Shown one piece after another: positions 1-64,000 of a DNA stretch of 64,000 nt. Origin of the DNA: a virus; IMG/VR virus record IMGVR_UViG_3300033153_010326, positions 32,001 through 96,000 of that record. One strand, 5' to 3'. How positions within the stretch are numbered: the stretch's first letter is position 1; every line of letters starts with the position of its first letter. A model generated the notes under the pieces. The model was not told the DNA's origin. It did not search any database and saw only the letters and a program-made list of their open reading frames with translations. Made by a program: the position numbers and the translations under genes.

Positions 1-246
1 TTAAAAAACATAGAATACCATTTTAAATTTTATAAATACCTTTACACTGTAGAGATAAACAAAAAACATATTTATAATTTAGACATAGACACATTAAAAT
101 TAAAAAATAAATTTAATAACATTAATGATTTATTAATTTATTTAAAAAAAAGATATACTGGAATTTTTTATAGTATAGGTAATTTAAAAATTGCGGTATT
201 ATTTAAAAGTATAAAATACAAAAATAAAGTTTTGAATGTAGCATAA
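1..246 (+). CDS. 3' part of a hypothetical protein, paralog of 40804..41184
   Basis: Frame 1 reads ...KYLYTVEINKKHIYNLDID...FNNINDLLIYLKKRYTGIFY...VLFKSIK, colinear with KYIYIAKVNKKEIYDISKD...FSNIHNLLLHLKTEYLGIKY...VLFKDIK; truncated by the window edge. Confidence 0.7.
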   Translation, partial: LKNIEYHFKFYKYLYTVEINKKHIYNLDIDTLKLKNKFNNINDLLIYLKKRYTGIFYSIGNLKIAVLFKSIKYKNKVLNVA

Positions 247-414
247 CAAAAAGGAGGTGAGTAAAATGAGAAAAATAACTAATTGTAATAATTGCGGGAA
301 GTTTATCAACATTGATAAGGCTTCAATAGATATTAGAAAAAACAAAAAAATAAAAGTCTATTGTAAAAATTATAAATGTGAAAAATAAAAACTTTAACAA
401 TAACCTATAATAGA

Positions 415-744
415 TTGGAGGTGATATTTATGTATAGTTTACAATACATCAACGCAATCAATACCGAAAAAACACAAGAAGCTAAAAAAGCAAAACTACA
501 ACCTTTTATTGCTGAAGTTGATGGAGATATTAGGGTAAACTATTGTCCGTTTTTAGCTAATTATTTGCCTGAGGGGTATGAAATAGTTAATACCTTTTTT
601 GTAGATAGTTCGGGCCTTGGAAGAGAAAACGAATTAGCTTTAACTTTTAAACAATTTTTAACAAAAGTTAAAAGGGGTTTTGGCTATGCAATAGCGGAGG
701 CTGGGCAATTTCAGCTTTACATTAACGAGTATAAAAAGATATAA
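415..744 (+). CDS. hypothetical early phage protein
   Basis: ORF with GGAGGT RBS (real start probably MYSLQ); followed by a terminator hairpin. Confidence 0.75.
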   Translation: MEVIFMYSLQYINAINTEKTQEAKKAKLQPFIAEVDGDIRVNYCPFLANYLPEGYEIVNTFFVDSSGLGRENELALTFKQFLTKVKRGFGYAIAEAGQFQLYINEYKKI

Positions 745-748
745 ATTT

Positions 749-770
749 AAAGGGGCAATTTTGCCCCTTT
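749..770 (+). terminator. intrinsic terminator-like hairpin
   Basis: AAAGGGGCAA-TT-TTGCCCCTTT perfect inverted repeat just after the stop of 415..744. Confidence 0.65.
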
Positions 771-1164
771 GCAATTATCTTATTACAGAGGTATTATACC
801 ATGAAAAGTATAATAGTTTTGATTATTATAGGTATTATAATCTATTGTTATGTAAAGAGGTTATAAGGGAGGTGTTGTTATGTTATGGAGGTTATCAAAG
901 TCAGAAATAATAAAAGCATTGTATAAACTGTATCAAGGCAAGGTAAAGAGTTTTTATTTGCCTAGTGGTTTATACCTTTGGGCTACGCTATACAATGGTG
1001 AGGTTATAACTGTACATGATTATCAGATACCAGGGGCGTTGTAATTGCCTAGTTTTAAGGGGCAAATTAACGAGTTTAGGGCTTGGGGTATACTTTAGGT
1101 CTTACAATTTAAAAAGGTCTTAGAGAGGCTATAACAGGCTATAAAAAATTTTTTCAAAGTAATG

Positions 1165-1278
1165 GATTTAGTAGAAAAAAAAATACTAGGGTATTAAATT
1201 TTGTAGAAAAAAAAAGTTGAGTAGTAAATTTGATAGAAAAAAAAATTCTAAGGCAATAGATTTTATAGAAAAAAGTTT
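1165..1278. repeat. four phased TTT-NN-TAGAAAAAA(A)n repeats
   Basis: TAGAAAAAA near 1172, 1204, 1234 and 1266 (~30-32 bp period) in a non-coding stretch. Confidence 0.6.
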
Positions 1279-1529
1279 ATAAAGTTTTTAAGAAGTAAAC
1301 TTATACAAGAGGTTTAAAAAGTTCTTTCTAAAGTAGTAAAAGAAGAAAACTTGTTTTCAAGGTTTATAAAGTTTTTAGAAACAGAAAAATTTTTGGATTT
1401 TTTTCCAATATGTAATCCCTAAAAACTACTGAGTTTTTTATACAATATGACAATATCGTAAACTGCTAGACTTTTATATAGGTATATATAATATACAAAA
1501 ATTAATAATACAAAAGGTTGATTTTAAAT

Positions 1530-1558
1530 TTGACTTTTTAAAAATAATATGGTAAACT
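1530..1558 (+). promoter_or_regulatory. sigma70-type promoter, extended -10
   Basis: TTGACT-N17-TAAACT with TG upstream of -10; downstream ACTTGATTTAGAAA shared with the promoter at 4225. Confidence 0.75.
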
Positions 1559-1583
1559 TGATTTAGAAAACGGAGGTATTAAA

Positions 1584-1841
1584 ATGAATAATTATAAACC
1601 TACTATTGAACAAGCTATTATAGATTTAAAAGAAATCAAACAACAATGGCAAGAAATAATACTTTCTAAAGATAGTTGGCGAATTGGAGCAATTGATAAA
1701 ATAATTGATGAAATTTCTTCTTATCAAAAACAAATTAAAGTTTTAAAAATAAAATTATCACAAGAACAGGAAAGAATAATTACTTGTTGGTGTGGTAGGA
1801 CTTATCAAATAAACGACTTAGTTGACTTGTCAGATGAATAA
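1584..1841 (+). CDS. hypothetical coiled-coil protein
   Basis: GGAGGT RBS; first ORF after the promoter. Confidence 0.7.
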   Translation: MNNYKPTIEQAIIDLKEIKQQWQEIILSKDSWRIGAIDKIIDEISSYQKQIKVLKIKLSQEQERIITCWCGRTYQINDLVDLSDE

Positions 1842-1895
1842 GGAAGGTATAAAGGGCAAGTTACCCCTGAAATACCCCAACTTGCCTCCCTTCCT
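1841..1895 (+). other. intergenic GC-rich stem-loop
   Basis: AGGAAGG...GGCAAGTT pairs with AACTTGCC...CCTTCCT. Confidence 0.55.
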
Positions 1896-1914
1896 CTAAC
1901 AAAAGGATAATACA

Positions 1915-2310
1915 ATGTTAAGATACCATAAAAAAATATACTTTCCTAAAGATTATATACCTAAATTAAGAAATATGACTGAAATATTAAACTATTCTCA
2001 ATGGCAATATACTGCTCATTGTATAGACCGTATTAAGAATAAAGCATATAATTTACAAGAGGTGTTAAGATTTATTAAAAATATGATATTACAAGTTGAA
2101 AATATATTTGAGTTTTATACCAATAGTTTTAATTTTATTACTAGAATATGCTATCGTATACCTTATAATAAGGATATAGACCTTATATTAATAGTAGGAG
2201 AAGGCAAAAAACTTATAACAATTTATTACAATGCTAGAAGCGATAAGCACTTTACTTTAGATAAAGCCCTATATGAAAAAAAAATTAATAAAACAAAAGA
2301 TAGATTTTAG
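1915..2310 (+). CDS. hypothetical protein, possible BECR/RelE-like RNase fold
   Basis: YTAHCIDR, DLILIV, KLITIYYN pattern resembles DUF4258-type small nucleases; fold call tentative. Confidence 0.5.
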   Translation: MLRYHKKIYFPKDYIPKLRNMTEILNYSQWQYTAHCIDRIKNKAYNLQEVLRFIKNMILQVENIFEFYTNSFNFITRICYRIPYNKDIDLILIVGEGKKLITIYYNARSDKHFTLDKALYEKKINKTKDRF

Positions 2311-2313
2311 ACC

Positions 2314-2341
2314 TTGACAAAATTCAAATATAGAGTATACT
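2314..2341 (+). promoter_or_regulatory. sigma70-type promoter
   Basis: TTGACA-N16-TATACT. Confidence 0.75.
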
Positions 2342-2351
2342 TAGTATTGCC

Positions 2352-2507
2352 TATTGAGAGAGGTATTAAGGTTAATTAAATTGAGGCTCAACTAGAAGCC
2401 TATATAATAAGTATTATAAAATTAGGCGAATGAATTGAAGGTTTTGAACCTTACTTACTTATTCTAGTAGAGATTAAAAATTTCCATATCTCGTATCTCT
2501 CTCAATA
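2352..2507 (+). ncRNA. candidate structured RNA or 5' leader (multibranch)
   Basis: 14-bp closing stem TATTGAGAGAGGTA/TATCTCTCTCAATA enclosing ACTAGAA/TTCTAGT, GCCTA/TAGGC, AAGGTT/AACCTT and GAGAT/ATCTC; begins ~10 nt after the promoter. Confidence 0.55.
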
Positions 2508-2531
2508 TTTTAAAAGAAAGGATAAAATAAA

Positions 2532-2804
2532 ATGTATAAAACCATAGCAGAAGTTAAAATAGCTAATAAAAATAAAGGATATTTTTTCTTTTCTCCTGAT
2601 ACTATGAGATTTTTTAATAGTGAAATTGAAAGCGAAATTATAAAAGGCAAATATTTCATCACTTCTGAAAGAATGAAATTATCAATGCCTAAGTTATATA
2701 CTATAAGAGAAGCAAAAGAAAATGGAAGTATTGATACTGTAGGGAATTTTCAACAATATACAATTAAAATGAACGCCCTTTTATTTATTAAAAATTATTT
2801 ATAA
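2532..2804 (+). CDS. hypothetical early phage protein
   Basis: ORF with AAGGA RBS; FFSPDTMRFFNS/YFITSE motifs. Confidence 0.75.
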   Translation: MYKTIAEVKIANKNKGYFFFSPDTMRFFNSEIESEIIKGKYFITSERMKLSMPKLYTIREAKENGSIDTVGNFQQYTIKMNALLFIKNYL

Positions 2805-2824
2805 TATTAATAAAAGGATAAATC

Positions 2825-3253
2825 ATGAAATATAAAATAAAAACCAATATAGATACTAGGGGTGTAGCCGAAGATAATATTCTTTTAAAAAAATATCCTT
2901 TTTTAAATTTAATTCAAAAATACCAATATGATGAAAATTTATGTATGAATTATGCTTTAAATACTGATGAAGATTTATCATGCACCGAAGCATTTGAAAT
3001 TATTAAACGAGATTATATACAAATACCTTTAGAGATAGCAAAGGAAGAAGATTTAATAGTTTACCATGATTATAATGAAATTGATGATGATGAATTTGTA
3101 GAACATTTTGCAATTATAAAAGAAGTAAATAAAACTTTAGATAGTATTATTATAAGGAGTAAGTGGGGTAGAATGGGCATATATGAAACTAATATATATA
3201 ATGTACCTAATATATATGGCAATAGAATAACTATATGGAGAAAGAAAAAATGA
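2825..3253 (+). CDS. hypothetical protein, possible papain-like Cys-His enzyme
   Basis: LCMNYAL...EHFAII...SKWG...VPNIYG pattern. Confidence 0.5.
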   Translation: MKYKIKTNIDTRGVAEDNILLKKYPFLNLIQKYQYDENLCMNYALNTDEDLSCTEAFEIIKRDYIQIPLEIAKEEDLIVYHDYNEIDDDEFVEHFAIIKEVNKTLDSIIIRSKWGRMGIYETNIYNVPNIYGNRITIWRKKK

Positions 3254-3433
3254 AATCTCAAATTATGTGGGCTTGGTATGATAATGATACAAAGACCTTT
3301 ATGTATATATATATATATATATGAAGCAAAATTTCAAGTTGAAATGTGTTCGCCTGATGGATTTAAATATAAACAGAAAATCGGACAAGGTAAAATAGTA
3401 AAAGTGACTGTTAGTAAATGGAGGGCGAAATGA
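3250..3433 (+). pseudogene. small gene frameshifted by a (TA)n tract, possibly phase variable
   Basis: ATG 3250 overlaps the upstream stop and TGA 3431-3433 overlaps the next ATG; span is 184 nt (3n+1); TA tract 3304-3322 gives a premature TGA at 3322. Confidence 0.65.
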
Positions 3434-3909
3434 AACTAGATAGAGATAAAATAATAGAAGTAGGATTAGTTGAGAAATTTGCAAAATCTAAGTATATTAA
3501 AAATAAATTAACAAAAATTTTTAATTATTATAAAGAAGAATATCAATTAAATACTACATTTGAATATTATAATTATCATAGACACCGTAATTTTTATAAT
3601 ATTACTAAAGATATGATAGGTATATCAGAAGAAGGTATACATCATGATTTAAATCAGTTAGTTTTGTTAGAAGTTAATAAGATAGATAATTTTTTAGATA
3701 TGGCTATTTGGTGTTTATTACACGAAATAAAACATTCTATTCAATATCATTATGATAGAGAAAAAAGTGAAACTTATGATGGATTGTATACAAAAATACT
3801 ATATAGCTTTAATTACACTTTTGAAGAACGAGCTAAAAGATATAGACAAATACCCTTAGAAAAAGAAGCTGATGAATTTGCTAATCAAGAAATTAATAAA
3901 TGGAGATAA
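3430..3909 (+). CDS. HExxH zinc-metallopeptidase-like protein
   Basis: LLHEIKHSIQ plus downstream PLEKEAD. Confidence 0.6.
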   Translation: MKLDRDKIIEVGLVEKFAKSKYIKNKLTKIFNYYKEEYQLNTTFEYYNYHRHRNFYNITKDMIGISEEGIHHDLNQLVLLEVNKIDNFLDMAIWCLLHEIKHSIQYHYDREKSETYDGLYTKILYSFNYTFEERAKRYRQIPLEKEADEFANQEINKWR

Positions 3910-4224
3910 AACTATGACAAAATTTAAAGCAGTATTAGGGCTTATAACTTTATTTGTAGGGGGTTTTATAGTTTTAGGGTTTACTATGTGGCTTGGTTAT
4001 AATACTTGGGTATATATGTGTATTGATTGGATAATTAAGTAATAGAAAGGAGATAAATAAAATGGTAAAAATACATGCTACTTGGTGGATATGGTATAAG
4101 TATTTATTACCTACAAGATTAACTCTTAAATCTAATCCTAGAATACATAGATGGTTATTTTGGGTATGGTAAAAATATTTTTCTTTCTCGTCGGAGTTAA
4201 TAAAGAAAAAGGTAGAAATAGAAT

Positions 4225-4253
4225 TTGACTTTTGTAGGATTGTATGGTATACT
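4225..4253 (+). promoter_or_regulatory. sigma70-type promoter, extended -10
   Basis: TTGACT-N17-TATACT with TG. Confidence 0.8.
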
Positions 4254-4281
4254 TGATTTAGAAATAAAGGAGGAAAATAAG

Positions 4282-4458
4282 ATGAAAATAAACATAGGAT
4301 ATTTTAATGCTGTAAAAGAAAAAGTAAGATTAGAAAGTTATGAATGTGGATTATACGGTCAGATAAAAAATAAATATAGAGTTATATTTTGCAAAGATAG
4401 TAAAGAATTTGTTACTCAAAGAAAATTTAAAAACGGTTGGCTTTGTTTACATAACTAA
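4282..4458 (+). CDS. hypothetical protein
   Basis: AAGGAGG RBS before ATG 4282 (the track's TTG start at 4225 is the -35 box). Confidence 0.65.
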   Translation: MKINIGYFNAVKEKVRLESYECGLYGQIKNKYRVIFCKDSKEFVTQRKFKNGWLCLHN

Positions 4459-4473
4459 TATAGGAATATAATA

Positions 4474-4872
4474 ATGAAAAATAAAATAGGTAAAATACAT
4501 AAAGAAACCTTCATCCGTTGTCAAGGAAATTGTCAAGTGTGTGTTTATAAAGACGGAAATTGTCAACTACAAAAAATTATTAAGAAATATGGATTAGACC
4601 ATATAAGAAATTTGGTATATAATGAAAAAATAGATATACCTGTAAAGATTAAAAGAGGTAGAGGTAGACCTCGCAAGATAAAAACATCATCAGAGGAAAC
4701 CCTAAGACAAGCTAAAGAAACGCTTGGGAAGGGCATACATAGAGGATTTGTATATATTAAATGTATAAGATGTGGAGAAGAAAAAACAATTCATACTCAA
4801 AATAAAGAGCTATATACAGAAGAAATTAAAAAGAATTTTATATGTGTTACTTGTAAAGGAGGAATAAAATGA
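4474..4872 (+). CDS. zinc-finger / AT-hook DNA-binding protein
   Basis: N-terminal Cys cluster, KRGRGRPRK AT-hook, C-terminal CxxC...CxxC. Confidence 0.6.
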   Translation: MKNKIGKIHKETFIRCQGNCQVCVYKDGNCQLQKIIKKYGLDHIRNLVYNEKIDIPVKIKRGRGRPRKIKTSSEETLRQAKETLGKGIHRGFVYIKCIRCGEEKTIHTQNKELYTEEIKKNFICVTCKGGIK

Positions 4873-5054
4873 AAGCTATAGAATTATTGGAATATATATT
4901 ATTTAGATTACCTATCTATAACTTAGAATATTTATCTCTTGAAGATATAGCAAAAGAATTTAAACTATATGATAAATATAAACCTGAAAGCACACAGGAG
5001 GAAATAGCTGAATTTTTATTGCAAAATTTCAGAAAAGGAGGAGAAAATGGCTAA
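4869..5054 (+). CDS. hypothetical protein
   Basis: ATGA overlap, RBS. Confidence 0.6.
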   Translation: MKAIELLEYILFRLPIYNLEYLSLEDIAKEFKLYDKYKPESTQEEIAEFLLQNFRKGGENG

Positions 5055-5204
5055 TAGAGAAGAAAGAATATTAATCGAGGAATTAGTAAAAGATATTGAT
5101 ACAGATATGCAAGACGAAAGTTATCGTAAGTATGCTTCAAGAGAATTAGAAGTATAATAATTAGGAAAAGAATTTTTAACTCAACTATAAAAGGGAGGTT
5201 TAAG

Positions 5205-6008
5205 ATGTGTAAATTTTTTAGTTTAGTATCTAAAGGGAATGGTAAAGCATTATATTTTGATAGTGAGTTAAGGAAAAGGTGTAAGGATGGGGATTTAAAA
5301 GATAGGAATTATGAAGTTGATAGTCATACCTCTATAGCTGATTATTATGGTTATAAAGGTATGATGGAGGATAGATTAAATAAATATGAATATAATCCTT
5401 TAACTAAGAAATTTACTATAGACCAAATAAATACTAAAGATGACTCTGAACAGATAAAGGTATTTTGTAATAGGTTAAATTTTAAGAAGATTATACCTGA
5501 ATTAAATTCACATCCCATTATTAATCCTTTAATAGATATTAAAACTTTAAAGGTTACTAAAAAGGATAAAGAATTATTAAAGGAATGGATAAAGGTTAGG
5601 GATAGTGTTAAGGGTAGTATTGTCGGTAGTGTTAGGGGAAGTGTTGGGGGTAGTGTTAAGGGTAGTATTGGGGGTAGTATTTGGGATAGTATTTGGGGAA
5701 GTATTGGGGATAGTGTTGGGGATAGTGTTTGGGGTAGTGTTGGGGGTAGTGTTTGGGGAAATGTTGGGGGTAGTATTTGGGGTAGTGTTTGGAGTAGTGT
5801 TTGGGATAGTATTAGGAGTAGTGTTTATGCTTATATATCCTCTTTCTTTGATTTAAAACAATACAAGGGTATTAAGCATAAGGAAGGTGTAAATCCTTTT
5901 CAATCTGCTATAGACCTTTGGAATAGAGGTTTAGTACCTGGTTTTGATGGTAAAATTTGGAGATTACATGGTTATAAAGGTAAGGTGTTATATGAAAAGA
6001 AAAGATAA
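5205..6008 (+). CDS. phage protein with S[VI]xx tetrapeptide repeats
   Basis: GGAGG RBS; 19 units of [SN][VI]xx between globular N- and C-terminal parts. Confidence 0.8.
   Translation: MCKFFSLVSKGNGKALYFDSELRKRCKDGDLKDRNYEVDSHTSIADYYGYKGMMEDRLNKYEYNPLTKKFTIDQINTKDDSEQIKVFCNRLNFKKIIPELNSHPIINPLIDIKTLKVTKKDKELLKEWIKVRDSVKGSIVGSVRGSVGGSVKGSIGGSIWDSIWGSIGDSVGDSVWGSVGGSVWGNVGGSIWGSVWSSVWDSIRSSVYAYISSFFDLKQYKGIKHKEGVNPFQSAIDLWNRGLVPGFDGKIWRLHGYKGKVLYEKKR
5604..5831 (+). repeat. 12-bp degenerate tandem repeat (AGT RTT NGG GRT), 19 copies
   Basis: Directly visible; G-rich and almost C-free on the + strand. Confidence 0.9.
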
Positions 6009-6010
6009 TC

Positions 6011-6199
6011 GTGTTTAGGGTTGCTGTCTTAATTACTACTGGAACAACTGGCAAGAGCTTTGATACTAGAGAGCAAGCTGACGAGTGGCTTCTATCTATG
6101 ATGGATAAGCATAATATTAAAAAGTTTAGGATTAAAGATTTAGATATTAATACTGTAATAGAAACAGAACGAGGTCGGAGGGATAAAAAGGAGGAATAA
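6011..6199 (+). CDS. hypothetical protein
   Basis: ORF in operon context. Confidence 0.55.
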   Translation: MFRVAVLITTGTTGKSFDTREQADEWLLSMMDKHNIKKFRIKDLDINTVIETERGRRDKKEE

Positions 6200-6200
6200 A

Positions 6201-6455
6201 ATGGATTTGTATATAATATTTATTCAAAGAAAAGAAAGATATGAAGGACAATATGGAGTAGAAGCAGTTGAAATTGCTGACGAATATACCTATGCTGATA
6301 ATCCTGATTGGTTAAATCATAAATTAGAGGTGTGGCAAGAAGCAGAGGATATTATAAAAGCAGAAATAGTTACTGTAAAAATAAATGAAACAGAAGTGAA
6401 GGAAATTCTTTTTCCTTCTAAAATTTTAAAAGGAGATATAAAAAAGGAGAAATAG
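6201..6455 (+). CDS. hypothetical protein
   Basis: GGAGG RBS. Confidence 0.7.
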   Translation: MDLYIIFIQRKERYEGQYGVEAVEIADEYTYADNPDWLNHKLEVWQEAEDIIKAEIVTVKINETEVKEILFPSKILKGDIKKEK

Positions 6456-7063
6456 AAAATGAAAAAACACTTATTATTTTTTCCTAGTCAAATCAATTTA
6501 TTTTTTCCATCTTATCCCTTTCTTTTAATGTGTAAAAAAACAACTCATAATAGAAATATAGTTACTAATTTGCCTAATAAAACTACTTGTAAACTATGTA
6601 AATGAGCTTTAAAAAAGGAAAGAAAAGTGTTAAATAAACTATTAAAAGAAATAAAAAAATGGAAGGAAATTAATATGAATATAGATGATTTTGTATTTGT
6701 ATTTATAAGTTGTATAGCATTAGGTATATTGGTATTTATTGCTTTAACTTTAAATGATTTGGTAAATTTGTTTAGAGAATGAGTAAACAAGGAGGAATAA
6801 AATGATATTAGAAATAACTACTGGAATAGAAAATTTAACAAAAGAAACATAGATAAAAATTTGGAATTTAATAGAAGAAGGCTTTACAAGTGGAATAGGT
6901 AGTCCTATAGGGATTAATTGGATATTAACAAAGGAAGAATAAAATATGACTAAAAAAATAATCTATATTTCTGATATTCCTATGTTTAAATGCGATACTC
7001 CAAAAAAACGATATAAATTACAAAATCGGCTAAAAAGAATATGGAAAAATATCACTATGAGAA

Positions 7064-7546
7064 TTGTTGGAGATAAATATTATGACTAAAAAACAATTAG
7101 TAAATGAATTAATAAAATATAAAAAACTTTGTTTAGTAGACACTTTAACAAAATTATGGAATAGAAGAAAACTAAATAAAGATGTAGATATATATTTATC
7201 TAAACAACTAAGATATAATACTTGTTATAATATAGTAATGATTGATATTGATAATTTTAAACAGGTGAACGATACTAAAGGGCATTTAGAAGGCGATAAA
7301 GTTTTAATAGCTGTAGCTAACATACTTAAAAATAACATTCGTAAACATGAAGGCTGTTACAGGTTGTCAGGTGATGAATTTATTTTAATAGTAAAAGGAA
7401 ACAATCCTATGGGTGTAATAAAAAGAATAGAAAAAAGATTATCAAAAATTAATATTAGTATAAGTTATGGTATTAGTTTTATACAAGAAGGAGTGTTAGA
7501 TTTCATAGATAGAGAAATGTATAAAAATAAAAGGAGGAAAAAATGA
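7064..7546 (+). CDS. stand-alone GGDEF-domain protein (diguanylate cyclase, SGDEF variant)
   Basis: DTLTKLWNRR, MIDIDNFKQVNDTKGHLEGD, YRLSGDEF, SISYG, MYKNK; likely start MTKKQL at 7082. Confidence 0.92.
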   Translation: MLEINIMTKKQLVNELIKYKKLCLVDTLTKLWNRRKLNKDVDIYLSKQLRYNTCYNIVMIDIDNFKQVNDTKGHLEGDKVLIAVANILKNNIRKHEGCYRLSGDEFILIVKGNNPMGVIKRIEKRLSKINISISYGISFIQEGVLDFIDREMYKNKRRKK

Positions 7547-7767
7547 TTATAGGATATTTTGCTAGAACATTTAATAAAAACCATAAATCTTTATCTACAA
7601 AAACTCATATAGTCCATGATGATAAAATATTATGTGGCTATAAACCTCATAAATCTATGCAGTTTCAATGGTGTGCAAGTGTAAATTCTTTAGAATATTT
7701 AGAATGTGAAAAATTACAAAGTAAAGAAAATTTAAAAATAGGAGAAAAAAATGATAGGTATATGTAA
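7543..7767 (+). CDS. hypothetical protein (His/Cys motifs)
   Basis: ATGA overlap, AGGAGG RBS. Confidence 0.6.
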   Translation: MIIGYFARTFNKNHKSLSTKTHIVHDDKILCGYKPHKSMQFQWCASVNSLEYLECEKLQSKENLKIGEKNDRYM

Positions 7768-7887
7768 ACAATGTGGAAAATGTGAAGATATGACACTTGA
7801 AGAAGCAAAAAGCCCTGGGTGCTTATGTTCTGAATGTTTTAAAAAATATGAGAGTGATGCTTGTGGGAATATAAAAAGGAGAAAATA

Positions 7888-9003
7888 ATGTATGTATTAG
7901 GATTATTTGGTATTATGTTTTTAATTTGGTTTTTTGGATTTTATAAATCTTCTGATAATACAGAAGGAAGTATACAAATAACTTCTGTAACAGATGAAGA
8001 AGCGATTAATCATATAAACGCTTCAAAAGATGAAGCGTTAAAAGTAGAAATTAAAGATAGTAAATTTGACCATACTAGAATTATACCCTATGAAGGAGAA
8101 ACTATAAATCAATTTGAATTTAGACCTCAAACATGGGAACAGTTTATAGGTCAAGAAGAAGCTAAAGCTAGAGCCAAAACTATTATAAAGAAAGTGAAGA
8201 AGAATATTAGAGGACATTTAATTTTAAGTGCTATCAAAGGACATGGTAAAACTACCTTCATAGAACTTTTAGCTAAGAGTATGAGAGCTAGATTGATTAA
8301 AAGGATAGGCAAGCAATTAAATGAAGATAGTTTAATTGATATAATAAACGAAATAAACTCTTGTCCTGAAAAAGAGGTAATATTTTTTATAGATGAAATA
8401 GATACTATGGATTGGAAAATTTTAAAGATTTTAAATCCTATTATAGAACAGTTTGAAATTAATGGAAAGAAAATAAAGCCCTTTGTATTTGCAAGTGCAA
8501 CCATTAACAAGCATACTTTAATTAAAAATAATCCCGATACGCTTGACCGAATTCCACATCATATTCAATTTCATAGATACACTGCTAACGATATAAGTAA
8601 AATTATAACTCAATATAAAAATCATTTATATACTGATGAAAATATCCCTAAAGAAGCTATTGAAGTTATTTCTCATTCTTGTAAATTTAATCCTAGAACT
8701 GCTATAGCATTATTAGAAGATTATATTATAGAAAGAAATATGAATATAGTTTTAAAGAATAATAAGATTATAAGGAATGGTTTAAATGATATTGATATAT
8801 CTGTCCTAAAAATATTAAACAACTCTACAAGGGCTATAGGGGCGAATTCTTTGGCTATGCAAGTAGGTCTATCACAAAATCAATACATAAGAGAATTTGA
8901 ACCTTTTTTAGTAGAATTTGGATATATTGCTCGTATTCCGTCAAGAATAATAACACAACTGGGAAGAATAACATTGGAGAAATTAAATGATAAAATTAAC
9001 TAA
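7888..9003 (+). CDS. ruvB: RuvB-like AAA+ ATPase with N-terminal hydrophobic helix
   Basis: FRPQTWEQFIGQ, Walker A AIKGHGKTT, Walker B FIDEID, IKPFVFASAT, NPRTA, EPFL and a C-terminal winged helix; N-terminus MYVLGLFGIMFLIWFFGFY. Confidence 0.85.
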   Translation: MYVLGLFGIMFLIWFFGFYKSSDNTEGSIQITSVTDEEAINHINASKDEALKVEIKDSKFDHTRIIPYEGETINQFEFRPQTWEQFIGQEEAKARAKTIIKKVKKNIRGHLILSAIKGHGKTTFIELLAKSMRARLIKRIGKQLNEDSLIDIINEINSCPEKEVIFFIDEIDTMDWKILKILNPIIEQFEINGKKIKPFVFASATINKHTLIKNNPDTLDRIPHHIQFHRYTANDISKIITQYKNHLYTDENIPKEAIEVISHSCKFNPRTAIALLEDYIIERNMNIVLKNNKIIRNGLNDIDISVLKILNNSTRAIGANSLAMQVGLSQNQYIREFEPFLVEFGYIARIPSRIITQLGRITLEKLNDKIN

Positions 9004-9517
9004 TAAAGAAAAATATTGGTTAGCAGGATTTATTGATGGTGATGGTTGCATAGCTATAAGATTAGGCTATATATCACATAAAAGAAAAAAATTTAAATTA
9101 TATAAAACCTATAGTTATATTAGACCTTCGGTAGAAATAGGAAATACCGATAAAAATGTTATAAAAGAAATTTCTAAATTATTAAATTCTAAATATAGAA
9201 CTATAAAAAGAAAAAGAGGATATAAAAACTTTTATATTATTACATTATCAATTAAAAGCAGTATAGAATTATTAATCATTATTAAAAATTCATTAAAAAT
9301 AAAAAAACCTCAAACAGAACTATGTTTACATTTATATAAAACTTTTAGTAATCATAAAAGAACAATTCAAGGAAGATTTAGAAAATTAGATAAAAGAACT
9401 ATAAAAAAGAGGTTTTATTTATACAAACAATGTAAACTTTTAAATAAAAGAGGTAAACCAATAATAAATAAAAATCAATTATTAAAAAAATTAAGAAAGG
9501 AAGGGTTAATAAAATGA
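8987..9517 (+). mobile_element. free-standing single-motif LAGLIDADG homing endonuclease
   Basis: YWLAGFIDGDGCI; LKIKKPQ. Confidence 0.88.
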
Positions 9518-9903
9518 AGAAACAAAAAATAATCAAAACTTATTTTCCAACTTGTCCTAAAAATTTAAGAAAATATTTTAAAATTTCTTGGATAGATAAA
9601 TCAATAACAGAATTAGAAGATATTTATAAAACAAACAATCGTAAGTTGAATAAACATTGTAAAACTGCTTTACTCTATTATATTCACTATAATTATAAAG
9701 AAATAGAACAATTTGCAATAGAAAGTTATACTTCTCCACTTTTATATTTGGCTTTTAATAAATGTTTAAACCTGCTTGAAAATATAGAATTGTATAGTTA
9801 TTTATTACTTACAGCACTTTTAATTCTCAAAAAAACAGAAACTAGCAAAAAATTTCCAGAATTGAAACTATATTGCGAAAGGAAATTAAATGATAGTATA
9901 TAA
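9514..9903 (+). CDS. hypothetical protein
   Basis: ATGA overlap. Confidence 0.65.
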   Translation: MKKQKIIKTYFPTCPKNLRKYFKISWIDKSITELEDIYKTNNRKLNKHCKTALLYYIHYNYKEIEQFAIESYTSPLLYLAFNKCLNLLENIELYSYLLLTALLILKKTETSKKFPELKLYCERKLNDSI

Positions 9904-10282
9904 ATGGGTACATAAAAAAGGCGATAAATATTATAGCTTAATGAATTTCGGCTTTACTAAACTATCGGAAGAATTTAAAACAAATCAACCTCCTTACGAA
10001 CTTGGAAAGAGTTATAATAATATTCATAAAGAATATAAAAGTTTAATGCTACAATTTAGAAATAAAAAAGGATATATACCACAATATATTAAAAAAGGTT
10101 TTTATTTGTGGATAAATAAAAATACTAAGCCTAATAAAAAACAATTAGATAGAATGAAAATATTAGGAGGAGAGATTAATGCAGTATTAGAATGTTATAT
10201 TTCTATAAATGATATACTTTCTTATGAAAGAGGAAATAACTGTATAAGAGTAAGCAAAATGAAAATAATAAGGGAAATATGA
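9890..10282 (+). CDS. hypothetical protein
   Basis: ORF with RBS; VYK...GFY...KMKIIREI layout. Confidence 0.65.
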   Translation: MIVYKWVHKKGDKYYSLMNFGFTKLSEEFKTNQPPYELGKSYNNIHKEYKSLMLQFRNKKGYIPQYIKKGFYLWINKNTKPNKKQLDRMKILGGEINAVLECYISINDILSYERGNNCIRVSKMKIIREI

Positions 10283-10324
10283 TAAACATAATCCACAGTT
10301 TAGAGTATTAAAAGAGGAATTATT

Positions 10325-11152
10325 ATGATACAGAAATATAAAGAATGGTTAGAAACTATACAAAGACTATCTCCTAATACTATTCAATCGTATTTAGGTA
10401 GAGTTGGGATTTTATCTAAGTATATAAACTTAAATGAATTAAATGAGGAAAATATTAATCAATTTTTGATTAGTTATACTAAAAATAAATCTAAAAGTAC
10501 TTTCAATGGTTACATTAATACTATAGCTTCTTTACTAAAATTTCTAAAAAAAGATATTAAATTAAATCAACAAGTAATTATTAAAGAACATACTCCTAAC
10601 TACATTACTGAAAAAGAATTTTTAGAAAGGTTAATACCAGTTGTGGAATATTATTGCGAAAGTAATGCTTTACAAATGAAAAGTTTATTATATTTTATGT
10701 TCTATACAGGGGCTAGATTATCCGATATAAACTATCTTTTAAGACAAGACATTGACTTTAAAAATAAATATGTAACCTTTAGAAGTGGAAAAGGAGATAA
10801 GGATAGAGATGTTCCTTTATTAGATTGTGTTATAGAATTATTACAAAAATATTTTAATGTAGAAATAGAAGAAATCAATGCTTTTAATGTTAAAGCAAAC
10901 ACTTTAAGAAAAAGGTTAATTAGTATTAGAGAAATATTGGGAGATTTAAAATTTACTGCCCATACCTTAAGACATTCTTATGCTATGTGGTATCTTAACG
11001 AATTTAGGGGTAATATTAGAAACTTACAATTAAATATGGGGCATAATGATATTAAAACTACTATGAAATATTTAAACATAAAAAATAAAGATAGGATAGA
11101 GGGTTTTAAAACTAAAGAAAAAGAATGGAAGAAAAGAACAAAAAGAAGATAA
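10325..11152 (+). CDS. tyrosine recombinase, XerC/D-like
   Basis: LSPNTIQSY, YTGARLSD (R), GKGDKDR (K), HTLRHSYA (HxxR), MGHNDIKTTMKY (H,Y). Confidence 0.93.
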   Translation: MIQKYKEWLETIQRLSPNTIQSYLGRVGILSKYINLNELNEENINQFLISYTKNKSKSTFNGYINTIASLLKFLKKDIKLNQQVIIKEHTPNYITEKEFLERLIPVVEYYCESNALQMKSLLYFMFYTGARLSDINYLLRQDIDFKNKYVTFRSGKGDKDRDVPLLDCVIELLQKYFNVEIEEINAFNVKANTLRKRLISIREILGDLKFTAHTLRHSYAMWYLNEFRGNIRNLQLNMGHNDIKTTMKYLNIKNKDRIEGFKTKEKEWKKRTKRR

Positions 11153-11487
11153 AAATGAAAAAATATGATGTATATTGTCCTTTTTGTCAAAATCTTTTAA
11201 AAAATTGTGAAAATTATGTTAAATGTAATAATTGTAAAACTAAAATTAAAATAATTTATACTATAATCCCTTGTAAAAATTGTAATAAACAAAAATTTAT
11301 AAGTTATATTCAAAAAAACGATAAAGCAACTTATTGTAATAATTGTGGACATATGATAAAACAATCTAAATTAGTTGCTCAAAATATTTTAGAAGAAAGA
11401 TTAAAATTTAAAACTACTATACCTAAAGATTATTGGACAGATATACAAATAGACTTATATAAAATAGGAAAAGGAGAAAAAATATGA
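11125..11487 (+). CDS. multi-CxxC zinc-ribbon protein
   Basis: four CxxC pairs. Confidence 0.6.
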   Translation: MEEKNKKKIKMKKYDVYCPFCQNLLKNCENYVKCNNCKTKIKIIYTIIPCKNCNKQKFISYIQKNDKATYCNNCGHMIKQSKLVAQNILEERLKFKTTIPKDYWTDIQIDLYKIGKGEKI

Positions 11488-11759
11488 TATATACTAAACA
11501 ATCTATATGGACAACTTGTGATGGAAGAAGAATACCTTATGATAAATTAGAAGATACTCATTTAGCAAATATAATAGATTTTATAGAAAAAAGTAAATGT
11601 CCGACATTTGAAATTTTAACAATATTAAAAAACATTGCTAAAGAAAGAGGGTTAAAAAAAGAATTTTTAGAAAGGTCTCAAATTCCTTATAAAAATAAAT
11701 ATAATAAATGGGAAATATATAACTTTAAAAATCATACTTTCCAAAAAATAGAAAAATAA
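11484..11759 (+). CDS. hypothetical protein
   Basis: WTTCDGRRI...LEDTHLANII motif; ATGA overlap. Confidence 0.7.
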   Translation: MIYTKQSIWTTCDGRRIPYDKLEDTHLANIIDFIEKSKCPTFEILTILKNIAKERGLKKEFLERSQIPYKNKYNKWEIYNFKNHTFQKIEK

Positions 11760-12171
11760 AAAAGGAATAAAATATGAAAGAAAGAATGAAGCTATTAAAA
11801 AAATTAGATAAACTCCGGAAACAATTAGATATTGTTGTTAATGGAGACCAATATTGTAATGAATATAAATTAGAAGAAAGAATAAAAGAATTAGAAAATA
11901 GATTAAAAATAAAAAATATTTAACTCCTTTAATATAAAGAAGTTATATAAAATCTAATATAAACTCCTATTATAAATATATATAGTAATCAATAATTAAG
12001 ATTAATTAAGACTAATATATCTTTTTATTATTTATATAACTATATAAATAGAACTTACTTAATTGCTCAATAAGAATATATTATTGATAAAAGAAGGTGC
12101 ATATATCGGCTACCTTTTGATTTTCTTAACAAATTAATAAGAAAAAAGGTAGTTATATTGTACCATTTTAC

Positions 12172-12201
12172 TTGCACTTGAACTAGATTGTATGGTATAC
12201 T
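12172..12201 (+). promoter_or_regulatory. sigma70-type promoter
   Basis: TTGCAC-N18-TATACT with GTATGG; same architecture as 20502. Confidence 0.7.
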
Positions 12202-12458
12202 TATAGTGAGTAAATTTATTGAAAGGAAAATTTATAATGGTGCATTTAAAAAAAGTAGGGAAATTATTTCAATTAAGTTTTTTTAGAGGAGGAACGGAAT
12301 TAGTTTACGATATGAATTGGAAAGAGATGGTAGTATTATTTTGTTTAGTTTCTTCAATAATGTGTAAATTTGTAAAGTCAAAGAAAAAATAAGAAGTATG
12401 GGCGTTGACTGTGTCGATAGCTCCTCTGCTTCTTAACTAATAAAAATAAGGAAATAAT

Positions 12459-12671
12459 ATGGGAGCATTAATAACAATTACAAAGGTTGAACTAAAAAAT
12501 GATAAAGCTAAAGTTACTTTTGAATATAATAATGATTTAAAAGATACTATTTGTAATTACTATGGAGTTAAGAGAGCTACTAAGGCTAAGATTAGAGATT
12601 TCTTCCTTCAAGCGGTGATGGAGGGAGTTATGAAACACAAGAGAAGGGGATTAGGTAGAGATAATGAATAA
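12459..12671 (+). CDS. hypothetical protein
   Basis: RBS; operon context. Confidence 0.65.
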   Translation: MGALITITKVELKNDKAKVTFEYNNDLKDTICNYYGVKRATKAKIRDFFLQAVMEGVMKHKRRGLGRDNE

Positions 12672-12918
12672 GAAAATAAGGGAGATATTAAAAGGATATA
12701 AATTAGGAGAACATGACAGAAGAAGCGGTTTACGCTTTGAACTTTATGATACTGACCAAGCTCTTTTCGTCATAGAACAAGAGATTAAGAGATGTATGGG
12801 GGAAGATATACCAAGTGTGTATGATATAAAAACAGGCAAAAAGCACATTGAGCAATATAATGAAGGATATAGTCATAGAGCCAAAAACTTTTGGGAGGCG
12901 TGGAGAGGAAAGAAATGA
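12664..12918 (+). CDS. hypothetical protein
   Basis: overlapping start/stop. Confidence 0.6.
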   Translation: MNKKIREILKGYKLGEHDRRSGLRFELYDTDQALFVIEQEIKRCMGEDIPSVYDIKTGKKHIEQYNEGYSHRAKNFWEAWRGKK

Positions 12919-13151
12919 AATATATAATTATATTAATAATGATGATGGCTTTTATATTTCCTATGAAAGAAGTTAAACCTTCTTCTAATATTGAAACTAT
13001 TGTAGATAAAATGGAACAATGGCAAAGAGATAATTTAGAAAAGAAAGCGGAAAGATTAGATAGGATTAGGCAAATTATTAATATAAGAGATAGAGTAGAA
13101 GGTAAAATAAAGAAACCTAAAAAGCCCAAGAAGCCTAAAAAGGAGAAATAA
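12915..13151 (+). CDS. small signal-peptide/membrane protein
   Basis: MKYIIILIMMMAFIFP N-terminus, KKP repeats at the C-terminus. Confidence 0.55.
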   Translation: MKYIIILIMMMAFIFPMKEVKPSSNIETIVDKMEQWQRDNLEKKAERLDRIRQIINIRDRVEGKIKKPKKPKKPKKEK

Positions 13152-13320
13152 AGTGAAAGTTATTAATTTGATAAAAAATAATGAAAAAATAAATTTATGG
13201 GAATTTAGCAGGTAATATGAAAGTAATATTAATTGTGGGAGATAAAATTGAGGAATATAAAAAGAAAGTAGGATTTTGGACAGAAACTCATTATAGAAAA
13301 ATAGATTATAAGAGGAAGAA

Positions 13321-13563
13321 ATGAAAGATAAAGATATAAAATTATTCTCAAAAGCGATACATAACGCAAAAAAAGTTATACAAGATATAGAAACAGAAAG
13401 ACAAAAAGCACATGAAAAATTAAATAAATCAATACATACTATAAAACAAGTTCGTAATTCTCATGATAAAAAAATGAAAAAATTAACAGAAGAAGTTAAA
13501 GAAATATTAGATGAAGTTTATGAATTGTTTGAAGATTTGTATGAAGAAAAAACAGGAGAATAA
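13321..13563 (+). CDS. hypothetical coiled-coil protein
   Basis: ORF track. Confidence 0.6.
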   Translation: MKDKDIKLFSKAIHNAKKVIQDIETERQKAHEKLNKSIHTIKQVRNSHDKKMKKLTEEVKEILDEVYELFEDLYEEKTGE

Positions 13564-13810
13564 AATGGATAATGATTTTGTTTTAATTAGACTTGAAAGA
13601 TTAGCAAAAAAAATATCAACTTTAGAGGGAACTCTTTTAACTACATCTAATATGTTAGAAGATAAGGATAACAAAGATTCTGTTTATTATGCAAAAGAAA
13701 ATATAGAAGGAGTTGCAGAATTTTTAAATGATATAAGAAATGACGTAGATTTATTGTGCGAACAAATTAATAAAAAAGAAACAGGATTAGATTTGGAAAA
13801 TCCATTTTAA
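13511..13810 (+). CDS. hypothetical coiled-coil protein (real start probably MDNDF)
   Basis: AGGAG RBS before internal ATG. Confidence 0.6.
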   Translation: MKFMNCLKICMKKKQENKMDNDFVLIRLERLAKKISTLEGTLLTTSNMLEDKDNKDSVYYAKENIEGVAEFLNDIRNDVDLLCEQINKKETGLDLENPF

Positions 13811-13825
13811 AGGAGAAAACTAAAT

Positions 13826-14194
13826 ATGCCTTATATCTCAGCGAAAAATGATAGAAGAAAGAAATTAAGACATGGAGAACCTGCTTTAAATGCAGGAGAG
13901 TTAAATTATCAAATTTTCTATTATATTAAACATTATGATTGGAGAAAACATCACCAAATTGATTATACAATGATACAAACTATACATAAATTTGTTAATA
14001 AATTTTTAGGAAAAAATCCTAATTACCAGAGGTGGAATGATATGACAGGTTGTTTGATAAGATGTTATAAAGAAATTAAAAGAAGGTTGAATATAAATGT
14101 TAAGGAGATATTGATAGAGATTATGGAAGATTATGATAATGAAATTGCAAGATACGAAGATACTAAAATTATTTCTAATTCGGATGTAGAGTAG
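13826..14194 (+). CDS. conserved phage protein (MPYI...GELNY family, DUF6899-like)
   Basis: MPYI, AGELNY, RR...YEDTKI...DV motifs. Confidence 0.65.
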   Translation: MPYISAKNDRRKKLRHGEPALNAGELNYQIFYYIKHYDWRKHHQIDYTMIQTIHKFVNKFLGKNPNYQRWNDMTGCLIRCYKEIKRRLNINVKEILIEIMEDYDNEIARYEDTKIISNSDVE

Positions 14195-14202
14195 GAGATA
14201 AT

Positions 14203-14466
14203 ATGAAACTATTAGCTACTAAAAAAATGAAACAATTATTAAGAAAAGGAAAATATTTAGCAAAAAAAGATAAACTTAAAGTAACTAGTCCAGATTATAT
14301 GTATATGCTTATAAATGATACTCTTAAAAACGGATGGCATTATAATGTGGATTTATCTTATTCTGGAATACATGTATATGCTTTTAAACCTCCTTTGGAT
14401 TTTAGGGCTAGACCAGCAGATTATTATTTAGCAAGTAAATTTAAAAAACGAAAAGGAGGTGGTTAA
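14203..14466 (+). CDS. hypothetical protein
   Basis: AGGAG RBS. Confidence 0.6.
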   Translation: MKLLATKKMKQLLRKGKYLAKKDKLKVTSPDYMYMLINDTLKNGWHYNVDLSYSGIHVYAFKPPLDFRARPADYYLASKFKKRKGGG

Positions 14467-14467
14467 T

Positions 14468-15144
14468 ATGATAGGTAAGATAATTAGAATCTTAAAATTC
14501 AAATTATTCTATACCTATCTTTGAAGCTAGCAGGAGCGATTGAGTTTGATACCAAAGATGGTGGTCAAACTTGGAGGAATAGTATAACTATTCCTTTAGA
14601 TGAAATGGGAATTTATGTTGGAGACCCTGTAAAGACTGAACCTGTTGCTACTGGTATGGATGTTATGGAAGCTCAAAATAAATTTAATGGGTGGATTCAA
14701 TCAGGTAATTATGATATATTTGAAAAGATGTTTACAAGAATTGTTCAAAAAGATATTAGATTAGTTAATAGAGCAGATTTTTTGATTGTTCATTTATTTC
14801 CTGATATACCTACTACTGGAACTATTCACGAAATGGCTTTAGCGTGGATGCAAAAGAAACCTATATATTTAATATGGAAAGATGCTAAGAGCAAATTATC
14901 AAAGTGGGCATTATATTTAGTTATTTCTTCAGGAGGGCGATTATTTGATAGTGAAAATAAACTTACAGAGTTTATAAGGGTAAAATATAATCTTAAAAAT
15001 CAAAGTTTTAGAGTTCAATTTATTCAAATTATAAAAGCCATAAGTAGACTTATAGAGGAAAATTTATATAATTTAAAAACGAATAGTAATGGTAATCAAG
15101 AAAAAATTAAACAGGACTTAGAAAAGAAAGAGGAGAAGAAATAA
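14468..15144 (+). CDS. nucleoside 2-deoxyribosyltransferase / nucleotide N-hydrolase-like protein, interrupted by 8 nt after codon 17-18
   Basis: LAGAIEF...WR...DP...DIRLVNRADFLIV...TTGTIHEMALAW...KPIY; strong RBS at ATG 14468 reads ...FYTYL* and the main ORF resumes as LAG in another frame. Confidence 0.75.
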
Positions 15145-15860
15145 TGAGGCGATTTAAAGGAGGAGCTACCAGAAATAATGATGAAAATAAAAATGATTAT
15201 GATGGTTTTTTATCTTCCATGGTATTAAACAAATATGACCAATTTTTAGAAAGAGAAAATCAAATTGCATGGGCTTCTGGTTTGTTTGAAGGAGAGGGTT
15301 GTGTTTTTAAAGCTACTACAAAAAACAAACATGCTCGTTTAGAAATTAAATTAACAGATGAAGATGTATTACAAAGATTTTTAAAAATTGTTGGATATGG
15401 AAAAATATATGGGTCTTATTGGGCTAAAAAAAGTACAAAACCTTATTGGTCATGGCAATGCAACAAAGACCAAGAAACTATAGAAGTATTAAAATTACTT
15501 TATCCTTATTTAGGAACAAGAAGAAAAAATAGAGTAAAAGAAATTTGTTCTATAGAAAGACTTGCTGAAATAAATGCAATGCCTCCTTTAGTTATAAAAG
15601 CTTTTGGTGATTATATGACTAAACATAGAAAACAAGCAGATGGAAAGTTAAGACCAAGTGATAATTGGAAAAAAGGCATACCTCAAGAAGCTTATTTCCA
15701 ATCAGCATGGAGACATTTTTTAGATGTATATTTGCATCATAAAGGATATAATGATAAAACTACAGAAAATCTAGAAGATTCTCTTTGTGCATTGATTTTT
15801 AATATAATGGGATATTTGCATGAATTATTGAAAAATAAATTATTGAAGGATAAAAAATAA
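15144..15860 (+). CDS. dATP/dGTP diphosphohydrolase-like (DUF5664-type) protein with in-frame LAGLIDADG insertion
   Basis: FKGGATR...DYDGFLS / PLVIKAFGDYMTKHRKQADGKLRPSDNWKKGIP...SAWRH...CALIFN, split by a domain with AWASGLFEGEGC. Confidence 0.8.
   Translation: MRRFKGGATRNNDENKNDYDGFLSSMVLNKYDQFLERENQIAWASGLFEGEGCVFKATTKNKHARLEIKLTDEDVLQRFLKIVGYGKIYGSYWAKKSTKPYWSWQCNKDQETIEVLKLLYPYLGTRRKNRVKEICSIERLAEINAMPPLVIKAFGDYMTKHRKQADGKLRPSDNWKKGIPQEAYFQSAWRHFLDVYLHHKGYNDKTTENLEDSLCALIFNIMGYLHELLKNKLLKDKK
15216..15584 (+). mobile_element. in-frame LAGLIDADG endonuclease domain without intein/intron features
   Basis: IAWASGLFEGEGCV...TDEDVLQRF...GKIY...KPYWSW...LYPYLGTRRK; no HINT blocks, no terminal HN. 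Confidence 0.78.
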
Positions 15861-16132
15861 AATGATAAATCTATCTTATGAAAAACAAATAAATATGCTT
15901 GTTAAAGATGTTGTAAAATGGATGAGATTAACATTTGTTATGTTTGTAGTAGGTTTATTTTTAGGAGTAATATTATTTTAATAGGAGGAAGAGATGTTAG
16001 GTTATGAATGTCCTAAATGTGGTACTGTAAAATTCCCTGATGGAAAAGGATGTCAATGTGGGGAGAGTTATGGTGCTTTAAAAGTAATTCGATTAAAAAA
16101 TACATTGAAACCAAAAAAAGACAGAGAATATT

Positions 16133-16390
16133 ATGGAGAAAGAGATTATGACTAAAAAAGAACAATTAATAATTCAATATATATTATATGCAATGGAATA
16201 TATGAAAGAAGCAAGTAAATTATGTACTAAATTACCTGAGAAAGAAATTAAGTACTTACTTGAAGATTATTTATATATTATAGGAAAATCAACTCAGGAA
16301 TTAGGAATAGGGTTGGCAACTTTAGGAACTGATATTTCTAATTCTGGATTTGAAAAATTGATGAAAAAACTAATGAGGAAACGTAAATGA
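16133..16390 (+). CDS. hypothetical protein
   Basis: ORF track, ATGA overlap with next gene. Confidence 0.6.
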   Translation: MEKEIMTKKEQLIIQYILYAMEYMKEASKLCTKLPEKEIKYLLEDYLYIIGKSTQELGIGLATLGTDISNSGFEKLMKKLMRKRK

Positions 16391-16602
16391 GAATAATTGT
16401 AAAACAAGTAAATAATAAAGATAGACAAATGGAGGAATTAGAAAAAGCTCTTAAAAAGCTTAAAAAGAAGCTTGATAAGGAGGGAGTATTTAAACTTTTA
16501 AGACAGAGGAAATATTTTAGTAAACCTAGTGAAATAAGACATATGAAATTAATGAAAATATTACATGACCAGAAAAAAAGGAAAAGACGTGGAAAGAAAT
16601 AA
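16387..16602 (+). CDS. rpsU: 30S ribosomal protein bS21 homolog
   Basis: LEKALKKLKKKLDKEGVFKLLRQRKYFSKPSEIR matches the bS21 signature. Confidence 0.88.
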   Translation: MRIIVKQVNNKDRQMEELEKALKKLKKKLDKEGVFKLLRQRKYFSKPSEIRHMKLMKILHDQKKRKRRGKK

Positions 16603-17428
16603 AGTTATTATAGTTGACTATTCTATATTTATGTTTAGGGCTATATTTGCAGGGAGAAAAAATAAACAAATGACACCTACTTATAATTGTGTTAATATGA
16701 TAGTCTCATGTTTAAGAAAAATAGGAGTAGAACCTACAGATAAAATTATACTTGCTTGTGATTATGGAAGGTCATGGAGAAAAGAACTTTCTAAAGAATA
16801 TAAAGCTGATAGAGAGAAAAAAAGAAAACAATATAAAGATATTGATTGGGATAAAAGATTCAAAGAATTTAATCAGTTAATAGAAGATTTAGATAAAAGT
16901 ACAAGTTGGTTAGTGGTAAAAGAATGGAGTTTTGAATTTGATGATTTTGCGAGTGTTGCTCCAAGATATTTTAAAAATAATGAGATTATCATTATTTCTT
17001 ATGATAAGGATATGGAGCAACTTTGTAGTTATCCTAATGTAAAATTGTTTTCTCCTTTGATAAAATACAAAGGAAAAAAAGGAGCTTATAAATTAGTTGA
17101 AGACCCTTATAAAGTATTAGCTGATAAAATTGAAAAAGAAGCTTCTGATAATTTAAAAAGTAAAATTGTTACGACTAAAGACTATGAATTAAGAGAAACT
17201 TTAGTTTCATTATTAAAACTACCAAGACATATTGAAGAAAAGATTGTAGAAATTTATTCTAATTTAAAAGAAAAACAATATATAGATAAAGATAGAATTC
17301 CATTTAAAAAAGATTTAAAAAAAAGAATTATTAATTTATATAATGATAAAAAGAATATTGTAGATTATGAGGAATGTATTGAATATATTGCTAAAAAAAG
17401 AAAAGGAAAAAAGAAATGCAAAAAATAA
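16565..17428 (+). CDS. 5'-3' exonuclease / T4 RNase H-like (FEN/PIN fold)
   Basis: IIVDYS, LACD..SWRKE...YKADR, FEFDD, ISYDKDMEQL, SDN. Confidence 0.88.
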   Translation: MTRKKGKDVERNKVIIVDYSIFMFRAIFAGRKNKQMTPTYNCVNMIVSCLRKIGVEPTDKIILACDYGRSWRKELSKEYKADREKKRKQYKDIDWDKRFKEFNQLIEDLDKSTSWLVVKEWSFEFDDFASVAPRYFKNNEIIIISYDKDMEQLCSYPNVKLFSPLIKYKGKKGAYKLVEDPYKVLADKIEKEASDNLKSKIVTTKDYELRETLVSLLKLPRHIEEKIVEIYSNLKEKQYIDKDRIPFKKDLKKRIINLYNDKKNIVDYEECIEYIAKKRKGKKKCKK

Positions 17429-17572
17429 AAGTATATATTAATAAGAATGGAAGAAGACAATTGACAAAAGCAATATTAATAAAAGAAAATAAGAAAACTG
17501 TAATTGTAAAATTAAAAGGTGGAAATATTATTAAACGAAATAAAGTAAAAGATTTAATTAAGGAGGAAAATA

Positions 17573-17929
17573 ATGGATAATAAAGTAGGAAAGAATTATC
17601 AGAAACAAAAAGTAGTAGAAATACCAGAACATTATTTAGATTTAATTGAAGACGAATACAAACATCAAAATAAATTATTAGATAAAATGTTAAATGTTTC
17701 TATGAAAATTGCAAGATTTGAAGAAGAATTGGAATCAGATAAAAAGACCCAAAAACAGGTTAGAAATGAAATATTAAAGATTACTCAATCTAAAAAACGA
17801 ATTTTAAGTAAAATTCATAAGAAATTGGGATTAGATAAAGAGAAACAATATCGTTGGGAATTTACAGGTACATCTTTTATAGGTACGTTGGATTCTAAAA
17901 CAAAAGAAAATAAGAAGGAGGAAAAGTAA
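17573..17929 (+). CDS. hypothetical coiled-coil protein
   Basis: AGGAGG RBS. Confidence 0.65.
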   Translation: MDNKVGKNYQKQKVVEIPEHYLDLIEDEYKHQNKLLDKMLNVSMKIARFEEELESDKKTQKQVRNEILKITQSKKRILSKIHKKLGLDKEKQYRWEFTGTSFIGTLDSKTKENKKEEK

Positions 17930-18694
17930 ATGAAATTTAAAGTAGCTATAATTAAAGACGGTCAACAGCTTATTAAATTTGTATTAGATGATGGTGAGGA
18001 AATTTGGGCAGAAACTTCTCAAAAGGTTTATGATTTTGCCAAGAAGAATTTTGAAGAAAATGAAATTTGTGATTTTGATTATGAAGAAAAAGACGATGGT
18101 AGTTATTATGTAGATAGAATCCTAAAGAAAGAAGGAGGAAGTTCTTCTAAACCTTCTCCTAAGAAAAGAGGCAGAGGTAGACCTAAGAAATTTTCTTCTT
18201 CAACATCAGGAAAAGTTTGTGAGTGCGGTACAGAAATAAAAAATGCTAAATATAGTCAATGCTACGAATGTAATCAAGCAAAGAAGAAAACGAAATCAGA
18301 AGGTGGGAAGTATTGTGAATGTGGTACTGAGATAAAGAATACTAAGTATGATAAGTGTTATGAGTGTAATCAAGCAGGAAAAGAAGAAAAATCAGATGAT
18401 AAGAAATATTGTACATGTGGAACAGAGATAAAAAATCATAAGTATGATAAATGTTATAATTGCAACAAAGAAAATAAAGGTTCTTCTGGTTCTGGAAAGC
18501 CTGATTATGAAAAAGGTGCTCCTTATGGTTCTGTAACTGAAGGGGAAGCAATTAGAAGAAATAAATTAGCAGTATTGGGAAGTATAGCTTCTGCTATAGG
18601 TACTGCTATGGCAGGTCAAGTAGAAGACGCAGATGCTCTTATTGATATGATTATTGAAGCACATAAGAAGATTTATAAGGAATTGTTTGGATAA
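17930..18694 (+). CDS. putative DNA-binding protein: OB-like N-terminus, AT-hook, three tandem Zn fingers
   Basis: KKRGRGRPKK; 3 x CxCGTEIKNxKYxxCYxCN; sits in the replication module. Confidence 0.6.
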   Translation: MKFKVAIIKDGQQLIKFVLDDGEEIWAETSQKVYDFAKKNFEENEICDFDYEEKDDGSYYVDRILKKEGGSSSKPSPKKRGRGRPKKFSSSTSGKVCECGTEIKNAKYSQCYECNQAKKKTKSEGGKYCECGTEIKNTKYDKCYECNQAGKEEKSDDKKYCTCGTEIKNHKYDKCYNCNKENKGSSGSGKPDYEKGAPYGSVTEGEAIRRNKLAVLGSIASAIGTAMAGQVEDADALIDMIIEAHKKIYKELFG

Positions 18695-18707
18695 AATTAA
18701 GATTTAT

Positions 18708-18780
18708 TGTCTCGTAAGTAGTTAAGATTTGTCGCATCGGACAATAGTGCTGGAATCCATTTTTTAACGAAAGCGAGACA
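18708..18780 (+). ncRNA. candidate structured RNA with loop-E-like internal loop
   Basis: TGTCTCGT/GCGAGACA stem, AAGTA/GAAA internal loop, GTTAAGA/TTTTAAC stem, TTGTC/GACAA hairpin. Confidence 0.5.
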
Positions 18781-19176
18781 TATTGTATAAAGAGGATAGG
18801 ATTAATTTTTCGGAACTCGATTACGCGCTTAGACGCAGGAACATGAAAACTATGATTACGCAACTCATTGATAATACTGGACTTAGAGATAAAGCTACTA
18901 AACAATATATTTATATTTTATATATGACAAGAGCTGTGAAAACTGAACATTTACATGAATTACTTGATAAAGTTATGGAGAACTAAAATGTTTGGATGGC
19001 TGATAGGAGATGTTACTAAAGATGTAGTAGTTTTAATGAATGAAATTATCCAAATAATGAAAATTATGCTGATAGGTGGAGGGGTTTGTTTATTTATTAT
19101 TTGGATAACAATTATATTTAAAAAATGATTATTCGTATAAGTACATTAAATTAACACTTTAGTTAATTAACTGTAT

Positions 19177-19656
19177 TTGAAAATAAAAGGAAGAAATGTG
19201 AATAAATCTATTTTTTTTAGGAAAAAAGTAAAAGAACTAGCTTTATTAAATAATATTAAAGAAGATATTGTTATTAGACAAGATAATAGATTAGGAGGTT
19301 ACTTAGCGTGTACTAGATTATATTTATATTCAGATACACAAGAACCTGTCTATTTAATTACATATAATGCAAAATTATTTAAATATAAAACTAAATTACA
19401 ATTAATGGCTTTAGCTTTACATGAATTAGGGCATATTAAATTTAGACATGAATATAAGTATAGTTTTAAAAATACTACAAAAAAACAATTAATTCGTATG
19501 GAATACGAAGCGGAAAAATTTTCTTTATTATATATAAAAAATCATTACTCTAAATATTTTAAAAAAAGAATAGAGCTTTTAAAAAATTATATTACTAATG
19601 ATAATGTTATTTATAGAGAAGCTTTTTATAAATTAGCTAAAGAATTTGATAAATAG
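19177..19656 (+). CDS. HExxH metallopeptidase-like protein
   Basis: ALHELGHI...EYEAE. Confidence 0.65.
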   Translation: MKIKGRNVNKSIFFRKKVKELALLNNIKEDIVIRQDNRLGGYLACTRLYLYSDTQEPVYLITYNAKLFKYKTKLQLMALALHELGHIKFRHEYKYSFKNTTKKQLIRMEYEAEKFSLLYIKNHYSKYFKKRIELLKNYITNDNVIYREAFYKLAKEFDK

Positions 19657-20073
19657 GAGAAATTATGTATTATTTTTTATATAGTTTAATGTTAATAGGT
19701 TTTATAGGGGTATCAGTACAAGCTCCTGATTTAAGGTCGAAAGTTATTGGGATTTTGTTGGTTGTGGTGAATGGGTTAATTTTTTGGAGATAATAATATG
19801 AAATATAAATTTTATGTATATAAAGTAATAGGAGAAGCGGAAATATTTACTGAAAATCAACCTAATAAAGAAGAAGCTAGAGAATTTGTAATGAAAAATG
19901 CTAAACATCTTAATTATAAAAGACCTGGTTATTTTTATATGTTATTAAATAAAAGACCAAAGGTGGTGAAATGATTATTTGTAAATATTGTAAAAGAGAA
20001 ATACCTAATAAAAATCTTATAACTAAAAATGGATGCCGATGGTGTTCGGCAGAATACCATCAAAATAAAAATA

Positions 20074-20499
20074 ATGAAAAAATTAAAGATAAGTAAAAAA
20101 GATTTAATAAAAGCTTATAATATTGATAGATTAAAACTTCAAGAAATTTGTATTAGATTTGCTTGTGGAGAAACTACTGTAGTTAGATTATTAAAAAGAT
20201 ATAAGATTTTTAAAAGAGGAATGGTATCATCTATAGGAAATAAAAAGTATACTTCTAAAGGATATATTTTAATTTTATTACCATTTCATCCTTTTAGTTC
20301 AAAACGAGGATATGTTAGAGAACATAGATTAATGATGGAAAAGTATCTTGGTAGGTATTTAAAAAGAGAAGAAGTAGTTCATCATGAAAATGATATTAGA
20401 GATGATAATAGGATTGAGAATTTAAGATTATTTTCTAATCAAGGTAAGCATAACAAGTTTCATAGGAATCGTGTTAATAAAGAAAAAGGCAGTTTCTAA
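20074..20499 (+). mobile_element. HNH homing endonuclease with N-terminal HTH
   Basis: GYVREHRLMMEKYLGRYL...VHHENDIRDDNRIENL. Confidence 0.88.
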
Positions 20500-20501
20500 A
20501 C

Positions 20502-20531
20502 TTGCACATGAAGCCTAAAGTATGATATACT
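20502..20531 (+). promoter_or_regulatory. sigma70-type promoter
   Basis: TTGCAC-N18-TATACT with GTATGA, then AAGGAG RBS. Confidence 0.7.
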
Positions 20532-20549
20532 AGTAGTAAGGAGAATATA

Positions 20550-20927
20550 ATGACTGATGAACAGATACTTAAAGAGGTTATAAATAAAGTAGTTAAGAAT
20601 GGATTAAAAGAAATAAATGGACTTCCCTATAATAAAGAATGTTTTTATAAGCCACATAAGAAGTTTCAGCAAATAGCTTTTGAGAATTTAGCAAAAGAGT
20701 TGCTTAGAAATAATAATTATATAAAGTTTATTTTTTCTTCTGAATTTGCAAAAATTTATTGGGGTGAAAATATTCCTATTAGAGAAGTAGGAAAAGGAGA
20801 TAAAATTGTAGGTTATGATATACCAAAAAAAGGCAGATTAAAATATTGGCAATATTATCAACATAAAATGTTAGATGAAATACAAGCTGGAAGAAATCTT
20901 TTAAAATATTTGGAGAAATTTTTATGA
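20550..20927 (+). CDS. hypothetical phage protein
   Basis: IFSSEFAKIYWG...WQYYQHKM...LKYLEKFL. Confidence 0.7.
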   Translation: MTDEQILKEVINKVVKNGLKEINGLPYNKECFYKPHKKFQQIAFENLAKELLRNNNYIKFIFSSEFAKIYWGENIPIREVGKGDKIVGYDIPKKGRLKYWQYYQHKMLDEIQAGRNLLKYLEKFL

Positions 20928-21534
20928 AAACGAGTTATTTAATTACTATTCCCTTTAGAATTATAGCAACTCTTTTTATATTAATAGTATCTATAATGTC
21001 AATACCAAACATGTTTTTAAATATTTTTTTAAGAGAAATGGAAATTATTTGGAGAAATAAATAATGAAAATTACTTCGCTTAAAGTAAAAAAGAAAGTCC
21101 GATTAGCAAGTATAAAAAGACTTAAAAATAATATAAAGGAAGTTGTTCATAATTGTCTTCTTGATATAGAAAAATATATTGTGGAAGATGTTATGAAATG
21201 TTTGAAAAAGGATGGAATTATTTATGCGAAAAACACGAAGAAAAATAGAAAGAAAAATACGAGGTGAAATAAGTAAACCTAAAAAGAGAAAGAATTGTAT
21301 ATTAAAACATTTAGATTCTTCAATAACAAATAGGTTTACTCGGATTCAATCTTATCTTATATTAATAGTAGATACTTTATTTATGATAATTTGTGCATAT
21401 TGGGCTTATTATGAAATATTTGTAAGGAGATAAATTGAAAAAATTAACTAAAAAACAAATAAATAAATGTAAACAACATTTGAAAATGAAGATGAAATTT
21501 GTATAAATTATATAGTTACAGGGATAGATAAAAA

Positions 21535-21816
21535 ATGAAAAAGAAAAATAAAGGTAGAGATTTTGAAGAAAAAATTAGGAAAACTATCGCAAGCGGAAAC
21601 TTATGGTTTGATAAGGGAGATATAAATACAGAAAATTTTTTAATTGAAACTAAATATACAGATAAAAAAAGTTTTAGAATCACTGAACAAATAATTAATA
21701 AAATATGGAATGATGCTCTCGATAGTAACAGACTTCCTCGCATAGTTATAGGTATACCAAAGAACGAAAGAGAACTATTTGTATTGACATGTAATATCCA
21801 TGTTATTAAAAAATAG
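21535..21816 (+). CDS. PD-(D/E)xK nuclease, Hjc-like Holliday junction resolvase
   Basis: GRDFEEK...SG...KGDI...LIETK. Confidence 0.75.
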   Translation: MKKKNKGRDFEEKIRKTIASGNLWFDKGDINTENFLIETKYTDKKSFRITEQIINKIWNDALDSNRLPRIVIGIPKNERELFVLTCNIHVIKK

Positions 21817-21825
21817 GAGATAAAA

Positions 21826-22848
21826 ATGAAAATTGCAAATAAGAAATTGTTCATAGAACTTTATAATTCAGGTAAAAGTGATTGTGAAATTTCTCAATTA
21901 TTAGAAATAGGAGAAAGAACAGTTTCTAGATATGCTCAAAATTTAAGAGCAAAAAACCAAATTAAATCTAGAAAAGAATTGCAAATTAATTCTAAAGTGA
22001 ATTTAGATAAAGTTAAGGACATAGATATAGAAAAAAATTTAAAACAAGCTCAAACAGATTGGAAAATACCAAAAGGAACTAAAAAAACAGATTCTATAGA
22101 TACTTTTAAAAAATGGCTTTATGTAGCAGACCAACATGTACCTGAACATAATGTTCCTGCTAATAGAGCTATTCATAAATTAATGGATGATATTAAATTT
22201 GATGGATTTCGTATTGTAGGAGATTTTATGGATATGTCTCCGATTTCTCATTGGAACGAGCATAAACGCAAAACTCTTGAAACACAAAGATTAAAGGAGC
22301 ATTATATAATAGGTAATGTTCTTTTGGATGAATATGATAAAAGATTACCTAAAAATTGCAATAAAGGTTATTTTTGGGGAAATCATGAGAATTGGTATAA
22401 TGATTTAATAGAAAAACTTCCAGTATTAGAAGGAATGTTAAATCCTACAGAAGAGCTTCGTCTAATAGAAAGAAATTATAAAGTTTATGAAAATCAAAAT
22501 CATATTGAAAGAATAGGCAGACTTTCAGTAACACATGGAGTATATGCTAATGTTCATGCAGTAAAAAAGCATATTGACGAATTTAAAACCAATGTAATGT
22601 TTTTTCATACTCATAGAATAGGTTCAAGGTCTTCAAGTTCTCCTGCTAAAGAAATAGCTATTATAGGATATAATGTAGGATGTTTATGTGATAAGAATCC
22701 TGATTATCTTAGAAATAGACCTAATAAATGGAGTCTTGGTTTTGCTATTGTTTATTATTTACCAAATGGATTCTTTTTTGTCCAAAATATAAGAATTATT
22801 AAAGGAAAATTTATATATAATAATAAACTTTACGATGGGAATATATAG
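21826..22848 (+). CDS. HTH plus calcineurin-like metallophosphoesterase
   Basis: ADQHVP, GDFMD, GNHE, THG, HTH motifs; N-terminal HTH. Confidence 0.85.
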   Translation: MKIANKKLFIELYNSGKSDCEISQLLEIGERTVSRYAQNLRAKNQIKSRKELQINSKVNLDKVKDIDIEKNLKQAQTDWKIPKGTKKTDSIDTFKKWLYVADQHVPEHNVPANRAIHKLMDDIKFDGFRIVGDFMDMSPISHWNEHKRKTLETQRLKEHYIIGNVLLDEYDKRLPKNCNKGYFWGNHENWYNDLIEKLPVLEGMLNPTEELRLIERNYKVYENQNHIERIGRLSVTHGVYANVHAVKKHIDEFKTNVMFFHTHRIGSRSSSSPAKEIAIIGYNVGCLCDKNPDYLRNRPNKWSLGFAIVYYLPNGFFFVQNIRIIKGKFIYNNKLYDGNI

Positions 22849-22867
22849 AAAATAAAGGAGGATAATT

Positions 22868-23200
22868 ATGAAACTACATGTAGAGAATATATTATCACCT
22901 TACTATACTATAACTGATAAAAAATCAGGAAAAAGGATTCCTTTCTGTGTTTGGGCAAATGATAAGCAGGGAGTTTATAACTGTTATAAAACAGATAAAA
23001 ATAAAAAAGTTGTTGTAAATAAAGAAAACAAAGTTGTAACCGAAACAATAAATAAACCTATTAAGATTATTAGAAATTGTTCATGGATTTATATGTTTTT
23101 TAATTCTATGGTAAGAATTTTTAACCAATTAAGATTACTTAAAAAAATTGAAAGGAGAAAGAAAAAATGTCTAAACCTTACCCCAAGTATGAAAAAGTAG
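22868..23200 (+). CDS. hypothetical protein
   Basis: AGGAGG RBS. Confidence 0.65.
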   Translation: MKLHVENILSPYYTITDKKSGKRIPFCVWANDKQGVYNCYKTDKNKKVVVNKENKVVTETINKPIKIIRNCSWIYMFFNSMVRIFNQLRLLKKIERRKKKCLNLTPSMKK

Positions 23201-23436
23201 ACAAAGATACCATAAAAATAATAATGGAAAGAGTACAAGATGTTCCAATACAAAGAATATTAAACAATAGGGAAGTATTGCTGGCTCAAAAAGCAGAGAT
23301 AGAAAAACAATTAGAAAATATTGCTGAAATTATTAAAACAGCTAAAAAATTAGGTATAGATACTACTCTTAAACTTAAACAAGAAGATAAGAACTTTAAA
23401 AAAGGAGGAAATAAAAATGGGAAAGAAAATAGATAA
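23167..23436 (+). CDS. hypothetical coiled-coil protein
   Basis: AGGAG RBS. Confidence 0.65.
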   Translation: MSKPYPKYEKVDKDTIKIIMERVQDVPIQRILNNREVLLAQKAEIEKQLENIAEIIKTAKKLGIDTTLKLKQEDKNFKKGGNKNGKENR

Positions 23437-24040
23437 AAATATGAATTTACATATTAAAATTGCTAAAGGTATAAAAGAACCTATTAATGTTTATACTATT
23501 CCAGAATATTTAAGAGAAAATGCTTTTATAAAAGAGGCAACTCCAGAGTCTCGAAGTTATATTATAGAAGCTAAAAAAGTTACTTATATAGATGGTGATG
23601 GTCGTTTAAGTAGAGTTAAAGCAGATTATTATGGAGATTGTGAAATTCCTTTTTCTGGATTGAATTCTAATTTAGAATATATGTCTATAGAAGGGGTGCT
23701 TAAAGGGAATAATGAAGAAGAATTAAACGAAATAAGAATAAAAATAGCAACAGTTATGGATGTAAAAGAAATAAATTTATTAAAATTATTAAGAAAGAAA
23801 ACTATTTTTTCTTGGATTTTTAGAAAGAAAGAAAACAGATATTTTATTTTTATAAAAAGAGGGGTTCCTAGAGAATTAGCAAAAAGTATGGGATTTTCTG
23901 AAAAAATTATGTTAAGAACTCCGATTGTTAATCCTTGTCCAGTTAGTATGTCAGATACAACAAAAGGAATAAAACCAAATACTTTAGCTTATGGAGTCTA
24001 TGGTTACGAATCTTACATTATGGCATTAGTTGAGGTATAA
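23417..24040 (+). CDS. hypothetical protein, possibly a shortened HK97-fold capsid-like protein
   Basis: AGGAGG RBS; fold call is tentative pattern recognition (see findings). Confidence 0.45.
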   Translation: MGKKIDKNMNLHIKIAKGIKEPINVYTIPEYLRENAFIKEATPESRSYIIEAKKVTYIDGDGRLSRVKADYYGDCEIPFSGLNSNLEYMSIEGVLKGNNEEELNEIRIKIATVMDVKEINLLKLLRKKTIFSWIFRKKENRYFIFIKRGVPRELAKSMGFSEKIMLRTPIVNPCPVSMSDTTKGIKPNTLAYGVYGYESYIMALVEV

Positions 24041-24292
24041 ATGACCAAAAAAACTTTTAAGATAAGAACTCCTATTTGGAAGACTATGAGCGTAGGATTA
24101 GCAGAATATAAGTTAGCTGATATGAATTATGTGGAGATTATATATAGAGCTAATTCTGGAAGAAAATTATTTCCAGATAAATATAGAATTTCTAAAGAGA
24201 AAGTTTTGAAGTATCCAACTCAGTTTGTAGGAGTAAATTTAAGAATTATTCCAATAGAAGATTTAGAAATTGTAAAAAAAAGGAGGAAATGA
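24041..24292 (+). CDS. hypothetical phage protein
   Basis: PIW...SVGLA...VEI.Y...G...FP. Confidence 0.7.
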   Translation: MTKKTFKIRTPIWKTMSVGLAEYKLADMNYVEIIYRANSGRKLFPDKYRISKEKVLKYPTQFVGVNLRIIPIEDLEIVKKRRK

Positions 24293-24293
24293 A

Positions 24294-24527
24294 ATGGGAA
24301 AGATTAATTATATAAGAGTATCGTCTGTAAAGGGACTTGTAAAGGAACTTGGTCGTAGAAGTGGTAAGGATTTTTTGGAAGAGTTAGATAGAGTAGTTGG
24401 AGAAATAGTAAAAAGAGCTTCTAAGAAAGAAAGTAAGAAGAAAACTTTAGATGCTTCAGATGTTAAAGTAATTGTAGATTCTATGGTAGTAGGAGTACCA
24501 GAAGAAATGGTTAAGGATTCTAAATAA
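24294..24527 (+). CDS. histone-fold protein (bacterial/archaeal histone-like)
   Basis: IRVSSVKGLVKELG-RRSGKDFLEELDRVVGEIVKRA-SKKESKKKTLDASDV: three-helix spacing with the R/K-K-T-[LV]-x-x-x-D-[VI] signature; AGGAGG RBS. Confidence 0.75.
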   Translation: MGKINYIRVSSVKGLVKELGRRSGKDFLEELDRVVGEIVKRASKKESKKKTLDASDVKVIVDSMVVGVPEEMVKDSK

Positions 24528-24530
24528 TTA

Positions 24531-24578
24531 AATATTGAGGGAGTTATTTGTAAGCGACCTGACCCCTCCCTCAGTATT
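24531..24578 (+). terminator. stem-loop after the histone gene
   Basis: AATATTGAGGGAG pairs with CTCCCTCAGTATT, followed by a T-rich run. Confidence 0.55.
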
Positions 24579-24596
24579 ATTTTTGGAGGATAAAAA

Positions 24597-24686
24597 ATGG
24601 CTAATAGAATAATTAGAATGAGAAAATGGAGAGCTTCTGGTCATAAGCATAAGAAGAATAAGAAGAGCGTAGCTGACAGAAAAATA
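24597..24686 (+). CDS. 29-aa basic peptide MANRIIRMRKWRASGHKHKKNKKSVADRK
   Basis: GGAGGA RBS 7 nt upstream; below the ORF-track size cutoff. Confidence 0.5.
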
Positions 24687-24726
24687 ATTAAGAATCTTCT
24701 TAAAAAACATACCATAAAGGAAGTTT

Positions 24727-26739
24727 ATGGAATATAAAAAAATCATCTTATCAAAATTGCTTATCTATTTAAAAAATAAAAAAGTAAAATTAAGTAGAGG
24801 TAATATAAAAACTTTAAAATGTCCCAAATGTGGTAAGACTGCTAATATTATTCCTAATGTTAATGAAATTAATTGTTTCGTTTGTAAGCCAAAGAAATTG
24901 TTAAATCGTTACTGGAATCTTATAGATATAGTAAGAATAATAGAAAAAGATAAAGAAAGTTGGGATGATGAAAAGATTTTACAATATTTAAAGGAATATT
25001 TAGATATTAAAGTTACTACAGAAAAAGATAATCAAGCTATTGAAGATATTTTAAATAAGTATCAAGAATGGGGATTTGATTTAGTACCTATACATGCTAA
25101 TGGTAAAGTTCCATTTGAAATAAAAGATTGGACTATTATACCTCATAAAGAAATATATGAATGGAAAAATTGGCTAAATGATGGTCTTAATATAGGAGTT
25201 AAAACTGGTAAGAGAAGTAATATAACCGCCATTGACATAGATGCTTTAACTAAAGAAGAAAAGAAAGAAATAAGAACAAAGAAAATTTCAAAAGAAAGAT
25301 TAGAAGAATTGATGCAATTAAGACAAGACAGATTAGATAAAGTTTATAAAGAAATGGGAGATATAGTAGGTAATCCTTTAGTACAACATAATCTTGGAGG
25401 TCATCATTTAATTTATCAATATGAAGAAGATATTCGCAAAACTTATATTAAGGTTCAAGATATTCATTTAGATATAGAAAATAATGGAGGTTATATTTTA
25501 CTTGCTCCTTCAAAAGTAGGTAACAATGATTCTAGAAGTTTTAAAGAAAATACAACACCACCTAAAATGCCTGACAAATTAAAACAATTTATATTATCAA
25601 AAATGAAACCTTCTAATAAAACTTATAGTGAAGGTATTATAGAGGATATAAAAACTGAAGATTTTAAAATAGACCCAAAGAAATTTATGTTAAAAAATAA
25701 TCAATTGGAAGGATGTTGTAATACTGAATTTATAAAACTTGGAGGGATTTTACGAAAGCAATTAAATATGAAACAAACAGGTTATGTTCTTAATGTTTTA
25801 AATAAACATATTTTAGAAAAACCAATGGAATCAAAAATGGTAAGAGCAATGTTACAAGAGTTAAATAAATATTCTCAATTTGACGAGACAGAATTAGCTC
25901 ATAAAATTTTAGAATATTTAAAAGATTGTGTAGAAGAAGCTGGTAGAATAGAAATAGCTATGGCAGTAGTTGGAACAAATAGAGGAGAAGATAAAAAGAG
26001 AGTAGATAAAGCTCTTCAGTATTTAATTAGAGAGAAGCAAATTGTAAGAAATGGCAAAGCTTATGAAATTATTGATGATTCGGAATGGACTGAAGAATTT
26101 ATGAATACAGGAATTCCTATAGATTTTAAGATGCCTTATTTTTATGATACTATGTATTTTCACGTCGGAGACCTTCTATTAATTGGAGCTTCTCCTGCAA
26201 TAGGCAAAACTCACATTTCAGTAAATATTATCAAACAATTAGTAGACCAAAATATTAAACCTTATTATGTATCATTGGAAGGAGGGAGTCGCTACGCAAA
26301 AATTGCGAAACAATTAGGATTAAAAGAAGGAGATTTTTCAATTAAAGAAACTTCTAATCCTAATAAAATAAAATTAAAAGATGGAGCAATAACTATTATA
26401 GATTGGATATGTCCTCGTAATTATGCAGAAACTGACAAAGTTTTACAAAATTTAGCTGACAAAGTAAGAGAAACTAAAGGAATATTAATAATTTTTGTTC
26501 AATTAAGAAAAAATGATACTTGGTTAGCTCCAGACCTTATTAATCAATTTCCATCATTTGCTTGTAGATATACTTATGATAAAGAAGATGATGGAGAATT
26601 TGGGAGATTTCATATAGATAAATTGAGAGATGCTAAAGTTAAAATTAAGAATCATAAAATACCTTGTAAGTATTCATGGGATACTAAATTATTTAAGAGG
26701 GTGGATGAATTAGATGAAGATATTAAAGAGACTGGTTAA
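24727..26739 (+). CDS. primase-helicase (Zn finger, Prim-Pol-type primase, RecA-like helicase)
   Basis: CPKC..CFVC; LVPI..NGKVP..W; NIGVKTG...AIDID; GHHLIY; GGYILLAPS; GASPAIGKT; IIDWI; FVQL. Confidence 0.85.
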   Translation: MEYKKIILSKLLIYLKNKKVKLSRGNIKTLKCPKCGKTANIIPNVNEINCFVCKPKKLLNRYWNLIDIVRIIEKDKESWDDEKILQYLKEYLDIKVTTEKDNQAIEDILNKYQEWGFDLVPIHANGKVPFEIKDWTIIPHKEIYEWKNWLNDGLNIGVKTGKRSNITAIDIDALTKEEKKEIRTKKISKERLEELMQLRQDRLDKVYKEMGDIVGNPLVQHNLGGHHLIYQYEEDIRKTYIKVQDIHLDIENNGGYILLAPSKVGNNDSRSFKENTTPPKMPDKLKQFILSKMKPSNKTYSEGIIEDIKTEDFKIDPKKFMLKNNQLEGCCNTEFIKLGGILRKQLNMKQTGYVLNVLNKHILEKPMESKMVRAMLQELNKYSQFDETELAHKILEYLKDCVEEAGRIEIAMAVVGTNRGEDKKRVDKALQYLIREKQIVRNGKAYEIIDDSEWTEEFMNTGIPIDFKMPYFYDTMYFHVGDLLLIGASPAIGKTHISVNIIKQLVDQNIKPYYVSLEGGSRYAKIAKQLGLKEGDFSIKETSNPNKIKLKDGAITIIDWICPRNYAETDKVLQNLADKVRETKGILIIFVQLRKNDTWLAPDLINQFPSFACRYTYDKEDDGEFGRFHIDKLRDAKVKIKNHKIPCKYSWDTKLFKRVDELDEDIKETG

Positions 26740-26953
26740 GAATTGGGTTTGGGTATTAATATTTATGTTTTATGGTAGTATAATAGGATTGTTGATTTTA
26801 GAAAATATAGGAGTATTTAAATCATGAAAATTATAGCTTATTGGTTAGCAAAATCATGTAGGAAATTTAAATTTAAAATAGAATATTATAAACATATGAG
26901 AACAATAGAAATAACTTTGCCTCTGTGGAATATTCTTATTTTTTGGGGGAAAG

Positions 26954-27544
26954 ATGTATATTAAAAAAATAAAAAAATCTAATGTGGAAACTTTCTTAGG
27001 TGTAAAGCTAAAAGATAATATGGTTGCTCTTGGAGCAGATACAGCAGTTTATCATACAGCATTTGCAATTATTAGAACTACTGATACTTATTTAATTTTA
27101 GAAAGTTTAGAAAAAATCGAAGTTCCTAAATTAGCTAAAAAATCTACTATAGAACAAAGATTGAAAAATTTAGATTTATACACCGAACAGTTAGATGACC
27201 TAAAAAACAAATGGTCAAAATTATATAAATTTGATTATACAAAAATCGAGGACTGTTATTATGCTTTTAGCGTTTTGACAACTAAATCTCTAGCTTATAA
27301 TTCTATCCTAACTTATGATAGATTAAAACGAATTTCTACATATACAACTTTAATAATGCCAAATTCGGCTAGAGCTAAAATTAAATTTAAGAAATCTAAA
27401 AAGAAAATGACTAAAATTGAATTTAAGAATGAAATTATAGATTATGTAAATTTAGCTTTGGGATTAGAAATTACTAATAATGATGAAGCAGACAGTATCA
27501 TATTAGCATTAGCTGGATTAGTGGAGGGATATTATGGGAAATAA
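26954..27544 (+). CDS. ruvC: RuvC-like Holliday junction resolvase
   Basis: ALGADTA...TAFAII, KIED, NDEADSIILA. Confidence 0.72.
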   Translation: MYIKKIKKSNVETFLGVKLKDNMVALGADTAVYHTAFAIIRTTDTYLILESLEKIEVPKLAKKSTIEQRLKNLDLYTEQLDDLKNKWSKLYKFDYTKIEDCYYAFSVLTTKSLAYNSILTYDRLKRISTYTTLIMPNSARAKIKFKKSKKKMTKIEFKNEIIDYVNLALGLEITNNDEADSIILALAGLVEGYYGK

Positions 27545-27728
27545 ATTTTATAAAAAATTAGAAAAAATTAAAGGAAAAGTATTAAAAGATATTAGAACTG
27601 GATGGTCAGGAGCAGAAATAGAATTAGAGTTTGAAGATGGAACTATAGCGGAGTTAAGTATATTAAGATACCCTGATGGTACTATTAGTGAAAAAATATT
27701 AGAAATTGAGGAAAATAATGGCAAATAA
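27534..27728 (+). CDS. hypothetical protein
   Basis: GGAGG RBS. Confidence 0.6.
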   Translation: MGNKFYKKLEKIKGKVLKDIRTGWSGAEIELEFEDGTIAELSILRYPDGTISEKILEIEENNGK

Positions 27729-28680
27729 AGACCTAGATAAAAAATTATCAGACTTAGAAAAGAATTTTGGATTAGTTAGAGGCTCTTCTAATGATAAACT
27801 ATATGAGACTATTAGAGTAGGAATTTATGCACTGGATTATGTAATTGGAGGAATAAAGGTAGTTGAGGGTGGACACAAAGTTGAGTTTTACGGGAATGAA
27901 TCTAGTGGAAAAACTACGTTTTTATTAAAGACTGTAGCCAAATATCAATCTTTAGGTAAAATTTGTGTTTGGATAGTTTCTGAAAGTTTTGATGAAAATT
28001 GGGCTAAACAAATGGGAGTAGATGTAGATAAACTTTTAAGATTTTTTCCTGATTCAGTAGAACATGCTTGTGATAAAATTCTAGATTTAATACCTGAAGT
28101 AGACCTTATTGCAGTAGATAGTGTAGCTTCTTTAGTACCTGAAGCAGAATTAAAAGGAACATTAAGCGATAAAACTAGAGGAGCACAAGCAAAAGCTTAT
28201 TCAGAATTTACTAGAAAATTATATAAAAAAATTGCTCATGAAACTACAACTCTTATTTTTATTAATCAAATTCGGGAAAAGATGAATGTGATGTGGGGGA
28301 ATCCAGAGGACACCCCTTGCGGTAGAGCATTAAAATTTATGTATGATACTAGAGTGATATTTAAAATTGGTAAACCTATAGATGTAGGACAAGGGAAAGA
28401 TAAGGTTAGAATTGGAACGGAATTAAAAATACATGGATATAAAAATAAAAGAGGGGTTTCTAAACGTACTGCCTACATTAATTTTTTCTTCGAGGATGGA
28501 GAAATAGAAAATGATATAAGTTTACTTCATGCTGGTATTAAATATTCTGTTATAGAATTTACTGGTCAAACTTATAAATTTGGAGATAAGAAAGCTAGGG
28601 GGAAAGATAAATTTATGAAAATCATGACAGACAAGGATTGGAATAAAGTGGAGGAATTAGTATGGAAAAGACTAAAATAA
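27718..28680 (+). CDS. recA: RecA/UvsX-like recombinase
   Basis: ALDYVIGG, EFYGNESSGKTT, VDSVASLVPEAEL, IFINQIREK, TPCGRALKF, KNK. Confidence 0.95.
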   Translation: MANKDLDKKLSDLEKNFGLVRGSSNDKLYETIRVGIYALDYVIGGIKVVEGGHKVEFYGNESSGKTTFLLKTVAKYQSLGKICVWIVSESFDENWAKQMGVDVDKLLRFFPDSVEHACDKILDLIPEVDLIAVDSVASLVPEAELKGTLSDKTRGAQAKAYSEFTRKLYKKIAHETTTLIFINQIREKMNVMWGNPEDTPCGRALKFMYDTRVIFKIGKPIDVGQGKDKVRIGTELKIHGYKNKRGVSKRTAYINFFFEDGEIENDISLLHAGIKYSVIEFTGQTYKFGDKKARGKDKFMKIMTDKDWNKVEELVWKRLK

Positions 28681-28976
28681 AAAAGATTCCTGATAGATGG
28701 TATCATAGAGTCAAAGGATGGAAATATAGTAGGGATTGTAAATGTTATTATAGGTCAGATTTTCAAAGTCCTCCTTTTATGTATTGTTTAGGAAATAGAA
28801 TGATACATGCTGATTATGGTTATGATAGTTATGGAATTTATTGGACAGGTTCTACAAGTGAAGCTTGGCATGGGGGGTATAGAGGTAATGATTTAGGAAA
28901 AGCTATAAGATGGGTAAGAGGAGCTAGACATAAAAAATTAGGTTGTTATTTATGGGGAGATAAATATGAAAAATAA
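28662..28976 (+). CDS. hypothetical protein
   Basis: GGAGG RBS. Confidence 0.55.
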   Translation: MEKTKIKKIPDRWYHRVKGWKYSRDCKCYYRSDFQSPPFMYCLGNRMIHADYGYDSYGIYWTGSTSEAWHGGYRGNDLGKAIRWVRGARHKKLGCYLWGDKYEK

Positions 28977-29274
28977 AACAGTAGAATGTTATTGTTGTCA
29001 TAAAGAATACGAACTTAAAGATATTACAAAAATTTATGCTGGAAAAGATGAATATAGATTTGTATGTAAAGGATGTAATAATTTAAAAGATATACCAATA
29101 GGAATAATAGGAGACAAATAAATGAAAGAATATTATTGGGTTTCTACTTCATTTGCAACATCCATGATAACTATAGAAGAAGGAATTATTATAGATTCAG
29201 CACCAGTATGGAGAGAGTTTATAGAAACTAATTTTAATAAATTTTTAGAATGGTTAGAACAAAAAGGAGAAGTT

Positions 29275-29476
29275 AAATGGAAACAAATAGGATAGAAAGA
29301 ATTATTGAAGGTTTAAAATTAATAAATTCTAAAGCGGAAGTAATATTAAGAAGAGAAGTTATGGAAGCTGATTGTTTAAATTTTTCTGAATTAGCTGATA
29401 AAATGTCAAATCATATTAAAAATATTTGTAATCAATTAATTAAGGAAATTAAAAATGGAAACAAATAGGATAGAAA
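29275..29476 (+). repeat. 24-bp direct repeat flanking a 63-aa ORF
   Basis: AAATGGAAACAAATAGGATAGAAA at 29275-29298 and 29453-29476; both ORFs begin METNRIE. Confidence 0.85.
29277..29468 (+). CDS. hypothetical protein
   Basis: AGGAG RBS. Confidence 0.6.
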   Translation: METNRIERIIEGLKLINSKAEVILRREVMEADCLNFSELADKMSNHIKNICNQLIKEIKNGNK

Positions 29477-29652
29477 AAAGAGCTAAAGAAATTTTAGCAG
29501 AATTTCCTCAAATAAAAGAACAACCTGTTTCTATAAGTGGAAACTTCCATTTAGGAGAGACCATAGAACAACATTTAGAAAGATGTAAACAGAAACCTAA
29601 TCTAGAGAAAGCAAATAAATTTCTTTTAGATATTAGAAAGGAGAATTGGTAA
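29455..29652 (+). pseudogene. probable internally deleted HD-domain-type gene remnant
   Basis: SGNFHLGETIEQHLER resembles the N-terminal helix of HD phosphohydrolases; the HD motif is missing. Confidence 0.35.
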
Positions 29653-29653
29653 C

Positions 29654-29863
29654 ATGAAAATAATATTAGAATATGAAGGCAATGGAGAATTAAGAAGAAG
29701 AGTTCAAATAGATACAGATGCAGAATCAATTCATAATGTTATGAATGAAATTGAAAATGCTTTGATTGCTTATGGATTTCATCCAGATACTGTAAAAGAT
29801 GGGTTTTTAGGAAAAGCGGAACAAATAGAAAATAACAAAGAAGGAGAAAAAAGTGGATTATAA
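29654..29863 (+). CDS. hypothetical protein
   Basis: ORF track, RBS. Confidence 0.6.
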   Translation: MKIILEYEGNGELRRRVQIDTDAESIHNVMNEIENALIAYGFHPDTVKDGFLGKAEQIENNKEGEKSGL

Positions 29864-30305
29864 AAAACTAGAAAAATATTTTAAAGAAGAAGAAACTTTA
29901 GAAGAAGCTTTAGATTATTTAGAGAAGCCTATTAAAAAGGTTACTTATTGGGCTAATCTATTTCAAAAAGGAATTGTTCATGATAATCCTGAAGAAATTA
30001 ATAAAGCTATAATAGAATTAGCTGGAGCATATTCAGATTTAAGAATTGCTTTAGGATTGGCAAATTATTATAAGAAACATAAAGAATTAGAAAGATATAT
30101 GGAAATAAAAACTGAAATAGAGAACGAAGGAGAAAAAAAATTCGTTTCCGCTTCAGCAGAAAAAGAAGCTCAAAAAGATACCATGCCTTATCGTAGAGTT
30201 AGAAATATTATAAGAGCACATAAAGAATCTGCTGATAAAAGTATAACCGCTTTACAAAATGTTAATAATAATTTAGATAAAGAAATGAGAAAGAATCCTG
30301 AATAA
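29853..30305 (+). CDS. helical protein, possible UvsY-like recombination mediator
   Basis: coiled-coil pattern near recA; function inferred from context. Confidence 0.4.
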   Translation: MDYKKLEKYFKEEETLEEALDYLEKPIKKVTYWANLFQKGIVHDNPEEINKAIIELAGAYSDLRIALGLANYYKKHKELERYMEIKTEIENEGEKKFVSASAEKEAQKDTMPYRRVRNIIRAHKESADKSITALQNVNNNLDKEMRKNPE

Positions 30306-30320
30306 TAAGGAGAAAGATTT

Positions 30321-30887
30321 ATGGATAAAAGGCAGAAGGAAATAGTAGAGGATAGGATTAAACTTTTGGGCGAACTCAAACCTTCAATAAAAGAGGACAA
30401 AGATGAAGCAGATGCCCTTAAGAGTTTGCTTGCTGAGGTAGACAGTATCAAAGCAGAACGAGATGAATTAGCATGTGATACAACTGCTGTAATCAAGCTT
30501 CTTGAAGAACAACTCGCCCAAGCTAAGGCAGAGGTGGAGAGGTTGAAGAAGATGGCATACGAAGGAAGTGAGTGGGAAAAACTTAGCTTGGGTTGGAGTA
30601 AGAAATATCATAATTGCCTAGCCGAACTCTTTAAGGCTAAAGAGGCTTTAGAAGTCAAATTCGGTATGTGGTTATGTCCTACTTGCGGAAGAGGCGCCCC
30701 GAGTGGAAGAAATTGTCATAATTGTCTTGAACTAGAGATAGCTCGTATCAAGGGTATAACGGTGGAAGAGTGGATAACAATAGTAGAAACTACTCGTAAA
30801 AGAATATTGGATGGAACAATGGTAGGAGAATTATTTTCAGATGTAATAGCCACAGCCATAGTTGAAAAGATACAAGGAGGTAAATAA
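30321..30887 (+). CDS. coiled-coil/Zn-finger hypothetical protein with atypically high GC
   Basis: CPTC..CHNC; many G/C-ending codons compared with neighbours. Confidence 0.65.
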   Translation: MDKRQKEIVEDRIKLLGELKPSIKEDKDEADALKSLLAEVDSIKAERDELACDTTAVIKLLEEQLAQAKAEVERLKKMAYEGSEWEKLSLGWSKKYHNCLAELFKAKEALEVKFGMWLCPTCGRGAPSGRNCHNCLELEIARIKGITVEEWITIVETTRKRILDGTMVGELFSDVIATAIVEKIQGGK

Positions 30888-31366
30888 TGAAAGATTCTAG
30901 TAATATTTTTAAGGTGTGGGGGACTCGCAATAGAATTCTTTTAACAGATACTTGTGAAATAGATTACCTTAAACTTAAAGCTAATACCTATTGCTCCCAA
31001 CATACACATGAAAATAAAATAAATTTATTTTATGTATTAAAAGGTAAGGTTAGAATTGAGAGTGAATTTGGTAAAGTAGTTTTACAAAAAGGGCAGGGAT
31101 TTGAAGTAAGCCCTCCTTTAAAACATAGATTCGTGGTTTTGGTAGATTCTGAAATGGTAGAAATCGCATTTGTAAATAAAGGAAAAATTGATGCTAATGA
31201 TATTAAAAGAGAAAAACAAGGTGGTAGAATAATTAAAGGTAAATATATAGGTATACCTGAATTAAGAAAACAAGGTTATTTAGAATTAGATAATACAGAT
31301 TCTCAACCTTCTACTGAAGGTAAACCTACAATAATTAAACTTGGAGAACAAAAAGATGTTAATTAA
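30887..31366 (+). CDS. cupin-domain protein (sugar isomerase-like)
   Basis: KVWG...CSQHTHENKINLFYVLKG...HRF...E. Confidence 0.8.
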   Translation: MKDSSNIFKVWGTRNRILLTDTCEIDYLKLKANTYCSQHTHENKINLFYVLKGKVRIESEFGKVVLQKGQGFEVSPPLKHRFVVLVDSEMVEIAFVNKGKIDANDIKREKQGGRIIKGKYIGIPELRKQGYLELDNTDSQPSTEGKPTIIKLGEQKDVN

Positions 31367-31465
31367 ATATTGTAATTGTAAAAAACCAGCTTTAGCAGGG
31401 ATGCTTACTAAGAATAAAGAACAACAATGTGCTAAGTGTGGAAAAATTATTAAAAAGAGGATAAA

Positions 31466-34400
31466 ATGAAACTTATAAATATTGCGAATGAGTTTAGGTC
31501 AATTTATTTATTCTGTAGAGATGATGCAGGAAAATTAAATATAAAAACGATTAATAGTTTCTTTCCTTATTATTACATCCTCGATGATGATGGTTCTTAT
31601 CTAAGTTTTACAGGTGAACCCCTTAGAAAAGTAATTGTATCTGCTCCTCATGAGATAGCTCAAAATAGAACTGATAGTTCTTATGAAGCTGATATTCAAC
31701 TAACTAAAAGATATTTAATAGATAAAATAGATAAATTAGAAAAAACTAAAATTAAATATTCTTTTATTGATATAGAAATTTTAACAGATGAAAAACCCAA
31801 TGTTCAAATAGCGAATAAACCTGTAAGTTGTATTTCCGTATATAATTCCTTTACTGATGAAATTAAAACTTTCTTCTTAAAAGATTATGATAGTGATGAA
31901 AGGGAAATGTTAGAAGATTTTGTAGTGTATATGAAATCGGAAGCATTTGATTTATGGTTAAGTTGGTTTGTAGATTTTGATTATGATTATTTATTTCATA
32001 GATATCATCTTTTAACTGGAGAAGTTTTTCCTGAAGCTATTAGCCCTATAGGAAAATCTAGATATGGGAAAAAAGATGTATATTATCCAGCAGGAATAAG
32101 TATTGTAGATTATCTTGAATGGTTTAAGAAAATAACTATGAATAAAGAATTACAATACACTTTAGATTATATTGCACAAAAACATTTAGGAAAAGGAAAA
32201 GTTCATTCTAAAGTAGATTTTTCTAAACTTACAGATGAAATTAAAGAAAGAAATATAGAAGATGTAACTATAATGAAACAATTAGAAGAAAAGAAACAAC
32301 TTATTCCTTACTTCGATGAAATTAGAAGAATGTCTAAAGTTGAATGGGAAGATTTAAATTTTAATAGTCGAATTTTAGATATGCTTTTATTATCAGAAGC
32401 GAAGAATCAAAAAGTAGTTTTGCCAATGAAACCTGATGAAAGAAGAGGAACTTTAGCTGATAAACCAGATTTTACAGGAGCTTATCGTGATATACTGGAA
32501 AGTGGTGCTTTTTTTGACGTGGGAGCATATGATATTTCCGAAGCGTACCCATCCATGATAATAAATTTCGCTTTAGATATTGCTAACTTAAAATCAGAAA
32601 AAGAAGAAAATACTTTACCTATAACTATAAAAAATATGGATAGAGATGAAAATAAAAATTTACAATATAATAAAGACCATTCTTTAAAAACTATAGTAGG
32701 AAATACTCATTATTATATTCAAGATAATACTAAACTTTTATCAACTGTAACTAAAAAACTATTAACTTTAAAAAGGAAAATTAAAAATCAATTGAAAGAA
32801 TGTAAATTGGATAGTCAAGAATATATTGATACTAAGCAAAGTTATGATGCTATAAAGACAATTGTAAATTCTTGTTTTACACCAGATACAAATATAATTA
32901 CAACAGAAGGTATTAAAAATATTAAAGATATTAAAATAGGAGATAAGGTATATAATGTAAATCCTATAACTTTAAAAGTTGAAGAAGATGAAATAATAGA
33001 TACTCAAAAATTAAATTATAATGGAGATATTTATAATTATAAAAATGATTTAACAAATTTAAAAATTACAAATGACCATAAATTTTTAGTTCAAAATAAA
33101 CGAACTCAAAAAAATAAATTTGAATCAGTTAAAGAATTATATAAACAATCTGGTAAATATTATACTATTCCTTCAATACAACCTAGAATAATAGATTCAT
33201 CAACTATAATTACTCTTTTAAATATTTTACAAAAAAATGATGGTAAAATTTGGATGAGAACAAAAAATATGTATAAAATAAGAAAAACAAAAATTTTCCC
33301 TTTTAAAAAGAAACTTACAAAAAGAAATAATCATCATACTTGGTATATTTGTAATGCTAAAGAAATAACTGAAAAAAAATTATTATCTTTTTATAAAGCT
33401 GATTGGAAAATTTATGGAGAAATAAGACCTAAAACAAAATTATCACCTATAATATTTTCTAAATATCATTTTATTCAATTATTAGGTTGGTTTATATCAG
33501 AAGGAAGTATTTATAAATCTAAAATGAAACAATATGAAAAAACAAAAAGAGATATTAGTACTGTTATAAGTATTAGTCAATATGATAAACAAAATAGAGA
33601 AGAAATAGAAGATTTACTTAAAAATTGCGATTTTGATATTAATTGGAAAAATAATAAAGGATTATCATTTTGTTCAGAAGTTTTATATTACTATTTTAAA
33701 GATAATTGTGGAAATAATTCTTTTAATAAAAAAATTCCAAAATTTATTTTTAAAGAAAGATACAATATTATTTCTTTATTTTGGAATACTTTATATAAAG
33801 GAGATGGTAATAAAAGAGAAAAAAGATACAATACTAACTCTTGGCAATTAACTCAGGATTTATTAAATTTGTTAATTTTAATGGGAAATAATTCAGTTAG
33901 ATATTATAAAGATAAAAATACTTATAGAATTGTATGGAGCAATACAAATAAATCTATAAATAATAAACAAATTAAAACTGAAAAATATAATGGATTTGTT
34001 TATTGTTGTACTACTAAAAAAAATCATAATCTATTTGCTGGTAGGAAGGGAAATTTTAGTTTAACAGGACAATGCTATGGAGTATTTGGAAATCGGTTCT
34101 TTCGTTTATTTTCTGAAGAAATAGCGGAAACTACTACTTTTTTAGTAAGAGATTTTTTAGATTATGTAGTAACTGCTTTATATAAGAAAGGACATAAAGT
34201 TTTATATGTAGATACGGACAGCGTTATGATAGATAATCATAAGGAAGATATTTCAAATCTTTTAAATGACTTAGCAATTAAATGGGCAAAAGAAAAATAC
34301 GACAAAGATAATATTTCTTTAAATTTTGGTTTTGAAGGAGTTTTTGAGAGTATATTATTATGTACCAAATGTAGGTATAAAGGTTATTTAAAAACACCAA

Positions 34401-35056
34401 AAGGAATTGAACCTATTACAAAAGGATTAGAGATTAAAAGAAAAGATAGTACAATTTATATGAAGGAATTTCAAGAAATTTTAATAGATAAAATTATAAA
34501 ACTTCGACAATCAAAAGAATTAATTTTTAAATGGATAAGAAGCGAAATTAATAATTTTAAGAATCAATCCCTACAAGATATTTCTTGTCCTTGTAAATTA
34601 GGAATGAAACCAGAAGAATACAAAAATGTTCCGATTTTTTTAAGAGCTTTAAATAATACTAAAGACTATACTAAAAAAGTTGGTGAAGCTTTTTATTATA
34701 TTTATGTAAAACCTATAGAAGAACCTAAAATTAAGACTATAATTAAGGATAAAGGGAATTTAGGCCGGGATGATATTGTATTGGAAAAAAATATAACTCG
34801 TAAAGAAGGTATCGAATATGCTAAAAAAGAATGGGAAGTTCCTACTTATTTATCAAAAAATATAAGTGTAGTACATAAAAAAGAACAACCTAAGAATGTA
34901 TTAGCATTTGATGAAGATAATTTTAATCATATAGAGAAATCAATGATAGATTGGAAAATGATGTTGGAACGGAATATTTTAAAAAAGTTGGTAACAATAT
35001 TTGAAGCAATGCGATGGGATTTGGAGGGATTTTTAAATGAAGAAAAGACAAAGTAA
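31466..35056 (+). CDS. polB: family B DNA polymerase with one intein
   Basis: ExoI DIE, ExoII FDYDYL, motif A DISEAYPS, motif B KTIVNS|CYG, motif C YVDTDS, KCRY, KGLEIKRKD. Confidence 0.95.
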   Translation: MKLINIANEFRSIYLFCRDDAGKLNIKTINSFFPYYYILDDDGSYLSFTGEPLRKVIVSAPHEIAQNRTDSSYEADIQLTKRYLIDKIDKLEKTKIKYSFIDIEILTDEKPNVQIANKPVSCISVYNSFTDEIKTFFLKDYDSDEREMLEDFVVYMKSEAFDLWLSWFVDFDYDYLFHRYHLLTGEVFPEAISPIGKSRYGKKDVYYPAGISIVDYLEWFKKITMNKELQYTLDYIAQKHLGKGKVHSKVDFSKLTDEIKERNIEDVTIMKQLEEKKQLIPYFDEIRRMSKVEWEDLNFNSRILDMLLLSEAKNQKVVLPMKPDERRGTLADKPDFTGAYRDILESGAFFDVGAYDISEAYPSMIINFALDIANLKSEKEENTLPITIKNMDRDENKNLQYNKDHSLKTIVGNTHYYIQDNTKLLSTVTKKLLTLKRKIKNQLKECKLDSQEYIDTKQSYDAIKTIVNSCFTPDTNIITTEGIKNIKDIKIGDKVYNVNPITLKVEEDEIIDTQKLNYNGDIYNYKNDLTNLKITNDHKFLVQNKRTQKNKFESVKELYKQSGKYYTIPSIQPRIIDSSTIITLLNILQKNDGKIWMRTKNMYKIRKTKIFPFKKKLTKRNNHHTWYICNAKEITEKKLLSFYKADWKIYGEIRPKTKLSPIIFSKYHFIQLLGWFISEGSIYKSKMKQYEKTKRDISTVISISQYDKQNREEIEDLLKNCDFDINWKNNKGLSFCSEVLYYYFKDNCGNNSFNKKIPKFIFKERYNIISLFWNTLYKGDGNKREKRYNTNSWQLTQDLLNLLILMGNNSVRYYKDKNTYRIVWSNTNKSINNKQIKTEKYNGFVYCCTTKKNHNLFAGRKGNFSLTGQCYGVFGNRFFRLFSEEIAETTTFLVRDFLDYVVTALYKKGHKVLYVDTDSVMIDNHKEDISNLLNDLAIKWAKEKYDKDNISLNFGFEGVFESILLCTKCRYKGYLKTPKGIEPITKGLEIKRKDSTIYMKEFQEILIDKIIKLRQSKELIFKWIRSEINNFKNQSLQDISCPCKLGMKPEEYKNVPIFLRALNNTKDYTKKVGEAFYYIYVKPIEEPKIKTIIKDKGNLGRDDIVLEKNITRKEGIEYAKKEWEVPTYLSKNISVVHKKEQPKNVLAFDEDNFNHIEKSMIDWKMMLERNILKKLVTIFEAMRWDLEGFLNEEKTK
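32873..34072 (+). mobile_element. 400-aa intein with LAGLIDADG endonuclease, ending Gly-Gln
   Basis: Starts CFTPDT; block B ITNDHKF; LLGWFISEGS and TLYKGDG; block F VYCCTTKKNHNLFAG; ends LTGQ before C(+1). Confidence 0.92.
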
Positions 35057-35229
35057 ATATTGTAAATGTAAAATTGCTATTCCTAATTATAAAGAAGACA
35101 ATATTATATGTAATAGATGTAATAAAATTATTAATGTTAAAATTAGGAAATTTTGGAAGATGAATCCGTTTACTAAAATAGAAAAGAATAAGAAAAAGTA
35201 TAATAGAAAAAGAAATAAAGGAGAAAGAT

Positions 35230-35667
35230 ATGAATAATTGTTGTAAGAAATGGAAAGAAACCCAAGGTGTTAAATTAAGAGGACAGCATACTATATCACC
35301 TAAACGTATTATTTATTGCCCTGAATGTAGTGAAAGGTTGAAAGAAGTTACAATTAAGTATTGTGAGTGTGGCAATAAAGGTTTAATGGTAGTGAATGGT
35401 CAGATAGTAGAACCCTTATGTTGTGGTTTGTGTTATAAACCTTTCAAACTTACTAAATCTAATACCAAATGGTGTAAGTGTGAAAAGCCTATGATACAAG
35501 AGAAATTTAGTCATTGTATGATTTGTTGGAAATCTATCAAGCCCAAGAAGATAAAAAAGTTAAAAATTTTACCACCACTAAACGGAGATACGACTGAATC
35601 AATATTATTGGGTTATAAAATTAACGAAATTATAGACCATATAAATAAGGAGAAATATGATGGATAA
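35230..35667 (+). CDS. multi-Cys zinc-finger protein
   Basis: several CxC/CxxC pairs. Confidence 0.6.
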   Translation: MNNCCKKWKETQGVKLRGQHTISPKRIIYCPECSERLKEVTIKYCECGNKGLMVVNGQIVEPLCCGLCYKPFKLTKSNTKWCKCEKPMIQEKFSHCMICWKSIKPKKIKKLKILPPLNGDTTESILLGYKINEIIDHINKEKYDG

Positions 35668-35884
35668 TAGAAAATTAGTAAGAATAGAAGTTAGTTTTGT
35701 AAATGGAGCCCTTCATGATACTATATTAAATCCAAAAGACACTATAAATAATGATTATTGTTATGTTATTGAAACTCAAGATAATAAAACTTTACTATAT
35801 CCCTTTACTTCTATTTTAAGAATAACTGAACAATTTGAAACGGTAAAAGATAAACCAGAAGATTTAGAATACGGTAATGCTTAA
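35657..35884 (+). CDS. hypothetical protein
   Basis: AGGAG RBS. Confidence 0.6.
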   Translation: MMDNRKLVRIEVSFVNGALHDTILNPKDTINNDYCYVIETQDNKTLLYPFTSILRITEQFETVKDKPEDLEYGNA

Positions 35885-35913
35885 TAACAATAACAAAACA
35901 AGGAGGTTTTAAA

Positions 35914-36159
35914 ATGATAACAGGTAAAGACGTAAGAAAAGAATTAAGGATAGCCAAAGATACTATAGCTTCTAAAGATTCCACTATGGAACAGAAGCTA
36001 GAAGTAGTTAGGAAATCTGTTGAAGTAGGTGTTAAAGTTATACTTAGTGTTAGAGCAAGTTTAGTAAGAGTGATGGCAAAATTAGGAGTTGATAAGGTAA
36101 AACCTTCTCGCACTAATAATGTAGAAACTGTTGAAACAGAAGATAATGTTGAAGAATAA
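35914..36159 (+). CDS. hypothetical protein
   Basis: AGGAGGT RBS. Confidence 0.7.
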   Translation: MITGKDVRKELRIAKDTIASKDSTMEQKLEVVRKSVEVGVKVILSVRASLVRVMAKLGVDKVKPSRTNNVETVETEDNVEE

Positions 36160-36168
36160 TTAATATTA

Positions 36169-36209
36169 GCTAGGGGGAGGTTCGCCATGTCCCAAGCCTC
36201 CTCCCTAGC
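36169..36209 (+). terminator. GC-rich stem-loop
   Basis: GCTAGGGGGAGG pairs with CCTCCTCCCTAGC. Confidence 0.55.
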
Positions 36210-36226
36210 CTTTGGGAGAAAAAATT

Positions 36227-37087
36227 ATGGTAAAAATAGCGTTTTGCGACCCTCATATTTCAGAAGATTCTCTTTTAGAACTAGAAGAAATATTTAAAGA
36301 AATTTGTAGAACTAAGGGAGACCTTTTAATAATGTTGGGAGATTATTACGAATCTTCTAAACCAACAGCTAAAGAATTAGAGTTTGGTACTAAGTGGGCT
36401 TATTTCTTTAAAAAATTATATAATAAAGTAATATTTATTAAAGGTAATCATGATAAAGATAGAGATGGAAGTGTTATTGACTATTTACAATATTTAGGAA
36501 TAGAAGTTGTAAACCATTATGTTGATGATGAAGGAACTTTTTTTGGGCACTTTATGACTGATAAATCAGAATATGAATATGGTACTGCATTTAAAAAAAC
36601 ATTTGAATTAAAAAAACATAAATTTGTAATGCTTGGACATCAACATTCGTGGCAAAATGTTACTCCTAGAATTCTTCATCCTGGAAGTGTAAGATTTGTA
36701 AATTTTAATGAAAGTAAAGATATTTGTAAATATTATATGATAAAATTTTACCAATCTGAATGGACTAGAAAAAGACTAGGTTCTCCAATTCCTATGAAAG
36801 ATTTTAAAAGTATAGAAGAACTTGCTAAACAAAAGAATAAAAACATTAAGGCTCGTTTAATAATATCATCTTATAAACAATATAAAGAGGAAATAAATAT
36901 TATAGAAGAATATAAAAATAAATTTAAAAGTTTTAAGTTAAAACTAGATATTCAAGATAGAGTAATAAAAACAGAGGATAATATTGTTATAGATAAAAAG
37001 AAAAAATTGGAAGATATTATCAGAGAAGGTATAAGAAAAATAGAAGATAAAGATGTAAGGAAATTGTTAAAGGAGGCATTAAAATGA
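36227..37087 (+). CDS. SbcD/Mre11-like nuclease subunit
   Basis: DPH, LGDYY, GNHD, GHF, GHQH, PGS motifs; SbcC-like partner nearby. Confidence 0.85.
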   Translation: MVKIAFCDPHISEDSLLELEEIFKEICRTKGDLLIMLGDYYESSKPTAKELEFGTKWAYFFKKLYNKVIFIKGNHDKDRDGSVIDYLQYLGIEVVNHYVDDEGTFFGHFMTDKSEYEYGTAFKKTFELKKHKFVMLGHQHSWQNVTPRILHPGSVRFVNFNESKDICKYYMIKFYQSEWTRKRLGSPIPMKDFKSIEELAKQKNKNIKARLIISSYKQYKEEINIIEEYKNKFKSFKLKLDIQDRVIKTEDNIVIDKKKKLEDIIREGIRKIEDKDVRKLLKEALK

Positions 37088-37659
37088 AAACTACTACTTG
37101 TATTGTAGGATATAATGATAAAAAGAATAAAATACTTTATATTGGAGGAGATTCAGCAGGAGTAGCAGGAACAGATATTAGAATTAGAAAAGACGAAAAA
37201 GTATTTAGAAATGGTAACGTGATATTTGGATTTACTTCTTCTTTTCGTATGGGTCAATTGTTAAGATATAAATTAGAAATTCCTAAACAAAATAAAGAAC
37301 AATCCGATTATGAATTTCTGGTAACTGATTTTGTAGATGCAGTAAGAAAATGTTTAAAAAATAATGGTTATATTAAAATAAAAGATAATGAAGAAATAGG
37401 AGGAACTTTTATTATAGGATATAAGAATAATTTATATTGTATAGAAGATGATTTTCAAGTTGAACAATTATATGATAATTTTATGGCAACAGGTTGTGGA
37501 GAAGATTATGCGTTAGGTTGTTTATATGGGATTAAAGATGTAGATATATTTATTAAAAGTAAAATTATAAAAGCATTAGAAAGTGCTTCTTATTTTAGTG
37601 GAGGAGTTTCTGCTCCTTTTAATATAATAGGAATATCTTATAAAGGGGAATCTAAATGA
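37084..37659 (+). CDS. HslV/proteasome-beta-like Ntn peptidase
   Basis: TTCIVG, GGDS, EKVF, GFTSSFRMGQLL, ATGCGEDYALG. Confidence 0.8.
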   Translation: MKTTTCIVGYNDKKNKILYIGGDSAGVAGTDIRIRKDEKVFRNGNVIFGFTSSFRMGQLLRYKLEIPKQNKEQSDYEFLVTDFVDAVRKCLKNNGYIKIKDNEEIGGTFIIGYKNNLYCIEDDFQVEQLYDNFMATGCGEDYALGCLYGIKDVDIFIKSKIIKALESASYFSGGVSAPFNIIGISYKGESK

Positions 37660-37997
37660 GATTTAATGAATATCAAAAACAAGCTCTTCAATTTTTCAAA
37701 AGGAATAAAAATGACAACAATCTTATACTTGCTAGATTAACTTTAGGATTAACAGGGGAAGCTGGAGAAGTAGCTGAAAAGGTTAAGAAGTATTTAAGAG
37801 ATACTAAATTAGATAAGGAATCCAGAGATGAACTTAGAATTAAAGTAAATAAAGAATTAGGAGATGTACTTTGGTATGTAGGAGTGTTAGCAAAGAAATT
37901 AGATTTAACATTAAGTAGTGTTGCTAGGGATAATATTACTAAACTTACTTCAAGACAACAACGAGGAAAATTAAAAGGAAAGGGAGATAATAGGTAA
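37656..37997 (+). CDS. mazG: MazG-like nucleotide pyrophosphohydrolase
   Basis: LGLTGEAGEVAEKVKK...KELGDVLWY...NITKL..R. Confidence 0.9.
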   Translation: MRFNEYQKQALQFFKRNKNDNNLILARLTLGLTGEAGEVAEKVKKYLRDTKLDKESRDELRIKVNKELGDVLWYVGVLAKKLDLTLSSVARDNITKLTSRQQRGKLKGKGDNR

Positions 37998-38180
37998 TTA
38001 TATGATAGATTTTGTTAAAAACAGTTATATATTAATAAATTATACTAAAAAAGAAATTAGATTAGTTGACCAAAGATGTTCTTCTATAATCGAACCTTAT
38101 TATAGTTTATTAGTAAGCTTTGGATGGGAAGTTTTTGATAATATAAAAATAAAAAAATATAATGAGGATAATAATCAATT

Positions 38181-39614
38181 ATGTTCATAACTAAAATCAA
38201 AGTCAAAACTTTTAAAAATTTCCTCCATAAAGCCCTAAAATTAGGTAAAATGGTCTTATTTAAGGGCAAAATTAGGGCAGGTAAGTCCACACTTGCCCTT
38301 CACTCGCTCCTATTTGCCTTTTACGGATATTCTATAGCAGAGACCCTAAAAGACCTCCCAACACGAAGTTTGGCGAAATCTACTACTGTAGAAATAGATG
38401 TTGAACATAAAACTAAATTATTTACTATTATAAGAAGCTACCCTACTAAATTGAAGATATTAGAAGATGGAAGAGAGATGCCTTTTAATACTGCTACAGA
38501 AGCTCAGAATTGGATAGATAATAATTTTGGTAGTAGAACAGATTTTCAAAAATTTAGAATTATTGATGCTCGTAGTTCTGATGCCAATTTTTTGGAAGAA
38601 GGACAATCTACCTTTAAAAAAATATTGTTTGCTGGATGTGAAAAAATATTTGTAGAATTAAGAGAAAAATTATTTAAAATTAAAACACATAGAGAAATGT
38701 ATTGCAAAGATAAAGCAATAATATATAAACATTATCCATCTGAAAAAAGATTGAAAATTATTCAAGATAAATTAGGAGAATTAAAACAGAAAGAAAATAA
38801 ATTAAAAAATAAAGTTAATAATTTAGAAATGGAAGTTCGTAGGTCAGAAAGAGAAATGGGAAGTTTAGAATATAATATAAAATCTTTAGAAGAAAAACGA
38901 ACCAAATTAAATAAAGAAAAGATTTGTTATACTTGTAAGCAAGCTATAGCTATTAAAAAAAGAGATGAATTATTAAAAGATATTAAGATAAAAACTTTAG
39001 AAGCAAAATTAAAAATTCAAAATCATATTAAAACAATAGAAATAGATAAAGATTTATTAAATTTTGAGAAGAAAAGATTGGATAAATTTAGACCTCACGT
39101 TTCTAAACTTGCTGAATTAGAGATGAAATTAAAAGCTAGAATTAAACAGAAAAAATATAAATATACAGAAAGAGATATTCTTATTGTTAAGACTGCTATT
39201 CAAGAAGTAGATAAATTATCTACTTTTTACCTTACTGAAAGTATAAAAACTTTAACACCTATAATTAATGATGTATTAAGTAAAATTAATTTTAAAGTTA
39301 AGTTTATAATTGATAGTAAAGATAGGTTTAAAATTAGATTATATAAAGATGAAGTAGAATATAAATATCATGATTTAAGTGGTGGTGAAAAATTAATATT
39401 GCAGATTGGTTTTAAACTTGCTCTACTTATGGAAAAAGGAGAATCAGGTATTATGATTGCAGATGAAGGATTCAGCTCATTGGATAAAGAAACTCTTTAT
39501 CATATCATTTCTTTATTTCAAAATTTACCTTTTCAGCTTTTTTTCATTATCCATCGTTTTGAAAATATACCAGATAACGTAACAGTAATAGATTTATCTA
39601 ATAAGGAGGAATAA
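38181..39614 (+). CDS. SbcC/Rad50-like ATPase
   Basis: AGKST Walker A, coiled coil with CYTC zinc hook, LSGGE signature, IADEGFSSLD, IIH. Confidence 0.9.
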   Translation: MFITKIKVKTFKNFLHKALKLGKMVLFKGKIRAGKSTLALHSLLFAFYGYSIAETLKDLPTRSLAKSTTVEIDVEHKTKLFTIIRSYPTKLKILEDGREMPFNTATEAQNWIDNNFGSRTDFQKFRIIDARSSDANFLEEGQSTFKKILFAGCEKIFVELREKLFKIKTHREMYCKDKAIIYKHYPSEKRLKIIQDKLGELKQKENKLKNKVNNLEMEVRRSEREMGSLEYNIKSLEEKRTKLNKEKICYTCKQAIAIKKRDELLKDIKIKTLEAKLKIQNHIKTIEIDKDLLNFEKKRLDKFRPHVSKLAELEMKLKARIKQKKYKYTERDILIVKTAIQEVDKLSTFYLTESIKTLTPIINDVLSKINFKVKFIIDSKDRFKIRLYKDEVEYKYHDLSGGEKLILQIGFKLALLMEKGESGIMIADEGFSSLDKETLYHIISLFQNLPFQLFFIIHRFENIPDNVTVIDLSNKEE

Positions 39615-39767
39615 TATGTGGATTAAATTTGACGGAAAGAGTGCAATTATTACAATACCTGAATCGGGATTAAAAGTTAAAACAGAGTTTATAATTGATA
39701 AATGGTATCATCTTGTAGAACATGACAATAAATTGTATCTGAATGGAGATGAAAAAGATAAAAAATA

Positions 39768-40325
39768 ATGAAAACCAAATTACAACCTAAACAAGCAGAT
39801 ATAATATTAGCTCATAACTATGGGATTTTTGGTTGGTATGTAAGATTAGTAACTAAAAGTTATTGGAATCATTGTCTTTTATATTTAGGTAATGGAGAAG
39901 TATTAGATATATTAGGAAAGGGAATTACCAAATTAAATTATAATAAATATTATAAAGACAAGATAGACCATAAATTTTTAAGAGTTAAAGGATTAACTGA
40001 TTACGAAAAGAGGCAAATTTGTAAACATGCTTTAAAATTTAAAGGACAAGCTTATAATATAAGTTTAGTTTTAGGATTTAAAAATAATATTAAAGCTTTT
40101 ACTTGTAGCCAGTTTATAGTTAAAATATTTGCAGATAAAGGAATTCTTTTATGTAAGGAAGCTTTAACGGTATCTCCAGCAGAATTAGATAATAGTATGT
40201 TTACTTATGATTTAGATAATCCTCCTAATAGACAAAAGAGGTTAAATAAATTAGGAGAGATTATTAATTATGAAGTAAAAAAGTATGGATTTAAGAAAGA
40301 AGAAATTGTAAATTTAATTAAATAA
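39768..40325 (+). CDS. permuted papain-like (YiiX/YebB NlpC/P60) enzyme
   Basis: ADIIL...SYWNHCLLY (His) before FTCSQF (Cys), SPAEL. Confidence 0.82.
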   Translation: MKTKLQPKQADIILAHNYGIFGWYVRLVTKSYWNHCLLYLGNGEVLDILGKGITKLNYNKYYKDKIDHKFLRVKGLTDYEKRQICKHALKFKGQAYNISLVLGFKNNIKAFTCSQFIVKIFADKGILLCKEALTVSPAELDNSMFTYDLDNPPNRQKRLNKLGEIINYEVKKYGFKKEEIVNLIK

Positions 40326-40337
40326 AAGGAGGTTTAC

Positions 40338-40661
40338 ATGTTTGGAAAAATAATTATTGCATTGTATACTTGGTATTCAAAGAGAGTTCAAGCTAAATAT
40401 CAGAAGGTTCAACAAGATACTAAAAAAGATAAAGAAGTAGAGTTTTATCAGAGTCTTCAAAAACTGTATAAGTTTGCTCAATGGTTAAATAAACAATTTG
40501 TTAATAGACAAGAAAGAAAGAGGTTTTGGAGTGGAGTTGCAAAAGGAGAAAAGCCTTTGGAAACCACAATACAACAATTAATAGATAATTATAAAAATAA
40601 ACAAGAAATAGAAAAAAAGAAGAAAGAAGTGAAAATTAATGTCCAAGAAAAAACCATTTGA
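40338..40661 (+). CDS. hypothetical protein
   Basis: AGGAGGT RBS. Confidence 0.65.
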   Translation: MFGKIIIALYTWYSKRVQAKYQKVQQDTKKDKEVEFYQSLQKLYKFAQWLNKQFVNRQERKRFWSGVAKGEKPLETTIQQLIDNYKNKQEIEKKKKEVKINVQEKTI

Positions 40662-40803
40662 TAAACAAGTATTTATGTGTTTATATTGTAATCATACTTG
40701 GGAATTGAGATGTGATAATAGGTTAGTTACAGAAGAAGAATTTAAAAATTGGATAGAAGAAGTAAAGGAACAACATAAACAAAATTGCAATAAATGAGGA
40801 ATT

Positions 40804-41184
40804 ATGTTAATTTATCATCCATCTAATAAAAATTTTAACATAGTTAAAGTTAAATATTTTGGAGAAAATTTTTATACTCAAAATGATAAAAAAGTTTCTC
40901 CCATAAATAGAACTTTTTGGTATACTATACTTCCTATTTTGGAAGGTAGGTTTAAAAATGTAAAATATATTTATATAGCTAAAGTTAATAAAAAAGAGAT
41001 ATATGATATTTCTAAAGATGATTTTAATTTTAAATTTAAATTTTCTAATATTCATAATTTGTTATTACATTTAAAAACAGAATACTTAGGAATAAAATAT
41101 CAAATTGAAACTTATGAATTAGTAGTATTATTTAAAGATATTAAACCTACAGGTAGAATAAAAAACAGAAAAAATATAATATGA
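40804..41184 (+). CDS. hypothetical protein, possible ADP-ribosyltransferase-like fold
   Basis: IYHPS...F...FWYT...YIYIAKV...IYD strand order recalls small ART-like domains; tentative. Confidence 0.4.
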   Translation: MLIYHPSNKNFNIVKVKYFGENFYTQNDKKVSPINRTFWYTILPILEGRFKNVKYIYIAKVNKKEIYDISKDDFNFKFKFSNIHNLLLHLKTEYLGIKYQIETYELVVLFKDIKPTGRIKNRKNII

Positions 41185-41927
41185 AATTAAGAAAAATAAA
41201 TAAAAGAACTTTTAGTTGGCAAGGAATTACTTATAGAATTTTTGTAATTTGTATAAATGCTTTATTTTTTAAAATAGGAGCTAAACAAGCTATGCAAAAT
41301 TATGGAGCATTAGGAGCTTCTTTAATTTGGAATAGTATCAATATGGCGTTATATTTTTTCTATCATGGGATATTTTTAAATTTATTTTCTTTAGAAGTTA
41401 AAACTAAAGGAGCTGTTATTTGGTTTACTGGATTACCTTGCTCTGGTAAAACTACTATTGCAGATGCAGTAGCAATAGAATTAAAACAATTGGGAAAAAA
41501 TATAGAAAGATTAGATGGTGATATCGTTCGTAAAGGAAAATTAAGTGATGATTTGGGATTTTCAAAAGAAGATAGAGATAAAAATATAAACAGAATTAAT
41601 TTTATCAGCAAATTATTATCAAGAAATGAAATAATTGTTTTGGCTTCTTTTGTATCTCCTTATAGAAAAACTAGAGATATAATAAGAAAAAATGTTACTA
41701 ATTTTATAGAAGTATATGTTAATTGTTCTTCTAAAGAATGTATAAGAAGAGATATTAAAGGAATGTGGAAATTAGCTAAAGAAGGAAAAATAAAAGGATT
41801 TACAGGATATGATGCTCCTTATCAATATCCTTGTACTCCTGAAATAAAAATAAAAACAGAATTAGAAACTATAGAAGAATCTACTAAAAAAGTAATAGAA
41901 TATCTTAAATATAAGAATTTAATATAA
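41181..41927 (+). CDS. cysC: adenylyl-sulfate (APS) kinase with N-terminal DUF2061-like membrane segment
   Basis: IWFTGLPCSGKTTIA, LDGDIVR, DLGFSKEDR, SFVSPY, RDIKG, FTGYDAPY. Confidence 0.95.
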   Translation: MKLRKINKRTFSWQGITYRIFVICINALFFKIGAKQAMQNYGALGASLIWNSINMALYFFYHGIFLNLFSLEVKTKGAVIWFTGLPCSGKTTIADAVAIELKQLGKNIERLDGDIVRKGKLSDDLGFSKEDRDKNINRINFISKLLSRNEIIVLASFVSPYRKTRDIIRKNVTNFIEVYVNCSSKECIRRDIKGMWKLAKEGKIKGFTGYDAPYQYPCTPEIKIKTELETIEESTKKVIEYLKYKNLI

Positions 41928-42487
41928 TGCTTATTAGTCATAAATTAAAATTAATATTTATTCATATACAAAAAACAGGAGGAGCTAGTTTTAAACAAGC
42001 TATTAGAGATATAGACCCTAAAGCTCAAGAAATAATAGATTTTCATGCAAAAATAACAAGAGAATTGATTAATAAATATCCCGATTATTATAAAGTTACT
42101 ATTGTAAGAAATTCTTATAAAATAGTGGTATCGAGGTGGAAATTTGGAGGAATTAAATATGGACATTTAACAGAAACTCAAGTTAGAGAATTTTGGAGAT
42201 TTAAAGAATGGTTATTAAATAGTTTAGGAGAAGTATTTAATCAAGTATCATATATTAAAGATGAAAAAGGAATGTTAGTTGACCAAATTATATATTATGA
42301 TAAATTAGAAGAAGGAATAAAAAAATTAAACAAAAAATTAAATATAAATATATCTATGAAAAATAAAAAAGTTCATTATTATGGTTTATATAATTATAAA
42401 GAATTTTATAATAAAGAAATAAAACAAATTGTTGAAAAGAAATGTAAAGAAGATATTAAATATTTTAATTGGAAATTCGAGGATTAA
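41927..42487 (+). CDS. PAPS-dependent sulfotransferase (Sulfotransfer_2-like)
   Basis: FIHIQKTGGAS (5'-PSB), IVRNSY..VVS (3'-PB), EDIKYFNW. Confidence 0.88.
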   Translation: MLISHKLKLIFIHIQKTGGASFKQAIRDIDPKAQEIIDFHAKITRELINKYPDYYKVTIVRNSYKIVVSRWKFGGIKYGHLTETQVREFWRFKEWLLNSLGEVFNQVSYIKDEKGMLVDQIIYYDKLEEGIKKLNKKLNINISMKNKKVHYYGLYNYKEFYNKEIKQIVEKKCKEDIKYFNWKFED

Positions 42488-42488
42488 A

Positions 42489-43127
42489 ATGAGACAAGAA
42501 GAAATATATATTATTGGTGGAGGAGCTTCTTTAAAAGGATTTGATTTTGATTTATTAAAAGATAAAGATACTATTGTTGTTAATAAAACTATATTTCATG
42601 TTAAAAATCCTACTTATTTTATAACTATGGATTATATGTTTTTAAAAAATTATAGAGAAAAAATTAAAAGAAATAAAACTGCTAAGTTTTTTGTTGGAGC
42701 TATGAATAATGCTTATTTAAAATATAAAAATGGAAAATTAACAGATACTAAACATAAAATTTCTTATGATTTAGATATGATAGATGTTCTTATTTTTTCT
42801 AAATATGATAAAGGTATTGGATTTGATTTTACTAATTTTAGGCATGGATGTAATAGCGGTTACTGTGCTCTTCAGTTAGCAATTATATTAGGATATAAAA
42901 AAATAAATTTACTAGGTATAGATTTAAATTTTACAGAAAATACCCATTTTCATGGAGGATATGGATATTCAAAAAATCATTTTAAGAAAAGATTAGCTTT
43001 TTATACTTTATATTTTAGATATGCTTTTTATGTATTACAAAATCACCCTGAAATTCAAATTTATAATTGTTCTGATATTAGTTTATTAAAAAATTATTTA
43101 CCATTTAAAAATTTAGGAGAAATCTAA
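42489..43127 (+). CDS. Maf/DUF115-like putative glycosyltransferase
   Basis: YIIGGGASL..FDF, VVN, ITMD, NSGYCALQLAIILGYKKINLLGID, HFHGGY, IYNCS. Confidence 0.7.
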   Translation: MRQEEIYIIGGGASLKGFDFDLLKDKDTIVVNKTIFHVKNPTYFITMDYMFLKNYREKIKRNKTAKFFVGAMNNAYLKYKNGKLTDTKHKISYDLDMIDVLIFSKYDKGIGFDFTNFRHGCNSGYCALQLAIILGYKKINLLGIDLNFTENTHFHGGYGYSKNHFKKRLAFYTLYFRYAFYVLQNHPEIQIYNCSDISLLKNYLPFKNLGEI

Positions 43128-43849
43128 TGAAATATTATTGTAAAGAATCTGGATGTAATAATAAGATTCATTATAATACTTTTAAATATGGACAGAAAAG
43201 ATGTAGAAAATGTGCGAATAAACAACATAGTAAGAGAATGAAAGACAAAAACAATCCTTTTTATGGTAAAAAACATACAATTAAAACTAAAAAAAGAATT
43301 AGTATAGTAAATAATGGTAAAAATAATGGTAATTATATAGATGGAAGATGCTCTAAAATTTATTATTGCAAAGAAAAAAATTGCAATAAAGAAATAACTA
43401 TTATGTCTGCTATTTATGGTAAAGGAAGATGTAAATCATGTGCTAAAAAAGGAAAATTAAATCCTATTCAAAGCGGTAAAAATAATCCTAATTTTGGGAA
43501 TGGAGATAAAATGAAAGGAAAAAATAATCCTATGTTTGGTAAAATTGCTCACCATAGTAAAAAAATCAAATATAAAAAAATTCTTATGAGGTCTTCCTGG
43601 GAAATGGCTTATGCTAAATATTTAGACAAATTAGGAATTAAATGGTTATATGAATCAAAAACTTTCGATTTAGGAGATTGTACTTATACTCCAGATTTTT
43701 ATTTACCCGAACAAAATAAATATATAGAAATTAAAGGTTGGTGGAGAAACAATGATAAAAGAAAATTCAAATTATTTATAAAAAAATATCCAAATAAAAA
43801 TATAATAGTATTAATGAAATTTGATTTACAAGCAAAGGAGATATTATGA
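43127..43849 (+). mobile_element. homing endonuclease: Zn-ribbon repeats, NUMOD3, PD-(D/E)xK domain
   Basis: NPFYGKKHT, NPMFGK, RSSWE, WLYE, TYTPDFYL..YIEIKGW. Confidence 0.85.
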
Positions 43850-44562
43850 TTTTTGATATAGTTATTCCCTCATTCAAACGCAAAGAAAAACTTATTAGAT
43901 GTTTAAACTCCATTTTTAAAGCTAAAAAAAATCTAAAAAAAGACCAAATTCAAATATATATTTATTTTGATAATAATGATAAAATAACTTACAATTATTT
44001 TACAAATAAATATAACAATATTAAATGTAATCTCATGAACAAACAATACAGAGCCTTTGGAATTTGGAATAAACATTTACAAATATTGGATTCATGTGGA
44101 ATGGTATACCTTTGTGATGATACTCAATTATATCCAGAAACTTTATATATTTTATTTGAATTATTTAATCAAATTTATAAAAACACAGATGGAATATTAA
44201 CTTTTAATCAATATAATCTAGAATCAGCTTCTAAATATGCTATGGGATTAATTGGAAAAAAGTTTATTAATAGATTTCCTAATAATCAATGTTTTTGTCC
44301 TGATTATGTCTCGTTTTATGCTGATGCAGAATTAGGAAGATTTGCGGAATCTTTAAATAAATTTTATTTTGGTAATGGAATAAAAATACATCATTTTCAT
44401 CCAGCATTTTATCCAAATGAAAAAGATTCAACTCATTTATTAGTAAGAGATGAACAACAAAAAATAGATAAAGAAGTTAATAAAAAGAGAAGAGAACGAG
44501 GATTGCTTTGGGGTAAAGATTTTAAATTAATTAGACCTACAATAGAAGGAAATATAAAATGA
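43846..44562 (+). CDS. GT2-family glycosyltransferase
   Basis: DIVIPSFKR, YLCDD, FYADAE, HHFHP. Confidence 0.8.
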   Translation: MIFDIVIPSFKRKEKLIRCLNSIFKAKKNLKKDQIQIYIYFDNNDKITYNYFTNKYNNIKCNLMNKQYRAFGIWNKHLQILDSCGMVYLCDDTQLYPETLYILFELFNQIYKNTDGILTFNQYNLESASKYAMGLIGKKFINRFPNNQCFCPDYVSFYADAELGRFAESLNKFYFGNGIKIHHFHPAFYPNEKDSTHLLVRDEQQKIDKEVNKKRRERGLLWGKDFKLIRPTIEGNIK

Positions 44563-45761
44563 AAGTAATATTTTTAGATTGGCATAGATGGACATTTCCT
44601 CCAGATAAGAATAGTTTGAAAAAACTTCTTATTAAATGCGGAGTAGAATGTAAAGATATGAAACCCGCTCCTGTAAATTCTGGTAATTCTAATTTACTTA
44701 TTAAATCAAATCATAAACCTCAAAATAATTATAGGGGATTTGATGTAAAATCTATGATAAAAGCAGGAGTATTACGAGAAACAAAATGGTATGTTAATAA
44801 TTCTAAAGTAACAAAAAAATATATGGTAGAAGTAATGGAGTATATAGATTGGGCTTTTAAAATATTTGAAGAAGAAAAGCCTAATTACATAGTAATTGAA
44901 GGAGGATTGACTCATTTTCATAGAGCAATATTAGAAGTTGCTAGAGAATTAAATATAGGTATTATTGCAATTGAAAATTCTTTTATTAAAGATAAAATAT
45001 TTATAGAATTTAATACTGGTTATGTATGTAATAGACATTCTTTTGCAAGATGTTCTAAAGATTGGATAAATACTAGAGTGTTAAATTCTTTTAAAATAAA
45101 AAAAGTAGATAATATTATACAAAGTATTTTTTCTAAAAATAATTTAAAATATCCAACAACAGGCAATTTTGATTATTCTCAATTAAAATACGATAAAACT
45201 ATTTTTGTACCATTACAAGTAGCTTTTGACCAAGTAGTAGTATACGATTCTAAATTTAATAATAAAACTTTTATAGAAGAAGTTATGAAAATTTTTACTA
45301 AGTATTTTAAGAATTGGAATATTATTTTTAAATGCCATCCTAAAGAAGAAAAAAGTGGTATATTAAGACAGACAGGGAATTGGATACAAGATAATATTTC
45401 AAATAATAATATGTATCTTATAAGAGGAGCAGAAGAATCTCCTAATACTCAAAATTTAATACAACATGCCGATTTGGTTTGGGTGAATAATTCGCAAGCA
45501 GGATTAGAAGCTTGTTTATTAGATAAGCCCGTAGTAGTTTTTGGTGATGCTTTTTATTCTAAAAAAGGCTTTACTTTAGAATATAATAAATATATTAATT
45601 GGAAAGAGATAAAATTAAACCCTGAATCTATTAAAAATATTGACCAAGTTAAACTTTGGTTTTATTATTTTTATAAGTGGCTTTATAATAAATCATTTAC
45701 TAAACAAGATGAAGAAAAAATTAAAAATATATTAAATATACAGGAGAAAGAAAATGGATAA
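44559..45761 (+). CDS. KpsC/KpsS-like capsule polysaccharide biosynthesis protein (GT-B)
   Basis: IFVPLQVAFD, FKCHPKE, VNNSQAGLEACLLDKPVVVFGDAFY. Confidence 0.88.
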   Translation: MKVIFLDWHRWTFPPDKNSLKKLLIKCGVECKDMKPAPVNSGNSNLLIKSNHKPQNNYRGFDVKSMIKAGVLRETKWYVNNSKVTKKYMVEVMEYIDWAFKIFEEEKPNYIVIEGGLTHFHRAILEVARELNIGIIAIENSFIKDKIFIEFNTGYVCNRHSFARCSKDWINTRVLNSFKIKKVDNIIQSIFSKNNLKYPTTGNFDYSQLKYDKTIFVPLQVAFDQVVVYDSKFNNKTFIEEVMKIFTKYFKNWNIIFKCHPKEEKSGILRQTGNWIQDNISNNNMYLIRGAEESPNTQNLIQHADLVWVNNSQAGLEACLLDKPVVVFGDAFYSKKGFTLEYNKYINWKEIKLNPESIKNIDQVKLWFYYFYKWLYNKSFTKQDEEKIKNILNIQEKENG

Positions 45762-46344
45762 AATAGTTTTTATTATAGGAATGAGAAGAGCAGGAACAAG
45801 TATATTGAGGTCTCTTTTAATGCAACATTCTAAAATTGAATTTATAGAATTTGAACCTCATGATTTATTATTTGCTGTTGGAACTAGACATATAAAAAGG
45901 TATAATAGTTCAAAGTATCATATAGATACTATTAATCGTTTTTTTAAAAATAACAAAAAATATTATGGAGCCAAAATAGTTTGTAATCCTTATTTATCAG
46001 CATTAGGATGGAGATTTTTAAAACGATATTTTCCACAAGCTAAATTTATTTTTATAAAAAGAGATTGGATAGATAATTATAATTCTTGGTATAAACAAGA
46101 CATAAATTCGGTTAGAGGAGTTATTCCAAAAGAAATGTATAAATATTTTTATGATAAAATTAATACTAGTTTTGAAAATTTTTATGAAAAAAATATGCTT
46201 AATGCTTGTATGATTATTTATGAAAATCTTGTTAATAATGCTGATAAAGAATTAATAAAAGTATGGGAAGTTTTAAATATTAGAATTAAAACGGGCTTTA
46301 ATAAAGAAATGAAAAAACCTTCTAATTGGAGAATAAAAACATGA
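45754..46344 (+). CDS. PAPS-dependent sulfotransferase (Sulfotransfer_1/3-like)
   Basis: FIIGMRRAGTSIL..L.QH, FPQAKFIFIKRD..D...S, IYENLV. Confidence 0.85.
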   Translation: MDKIVFIIGMRRAGTSILRSLLMQHSKIEFIEFEPHDLLFAVGTRHIKRYNSSKYHIDTINRFFKNNKKYYGAKIVCNPYLSALGWRFLKRYFPQAKFIFIKRDWIDNYNSWYKQDINSVRGVIPKEMYKYFYDKINTSFENFYEKNMLNACMIIYENLVNNADKELIKVWEVLNIRIKTGFNKEMKKPSNWRIKT

Positions 46345-47378
46345 GTAGACAGATAATTTGGATAGACCCTAAAATTATTACTAAAATTTCTCCAATTTCA
46401 GCTTCTGCTTATACTCGAAAACAAAGAATATTAAAATATAACTTAACTTTTAAGAGTGGTTATTTAAATGGAGATTGGGATAAAACTAATAATAAATTTA
46501 AACATTTACTTTGTTGGGGAGATTACAATCTTTTTAAAAATAATAAAAAATCAGTATATAATTGGAAAATTCTTTATAATAGTATAAAGAAAAAAGGTTA
46601 TAAACAAAATCCATCTAAAAGACATGTTGAAGTAGCTCTTGGAAGAAATGGGGAAATTTTATTTGTTGATGGAAGGCATAGATTATTATTAGCAATGGAA
46701 TTTAATATTTCTGAAATTCCAGTTGATATAGTATATATTCATAAAGATTATAATTTTAATAATCTTCATTTAATAAAAAACCTCATAATTCCAGAATTTT
46801 TATATAATATAATTAGCAAAAAATGGGATAAAAAAATAAAAATTTATCATAGATATTTAGTTATTCATCAAAGAGGCAATTTAGTTAAAAAATACTTACC
46901 TTTGTTATCAGGTTTAAATGTGTTAGAAATAGGATGTAATTCAGGAATGATGATGTGGTCAATTATGAAATATGCTAATTCTTTAATAGAATTAGAAAAA
47001 CAATTAAAATATTTTAATCAAAGTTATATCACTTATAAATCTTTAAAGAAATCTTCTAAGGTATTATTATTTAATGATTCTTTTAAAGATTTTATAATTA
47101 AATATCCTCATGCTTATCTTGATATAAATGCTTTATATGCTTCTTTTGTTTTATATCATATGAATAAAGAAGAAATAGATTTTCTTAAAACTAAAATACT
47201 GCCTTTATGTAAAACAGTAATTATTCCCAATCGCCAAAAAGAAAGAAAAAGCAAAATAAATCCTTATTATTTAAATAGAGATAGTAGGATTAAACAATTA
47301 TTAGAAGATTGTGGATTTAAAGTTATAATAGATACTTCTTTTCAAAAAGGATTCTCAGTTATAGTGGGGACAAAATGA
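46341..47378 (+). CDS. ParB/Srx-like domain fused to a SAM-dependent methyltransferase
   Basis: LYNSIKKKGY...FVDGRHRL...IPV; C-terminal VLEIGCNSG...VLYH. Confidence 0.78.
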   Translation: MSRQIIWIDPKIITKISPISASAYTRKQRILKYNLTFKSGYLNGDWDKTNNKFKHLLCWGDYNLFKNNKKSVYNWKILYNSIKKKGYKQNPSKRHVEVALGRNGEILFVDGRHRLLLAMEFNISEIPVDIVYIHKDYNFNNLHLIKNLIIPEFLYNIISKKWDKKIKIYHRYLVIHQRGNLVKKYLPLLSGLNVLEIGCNSGMMMWSIMKYANSLIELEKQLKYFNQSYITYKSLKKSSKVLLFNDSFKDFIIKYPHAYLDINALYASFVLYHMNKEEIDFLKTKILPLCKTVIIPNRQKERKSKINPYYLNRDSRIKQLLEDCGFKVIIDTSFQKGFSVIVGTK

Positions 47379-48388
47379 AAATTAAACTTTTTCAATGTGG
47401 TGGAGAAAACAGTATTTCAGAATATCCTTTAGGATTAGGATATTTAAAATCTAATTGTATAGCAAATATTAAAATAATTAAAAATAAAAACGATTTAAAT
47501 AATTGTGATTTTATTGGACTTTCTACTAATGCTTGGGGATTAAAAGAAGCTATATCTATTTTAAATAAAACAAATATTCCTATTATTTTAGGAGGACAAG
47601 GAGTATTATGGAAGGAAATTAAAAATTATCCTTTTAAGTATATTGTTTATGGAGATGGGGAAATAGCTCTTCAAACAATTATAAACAAGAATACTAATAA
47701 ATTATTACATTATCCAGTTCAAAATATAGATAATTTAAAATTTCCAGAAAGAGGAAAATGTAAAGAAAGAATTCCAATTTTAACTTCAAGAGGATGTCCA
47801 TTTAAATGTAATTTTTGTTCTTCTAATGCTTTTTGGGGTAATGTTCGTTATCATAGTGCTGAATATTTTATTGATGAAGTATTAGATATTTTAAATAAAT
47901 ATCCTCAAGGTAAAGTATTATGGATTTTAGATGATTTATTTATAGGTAATAAATTAAGATTTGAAGTTATTTATAAAAAATGGATGAGTTTAAATTTAAA
48001 TAAAAAATTAAAATTAAGAGGATTTGTAAGGTCTAGTTTAATAACTTCAGATAATGCAAAACAAATGAAAGAAATGGGATTTCAAAGAATTCGATTTGGG
48101 GCTGAAAGTGGTAGTAATAAAATGCTAAAAGATTTAAATAAAAGTGCTACAGTAGAACAACATCAACAGGCTATTGATATTGCAAATAAAATTAAATTAC
48201 CTATTTCAGCTTCATTCATGTATGATTTACCTGGAGAAACTTTAGAAGATAAAAAAATGACTAAAGAATTTATAGAAAAAAACAAAGGAAAGTTATTAGT
48301 AGAAGGATGGTATAAATTTAAACCTTTTCCAGGTACTAAATTTTATAATGGAGAAAATCCTTTAACTTATGATATGAGGGTACGATAA
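47375..48388 (+). CDS. cobalamin-binding radical SAM enzyme
   Basis: PLGLGYL, ILGG, GDGE, TSRGCPFKCNFC, DDLF, GAESGS, LPGET, PFPGT. Confidence 0.92.
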   Translation: MKIKLFQCGGENSISEYPLGLGYLKSNCIANIKIIKNKNDLNNCDFIGLSTNAWGLKEAISILNKTNIPIILGGQGVLWKEIKNYPFKYIVYGDGEIALQTIINKNTNKLLHYPVQNIDNLKFPERGKCKERIPILTSRGCPFKCNFCSSNAFWGNVRYHSAEYFIDEVLDILNKYPQGKVLWILDDLFIGNKLRFEVIYKKWMSLNLNKKLKLRGFVRSSLITSDNAKQMKEMGFQRIRFGAESGSNKMLKDLNKSATVEQHQQAIDIANKIKLPISASFMYDLPGETLEDKKMTKEFIEKNKGKLLVEGWYKFKPFPGTKFYNGENPLTYDMRVR

Positions 48389-48963
48389 TGAATAAACAAA
48401 ATAAAAATTTTAATAAAAAATTAAGGTCAGGAGAAAGACAAGTTCGTAATGATTTACATAAAATGCAATGGAATCAAAAATGGAGATATTGTAAAGCTTT
48501 GAATTATATTAAACAAGAAAATACCGTATTAGATATAGGTACAGGATGTGGTTCTGGAGCTTATATTCTTTCATTATTAGCAAAAAAAGTAATAGGAATA
48601 GATGATAGTGAAGAAGCTATAAAATTTGCTAAAATGAATTGGTCAACTTCCAATATAGAATTTTTTTGCCAAGATGCTTTAAATTTACAAGGTAAATACG
48701 ATATTATAACAGCTTTTGAATTAATAGAACATATTAAAGATGATATAAAATTATTTATTAAATTTAAGCAACTTAATCCTAAATATATTATTATATCAGT
48801 TCCTCATATTTCAGTACCTTTATCTAGGTCTAAATGGCATTGGAAACATTATAAACAAAAAGAAATTAATAAATTATTTAATAATATAGGATATAAAGTA
48901 ATTGTTAATGATATAATAAAATTTGGAAATTTAGCTATTTTTGCAGTAGCAGAAAGGAAATAA
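48388..48963 (+). CDS. class I SAM-dependent methyltransferase
   Basis: RY, VLDIGTGCGSG, GIDDS, FELIEH, ISVP. Confidence 0.9.
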   Translation: MNKQNKNFNKKLRSGERQVRNDLHKMQWNQKWRYCKALNYIKQENTVLDIGTGCGSGAYILSLLAKKVIGIDDSEEAIKFAKMNWSTSNIEFFCQDALNLQGKYDIITAFELIEHIKDDIKLFIKFKQLNPKYIIISVPHISVPLSRSKWHWKHYKQKEINKLFNNIGYKVIVNDIIKFGNLAIFAVAERK

Positions 48964-48965
48964 TT

Positions 48966-50255
48966 ATGAAAAAATTAGCATTAATAAAAGTTTTTTTAAA
49001 TGAATTTCAAAGAAAAACTCATTCACTTACTTTTGATTATTTAATAGCAAGTATTAATCAAGCAAAAATAGAGATAGATATAAAAATTTGTTATAGTTTA
49101 CAAGAAATTAAAGAATATAAACCCGATATAGTAGGTATTTCTACTGTTACCGAATCTTATATGATTGCTAAACAATTAGCAAAAGACATTAAAAAAGAAT
49201 TAGGAAGTATAGTAATTATAGGAGGAACTCATATAACAGCATTACCTCAAACTATGTCAAAAGATATGGATATTGCAATAATAGGAGAAGGGGAAAGAAC
49301 TATAGTAGAAATATTAAAATTGTCAGAAAAACCTCCTTGGCATTTAACTGGAATAGATTCTATTTTAGGAATAGCTTATTGGAAAAATGGTAAACTTTTT
49401 CAAACTAACCCAAGACTTTATATTCCTATGGATGAATTACCTATACCTATTCATCCAAATATTAAATATGATTTTGGAGAGGCTATAGCTATTTTAACTA
49501 CTAGAGGATGTGTTAATCGCTGTGTTCATTGTTCTGAACAAAAAATATGGAGACCTTTTAGATATTTGTCTGGCAAAAGATTAGCTGAAATTATAGATGT
49601 TCATTATAAAAGAAGTGGAATAACTGATTATGTATTTATGGATGATATTTCAGTATTTAATCTTAAACGATTAGTAGAATTAAAAGAAGAACTTATAAAA
49701 AGAAATATATTTGATAAAATTAAAATTGTAAAAATTTCTACTAATTCTGAAATTATTACTGAAGATATTGTAAAAATATTAAAAGAATTAGGATTAAGAT
49801 TAGCAGGGTTTGGTTTAGAATCCGCTTCTTCTAGAATTTTAAAAGAAATGAAAAGAGGAAGAGTAACTATAGAAGATTTTAAAAGATGTATAACTTTATT
49901 TGGAAAATATGGGATAAGGTCTGGAGCCTCTACAGTATGGGGATTTCCTGGAGAAACTTTAGAAGATATGGAAAAAAATAAAAAATTTTTGGTAGAATGG
50001 AATGGCAAATATCAATTCAAATCTTTTATGCAATATTGCTGTCAACCTTTGCCTGGTTCGGATTTGTGGGATATGATGTATGCAAAAGGGAAAGTATCTT
50101 TAGATATGGATTTTTCAACAATGAAAATTCATCCAAAAAATATAAAAGAAAATTGGTTATATATTAATGAGGATACTGTAAATAAAGAAGATTTTATAAA
50201 ATTTTTAAATCAAACCAGAAAAGAAATAAGAGAGGCTAAAAAAAATAAAAAATAA
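48966..50255 (+). CDS. cobalamin-binding radical SAM enzyme
   Basis: PDIVGIS, IGGTHIT, IGEGE, TRGCVNRCVHC, GLES, GFPGET, PLPGS. Confidence 0.92.
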   Translation: MKKLALIKVFLNEFQRKTHSLTFDYLIASINQAKIEIDIKICYSLQEIKEYKPDIVGISTVTESYMIAKQLAKDIKKELGSIVIIGGTHITALPQTMSKDMDIAIIGEGERTIVEILKLSEKPPWHLTGIDSILGIAYWKNGKLFQTNPRLYIPMDELPIPIHPNIKYDFGEAIAILTTRGCVNRCVHCSEQKIWRPFRYLSGKRLAEIIDVHYKRSGITDYVFMDDISVFNLKRLVELKEELIKRNIFDKIKIVKISTNSEIITEDIVKILKELGLRLAGFGLESASSRILKEMKRGRVTIEDFKRCITLFGKYGIRSGASTVWGFPGETLEDMEKNKKFLVEWNGKYQFKSFMQYCCQPLPGSDLWDMMYAKGKVSLDMDFSTMKIHPKNIKENWLYINEDTVNKEDFIKFLNQTRKEIREAKKNKK

Positions 50256-50266
50256 GGAGAAGATAA

Positions 50267-51415
50267 ATGAAAAAAATTGGAATAATTTCTTGTTTTGGAT
50301 ATAAAAATTGGGGAGATGATGCTCAATTATGTAATGCTATTTTAAAATTAAAAAAGAATAATTATAAGAATATTTTAGTTTTTTCAAGAGCAGGATATAT
50401 AAAAGAATTAACTAAAACTCCTATGGTTTTTTCTTCTCATATTTTATTTAAAAATTGTAAAACAAATGAACAGTATTTAAAAAAATACCAATTTTTATTA
50501 CAAAACTATAACCAACCTAATAAATTAAGTATTAATGAAAAAGTATTTATTAAAAATTTATCAAAAATTGATATATTATGGTTTTCTGGAAGTGGAGCTA
50601 TTAATACTCTTAAATTATCAAGATTATGTATTTTTTTCTTGCCTTGTATATTAGCTAAAAAATTAGGAAAAAAAGTAATTTTAACAGGACAAGGAGTAGG
50701 AAATTGTGATAATAAAGAATATCATCCTTTAATGAAAGAAGCTTTAAATTCAATAGATATAATAACAGTAAGAGATTTTGATTCAGGTATTAATCAATTA
50801 AAACAATTAGGAATTACATCGTCAATATATAAAGGAGTTGATGATGCTTTTAATTATCCTATTACTACTAATAAATTTAAATCTTTAAAAAATAAACAAG
50901 TATTAGGTATTAATATTTCTTTTCTTATAACTCCTAAATTAAAAAAGATTTTATATAATTTTGCAATAATAATGAAAAATCAAGGATACTTTCCTGTATT
51001 TAATTATTTTCAAAGAGAAGAAAAAATTGCTAAAGAATGTAGTAAAGGTAAATTTCCTGTTGTTGGATTTAATAAAGTTTCTGAAATGGCAGAATTTTAT
51101 AATTATTGTAAAATAGCTATTGGAATGAGATATCATTCTGTTATTTTTGCTTTAAGTCAAAAAGTTCCTACTTTAAATATATATTTAAATGAATATCAAG
51201 CAAATAAAATAAAAGCTATTGAAAAAGAATTAAATATTAAAATGGGAGTTAATTGTATTAAAGATACACCAACTGCTAAAGAACTAGTGGATTTAATAAC
51301 GAACATATCTAGTTTGTGTAATCAAACTAAAGAAGTATTAATTTCAGCCCATAAACAATGGACAGAAAAAACAAATTTAATATTTAATTTATTAAAAGGA
51401 AAATATGAAAAATAA
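50267..51415 (+). CDS. polysaccharide pyruvyltransferase family protein
   Basis: GYKNWGDDA, SGSG, GQGVG, ITVRD..S, DDAF, GMRYHSVIFA. Confidence 0.88.
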   Translation: MKKIGIISCFGYKNWGDDAQLCNAILKLKKNNYKNILVFSRAGYIKELTKTPMVFSSHILFKNCKTNEQYLKKYQFLLQNYNQPNKLSINEKVFIKNLSKIDILWFSGSGAINTLKLSRLCIFFLPCILAKKLGKKVILTGQGVGNCDNKEYHPLMKEALNSIDIITVRDFDSGINQLKQLGITSSIYKGVDDAFNYPITTNKFKSLKNKQVLGINISFLITPKLKKILYNFAIIMKNQGYFPVFNYFQREEKIAKECSKGKFPVVGFNKVSEMAEFYNYCKIAIGMRYHSVIFALSQKVPTLNIYLNEYQANKIKAIEKELNIKMGVNCIKDTPTAKELVDLITNISSLCNQTKEVLISAHKQWTEKTNLIFNLLKGKYEK

Positions 51416-51959
51416 TATTAAAAATATTATCAAATCTCGTCGGAGTATAAGAAAATTTAAAAATATTCCTATTGCAAAAAAAGATTTAGAAGATTTAATA
51501 GAAGCTGGAAGTTTTGCTCCTACAGGTTCAAATACCCAATGTTATAGATTTATTGTTACTACTAATAAACAAGATATTCAGACTATAAGAAAGTTAAGAG
51601 GTTATTGGTTTAAAACTTGTCAAGCTATTATAATTTGTTTTGCTGATAAAAAGAATTATCCAGTTAAAAGTAAATTACTTATTCATTTACCTTATTGGGA
51701 TTGTGGAGCATCTATTCAAAATATATTATTATTAGCGGAAGAAAAGAAAATAGGAACTTGTTGGGTATCTATGCACCCCAAATTAAAATGTATGGAATTT
51801 ATTAATAAAACTTTTAAAATTCCAAAAGATTATGAAGTGATGGGAGCAATAGCATTAGGATATTCTGATGAAATTATAAATTATAAAACTGCTACACATG
51901 GTACAAGGTTTATTAAAAGAAAACCTATTAAATATTATATATGGAAATGGAGAGAATAA
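51405..51959 (+). CDS. nitroreductase family flavoprotein
   Basis: IKSRRSIRKF, APTGSNTQ, DCGASIQNILLLA, GTCWV, IALGY. Confidence 0.92.
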   Translation: MKNNIKNIIKSRRSIRKFKNIPIAKKDLEDLIEAGSFAPTGSNTQCYRFIVTTNKQDIQTIRKLRGYWFKTCQAIIICFADKKNYPVKSKLLIHLPYWDCGASIQNILLLAEEKKIGTCWVSMHPKLKCMEFINKTFKIPKDYEVMGAIALGYSDEIINYKTATHGTRFIKRKPIKYYIWKWRE

Positions 51960-52109
51960 TATGGGAATAATAATCTGTCCTTGTGGTAAAGTAATAGAAA
52001 ATTGGCAAAAAGGAATTTATCAAATAACTCATAAAGATAAAGATGGTAAAATAATTTTTGCTCAATGTTATCATGGAACTATAGTAATTAATAAATTGGA
52101 GGAAGAAAA

Positions 52110-52733
52110 ATGATAATTATATCATATTTTACTCGTAATACTCCTTACGAAGAAGTTATGAATTTTAAACTACTTCCTAGTCTTAAAAAATGGAATCTTA
52201 AATATGATATTGAAGCTATAGAAGATAAAGGAAGTTGGCAAGCCAATACTCACCTTAAAGCTGATTTTATTAAAAGGATGTTATTAAAGCATAAACAAGC
52301 AGTAATATTTTTAGATGCTGATGCAACTATAGAAAAATTTCCTGAATTATTTTTTAGATTAAAACATGAGAATTATGATATTTCTTATCATGAATTGGAT
52401 TGGTTTAAGATGTGGAGGAAACAAGAAGGTAATTCTAAAAGAGAAGTTCTTAGTGGTACTTTATTTATAAATTATACTGAAAATAGTTTAAAATTTTTAG
52501 ATGATTGGATAGAATTAAATAAACAAAGTATTGAATGGGAACAGAGAAATATGGAGAAAGTACTTGAAAAATGGAAAGATAAACTTAAAATATATCCATT
52601 ACCTTATGCCTATATTACAGTAATGTATAGAAATAACCAATTACCTTTACATATGATAAAGAAAGAGGATATATTTATATTACATTGGCAAGTGAGTAGG
52701 TTATATCGCAATTGGCATAAAAGGAGAAAATAA
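52110..52733 (+). CDS. GT-A fold nucleotide-diphospho-sugar transferase
   Basis: ISYFT..TPY, W.ANT..K, IFLDADA (DxD), LSGTLF, EQ, LPYAY, HWQ.SR. Confidence 0.8.
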   Translation: MIIISYFTRNTPYEEVMNFKLLPSLKKWNLKYDIEAIEDKGSWQANTHLKADFIKRMLLKHKQAVIFLDADATIEKFPELFFRLKHENYDISYHELDWFKMWRKQEGNSKREVLSGTLFINYTENSLKFLDDWIELNKQSIEWEQRNMEKVLEKWKDKLKIYPLPYAYITVMYRNNQLPLHMIKKEDIFILHWQVSRLYRNWHKRRK

Positions 52734-52942
52734 TGATAAAAACAAAAAAACAAAAATATTTAGGTAAACTAATTTTTTCAGCAACAGGATTAAGAAAGAT
52801 GGCTAATGCTTTACAAAAAAAGAATAAAACTAAAGGAGATGTTAAAGTTAAATGTTATATAGAAAAATTTAAATATAAGTATGATGGAGAAATTTATAAA
52901 ACTATAGGTATTGATATAAAAGGAAAAAAACATGATAAATAA
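52733..52942 (+). CDS. hypothetical protein
   Basis: AGGAG RBS. Confidence 0.55.
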   Translation: MIKTKKQKYLGKLIFSATGLRKMANALQKKNKTKGDVKVKCYIEKFKYKYDGEIYKTIGIDIKGKKHDK

Positions 52943-53651
52943 ACCAACTCAATTAATAATTCTTGGTGGTGGGTCTTCTGTTGTTGAAGGTATTAATAAA
53001 GAATTATGGCAGAAACTTAAAGGTAGATTTGTCATTGGTTTGAATCATTCGTACGATTTCTATCCTGACCCTACTTTTATGACTTGTTTAGATAATCATT
53101 TTTTCACCCATAAAAATAAAGACGGTGGTGATGTTTGGGAAGATTTAAAAAAACAACCTTTAATAATTACCAAGCAACATAAACCTAAAGATATGTTACC
53201 TAATATGATTGTTGTTAAAGGTTGTTCTTGTTTTAATAGGACTTTATTTGAAGGAGCATATAAAAGTAGTCTTACAGGGATTTATACCTTATCTTTAGCT
53301 ATTCATTTATTAGATGTAGGAGAAATATTTCTTTTAGGATATGATTTTTGTGCTAATGGAAAAAATAAAGGAAAAGATATTACTCATTGGTATCAAGGAC
53401 AGTTACAGCATAAAGGCATTGGTAAAATTAATTATTATCATACTAGGAATCGAGCAAATAACGATTTTAAACCTTTTTTAAAAGAAACAAAATGTAAGAT
53501 ATATAACGTGTCAATGATAAGTAAAATTCCAGAAAATATTTTTGAAAAAATAAGTTATAATAAATTTTTCAGTTTATTAGATAAAAACCAATATAATCAA
53601 GATTTATTGAGGACTGAAATTAAAAATAAATTAAAAGAGATAACAAAATGA
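52932..53651 (+). CDS. second Maf/DUF115-like putative glycosyltransferase
   Basis: IILGGGSS, IGLN, CLD, LTG...LAI...IFLLGYD, THWY, IYNVS. Confidence 0.68.
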   Translation: MINKPTQLIILGGGSSVVEGINKELWQKLKGRFVIGLNHSYDFYPDPTFMTCLDNHFFTHKNKDGGDVWEDLKKQPLIITKQHKPKDMLPNMIVVKGCSCFNRTLFEGAYKSSLTGIYTLSLAIHLLDVGEIFLLGYDFCANGKNKGKDITHWYQGQLQHKGIGKINYYHTRNRANNDFKPFLKETKCKIYNVSMISKIPENIFEKISYNKFFSLLDKNQYNQDLLRTEIKNKLKEITK

Positions 53652-54259
53652 ATAAACTTAGTTTTAATATACCCAAAAAATTATTAATTAATTTATATAG
53701 AACCCAAAAATTATCTGCATTTAAAATTGCTAAGAAATTAAGATGTAGTACTACTACTATAATTAAGAGATTAAAAAAATTTAATATTAAAATAAGAACT
53801 TCTGCTGAATATATGATAGAAAATAAATATTGTAAAACAGGAGAAAAACATCATAATTGGAAACCCGAAAAACACAAAATTTATTATTGTAAAGAAAAAA
53901 ACTGTAATAATAAAATCACTTATCAAACTTGGAAATATGGTTCAGGAAGATGTGGTTCTTGTGCTCAACATTATTTTCGTAAGATTCATCCAAATTATCA
54001 AAAAAAAAATCATCCTATGTTAGGAAAAAAACATACTAAAAAAAGTAAAGAAAAAATGAGAAAATCTTTATCAAAGCATCATATATATTTAAAAGAAAAT
54101 CATGATAAAATTATAAAATTATCAAAGTCAAAACATTCTTTATTACATGTAAAAGCTTATACTTATATATACCAAAAATATGGAAAAAAAGGTATTAATA
54201 ATTATTTAAAATGGTTTGATAAAAATTATGATTTATTTGAAGGCAAAAAACATGACTAA
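53648..54259 (+). mobile_element. NUMOD3/Zn-ribbon homing-endonuclease-like protein with HTH and His-rich (HNH-like) C-terminus
   Basis: YYCKEKNCNNKI...RCGSCA, HPMLGKKHT..SKEKMR, KHHI...H..LH. Confidence 0.7.
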
Positions 54260-54689
54260 AATAATTATTATGAGTATAGCTTTATTTATCGCTTTTTATC
54301 TTATAATGTTTATTGATTTAATCATAGGAGGACTTAAAAAAATGGAAAAGAAAATTTATTCTTTAGTAATTGGGAGGTTTCAATGTTTACCTCCTCACGA
54401 TGGACATTTAGGATTAATTAATACTTTATTGAAAGAAGATAAAAATGTTTGTATAGCTTTAAGAGATACAGATACAAATGAAAAAAACCCCTATACTTTT
54501 GAACAAAGACATAGAGCTTTTATGAAGATTTATAGTAAAAAAGTAGCTGAAGGCAGAATTAAAATTATAAAAATTCCTGATATTGAAGATGTAGTTTATG
54601 GGAGAAAGGTTGGGTGGGGAATAAGAGAAATAAGATTAAATTCTAAAATAGAAGATATAAGTGGTACAAAAATAAGAGAAAAATCATGA
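54252..54689 (+). CDS. HxGH nucleotidyltransferase, candidate minimal ATP sulfurylase
   Basis: IGRFQ..PHDGH, NPY, IPDI..V.YGR.VG, ISGTKIR; hydrophobic leader from 54252 or second RBS/start at 54342. Confidence 0.75.
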   Translation: MTKIIIMSIALFIAFYLIMFIDLIIGGLKKMEKKIYSLVIGRFQCLPPHDGHLGLINTLLKEDKNVCIALRDTDTNEKNPYTFEQRHRAFMKIYSKKVAEGRIKIIKIPDIEDVVYGRKVGWGIREIRLNSKIEDISGTKIREKS

Positions 54690-55177
54690 AAAGAGGGGAT
54701 ATAATACTATTTTATTACAAATATGACCCTATTGCTTGGCTTATACGGCTCACCACGCATAGTAAATGGAATCATATAGGGATAATGCTACATGGTACTG
54801 TAATCCTCGATTTAAGGGCTACTAAGCGAAGAACTGCCCATATAAGAAGGTTTTTACATAGTCCTATTTATAAGCTAAAATTACTAAGGATTAAAAATCT
54901 AACTCATGAAGCTCAAGAACGTATAATTGCAAATATAGATGCTCAACCAAAAGTTAGAATCTATTATAAATTATTGTGGAAATTTTTATTAATGTTTTTT
55001 GGAATTCCTTCTAATATATGTAATAACTGTGCTGAAGTAATTGCGAAACCTTTAAGAGAAGAAGGGTTTGATATATGTCCAGGTAAAGATGTGAGATTAA
55101 TAACTCCTGAAGATTTTAATAAAAGCGATTTAGTTGAGGATGTTAGTGGAGAATTAACTTATAAAAGGAGTTTATAA
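54686..55177 (+). CDS. second permuted papain-like (YiiX/YebB) enzyme
   Basis: RGDIIL...IRLTTHSKWNHIG (His) before NCAE (Cys), ITPEDF. Confidence 0.8.
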   Translation: MKRGDIILFYYKYDPIAWLIRLTTHSKWNHIGIMLHGTVILDLRATKRRTAHIRRFLHSPIYKLKLLRIKNLTHEAQERIIANIDAQPKVRIYYKLLWKFLLMFFGIPSNICNNCAEVIAKPLREEGFDICPGKDVRLITPEDFNKSDLVEDVSGELTYKRSL

Positions 55178-55845
55178 TGACTAATAAAATAGCAATTTTA
55201 GTACCTTGTTTTAATGAAGAAGATACTATATCTGAAGTAGGAAGTGATTTAAGAAAAAGTAATTATCCTTATTTAATTATTAATGATGGTTCTACAGATA
55301 GGACTAGCAAACTTTTAGATATTAATAATTTAAATCATATAGATTATTATCCTAATAGAGGAAAAGGTAATGCTATTAAATTTGGAGCAGGAATTTTAAT
55401 AGGACAGGGTTTTAATTATATATTAATAATGGATGCAGATGGTCAACATGATATAAAAGACATTTATACTTTTATAAATTATTTAGAAACTCGCTCTATG
55501 GTAAAAATTATTATAGGTAATAGATTTTGGAATCCAAAAAGAATGTCTCTTATTAGAAAATTAACTAATAAAGTTATGAGTTGGGTAGTATCTAGATTAG
55601 CAGAGGTTATAATTCCAGATACTCAATGTGGATTTCGTCTAATACACAAAGATATTATAAATAAATTAATAACAGAAAGTGATAATTTTGATTATGAAAG
55701 CGAACAACTTATTAAAGCTGGAAGAGAAGGATATGAAATAATATCAATTCCTATTACCTGTATATATAAAAAAGGAAGAGAGTCCAAAATGAACCCTCTT
55801 CGTGATACTATTCGTTTTTTTAAAATGATTAAAAGATTTATTTAG
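55177..55845 (+). CDS. GT2 polyprenol-phosphate glycosyltransferase (DPM1-like)
   Basis: VPCFNEE, INDGSTD, NRGKG.A, MDADGQH, GNR, DTQCGFR. Confidence 0.92.
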   Translation: MTNKIAILVPCFNEEDTISEVGSDLRKSNYPYLIINDGSTDRTSKLLDINNLNHIDYYPNRGKGNAIKFGAGILIGQGFNYILIMDADGQHDIKDIYTFINYLETRSMVKIIIGNRFWNPKRMSLIRKLTNKVMSWVVSRLAEVIIPDTQCGFRLIHKDIINKLITESDNFDYESEQLIKAGREGYEIISIPITCIYKKGRESKMNPLRDTIRFFKMIKRFI

Positions 55846-55892
55846 AAATATTAATAATATTTAATCCTTTCTTTTTTAAATTTAAAATAATA

Positions 55893-57347
55893 TTATTCTG
55901 AAAGTTTAGCTCTAAATGTAACAGGGAAAATTTTTATTTGTCCAAGCTCTGTTTGACAAGATATTTCAGAGTTAGATTCATGTAATTTTAGGTCATATGG
56001 AGGATGAATGTCCCTATATTTTCTTGTTTGAGCAAAGCCCTGTAAACTAGTAAACAATTCTATTTTTTCAATACTCCATCCAGCACCAGTAGGAACACCT
56101 TCAAAATCCAAAATTAAAATTCCATTTTCTTCTTTAACCAAAATAGATTGAGATTCATTTTCACTACCTAAAGCATTAACTTTTAAAGTTGTATGTTTTA
56201 TTTCTTCAGTTATTTCATCTTTTTTATACATATGAAAAAGTAAAAAACTAGTTCCAACAGAATATCCTGTTCCATAGGCATAAGGACTTAATGGGTTTTC
56301 TTCATAATAAAATTCTGATTTACGAGATTGAGTAAAATTATAAATATAGATTTTAGTTTTATTATTAATTACTAATCCTTTTTTTGGTATATTATGAACT
56401 AAATATTGAGTAATTTCAGACCTATTAGTTCCATCTAAAGTATATATGGGTTCATCTGTTAAAGTAGCAAAATTTTGAATCTGATTATCAGTAGTAATTT
56501 TATTAAAAGTCTCATCTTCTGTAACTAAATTTGTTATTTTAAAATTACTAGAATAAGAAGTTGACCCATCCAAATTTTTACCTTGTCGAACAATCTCAAT
56601 TCCTTGAGGAGTCATGTGCCAATCTACATATCTATTTGTATTTAAAAGTTTAGTCTCTAAAATCCAGGTTCTTTTGTTCGTTATAATATCATATTCTTTG
56701 AATTGTATCTTATTTAGTTCTGTATCTGTATCAAGAAAATTAGGTTCGTCTTCAAGCCAATTTTCTATCCAAAATCCAAATAACTGATGTCTTAAATCTT
56801 CAATATGACTTCCTTTTATTACAAACAATTTTTCTTTATCTTCTCCTATTTTAGGGTCTGTCCAATCTGTTTTTGTAATTAATTGATTTCCTCCAATTAT
56901 TTCATAACTTAAATAATCTTCTAATGTCATTCCACTTTCTTCTAATATTCTTTCTGTAGATTCTCTTAATTCTACAATATGTTTTACATTCCATTGAGCT
57001 ATACCCGAATCTGTGATTTGAATAGGACTAAATTCCGTAACAGATACACCAATATCAAGTTCTTGTTGATTTCTTAAATCTTGAATTTCTTGTATATGAT
57101 TATTTCTTGCTTGAGTAAATCCTACATGGTTAGCTTTTATACTAGAAACCTCTTCGTTTTCATCTACTAACCAACTATAATTTGCTCCTTTTGCATTTAA
57201 AATAGGGTCATCATGTTCCCAAAAATGAATTCCTAATTCTATTAAATCATCTTTTTCAAGTTGAGATAGTGGAATTACTTCTTCTCCTACTTGTTTTCCA
57301 ATTGGAGTAAAACAATAAGGACATAGAACATATTTAAGATTTGGCAT
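55893..57347 (-). CDS. putative virion tail protein
   Basis: last gene of the minus-strand structural operon; repeated H[IV]x[ED][IL][RQ] motif. Confidence 0.55.
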   Translation of the reverse strand: MPNLKYVLCPYCFTPIGKQVGEEVIPLSQLEKDDLIELGIHFWEHDDPILNAKGANYSWLVDENEEVSSIKANHVGFTQARNNHIQEIQDLRNQQELDIGVSVTEFSPIQITDSGIAQWNVKHIVELRESTERILEESGMTLEDYLSYEIIGGNQLITKTDWTDPKIGEDKEKLFVIKGSHIEDLRHQLFGFWIENWLEDEPNFLDTDTELNKIQFKEYDIITNKRTWILETKLLNTNRYVDWHMTPQGIEIVRQGKNLDGSTSYSSNFKITNLVTEDETFNKITTDNQIQNFATLTDEPIYTLDGTNRSEITQYLVHNIPKKGLVINNKTKIYIYNFTQSRKSEFYYEENPLSPYAYGTGYSVGTSFLLFHMYKKDEITEEIKHTTLKVNALGSENESQSILVKEENGILILDFEGVPTGAGWSIEKIELFTSLQGFAQTRKYRDIHPPYDLKLHESNSEISCQTELGQIKIFPVTFRAKLSE

Positions 57348-57359
57348 TGTTATTTATTC

Positions 57360-57902
57360 CTATTCTTCATCAGGAGCATATACGGCATAAAATCTAAAAC
57401 ATTGTTTATCTTTATCCCATACAATATTAGGTTCATCACTATCTCCATATATTGTTCCTATTTGTTCTATTCCATTATCATCTTTTTTAATAGGAGGGTC
57501 TGTTCCCCAAAATTGTTGGCAATGTTTACTATAATCATCACTTTCATCCCAATCAATATTATATTCTATAAATTCTAAAGTATTAATATCTAAAGCCCCT
57601 CCTGCATATCTAGAATGGCTATGCCTATGATAACCTATAGTTGGGTCTGTTGGGGGTTTTAATCCATATGGAGGAAACTCTAATTCTGCATTATTCCAGG
57701 GCATAAAATTTCCATAAGTTCCTCCTAATCCTGTTTTTAAATCTACAGAAAAATTATTACTTATATCTTTACTTCCTCCAACTATAGTATAAGGATTTGG
57801 ATTAGAATCTTTAGGAGTTTCACTTTCCATAGTATTTATTCTAGATTTTAATTTAATAATTTCCCGTTCTAATTGATTAATTTTTTCATTTATATATCCC
57901 AT
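57360..57902 (-). CDS. putative virion protein
   Basis: N-terminal coiled coil, HRHSH motif; structural operon context. Confidence 0.55.
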   Translation of the reverse strand: MGYINEKINQLEREIIKLKSRINTMESETPKDSNPNPYTIVGGSKDISNNFSVDLKTGLGGTYGNFMPWNNAELEFPPYGLKPPTDPTIGYHRHSHSRYAGGALDINTLEFIEYNIDWDESDDYSKHCQQFWGTDPPIKKDDNGIEQIGTIYGDSDEPNIVWDKDKQCFRFYAVYAPDEE

Positions 57903-57911
57903 ATTACCTCG

Positions 57912-60650
57912 CTATGCCTTTCTTATAGATGTTGTAGTCATTCCTTCTCCATGAGAAGGTATACTTACAGTTCTTTTAAAATATCTAAAATTTTCTACAT
58001 CAATATCTACAGTAAAATCATTCATATTATAAGTTAAAGATGTAATATTTAAAGGAGAATCTAATATTCCATCTACCATTATTCTTTTGTTTAATTCAAT
58101 TCCATAAAATATACAAGCATCTAAAGTTATTTTAATTGTACCTGATACTTTTTTATCAGCAGTTTCGCTTAATTTCCAATAAGCCATATCTTTAGCAAAA
58201 TTAGTATCATTCCAAGTAGGAGTAGAAACATATATAAAATCTCCTGTACTAGATAGTTTACGAGATACAATTCCTCCTTGTATTGACAAACCTGTAAGAT
58301 TTAAAGTATCTAAAATAGTTGTAGGATAATCTCCAACTTTATCTGTAAAAAACATTAAATCATTTGAAATATCTATTTCAGGATTATCTGCATCAGTTTC
58401 TGTACGAGTTATCCAAGTTTGTCTATATATAAGTACAGTTACACAAGGAGCATATAATTTATCCATATGCCCATCTGCATCTTTTGTATAATAATATAAA
58501 GGGTCGTTTAAAGTTAAAATTCCTTCTTTAAAATCTATAGAAAATCCTTCACTTAATACTCCATCTCCTCCTTTTACAGAAGGAATACTTACTCCAGCAC
58601 CAAAAGGTCTAGTAATTTCTACTTCAGGAGGTAAATAATCTGTCCAAGATTCCAATGTAGGATTAACTATTCTATATTTTTTAAATACATCTGCATAAGC
58701 AGAGGATGTTGGATGATAATCAAATCCCTTCCCTTCATATTGTCCTCTTCTTGAAAATATTTCTTGCCCCGAATCCCACATAGGTATAGCCCTAACTCTA
58801 CTTACTCCTATAATTCTACTAGTATATTCTCTTACTTCTCCTTGACTCCCAGGATGTCTTATAATTTGGTCTCCCATTTGAACTCTTAATTTATTAACTA
58901 CATTTTCAGCAGATTCTGTTATATCATGACTTAATACTTGATACAGTTCTAAATTTTCTCCTAATTTTTGAGGTTCTAAATTTATTATAGACCCTCCATT
59001 AGCTGTCCAAAGTTTTTTATTTTCTTCTTCATCATAATACCAATCAAAATTACCACAATTTTGTACCATTGCAGAAATAGCATTACTTCTACCTGTACCA
59101 AATAAACTTGTTGATTGAGGTATAAAATTTCCTATTCCGAAATTAACTCCCACAGAAGCTAATCCTTCCGACATAGTTCTATAATATAATTCACTATTAT
59201 CTGAAGCACTATGTCCAATATCAAACCAAACTTTATTTCTGTTATCTAACCAATATTTATCTTTACAATTAATTTGGATTTTTTCTGGAGTATCTGTTGG
59301 AGCAATAAAAGTGATATAGCCTTTATATATTACAATATCCTTATATTTAATTAATACTGTTGCTTCTAAGTTTGGGCGATTAGCATCATAAGCTCTTTCT
59401 AAGTCAAAAGTAATAGTATGAGCAGAGCCTGTGGTTTTTAAAATTTTAATAGTATCTATATTTATATCTGTTATTTCTACATTATCAAAATAAATTTTTA
59501 GATATTTTTTACCTAATGACTGTATACCTAAATCTCCAGCAACTTGCCAAGGTAATCTCATCCTAAAATCATTAGTAACATCATTTATAGATTGTGCTCT
59601 CATATTAAATTTATTATCTACATCTGATAAATTATCATATGCCATATGAAAAGCCATGTTCATATCGTTTAATTCTAATTTAGCTGTATTTAATTTTTGT
59701 ATAATATCTATTAATTCTGTTTTTACAGTATTAAATTTATTATCTACATCATCTATTACTTGAGAAGCAATATTTATTTTATTATCTATATCTTCTATTT
59801 CTTGAATAACACTTCTAAAATCATTATCTAAATCTTTCATTTCCACATATCCAGCAATAACTTCATCAGTTAAAGATAAAGTAATATCGGGTTGGGATTT
59901 TTCTAAACTTATATTAGTTTCTAATTCGTCATTTAAATTTAAAATTTCATCTAAATATTCTTCTCTCCTATTTACAATAATCTTATCACTTAATCCTAAT
60001 TGTTCTTCTATTTCTACAATAAATCTAAATTGAATAGTATCTGAAAGAGAAAGAGTTTCTTCTGATGATTGTATTAATGCTGGTTGAATTATAAAATTCT
60101 CAGAATAACCAGTTGCAAATTTACTTCCTGCTCCTGCTGTAATACCAAAACCACAATGTAAATACCTCCAAGCAGTATCATCTGCTCCTGATATTCCTGG
60201 GTCTAAAGTATCTAAACAATCAGTATCATTTATTCTATCTTCTTCGGAACTATAAATTTTTACATACATTCTATCAACAATTCTATATATTTTTAAATAA
60301 TATACAGTATCTATAGTTCCTATATAAGTAGACGTTTGATTATTACTTCTAGCAACAATCCAGATATTTCCACTTCCAATATCACTTAAATAAACAAGTT
60401 GTCCTGATAAACCAGCACTTGCTTGATTATTTAATTTAAAAACTCCCATTAAACTAGAAGTATCACTAGAAGTATCCATTCTAACATCAAACCATATCTC
60501 ATAATCTTCAAAATATCCAGCTCCATAATCTTTATAAACATAACTATTATTATAAGTTTCAAGACCTGTTGCTGTATTCCTAGATATAGTTTGAGACCAA
60601 ACATTATTAGGGTCTACTTCTGTGAAGGTTGTAAGATTTACAATTTCCAT
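57912..60650 (-). CDS. putative tail tip/baseplate hub protein
   Basis: beta-rich N-domain, acidic repeats, then a hub-like region (IYKGYI..I.P...IQINCKD). Confidence 0.6.
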   Translation of the reverse strand: MEIVNLTTFTEVDPNNVWSQTISRNTATGLETYNNSYVYKDYGAGYFEDYEIWFDVRMDTSSDTSSLMGVFKLNNQASAGLSGQLVYLSDIGSGNIWIVARSNNQTSTYIGTIDTVYYLKIYRIVDRMYVKIYSSEEDRINDTDCLDTLDPGISGADDTAWRYLHCGFGITAGAGSKFATGYSENFIIQPALIQSSEETLSLSDTIQFRFIVEIEEQLGLSDKIIVNRREEYLDEILNLNDELETNISLEKSQPDITLSLTDEVIAGYVEMKDLDNDFRSVIQEIEDIDNKINIASQVIDDVDNKFNTVKTELIDIIQKLNTAKLELNDMNMAFHMAYDNLSDVDNKFNMRAQSINDVTNDFRMRLPWQVAGDLGIQSLGKKYLKIYFDNVEITDINIDTIKILKTTGSAHTITFDLERAYDANRPNLEATVLIKYKDIVIYKGYITFIAPTDTPEKIQINCKDKYWLDNRNKVWFDIGHSASDNSELYYRTMSEGLASVGVNFGIGNFIPQSTSLFGTGRSNAISAMVQNCGNFDWYYDEEENKKLWTANGGSIINLEPQKLGENLELYQVLSHDITESAENVVNKLRVQMGDQIIRHPGSQGEVREYTSRIIGVSRVRAIPMWDSGQEIFSRRGQYEGKGFDYHPTSSAYADVFKKYRIVNPTLESWTDYLPPEVEITRPFGAGVSIPSVKGGDGVLSEGFSIDFKEGILTLNDPLYYYTKDADGHMDKLYAPCVTVLIYRQTWITRTETDADNPEIDISNDLMFFTDKVGDYPTTILDTLNLTGLSIQGGIVSRKLSSTGDFIYVSTPTWNDTNFAKDMAYWKLSETADKKVSGTIKITLDACIFYGIELNKRIMVDGILDSPLNITSLTYNMNDFTVDIDVENFRYFKRTVSIPSHGEGMTTTSIRKA

Positions 60651-60675
60651 ATTTATTCCTTTTTAATAGTTAAGA

Positions 60676-61143
60676 CTAACCTACTGTAATTGTAAATTTA
60701 AGATATAATTCTGTATCGGCATCTACATTTTTAGTAGTAAATAAAGCCCTATTAAACATTACAGAACCTGTTTCAGTAGCAGAATCAAATAAACCAGCTT
60801 CTTCTATAGCAAAACTTTCTCCAGTACCAAATGAAAAAGTTTTTTCAAAAGTAACTTCATTACCACTTCTAGCAATTGTAGCTAATTCTCTAGCAGATTC
60901 GTTTTTTAAAGCAGTATCTCCTACTACTACAGAATCTCCAGATTCAGATTCTCCTATAGCTATATAGGGAAAACCTGCTATACCTGTTTCTAAATTACCT
61001 AAATAATCTCCAACATTGTATTTTCCAGTATTAACTATGGTATTATGAGCTACTGATTTTTCTATAGTCTTTCCATCACGTCTTAATTCAGCAATAACAT
61101 TAACATTTATAGGAAATTTTATATTATTCTTAGTTCTCTTCAT
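60676..61143 (-). CDS. putative tail/baseplate structural protein
   Basis: HNTIVNTG...YIAIG...DTALKNE...IEEAGLF...MFNR pattern typical of tail structural proteins. Confidence 0.7.
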   Translation of the reverse strand: MKRTKNNIKFPINVNVIAELRRDGKTIEKSVAHNTIVNTGKYNVGDYLGNLETGIAGFPYIAIGESESGDSVVVGDTALKNESARELATIARSGNEVTFEKTFSFGTGESFAIEEAGLFDSATETGSVMFNRALFTTKNVDADTELYLKFTITVG

Positions 61144-61155
61144 TGTATTCCTCCA

Positions 61156-61602
61156 TTATTTCCATTGAGACTCTCTTAATCCCCACGATTTTATTTTTTG
61201 AGAATCTGTTTTATATATTCGTTTAGTTAAATCGCTTAATTTGTATTTGTCTCCATCTTTTTCTGCTTTTAAAGAAATCCTATAACTAACAATTAAATCG
61301 TTTTTTCTGCCCATTATATAAAAATATTCAAGTCTAGGAATATTATGATTAATTTTTTCTGCTGTCTTATTTTTAACATTAATTCTAGCCCAATCTTTAG
61401 TAGCTTCTACCATAAAATAATATAAATCATATCCATCTAAAATTAAATGGTCTCCTCCTGGTAATCGAACAAATATACGTTTTATACTTTTATAGGGAAC
61501 GTCTGTCCATTTAGTATCGAAAAAACTATTACCTCCTATAAATCTAGTATTATCTTCAAATACTATACTATAAAGTGCATGAGTGATTTTCTCGCTCTTC
61601 AT
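61156..61602 (-). CDS. hypothetical protein
   Basis: ORF with RBS in the structural operon. Confidence 0.65.
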   Translation of the reverse strand: MKSEKITHALYSIVFEDNTRFIGGNSFFDTKWTDVPYKSIKRIFVRLPGGDHLILDGYDLYYFMVEATKDWARINVKNKTAEKINHNIPRLEYFYIMGRKNDLIVSYRISLKAEKDGDKYKLSDLTKRIYKTDSQKIKSWGLRESQWK

Positions 61603-61614
61603 AATTTTTCTCCC

Positions 61615-61779
61615 TTACTTTGGTAATTGACAACATTCTAATTTAATAGTAGGTATAGTTGCACCACTTCCCATTTTTATGTCTAATTGACTAATACATA
61701 CATATCCTTCTTTATCTTCTATACCTAAATATTCTTTTACAAGGTCTATTAATTTAGCTCCAAATTGAATATTATCCAT
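61615..61779 (-). CDS. 54-aa hypothetical protein (MDNIQFGAKL...)
   Basis: GGGAGGA RBS; fills the operon gap; below the track cutoff. Confidence 0.55.
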   Translation of the reverse strand: MDNIQFGAKLIDLVKEYLGIEDKEGYVCISQLDIKMGSGATIPTIKLECCQLPK

Positions 61780-61819
61780 ACTTTCCTCCCTTATATTTTA
61801 AAGTTTATCATAAATACTT

Positions 61820-62479
61820 CTAATTCCAGGTAAATCTTGTACTGAGCACAAATGATACAACTTCAGGTGTAGCATAGCCAGCAGGTATTGTAATCTTTAT
61901 ATTAGCATACAATTCATGACTAGTTTCGCCAGTTGCTAATTCATCTAAAGCTCCATTACCTTCATTTAATAATAATACATTATCATTTCCTGCTATAGAA
62001 CTTCCAGCCCAACTTGCTCCTGGAAGTGAAGTTGAAGTAGCGATAGCTTTTAACATAGAATTAGCAGGTGTACCATTTCCAAGTACATGAGCGTCTGTTG
62101 TATTATGATTGGAATCATCCCAAGCTTCTAATTGAGGTTCGCTTGCTGTAGCTCCATCAAAACTAAAATCAAATACAAATTGTTTATTTTCTCCCATACC
62201 AACAACTTCATGAGTATAATAAGCTCCTCCAACATTATGAGAATAATCCATAAGTAAACATAAAGCTACATCTACATCTGCCGAAGCATCTATAATAGCG
62301 GAAGCATTATTAAGTTCTTTAGCTGTTGGTTCTGCTGTCATTAAATCTTTGACAGTAGCATCTCCTTTAGTCCAGATAATATAATCATGGTCAAGGTCTA
62401 AATCTATATATCCAGCTCCTGACTCTCCATATTCAAGGTCAGCATCAATATAATTGGTTCTAATTGTTAAATTAGTCAT
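61820..62479 (-). CDS. putative virion structural protein
   Basis: acidic, Ala/Gly/Thr-rich; AGGAGG RBS. Confidence 0.6.
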   Translation of the reverse strand: MTNLTIRTNYIDADLEYGESGAGYIDLDLDHDYIIWTKGDATVKDLMTAEPTAKELNNASAIIDASADVDVALCLLMDYSHNVGGAYYTHEVVGMGENKQFVFDFSFDGATASEPQLEAWDDSNHNTTDAHVLGNGTPANSMLKAIATSTSLPGASWAGSSIAGNDNVLLLNEGNGALDELATGETSHELYANIKITIPAGYATPEVVSFVLSTRFTWN

Positions 62480-62489
62480 ATTATTCCTC

Positions 62490-63587
62490 CTAGTAAGATA
62501 GCACTAAAAAATTACATTCGTATTCTTGTATTCCAGTTCTGTCCGATTGTGCAAATACAATTTCTTGATTTCTAAAAACAGTATACTCCCAATCCGTAGT
62601 CCAATTTCCACCTGTTAAAGGTCTATGTTCCATACTTAATACTCCTGGTGGAGTAGTAATAGTAGTTCTCATAGTATTCATTAAGGTAGTTAAATCTTCA
62701 TAACCATCTTCATCAAATAATTTTCCTCTAACTGTAATTTCATGACTTCTTTTTCCTCCAGGTATTTTAATAGACCCATCAGCTCTATTTCCATGATGTA
62801 CTATATCTTTATTTTTAGGTTGAGGGTCGTCAATATGAAATACATAAGGTAATTTATATCCTTCACAACATTCACATTCCACAGTAGGAACTACAATAGT
62901 ATCTGGAGTAGCTCCTGTAGCATCTAAATCTACAGGAGAAGCTGAAAAATGATTATGATTTTCTACATGAATACAATCCATATAACCATTGAAAAAATTG
63001 GCAACATTTTTTGTACCTATATATAAAATTCCTGCAAAAGTATCAATATCATTATCTTCAGTATAAGCTACTTGAGTTCCATCTAAATAAATTGCATATA
63101 CATTTGCTATTTTTATTAAAAGTATATGATGCCAATCGGTATCAGTAATTTCAGTTCCAATCATTTCAATTTTTGTATCTCCTCCAGAAATCATCCTAAA
63201 AACTAATCCAGTTCCATGAGCATGTGCAAGATACCATCTATCTCCACCGCCTTCATATTGTCCTATATAATATTCAGTTCCAGAGTGGTCATTATGTTTT
63301 ACGAAAAGTGATATATTTTGAGTATCAGTATTACTTCCACAAAAATCCCAATTATCAGAATCTGGAATTGATAAAAAAGCAGTAGTTCCATTAAATACTC
63401 CAGCATGACTTCCAAATTTTTTAATAGTATTACTAAAAGTTACATCTGTATTGGTAACAATAGTACCCCCATTTGATTTATCAATTACATCATTATTAAG
63501 ACGTAATAATAATTTAATAGCTTCATATTCTGCTAAAGCTGATTTACTTTTAAAAATCACTCTCACTTCATAATTTTTGTATCCCAT
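62490..63587 (-). CDS. distal-tail-like protein with inserted LamG/ConA-like domain
   Basis: KLLL...KFG...FNG...DWHHI...IYLDG...IG...FNGYMD inserted in a Dit-like frame (ITVRG). Confidence 0.7.
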   Translation of the reverse strand: MGYKNYEVRVIFKSKSALAEYEAIKLLLRLNNDVIDKSNGGTIVTNTDVTFSNTIKKFGSHAGVFNGTTAFLSIPDSDNWDFCGSNTDTQNISLFVKHNDHSGTEYYIGQYEGGGDRWYLAHAHGTGLVFRMISGGDTKIEMIGTEITDTDWHHILLIKIANVYAIYLDGTQVAYTEDNDIDTFAGILYIGTKNVANFFNGYMDCIHVENHNHFSASPVDLDATGATPDTIVVPTVECECCEGYKLPYVFHIDDPQPKNKDIVHHGNRADGSIKIPGGKRSHEITVRGKLFDEDGYEDLTTLMNTMRTTITTPPGVLSMEHRPLTGGNWTTDWEYTVFRNQEIVFAQSDRTGIQEYECNFLVLSY

Positions 63588-63994
63588 TATAACTCCTTTG
63601 GATTTTTCTTTATATGGTCTAAAGTGTCTTTTTTAAGTTGGTCAGAACGCTGTTTAAATAGTTCATCCCATCTTTCTGGTGTCATTTCTCCTTTAATATA
63701 TACCTGAAAATCTCCCATATCTATATGATTATGAATTTCTTTTGGGGCTTGGACATCAGCTCTACGATACAATTTTACATCTCTCGTTTCACGAGCCATT
63801 CCCATTTGTATATCAGCTTCTGCTTGTAATCTTCCTATATTCTTTATCTTACCAGAAATACCAGTCATTAATTCTTGTTGAGATAATTCTAATACTGATT
63901 TTTGAAGTTCTAAAAATTTTTCTTTAAGATTTTCAATTGCTTCAAATCCTCTTTTTTCCCAAGGATTCCAAAATTGATTAGCATCAAATTTCAT
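63587..63994 (-). CDS. C-terminal part of a probable tape measure protein
   Basis: helical; immediately upstream of the Dit-like gene; probably truncated by the window edge. Confidence 0.5.
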   Translation of the reverse strand: MKFDANQFWNPWEKRGFEAIENLKEKFLELQKSVLELSQQELMTGISGKIKNIGRLQAEADIQMGMARETRDVKLYRRADVQAPKEIHNHIDMGDFQVYIKGEMTPERWDELFKQRSDQLKKDTLDHIKKNPKEL

Positions 63995-64000
63995 TTGTTC

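Follow-up and report, generated by a model that had tools for sequence, protein, structure and literature searches.

Transferases of the KpsC/KpsS, WaaZ and DPM1/GtrB/PpgS types, where their homologs have been characterised, are established to use lipid-linked acceptors (PMC10148158). Viral transferases can also be soluble and act on the virion, as in Mimivirus and the mycobacteriophages, whose virion proteins carry methylated and pyruvylated glycans; part of this precedent comes from a passage of PMC12619734 citing Freeman 2023. The locus described here occupies positions 39768–55845 of the window (the whole 64,000-nucleotide stretch that was analysed) and is a native, lineage-conserved, phage-borne pathway. 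Its enzyme families are those expected to produce an acidic sugar chain bearing sulfate, methyl and pyruvyl groups. A sequence-only reading of the same DNA knew of no characterised phage pathway this complete, and among deposited phage genomes none matches the island in its sulfotransferase, its KpsC/S-like enzyme or its pyruvyl transferase.

The source genome, from an uncultured phage, is complete (104,368 bp, with terminal repeats), and the island, with about 20 enzymes, makes up 15% of these 104 kb. It comprises 24 ORFs, all on the + strand, of which 22 reach 100 aa or more, at a coding density of 99.8%; 17 junctions overlap by 1–62 nt (16 of the 17 by just 1–11 nt), and the sole real gap measures 142 nt (40661–40804). 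The earlier description of about 20 co-oriented, mostly overlapping ORFs is thus accurate, while its statement that they abut the tail module holds for the downstream end only, where that module is convergent (tape measure at 63587–67324, − strand). Upstream lies the replication module (PolB, MazG, SbcC-like), whose arm the island continues and ends, on the strand opposite to the structural genes. The last tail-arm gene (55893..57347, −), downstream of the tape measure and outside the pathway, encodes a probable receptor-binding protein of 484 aa and is variable: at its position the relatives L017 and L181 have no BLAST homolog and L183 has a weak, partial one.

Four island ORFs are newly assigned with respect to the first reading. 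Two are NUMOD3-type homing endonucleases, one free-standing with an additional endonuclease I-like domain (43127..43849, +; Pfam and PHROG matches) and a 47%-identical paralog in the structural arm, the other an HTH + NUMOD3 homing-endonuclease-like ORF (53648..54259, +; Pfam matches) with paralogs elsewhere in the genome. The remaining two are paralogous YaeF/YiiX-type permuted papain-fold (NlpC/P60, C92) proteins, one encoded by the leftmost island gene (39768..40325, +; NCBIfam YaeF E=9.4e-12, phrog_1128 E=2.7e-14) and one at 54686..55177 (+; phrog_1128 E=2.7e-6), the latter being conserved in L017, L100 and L183 beside the second of the two Cst/Maf-fold transferases described below. Family searches returned no match for two small ORFs of 107 and 126 aa (40338..41184, +), the second of which recurs as a paralog of 46% identity at window positions −137..246.

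The product of 41181..41927 (+) is by its sequence a bona fide APS kinase, matching PF01583 at E=5.6e-53 and scoring 196 bits against the equivalog TIGR00455, whose cut-off is 138.7 bits. All APS-kinase motifs are invariant across related phages, and a hydrophobic extension of its N-terminus, about 70 aa long, is likewise conserved. The two sulfotransferases of different families reported alongside it were recovered: a Sulfotransfer_3 member (45754..46344, +; PF13469, E=2e-15) and a probable PAPS-dependent, Sulfotransfer_2-like enzyme (41927..42487, +), assigned from a sub-threshold match to PF03567 (E=8.9e-4, 19.9 bits, under the 22-bit cut-off) together with 5'-PSB and 3'-PB-like PAPS motifs, IHIQKTGGASF and VRNSYKIVVSRW.

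No canonical ATP sulfurylase is encoded in the genome. A minimal HxGH nucleotidyltransferase of 115 aa (54252..54689, +), which the first reading had already noticed and which is recognised by NMNAT-like motifs and weak profile matches, carries an N-terminal membrane helix (hydropathy peak 2.59). A new observation, made on the best 80 of 476 viral loci encoding this enzyme, is that in most of them fusion or translational coupling joins it to APS-kinase-like genes. In 67 of the 80, both genes share a strand and are at most about 2.4 kb apart, overlapping by 3–75 nt in 45 of these 67, and five homologs are fused to a short APS-kinase-like domain, in either order, all retaining the LDGDxxR...GFSxxxRxxxNxR motif. 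The operon of one relative runs from the HxGH enzyme through APS kinase to three sulfotransferases, and in a complete relative a PHO4/PiT phosphate/sulfate permease (E=9e-36) is encoded between the two genes. Sulfotransferases occur in 26 of 50 HxGH-enzyme records versus 1 of 46 arbitrary viral records (Fisher p=1e-8). From the fusions and coupling, the sulfotransferase enrichment and the interposed permease, we infer that the HxGH enzyme is a candidate non-canonical ATP sulfurylase supplying APS, and the phage seems to bring a sulfate-activating pair of its own. Against this assignment, neither the sequence nor the fold of the enzyme matches ATP sulfurylase, the closest relatives being NMN adenylyltransferases and PPAT; in cultured phages of Xylella, Stenotrophomonas and Xanthomonas the fused kinase-transferase is surrounded by nucleotide-metabolism genes, and no sulfotransferase is annotated in the vicinity; and the HxGH enzyme is near none of 80 cellular APS-kinase loci.

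Chain assembly is represented by six glycosyltransferases. The KpsC/KpsS-type (GT107-like) homolog of retaining beta-Kdo transferases (44559..45761, +) proved as first described: it matches PF05159 (Capsule_synth) at E=3.6e-20, its family profile matches KpsC 6MGC (E=1e-10), and the QxxxD and HP motifs are conserved (Q220xxxD224, H260-P261, Q313/E317). Two predicted CMP-sugar transferases of Cst/Maf fold (DUF115-like) are mutually homologous (hhalign probability 98.4%). The first, at 42489..43127 (+), is GT42-like and a predicted CMP-ulosonic-acid transferase, with matches to phrog_4603 (E=1.5e-22), WaaZ (E=9e-7) and MptE-like (E=2e-5) profiles and an AF2 model (pLDDT 83) whose best matches are Cst-I, Cst-II and Maf, among them Maf 5MU5; the second, at 52932..53651 (+), matches phrog_4603 at E=1.8e-5. 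Their previous description as Maf/DUF115-like stands as to fold and kinship, but "Maf" is too specific, since at 210–240 aa they are Cst/WaaZ-sized, in contrast to the roughly 600 aa of Maf flagellin glycosyltransferases. A GT-A nucleotide-diphospho-sugar transferase with a DAD motif (52110..52733, +; PF03407, Nucleotid_trans, E=4.9e-8) agrees with the DxD transferase proposed earlier and is 47–50% identical in five relatives. Both expected GT2 enzymes were also found: a probable one at 43846..44562 (+), weakly matched (PF00535 E=5.9e-4; phrog_14945 E=5e-4) and 43–57% identical in L004, L005 and L007–L011, and, as the final island gene, a DPM1/GtrB/PpgS-like candidate polyprenyl-phosphate sugar synthase (55177..55845, +; PF00535 E=1.2e-15, GtrB-like phrog_841 E=5.5e-21, AglJ E=2e-24, PpgS E=4e-24), an accessory gene missing from G001, G018 and G026.

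Decoration of the chain is suggested by a further set of enzymes. A CsaB-like polysaccharide pyruvyl transferase (50267..51415, +; PF04230, PS_pyruv_trans, E=6.6e-26; TIGR03609 E=2.8e-21) is paired with a nitroreductase-family flavoenzyme (51405..51959, +; PF00881, E=3.5e-27), both as originally named, and the pair is kept in L005. Two methyltransferases were likewise present, a class I SAM-dependent enzyme (48388..48963, +; Methyltransf_23, E=1.2e-13) and a class I SAM methyltransferase with a ParB/Srx-like N-terminal domain (46341..47378, +). The ParB part of this fusion has no Pfam match and is assigned from the VDGRHRL motif, invariant with VLEIGCNSG in four orthologs, and from Atlas look-alikes, which are viral methyltransferases, one cluster with ParB_N. 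Of the two proposed B12 radical-SAM enzymes, that at 48966..50255 (+) has both B12-binding and radical SAM domains (class B; PF02310 E=5.4e-14, PF04055 E=3.1e-25), whereas its paralog at 47375..48388 (+), with a short N-terminal domain and a CPFKCNFC motif (PF04055 E=3.6e-18; PhpK family E=2e-25), is of class B (cobalamin) methylase type by NCBIfam matches and has no Pfam B12-domain match.

The earlier remark that flippase, polymerase and sugar-nucleotide synthesis genes are missing extends from the window to the whole genome. Multipass membrane proteins, flippase and polymerase included, are absent by a simple hydropathy scan, in which no ORF exceeded three hydrophobic segments, and no ABC exporter, GT-C enzyme, initiating phosphoglycosyl transferase or CMP-sugar synthetase is encoded. 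The pathway must therefore use host sugar-nucleotide donors, and any export would depend wholly on the host.

The enzyme set supports the sulfated, methylated and pyruvylated glycan first proposed, with Kdo-like or nonulosonic acids. The HxGH enzyme would supply APS, which the kinase, by its family membership, would convert into PAPS for both sulfotransferases. With CMP-Kdo or CMP-nonulosonate and NDP-sugars taken from the host, the KpsC/S-type, the two Cst/Maf-fold, the GT2, the GT-A and the DPM1/GtrB-like enzymes would assemble the chain, most likely on a lipid-linked acceptor on the cytoplasmic side of the host membrane; the CsaB-like transferase and its nitroreductase-family partner would pyruvylate it, and both SAM methyltransferases, together with the two radical SAM enzymes of class-B type, would methylate it. 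The whole reading, a native glyco-sulfation island with a PAPS module, lipid-linked assembly and display on the host surface, is held tentatively, at slightly below an even chance.

As regards the target, a membrane-linked host glycoconjugate is favoured over the virion. To our knowledge, the acceptors of KpsC/S-, WaaZ- and DPM1/GtrB-like enzymes are lipid-linked in every characterised case, so that the relatives of four island enzymes point to the membrane, as do the hydrophobic N-termini of the HxGH enzyme and the APS kinase. The first reading had preferred cytoplasmic decoration of virion proteins with host donors; the need for host donors persists, but the virion preference is not supported, and these lipid-linked relatives, the apparent membrane anchoring of the PAPS enzymes and the position of the island, which extends the replication arm opposite in strand to all structural genes, speak against it. 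Nor were Ser/Thr-rich tails seen on structural proteins, a weak test. Glycosylation of capsid, tail or fibre proteins by soluble or peripheral cytoplasmic transferases, giving a variable anionic coat of sulfated acidic glycan, is nonetheless the leading alternative, if a less likely one. Lipid-carrier initiation, flippase and export genes are absent, and the DPM1/GtrB-like gene is accessory; the island ends beside a hypervariable last tail gene, and both vary among relatives. Enzymes of Maf fold attach sugars directly to proteins, and one of the top fold matches is Maf 5MU5; members of PF03407, the family of the GT-A enzyme, also glycosylate proteins. Precedents exist in mycobacteriophages and giant viruses (in part PMC12619734).

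Improbable, by comparison with the host-surface reading, is a product other than a surface or virion glycan, for example a glycolipid or small molecule that is sulfated and set free on lysis, or a modification of some other host polymer, with the HxGH/kinase pair performing a different adenylylation and 3'-phosphorylation (for instance NAD-type or CoA-like). The proximity of the HxGH enzyme to NMNAT and PPAT would fit, as would the recurrence of the pair in at least 67 of the best 80 of 476 loci, the 21 of 50 whole records that have no detected sulfotransferase, and the fused form of Xylella phage Salvo, which adjoins MazG and topoisomerase genes. However, the kinase exceeds its equivalog cut-off, sulfotransferases are strongly enriched and often in the same operon, and the pyruvyl transferase, KpsC/S and Cst-fold families are glycan-specific. 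Attachment of a complex glycan to modified phage-DNA bases, with the ParB-like domain binding DNA, is very improbable. Phage glycosyltransferases able to hypermodify DNA are mentioned in a passage of PMC12619734 citing Pyle 2024, and the ParB-like fusion and the upstream MazG and deoxyribosyltransferase genes are compatible with such a role, but the genome has no thymidylate-synthase-like hydroxymethylase, and the pyruvyl transferase, KpsC/S, WaaZ-like and DPM1-like families belong to polysaccharide and lipid-linked glycan chemistry. We know of no sulfated DNA glycans.

The phage-borne nature of the block is apparent from its composition and its relatives. GC content is 0.22–0.25 over island and flanks, codon usage correlates with the remaining genome at r=0.97, and the island endonucleases and other island ORFs are represented by paralogs in other parts of the genome. 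An island occupies the same junction, following the SbcC-like gene and pointing towards the tail arm, in at least five related metagenomic phages; the left junction recurs in independent contigs L120 and L134, and the right one, with the convergent tail arm, in L017, L181, L182 and L183. Pattern scans of a 185,579-genome collection found no cellular relatives of the KpsC/S-like subfamily and only 26–30% identity for those of the Cst-like one. A host capsule or LPS locus fused to phage DNA by misassembly, suggested by the resemblance of the genes to bacterial surface-polysaccharide loci and raised as a question at the outset, is rejected as practically untenable, being contradicted by the uniform composition and codon usage, the recurrent junctions, the structural-arm paralogs of the phage-type homing endonucleases and these scans.

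The relatives share the island core and vary in their decoration genes. L005 and L007–L011 carry methyltransferases in place of the sulfotransferases, L004 has instead a GT2, a methyltransferase, an APH-type kinase and an NTP-transferase, and L006 encodes an APS-kinase/sulfotransferase chimera. A core that is kept while its decoration is swapped is as expected of a surface antigen under diversifying selection. In this uncultured lineage of tailed phages of about 95–105 kb, the glyco-sulfation island, closing the replication arm and facing the last tail gene, may lead host export machinery to display on infected cells an LPS- or capsule-like glycoconjugate in altered form, which could serve, for example, in receptor masking.

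The source record is 104,368 bp long, carries 114-bp direct terminal repeats and is rated 100% complete; its GC content is 0.21-0.32 throughout and 0.22-0.25 in the block at 39768-55845 (+) and its flanks (window coordinates are used unless marked as genome coordinates). The plus-strand arm, at 30-87.8 kb of the genome, encodes replication functions, among them a primase-helicase, a UvsX-like recombinase, a family B polymerase with an intein, phosphoesterases, MazG and an SbcC-like ATPase. The structural arm lies on the minus strand and includes the tape measure gene (63587-67324, -). The block forms the final 16 kb of the plus-strand arm and faces the terminal, convergent genes of the tail arm, which encode proteins of 912, 180 and 484 aa. 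It had been described from the sequence as abutting the tail module, which holds for the downstream end only; upstream, the replication arm continues into the block on the same strand. This island comprises 24 ORFs, 22 of them of at least 100 aa, all on the plus strand, with 99.8% coding sequence and 17 overlapping junctions. Scanning for promoters and terminators yielded as many candidates as in shuffled sequence, and no tRNA genes were detected.

The intein that interrupts the family B DNA polymerase (31466-35056, +) includes a LAGLIDADG endonuclease domain (Pfam Intein_splicing, LAGLIDADG_3 and PT-HINT). Residues ~197-327 of the tape measure protein, whose gene continues into L019:7787-11524, resemble the intein region of this polymerase (27% over 124 aa), and the tape measure gene may likewise harbour an intein. 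The same protein also matches a PHROG named 'thymidylate synthase'.

Searches of each ORF against family databases recovered nearly all of the families named in the sequence-only reading, and added two homing endonucleases (43127 and 53648) and two YaeF/YiiX permuted papain-fold proteins (39768 and 54686). At least five NUMOD3-type homing-endonuclease paralogs are spread over both arms (43127-43849 and 53648-54259 in the window; 88-777, 18259-19005 and 22224-22862 in the genome); two of them lie inside the island, and related phages carry them elsewhere in the island, with an HNH type in the related locus L007. A third YaeF/YiiX-like protein and a papain-family C1 peptidase are encoded in the structural arm (genome 20846-21472, -, and 22873-23703, -; L015:846-1472 and 2873-3703), where an N6/N4 DNA methylase is found at L015:56-832.

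The KpsC/S-like protein (44559-45761) matches the Capsule_synth family (PF05159) at 73.1 bits against a cut-off of 20 (E=3.6e-20). Its family comprises the window's sequence and 24 homologs, all metagenome-only (25 in total), and the family profile matches the KpsC structure 6MGC (E=1e-10). Q220 and D224 of the QxxxD motif are invariant in the 25 members, with D224 aligned to KpsC D160, and the HP motif and Q313/E317 are also kept. In the mechanism of KpsC, the QxxxD motif carries the catalytic Asp nucleophile, Asp160, and the N-terminal domain provides the general acid His94 and the general base Glu66 (PMC10148158). The N-terminal domain of the phage protein features several invariant Glu and no invariant His; the profile alignment spans residues 166-342 only, leaving this domain unaligned. 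The enzyme probably uses CMP-Kdo as donor. With KpsS and KpsC (GT107), which initiate group 2 (ABC-transporter-dependent) capsules in E. coli, Neisseria and Campylobacter, it shares the Capsule_synth family and the QxxxD and HP motifs; it is also similar in size to KpsS (400 aa) and, like it, is surrounded by variable decoration genes. Unlike group 2 capsule loci, however, the phage has neither the KpsMTED exporter nor KdsB, KpsU or KpsF. In comparison to the dual-module KpsC, its enzyme is single-domain, of low identity and alignable in the C-terminal half alone, and, in contrast to bacterial KpsC/S, it comes from a lytic-type phage, with close relatives (39-70% identity) in metagenomic sequence only.

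Two further candidate CMP-ulosonate transferases, Cst-like a (42489-43127) and Cst-like b (52932-53651), represent paralogous families (hhalign 98.4%). The model of Cst-like a (pLDDT 83) has Cst-I (2P2V), Cst-II (2X61) and Maf (5MU5) as top Foldseek matches (probability 1.0, TMq 0.51-0.57), and the protein has an NCBIfam match to the Kdo-III transferase WaaZ; PHROG 4603 matches both a (E=1.5e-22) and b (E=1.8e-5). The Pfam MptE-like threshold (PF01973) was not reached by Cst-like a (42429; 24.8 bits vs 34.6), and 52932 gave no match. Fold (TM 0.5-0.57) and profile matches are shared with Campylobacter Cst-I and Cst-II (GT42), WaaZ and Maf, all of which take CMP-activated ulosonic acids as donors, but at 210-240 aa the phage enzymes are far shorter than the Maf flagellin nonulosonate transferases. 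Cellular relatives of the Cst-like enzyme are just 26-30% identical, three of five lying within multidomain proteins of 543-1,718 aa. PDB sequence searches with Cst-like a, with the GT-A protein (52110-52733) and with the Sulfotransfer_2-like protein returned nothing.

Among the decorating enzymes, the sulfotransferase at 45754 scores 58.1 bits against PF13469 (cut-off 27), and the putative sulfotransferase at 41927 reaches 19.9 bits against PF03567 (cut-off 22) with both PAPS-binding motifs present. The pyruvyl transferase matches PF04230 at 92.3 bits (cut-off 25.3) and the CsaB equivalog at 76 bits, below its cut-off of 213; the conservation of a nitroreductase beside it hints that the pyruvyl group may undergo a redox step. 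One radical SAM protein (48966) combines a B12-binding domain (PF02310) with PF04055 and, having the CxxxCxxC core, belongs to class B, and the other (47375) has the radical SAM core and class-B NCBIfam matches, without a Pfam B12 match. For the ParB-like/methyltransferase fusion (46341-47378, +), look-alikes in the Atlas belong to several clusters of 60-130 members in which viruses predominate, one of them from giant viruses. Family membership thus assigned shows a predicted capacity for PAPS-dependent sulfation, three CMP-ulosonate-type transfers, three further glycosyltransferases, pyruvylation and several methylations.

The GtrB/DPM1-like gene encodes a 222-aa catalytic domain alone. Gtr systems consist of a GtrB with C-terminal membrane helices, a GtrA flippase and a GtrC GT-C enzyme; a Gtr-type seroconversion cassette was rejected, as GtrA and GtrC are absent and a simple hydropathy scan of the whole genome revealed no ORF with more than three hydrophobic segments. 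The same scan bears out the earlier statement, made for the window, that flippase and polymerase genes are missing, and the absence of a CMP-sugar synthetase from the whole genome agrees with its companion statement on sugar-nucleotide synthesis. Neither a canonical ATP sulfurylase nor a ThyA-like enzyme is present in the genome.

Codon usage of the block correlates with that of the rest of the genome (r=0.97). Outside the island, the genome contains paralogs of its endonucleases, of its YaeF-like genes and of one of its small ORFs. Relatives were recovered from metagenomic and IMG/VR contigs by searches with the KpsC/S-like family and with the HxGH nucleotidyltransferase (54252-54689, hereafter the small enzyme). 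The synteny comparison proposed with the sequence-only reading revealed both a shared gene order and a shared island position. The conserved order consists of Cst-like a, GT2 and KpsC/S-like; ParB-methyltransferase, radical SAM, methyltransferase and B12-radical SAM; the pyruvyl transferase with the nitroreductase; GT-A, Cst-like b and YaeF-like; and, in some contigs, the GtrB-like gene. In three larger records (G001, G018 and G026), the same replication-arm genes are followed by a 10-18 kb island at the same place and then by the convergent tail arm; G018, at 95.8 kb with terminal repeats, is complete. The tail arm of the relatives encodes homologs of the tape measure, 912-aa and 180-aa proteins; for the final tail gene, BLAST finds at best a weak partial homolog in the related loci L017, L181 and L183. 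No GenBank phage matched the block in a megablast search, single-protein scans with the two flanking genes yielded no relatives, and PDB sequence searches with the 912-aa and 484-aa tail proteins were empty. The position of the island and its flanking arms being shared among relatives is a strong argument against misassembly, and the possibility of a host locus joined in error was rejected.

The relatives have the transferase core in common and differ in their decorating genes. Methyltransferases occupy the position of the window's sulfotransferases in L005 and L007-L011. In L004, whose KpsC/S-like gene is 88% identical, the ParB-methyltransferase is followed by genes for a GT2, a methyltransferase, an APH-type kinase and an NTP-transferase. 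At the island's sulfotransferase position, L006 (1252-1962, +; the same in L017 and L007) encodes a 236-aa protein, an apparent kinase/sulfotransferase chimera, of which the first 100 residues match APS kinase and the remainder sulfotransferase domains; in L100, three sulfotransferases are consecutive. A shared core with varying decoration is the pattern of surface-antigen loci, and the diversification resembles that of O-antigen and capsule loci in bacteria.

The APS kinase (41181-41927) scores 196 bits against TIGR00455 (cut-off 138.7), its P-loop, LDGD, FxSP and KGFTG...PYE motifs are invariant across six phage orthologs, and its best cellular matches are spread flatly at 55-62% over Omnitrophota, Bathyarchaeia, Spirochaetia, Planctomycetia and Anaerolineae; the vicinity of these 80 cellular loci contains no PiT permease and none of the sulfotransferases. 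The small enzyme, of 145 aa, consists of an N-terminal membrane helix and a soluble core of ~115 aa; most of its 98 homologs measure 105-125 aa, and in five of them it is fused, in both orders, to a short APS-kinase-like domain which keeps the LDGDxxR...GFSxxxRxxxNxR motif. At least 476 IMG/VR loci encode it. Within the best 80 of these, an APS-kinase homolog lies within 10 kb in 70 and on the same strand in 67, and in 45 of these 67 same-strand pairs the genes overlap by 3-75 nt. Sulfotransfer_3 or Sulfotransfer_2 genes occur in 26 of 50 whole records with the small enzyme (29 when Sulfotransfer_1 is counted), and the identical search found them in 1 of 46 arbitrary IMG/VR records of similar size (26/50 vs 1/46, Fisher p=1e-8, a value which ignores relatedness among records that are not phylogenetically independent). 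A regular-expression detector of sulfotransferase motifs was dropped, as it missed the window's own two enzymes. Operons unite the small enzyme and APS kinase with three sulfotransferases in L100 and with one, preceding them, in L134. In G018, a PHO4/PiT 'phosphate/sulfate permease' (PF01384, E=9e-36; L120:11793-12740, +) with six hydrophobic segments by hydropathy scan is placed between the two genes. A transporter is, to our knowledge, an unusual cargo for a phage, and the arrangement recalls the cysP-sat-cysC operon of B. subtilis.

Coupling and fusion with APS kinase, the enrichment of sulfotransferases, the shared operons and the permease of G018 all speak for the small enzyme being an ATP sulfurylase. 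Like Sat or CysDN with CysC, and like the bifunctional PAPS synthase of metazoans, the pair joins a canonical APS kinase to an HxGH-superfamily partner, fused or translationally coupled, with sulfotransferases downstream. Unlike Sat and CysD, however, this partner, a truncated NMNAT-like fold of 115 aa, bears no likeness to PF01747 or CysD: PF01747 has no match in the genome, and no ATP sulfurylase is found in the top 50 fold matches of the model (pLDDT 89), a truncated NMNAT/PPAT-like fold with three strands, of which only ~80 residues align. The GRFQxxxxHxGH and ISGTKIR motifs are common to the small enzyme and NMN adenylyltransferases, but the former falls below the archaeal (NadM) cut-offs for the latter (best NCBIfam ~30 bits vs 127-449). 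Further points against an ATP sulfurylase are that none of 80 cellular APS-kinase loci has the small enzyme nearby, and that cultured Xylella, Stenotrophomonas and Xanthomonas phages (Casjensviridae) carry the fused protein among nucleotide-metabolism genes. Complex prediction for the APS-kinase domain with the small enzyme scored 0.00 and gives no evidence either way. Drawn entirely from gene context, the assignment as ATP sulfurylase is a close call that tips slightly towards the negative. In these Casjensviridae the fused gene adjoins MazG, a 'cysteine dioxygenase' and topoisomerase, as in L180, from Xylella phage Salvo (NC_042345 gp32 'kinase', 15167-15913), and these phages offer a tractable system for probing the role of the pair.

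As for the target, host CMP-Kdo or CMP-nonulosonate and host NDP-sugars would serve as donors, implying a diderm host or one which makes nonulosonates. Assembly would take place at the inner face of the membrane, since characterised homologs of the KpsC/S, WaaZ and DPM1/GtrB/PpgS types use lipid-linked acceptors, and since the small enzyme appears to be anchored in the membrane and a conserved hydrophobic extension is present on the APS kinase; the YaeF-like papain-fold proteins might, speculatively, prepare the lipid acceptors. Remodelling of a host LPS- or capsule-like glycoconjugate is the reading we favour, with confidence a little short of evenly balanced. Cytoplasmic decoration of virion proteins, preferred in the sequence-only reading, ranks below it, as enzyme homologs and membrane anchors point to the membrane. 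Direct decoration of the virion has a precedent in mycobacteriophages, whose glycosylation genes lie in or directly after the late structural operon and whose capsid or tail-tube proteins bear glycosylated C-terminal tails. The island is instead outside the late operon, continuing the replication arm on the strand opposite the structural genes, and a weak scan of the structural proteins revealed no striking Ser/Thr-rich stretches or tails; this alternative is considered the less likely of the two. Glycosylation of hydroxymethylated DNA bases was rejected, the genome having no ThyA-like gene.

Phage-encoded glycan modification is already known, and the fibril glycans of giant viruses are methylated and pyruvylated. 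The island resembles the gene sets for Gtr conversion, for mycobacteriophage virion glycosylation and for the fibril glycans of giant viruses, and the 'LPS gene' islands of cyanomyoviruses, in that it comprises virus-borne transferases and decorating enzymes, depends on host precursors and sits in a variable genome region. With Gtr O-antigen conversion it shares a GtrB-like gene but not GtrA or GtrC. It shows the GT107 QxxxD/HP motifs and the Cst fold, and departs from both the Gtr systems and late-operon virion glycosylation. What it adds to viral glycan sets is a trio of ulosonic-acid transferases and predicted sulfation backed by a PAPS module of its own. A tblastn search of 50,697 deposited phage records found no counterpart of the sulfotransferase, the KpsC/S-like enzyme or the pyruvyl transferase, and full-text literature searches turned up no publication on sulfation pathways in phages. 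No described case of sulfation by a phage was found, nor any phage that joins sulfate-activation genes of its own to pyruvylation, radical-SAM methylation and a set of three ulosonic-acid transferases. These searches are in line with the earlier remark that no characterised phage pathway is this complete. The novelty with respect to known phage glycan modification is the predicted sulfation, together with an embedded candidate for a new enzyme class.

As the comparison shows, this uncultured lineage of phages has retained a 10-18-kb toolkit for surface chemistry and diversified it, which suggests an arms race centred on an anionic glycan. In a joint reading, which is possible although the balance leans against it, the 115-aa HxGH protein would found a new, minimal class of sulfate adenylyltransferase and form with the APS kinase a phage-borne PAPS synthase, while the lineage would present, on the virion or on the infected cell, a sulfated and diversifying glycan that contains Kdo or a nonulosonate. 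The coupling of the small enzyme with APS kinase makes it a candidate ATP sulfurylase of a new and very small kind that can be tested directly, and the small size of both enzymes could serve enzymatic PAPS regeneration. If the joint reading is true, many phages would activate sulfate themselves (at least 476 IMG/VR contigs, with the pair in 67 of the 80 best loci), and sulfate activation would be a widespread viral auxiliary function.

What the first reader, a model, noticed from the sequence alone, without database searches (positions are those of the whole stretch)
41181..54689. Possible self-contained PAPS supply with a minimal ATP sulfurylase
Seen: CysC (41181), two sulfotransferases (41927, 45754) and a ~115-aa HxGH nucleotidyltransferase (54342-54689) ending ISGTKIR, but no Sat or CysDN. 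Established: APS kinase needs APS; Sat-type ATP sulfurylases belong to the HxGH nucleotidyltransferase superfamily and carry a C-terminal SGTxxR motif. Inference: the small protein is a stripped-down ATP sulfurylase completing sulfate to APS to PAPS. Both it and CysC have hydrophobic N-terminal segments, hinting at membrane co-localisation.
Basis: inference. Interest (0 to 1): 0.72.

Follow-up and report, generated by a model that had tools for sequence, protein, structure and literature searches.

The report
Candidate mini ATP sulfurylase in phage
A complete 104-kb phage carries an APS kinase, two sulfotransferases and a 115-residue enzyme whose relatives are repeatedly fused to APS kinases and replace the usual sulfate-activating enzymes, so it is probably an undescribed, very small ATP sulfurylase, though no assay has tested this.

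Summary
The window is part of a complete 104,368-bp phage. It encodes a genuine APS kinase with a membrane-type N-terminal module (41181-41927), two sulfotransferases (41927, 45754) and a 115-aa HxGH nucleotidyltransferase (54342-54689). No Sat, CysD or NadV was found in the genome.

The small protein is not a trimmed Sat. By sequence and fold its nearest relatives are NadM-type NMN adenylyltransferases. It lacks their middle segment and C-terminal helix.

The functional idea is nevertheless strongly supported by comparative genomics:
- The family has 742 clusters, and its members are fused to true APS kinases in both domain orders, in many separate lineages.
- An APS-kinase-type gene is fused or directly adjacent in 50 of 59 genome loci, and fused, adjacent or nearby in 70 of 80 viral loci.
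- Neighbouring genes are enriched in sulfotransferases and CysQ-like phosphatases.
- In marine group II archaea, 22 of 22 genomes with the APS kinase-NT fusion lack CysD and Sat. All 8 genomes with a CysNC-size APS-kinase frame have CysD and lack the NT. All 30 keep a separate NadM.

Best reading (about 0.6): a non-orthologous minimal ATP sulfurylase that completes sulfate to APS to PAPS. No biochemistry exists, and I found no paper describing it. First-stage notes on this same phage record raise the same idea.

The parts
41181..41399 (+). N-terminal membrane-type module of CysC, two hydrophobic helices, DUF2061-like
   Evidence: Translation. phmmer matches residues 2-73 to the C-terminal extension of the NT-family protein P0047 (E 1.5e-11). 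P0070 is NT plus Pfam DUF2061 (E 5e-14), and P0047 gives a weak DUF2061 match. Pfam itself does not detect the domain on the window segment.
41400..41927 (+). APS kinase domain (CysC), converting APS to PAPS
   Evidence: PF01583 E 5.6e-53; TIGR00455 196 bits, above the 138.7 cut-off. P-loop, DGDxxR, DLGFSxxDR, SPY and lid motifs are all present. It is the only APS-kinase-type ORF in the phage.
41927..42487 (+). Sulfotransferase 1 (Sulfotransfer_2-like), start overlapping the cysC stop
   Evidence: PF03567 E 8.9e-4, below the cut-off. Motifs resembling the 5'-PSB and 3'-PB PAPS-binding motifs are visible in the translation.
45754..46344 (+). Sulfotransferase 2 (Sulfotransfer_3)
   Evidence: PF13469 E 2e-15, 58 bits against a cut-off of 27; translation.
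54342..54689 (+). 115-aa HxGH nucleotidyltransferase, candidate minimal ATP sulfurylase (sulfate + ATP to APS + PPi)
   Evidence: Ribosome-binding site and ATG. Family of 742 clusters. Fusions to genuine APS kinases. Kinase adjacency in genomes and viral contigs. Complementarity with CysD/CysNC. AF2 model with pLDDT 94.
54252..54341 (+). In-frame hydrophobic stretch upstream of the NT start; either a possible N-terminal anchor or non-coding spacer
   Evidence: The stretch is strongly hydrophobic (Kyte-Doolittle 2.59 over 19 aa), but it lies before the strong ribosome-binding site and is not conserved among homologues.
39768..55845 (+). Surrounding glycan-building and glycan-decorating island, the presumed user of PAPS
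   Evidence: Pfam hits include GT2 proteins, Capsule_synth, MptE-like, a pyruvyl transferase, two radical SAM proteins, SAM methyltransferases and two homing-endonuclease-like genes.

Best explanation
The 115-aa protein belongs to an undescribed family of very small HxGH adenylyltransferases that branched from NadM-type NMNATs. This family lost the part that holds the large acceptor, and I propose it uses sulfate as acceptor: ATP + sulfate gives APS + PPi.

In this phage it would supply APS to the membrane-tethered APS kinase (41181). That kinase makes PAPS for the two sulfotransferases, which decorate a glycan built by the 16-kb island. The phage would then be independent of host sulfate activation.

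Shown here:
- the genes and their family assignments;
- the family-wide physical linkage of this NT to APS kinases;
- its complementarity with CysDN in marine group II archaea.

Inferred: the catalytic activity, the direction of the reaction, the sulfated product, and whether NT and CysC touch each other.
For: 1. Fusions. Among the best 150 cluster representatives, a local phmmer search with the window's CysC finds full-length APS kinase domains fused on either side of the NT (E 1e-48 to 1e-20). Nine of the 10 fusions tested exceed the TIGR00455 equivalog-domain cut-off. On a tree the fusions are scattered: 21 fusion rows need 20 changes. The window NT lies in a 98-supported clade that holds 20 of the 21.

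2. Adjacency. In 50 of 59 genome loci with a full-length NT, an APS-kinase-type gene is fused or lies within 300 bp on the same strand. In 70 of 80 viral loci such a gene is fused, adjacent or nearby. The short kinases keep the P-loop, DGDxxR, [FY]SxxxR and SP motifs and lack only the lid.

3. Neighbours. In 12 diverse loci the 138 neighbouring ORFs include APS_kinase in 11, Sulfotransfer_3 in 6, Sulfotransfer_1 in 4, Inositol_P (CysQ-like) in 3 and TauE in 3. One family member is fused to a protein with a weak DHHA1 match (E 7.4e-5, below cut-off).

4. Complementarity. In Poseidoniales, 22 of 22 genomes with the APS kinase-NT fusion have no CysD or Sat. All 8 genomes whose APS kinase lies in a roughly 640-aa frame (CysNC size; the CysN part was not tested) have CysD beside it and no full-length NT. 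Fisher p = 1.7e-7, not corrected for relatedness. All 30 genomes keep a separate NadM-type NMNAT. Of 14 other carrier genomes, 13 lack Sat and 12 lack CysD.

5. The phage has one APS kinase, two sulfotransferases and no other APS source.

6. Catalytic motifs are invariant: G11, R12, G21, H22 and R112, plus the family-specific G87 and R88; H19 is nearly invariant. The fold is a reduced nucleotidyltransferase core. It also superposes on Thermus ATP sulfurylase over all 115 residues (Z 8.1).
Against: - No enzymatic evidence exists for any member of the family.
- Sequence and structure place it next to NMNATs, not Sat.
- In the window, NT and cysC are 12.4 kb apart. The NT's immediate neighbours are a homing-endonuclease-like gene, a papain-like amidase and a GT2.
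- One Acidobacteriota MAG has CysD and CysN directly beside an NT-APS kinase fusion. One Omnitrophota MAG has a CysD-like gene elsewhere in its genome. The NT is therefore not always the only candidate activator.
- The window NT's nearest tree neighbours are stand-alone proteins or fusions to short, lid-less kinases whose substrate is unproven.
- In SAR11 the pair lies among C1 and osmolyte catabolism genes, not sulfation genes.
- The ATP sulfurylase equilibrium is very unfavourable. A minimal enzyme would depend on pyrophosphatase and on tight coupling to the kinase.
Confidence: 0.6

Rival explanations
1. It is a minimal NadM-type NMN adenylyltransferase that rebuilds NAD+ for the phage, either as salvage or as counter-defence in the manner of the NARP pathways. 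Its position in the sulfation island would then be incidental.
For: The nearest named families and solved structures are NadM-type NMNATs. Large phages encode NadM-Nudix enzymes. A NadR-like kinase plus NMNAT enzyme defines NARP3 (PMC13464706). In Xylella phage Bacata a kinase-NT fusion sits next to a NADAR gene.
Against: Matches cover only residues 7-80. About 25 internal residues and the C-terminal helix of NMNATs are missing. Scores are far below the NMNAT model cut-offs: 20-31 bits against 127-449. The fused kinases are true APS kinases, not ribosylnicotinamide kinases. All 30 MGII genomes tested keep a separate NadM. The phage has no NadV.
Confidence: 0.12
2. It is a small cytidylyl- or adenylyltransferase that activates a phosphorylated building block, such as glycerol-3-phosphate, a sugar phosphate or phosphocholine, for the glycan island.
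For: The gene lies inside a glycan island, with a GT2 gene two genes downstream. TagD-type enzymes are of similar size, and structural matches to cytidylyltransferases reach Z 7.4-8.1. Some relatives are fused to sugar-type O-methyltransferases (P0012, P0021).
Against: Profile similarity to TagD is weak (E 0.007 against 5e-15 for NadM). The RTxGISTT signature is absent. This reading offers no explanation for the family-wide fusion to APS kinase or for the complementarity with CysDN.
Confidence: 0.1
3. It works on the APS/PAPS node without being the APS synthase. It could be a non-catalytic or regulatory partner of APS kinase, or an enzyme that uses APS or another small anion (selenate, phosphate, sulfite-derived APS in the reverse direction).
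For: The Acidobacteriota MAG has CysDN beside an NT-APS kinase fusion. From my own knowledge, not tested here, inactive sulfurylase-like or kinase-like domains are known in some PAPS synthases. SAR11 has AprAB, an alternative APS source (10.64898/2026.04.03.716430).
Against: The catalytic residues R12 and H22 and the SxTxxR arginine (R112) are invariant across the family, and H19 is nearly invariant, which argues for catalysis. Carriers mostly lack any other sulfurylase.
Confidence: 0.13

Closest known systems
Sat-type ATP sulfurylase (PF01747) and Sat-CysC PAPS synthases
   Same: Proposed to catalyse the same reaction. Same HUP/HxxH nucleotidyltransferase superfamily. Fused to APS kinase in either order. 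Has an SGTxxR C-terminal motif. Its core superposes on the Thermus enzyme (Z 8.1 over 111 residues).
   Different: No PF01747 match, and hhalign probability is 4.5%. It has no PUA-like domain. It is about 115 aa, against roughly 350-400 aa or more for Sat. The motif context is GRxQPxHxGH rather than QxRNPxHxxH. The loop is YGRxVG(Y/W) rather than GRDHAG. It descends from the NadM branch.
CysD/CysN GTP-coupled ATP sulfurylase and CysNC fusions
   Same: Occupies the same pathway position. In Poseidoniales, APS kinase is paired either with CysD (in a CysNC-size frame) or with this NT, never both.
   Different: Unrelated fold (PAPS-reductase-like plus GTPase). The NT shows no sign of GTP coupling.
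NadM / archaeal NMN adenylyltransferase (TIGR01527, PDB 1f9a, 1ej2, 2qjo)
   Same: Closest in sequence and fold. Shares the GRFQPxHxGH, NPxTxxER and SGTxxR motifs. Profile E 5e-15 and Z 9.9.
   Different: Lacks about 25 internal residues after the DI strand and the C-terminal helix. Scores are far below the family cut-offs. It carries a family-specific invariant G87-R88. It co-exists with a normal NadM in the same genomes.
phrog_10255, annotated 'kinase' or 'adenylylsulfate kinase', in Xylella, Stenotrophomonas and Xanthomonas phages
   Same: The C-terminal half is this NT family (33-37% identity). The N-terminal half is an APS-kinase-like P-loop kinase.
   Different: It is a single fused polypeptide with a short, lid-less kinase. 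It lies in replication or early regions, in one case next to NADAR, and not in a sulfation island.

Membership tests
Sat-type ATP sulfurylase (PF01747) | Significant match to the ATP-sulfurylase catalytic-domain profile | tested here: not met
   There is no PF01747 hit on the protein or anywhere in the phage. No ATP sulfurylase is among the 60 best PDB sequence matches shown (132 matched at E <= 10). hhalign against a cyanobacterial Sat gives 4.5% probability.
Sat-type ATP sulfurylase (PF01747) | QxRNPxHxxH active-site motif and GRDHAG loop | tested here: inconclusive
   HxGH is present, but in the NadM-type context GRFQCLPPHDGH. The family has an invariant YGRxVG(Y/W) after the last strand. 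This resembles GRDHAG only loosely, and the structural equivalence was not checked at residue level.
Sat-type ATP sulfurylase (PF01747) | N-terminal PUA-like domain | tested here: not met
   The protein is 115 aa and consists of a single reduced Rossmann-like core.
Sat-type ATP sulfurylase (PF01747) | Catalyses ATP + sulfate to APS + PPi | not testable with these tools
   This needs an enzyme assay or genetic complementation.
NadM-type NMN adenylyltransferase | GxFxPxHxGH and SxTxxR motifs | tested here: met
   GRFQCLPPHDGH (with a 2-residue insertion) and ISGTKIR.
NadM-type NMN adenylyltransferase | Full-length match above the curated family cut-offs | tested here: not met
   The best NCBIfam scores are 20-31 bits against cut-offs of 127-449, and they cover residues 7-97 only.
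NadM-type NMN adenylyltransferase | Middle segment and C-terminal helix that hold NMN | tested here: not met
   The profile alignment to MJ0541 breaks at residue 80 and resumes about 25 residues later in the NMNAT. The NMNAT C-terminal residues, about 33 of them, have no counterpart. The role of that segment in NMN binding is from my own knowledge.
NadM-type NMN adenylyltransferase | Serves as the genome's NMNAT | tested here: not met
   All 22 MGII genomes carrying the fusion also have a separate NadM-type gene. This could not be tested for the phage's host.
PAPS-synthesis system (sulfurylase + APS kinase + PAPS users) | Genuine APS kinase in the same element | tested here: met
   TIGR00455 scores 196 bits, above the 138.7 cut-off.
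PAPS-synthesis system (sulfurylase + APS kinase + PAPS users) | Physical or genetic coupling of the sulfurylase candidate to APS kinase | tested here: met
   At family level, fusions occur in both orders and kinase genes are adjacent. In the window the two genes are 12.4 kb apart on the same strand of one island.
PAPS-synthesis system (sulfurylase + APS kinase + PAPS users) | PAPS-consuming sulfotransferases present | tested here: met
   Sulfotransfer_3 scores above its cut-off, and there is a weaker Sulfotransfer_2-like protein.
Glycerol-3-phosphate cytidylyltransferase (TagD-like) | RTxGISTT signature and closest profile match to GCT | tested here: not met
   The C-terminal motif is ISGTKIR. 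PDB GCT entries score E 1e-4 to 7e-3, against 5e-15 for NMNAT.

The most novel reading that the evidence does not exclude
This family would be a third, independently recruited class of ATP sulfurylase and the smallest known, at about 110-120 aa. Together with a normal or lid-less APS kinase it would form a minimal PAPS synthase. The pair is widespread in phages and in abundant lineages that lack Sat and CysDN, including SAR11, marine group II archaea, Peribacteria and Omnitrophota. It would explain where PAPS comes from for the sulfotransferases in SAR11's hypervariable surface-glycan region. In SAR11 it might also run in reverse beside AprAB.
Probability: 0.5. Interest if true: 0.85.

Novelty: new variant of a known kind. 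Interest (0 to 1): 0.78.

Why it matters
Only two enzyme types are currently recognised for sulfate activation, Sat and CysDN.

- **A third sulfate-activating enzyme.** A 115-residue type would change how sulfur metabolism is annotated. Viral cysC genes are at present read as assimilatory auxiliary genes (PMC10914622).
- **PAPS in organisms without the usual enzymes.** It would explain how organisms judged unable to activate sulfate still make PAPS for sulfated glycans. Pelagibacter is reported to lack assimilatory sulfate reduction yet to carry sulfotransferases (10.64898/2026.04.03.716430).
- **Phage autonomy.** It would show that a phage can carry a complete sulfation supply line for a surface glycan.
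- **Practical use.** It could provide a very small enzyme for PAPS regeneration or sulfate-coupled assays.

The claim can be tested directly with standard assays.

Tried and rejected
- **Complex prediction.** Complex prediction with the CysC kinase domain plus the NT gave no verdict (score 0.00). It counts neither for nor against binding.
- **The search for related loci.** Alignment A1 had no stretch conserved enough to search with. The single protein found no close viral relative. The narrower alignment A2 worked.
- **Fold searches.** Foldseek against the PDB gave only weak matches (best E 2e-3), all over the first 80 or so residues. The VIA wide search shows the general nucleotidyltransferase fold and cannot separate NMNAT, PPAT, cytidylyltransferase and Sat.
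- **Host.** Not identified. The DNA polymerase is only 24-26% identical to those of T4-like cyanophages. A SAR11 host is a guess from GC content alone.
- **Second kinase beside the NT.** Rejected. The downstream gene (54686-55177) resembles a permuted papain-like amidase, and only weakly. The phage's only APS-kinase-type ORF is cysC.
- **Obligatory N-terminal membrane anchor on the NT.** Not supported by homologues.
- **Literature.** Searches for any description of this family as a sulfurylase found nothing relevant. The library does not cover most subscription journals.
- **Protein atlas.** It returned only viral clusters named 'cytidylyltransferase-like' or 'hypothetical'.

Full report
**What is in the window**

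The window is bases 32001-96000 of a complete viral record of 104,368 bp with direct terminal repeats. GC content is about 25%. The record has a B-family DNA polymerase, a primase-helicase and virion proteins. Between the replication genes and the oppositely oriented structural genes lies a plus-strand island, about 39.8-55.8 kb. It encodes glycosyltransferases, a KpsS/C-like capsule protein, an MptE-like protein, a pyruvyl transferase, two radical SAM enzymes, SAM methyltransferases and two homing-endonuclease-like genes.

Within this island every element of the finding is present:
- **CysC (41181-41927).** It scores 196 bits on the TIGR00455 equivalog-domain model, above the 138.7 cut-off. 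It has a 73-residue hydrophobic N-terminal module.
- **Two sulfotransferases.** The one at 45754 is a clear Sulfotransfer_3. The one at 41927 is a weak Sulfotransfer_2-like protein with recognisable PAPS-binding-type motifs.
- **A 115-aa HxGH protein (54342-54689).** It follows an AGGAGGA ribosome-binding site.

The whole phage has no Sat, no CysD-type protein and no NadV.

**What the small protein is by descent**

It is not a reduced Sat. It has no PF01747 match, and profile-profile comparison with a Sat gives 4.5% probability, aligning only the HxxH motif.

Its nearest relatives by sequence, profile and fold are archaeal and NadM-type NMN adenylyltransferases. A profile search against PDB sequences gives E 5e-15 to MJ0541, and the fold searches agree. 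The match covers only residues 7-80 plus the final SGTxxR helix. About 25 internal residues and the C-terminal helix of NMNATs are missing. Scores are far below the NMNAT family cut-offs.

The AF2 model is confident (pLDDT 94). It shows a three-strand reduced core followed by a long ordered loop that carries a family-specific invariant Gly87-Arg88. The wide structural search shows that this core superposes about equally on NMNAT, PPAT, cytidylyltransferases and ATP sulfurylase (Thermus enzyme, Z 8.1 over 111 residues). Fold therefore cannot decide function.

**The family and its partners**

An exhaustive profile-free search found 742 clusters at E <= 1e-3. Many are stand-alone proteins of 110-125 aa. 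Many others carry the domain at the N- or C-terminus of proteins of 250-330 aa.

- **Fusions to genuine APS kinases.** A local phmmer search with the window's CysC showed that the partner in about 18 of the top 150 clusters is a full-length APS kinase (E 1e-48 to 1e-20), in both domain orders. About 25 more have a shorter APS-kinase-like domain.
- **Kinase identity.** Nine of the 10 fusions tested exceed the TIGR00455 cut-off.
- **Other partners.** These include a protein with a weak DHHA1 match (E 7.4e-5, below cut-off), sugar-type methyltransferases and HNH endonucleases. They also include DUF2061, the same kind of membrane module that sits on the window's CysC.
- **Independent events.** On a low-resolution tree the family separates from NadM. 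The window protein lies in a 98-supported clade holding 20 of the 21 genuine-kinase fusions. The fusions are scattered, which implies many independent events.

**Genomic context elsewhere**

A scan of one genome per species returned 534 relatives. Of the 59 loci with a full-length domain, 50 have an APS-kinase-type gene fused or within 300 bp on the same strand. These loci come from Omnitrophota, Planctomycetota, Acidobacteriota, Flavobacteriaceae, marine group II and halophilic archaea, Peribacteria and about 45 SAR11 species. Lower-ranked hits that match only residues 7-80 are ordinary NadM genes without a kinase.

In viral contigs, 70 of 80 loci have such a kinase fused, adjacent or nearby. 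Most of these phage and SAR11 kinases are short, about 140 aa. An alignment shows that they keep the P-loop, DGDxxR, [FY]SxxxR and SP motifs of APS kinase and lack only the lid.

A Pfam census of 138 neighbouring ORFs in 12 diverse loci gave APS_kinase in 11, Sulfotransfer_3 in 6, Sulfotransfer_1 in 4, CysQ-like Inositol_P in 3 and TauE in 3, plus many glycosyltransferases.

**Phyletic complementarity**

In a sample of 101 Poseidoniales genomes, 22 have an APS kinase in a frame of about 300 aa. In each, a full-length NT domain lies directly downstream in the same frame. None of the 22 has CysD or Sat.

Eight other genomes have the APS kinase in a roughly 640-aa frame, the size of a CysNC fusion (the CysN part was not tested). 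All eight have CysD beside it, and none has the full-length NT. All 30 keep a separate NadM-type gene. Fisher's p is 1.7e-7, uncorrected for relatedness.

Among 14 other carriers, 13 lack Sat and 12 lack CysD. Five SAR11 carriers lack Sat and have no strong CysD match. This pattern is what non-orthologous displacement of the sulfate-activating step would produce. It also argues against the NT being the cell's NMNAT.

**Counter-evidence**

- One Acidobacteriota MAG has CysD and CysN directly beside an NT-APS kinase fusion.
- One Omnitrophota MAG has a CysD-like gene elsewhere in its genome.
- In SAR11 the pair lies among C1 and osmolyte catabolism genes rather than sulfation genes.
- In Xylella phage Bacata the fusion sits next to NADAR.
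- The window's NT is 12.4 kb from cysC, and its nearest tree neighbours are stand-alone or short-kinase forms.
- No member of the family has been assayed. My literature searches found no description of it.

**Membrane idea**

The CysC N-terminal module is real. It is homologous to the C-terminal extension of the NT-family protein P0047, and P0070 is NT plus DUF2061. The same tether therefore recurs on both enzymes.

For the window's NT, the hydrophobic stretch lies upstream of the ribosome-binding site and ATG, and homologues lack it. Its membrane location is open.

**Verdict**

The most likely mechanism is a NadM-derived minimal adenylyltransferase that uses sulfate as acceptor. It would feed the phage's membrane-bound APS kinase and so supply PAPS to two sulfotransferases acting on a phage-built glycan. 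I give this a confidence of about 0.6.

The rival readings are a minimal NMNAT, a glycan-precursor nucleotidyltransferase, or another role at the APS/PAPS node. Simple assays can separate them. If the main reading is confirmed, this is a third kind of sulfate-activating enzyme, widespread in phages and in very abundant marine microbes.

Noticed in passing
L006-L056 (for example L048:9549-10330): Most SAR11 (Pelagibacteraceae) species representatives carry a 136-aa lid-less APS-kinase-like gene overlapping a 124-aa NT-family gene. Five such genomes tested lack Sat and have no strong CysD match. The pair lies among homocysteine methyltransferase, DAO-GCV_T, creatinase-like, HalD-like and enoyl-CoA hydratase genes.
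   Followed up: partly
L001:3581-4321 (Xylella phage Bacata); L002:3590-4321 (Stenotrophomonas phage DLP6): phrog_10255, annotated 'kinase' or 'adenylylsulfate kinase', is in fact a fusion of a short APS-kinase-like domain with this NT family. In Bacata it follows a NADAR-domain gene.
   Followed up: partly
Poseidoniales genomes G012-G119: Within marine group II archaea, APS kinase occurs in two mutually exclusive forms. One is an APS kinase-NT fusion of about 300 aa without CysD. The other is a roughly 640-aa, CysNC-size frame with CysD adjacent.
   Followed up: yes
L054:5117-8259: In an Acidobacteriota MAG, cysN and cysD are divergently adjacent to an NT-APS kinase fusion, next to ABC-type polysaccharide export genes. 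This is the one clear case where the NT co-occurs with a canonical sulfurylase.
   Followed up: partly
L024:7434-11884 and L027:834-3847: In a Planctomycetota MAG, the APS kinase-NT fusion is flanked by two sulfatases. In a Flavobacteriaceae MAG the gene order is APS kinase, NT, a pyruvate-kinase barrel-domain protein, then a sulfotransferase.
   Followed up: no
P0058 (432 aa, metagenomic): An NT-family domain is fused to a protein with a weak DHHA1 match (E 7.4e-5, below cut-off). If it is a DHH/DHHA1 phosphoesterase it might hydrolyse pAp, the by-product of sulfotransfer. That role is my inference, not a test result.
   Followed up: no
window 43127-43849 and 53648-54259: Two homing-endonuclease-like genes sit inside the glycan island. 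One has NUMOD3 plus an endonuclease I-like domain. The other has an HTH plus NUMOD3 and lies directly upstream of the NT. Two relatives of the NT in other phages (P0005, P0017) have an HNH domain fused upstream.
   Followed up: no
window 39768-40325 and 54686-55177: Two NlpC/P60 or permuted-papain (C92)-like proteins lie within the island: one at its upstream end, the other overlapping the NT's stop codon. Both matches are weak.
   Followed up: no
window 41181-41399; P0070; P0047: A DUF2061-type two-helix membrane module is attached to APS kinase in this phage and to NT-family proteins elsewhere. This suggests a shared, unexplained membrane association of PAPS synthesis.
   Followed up: partly
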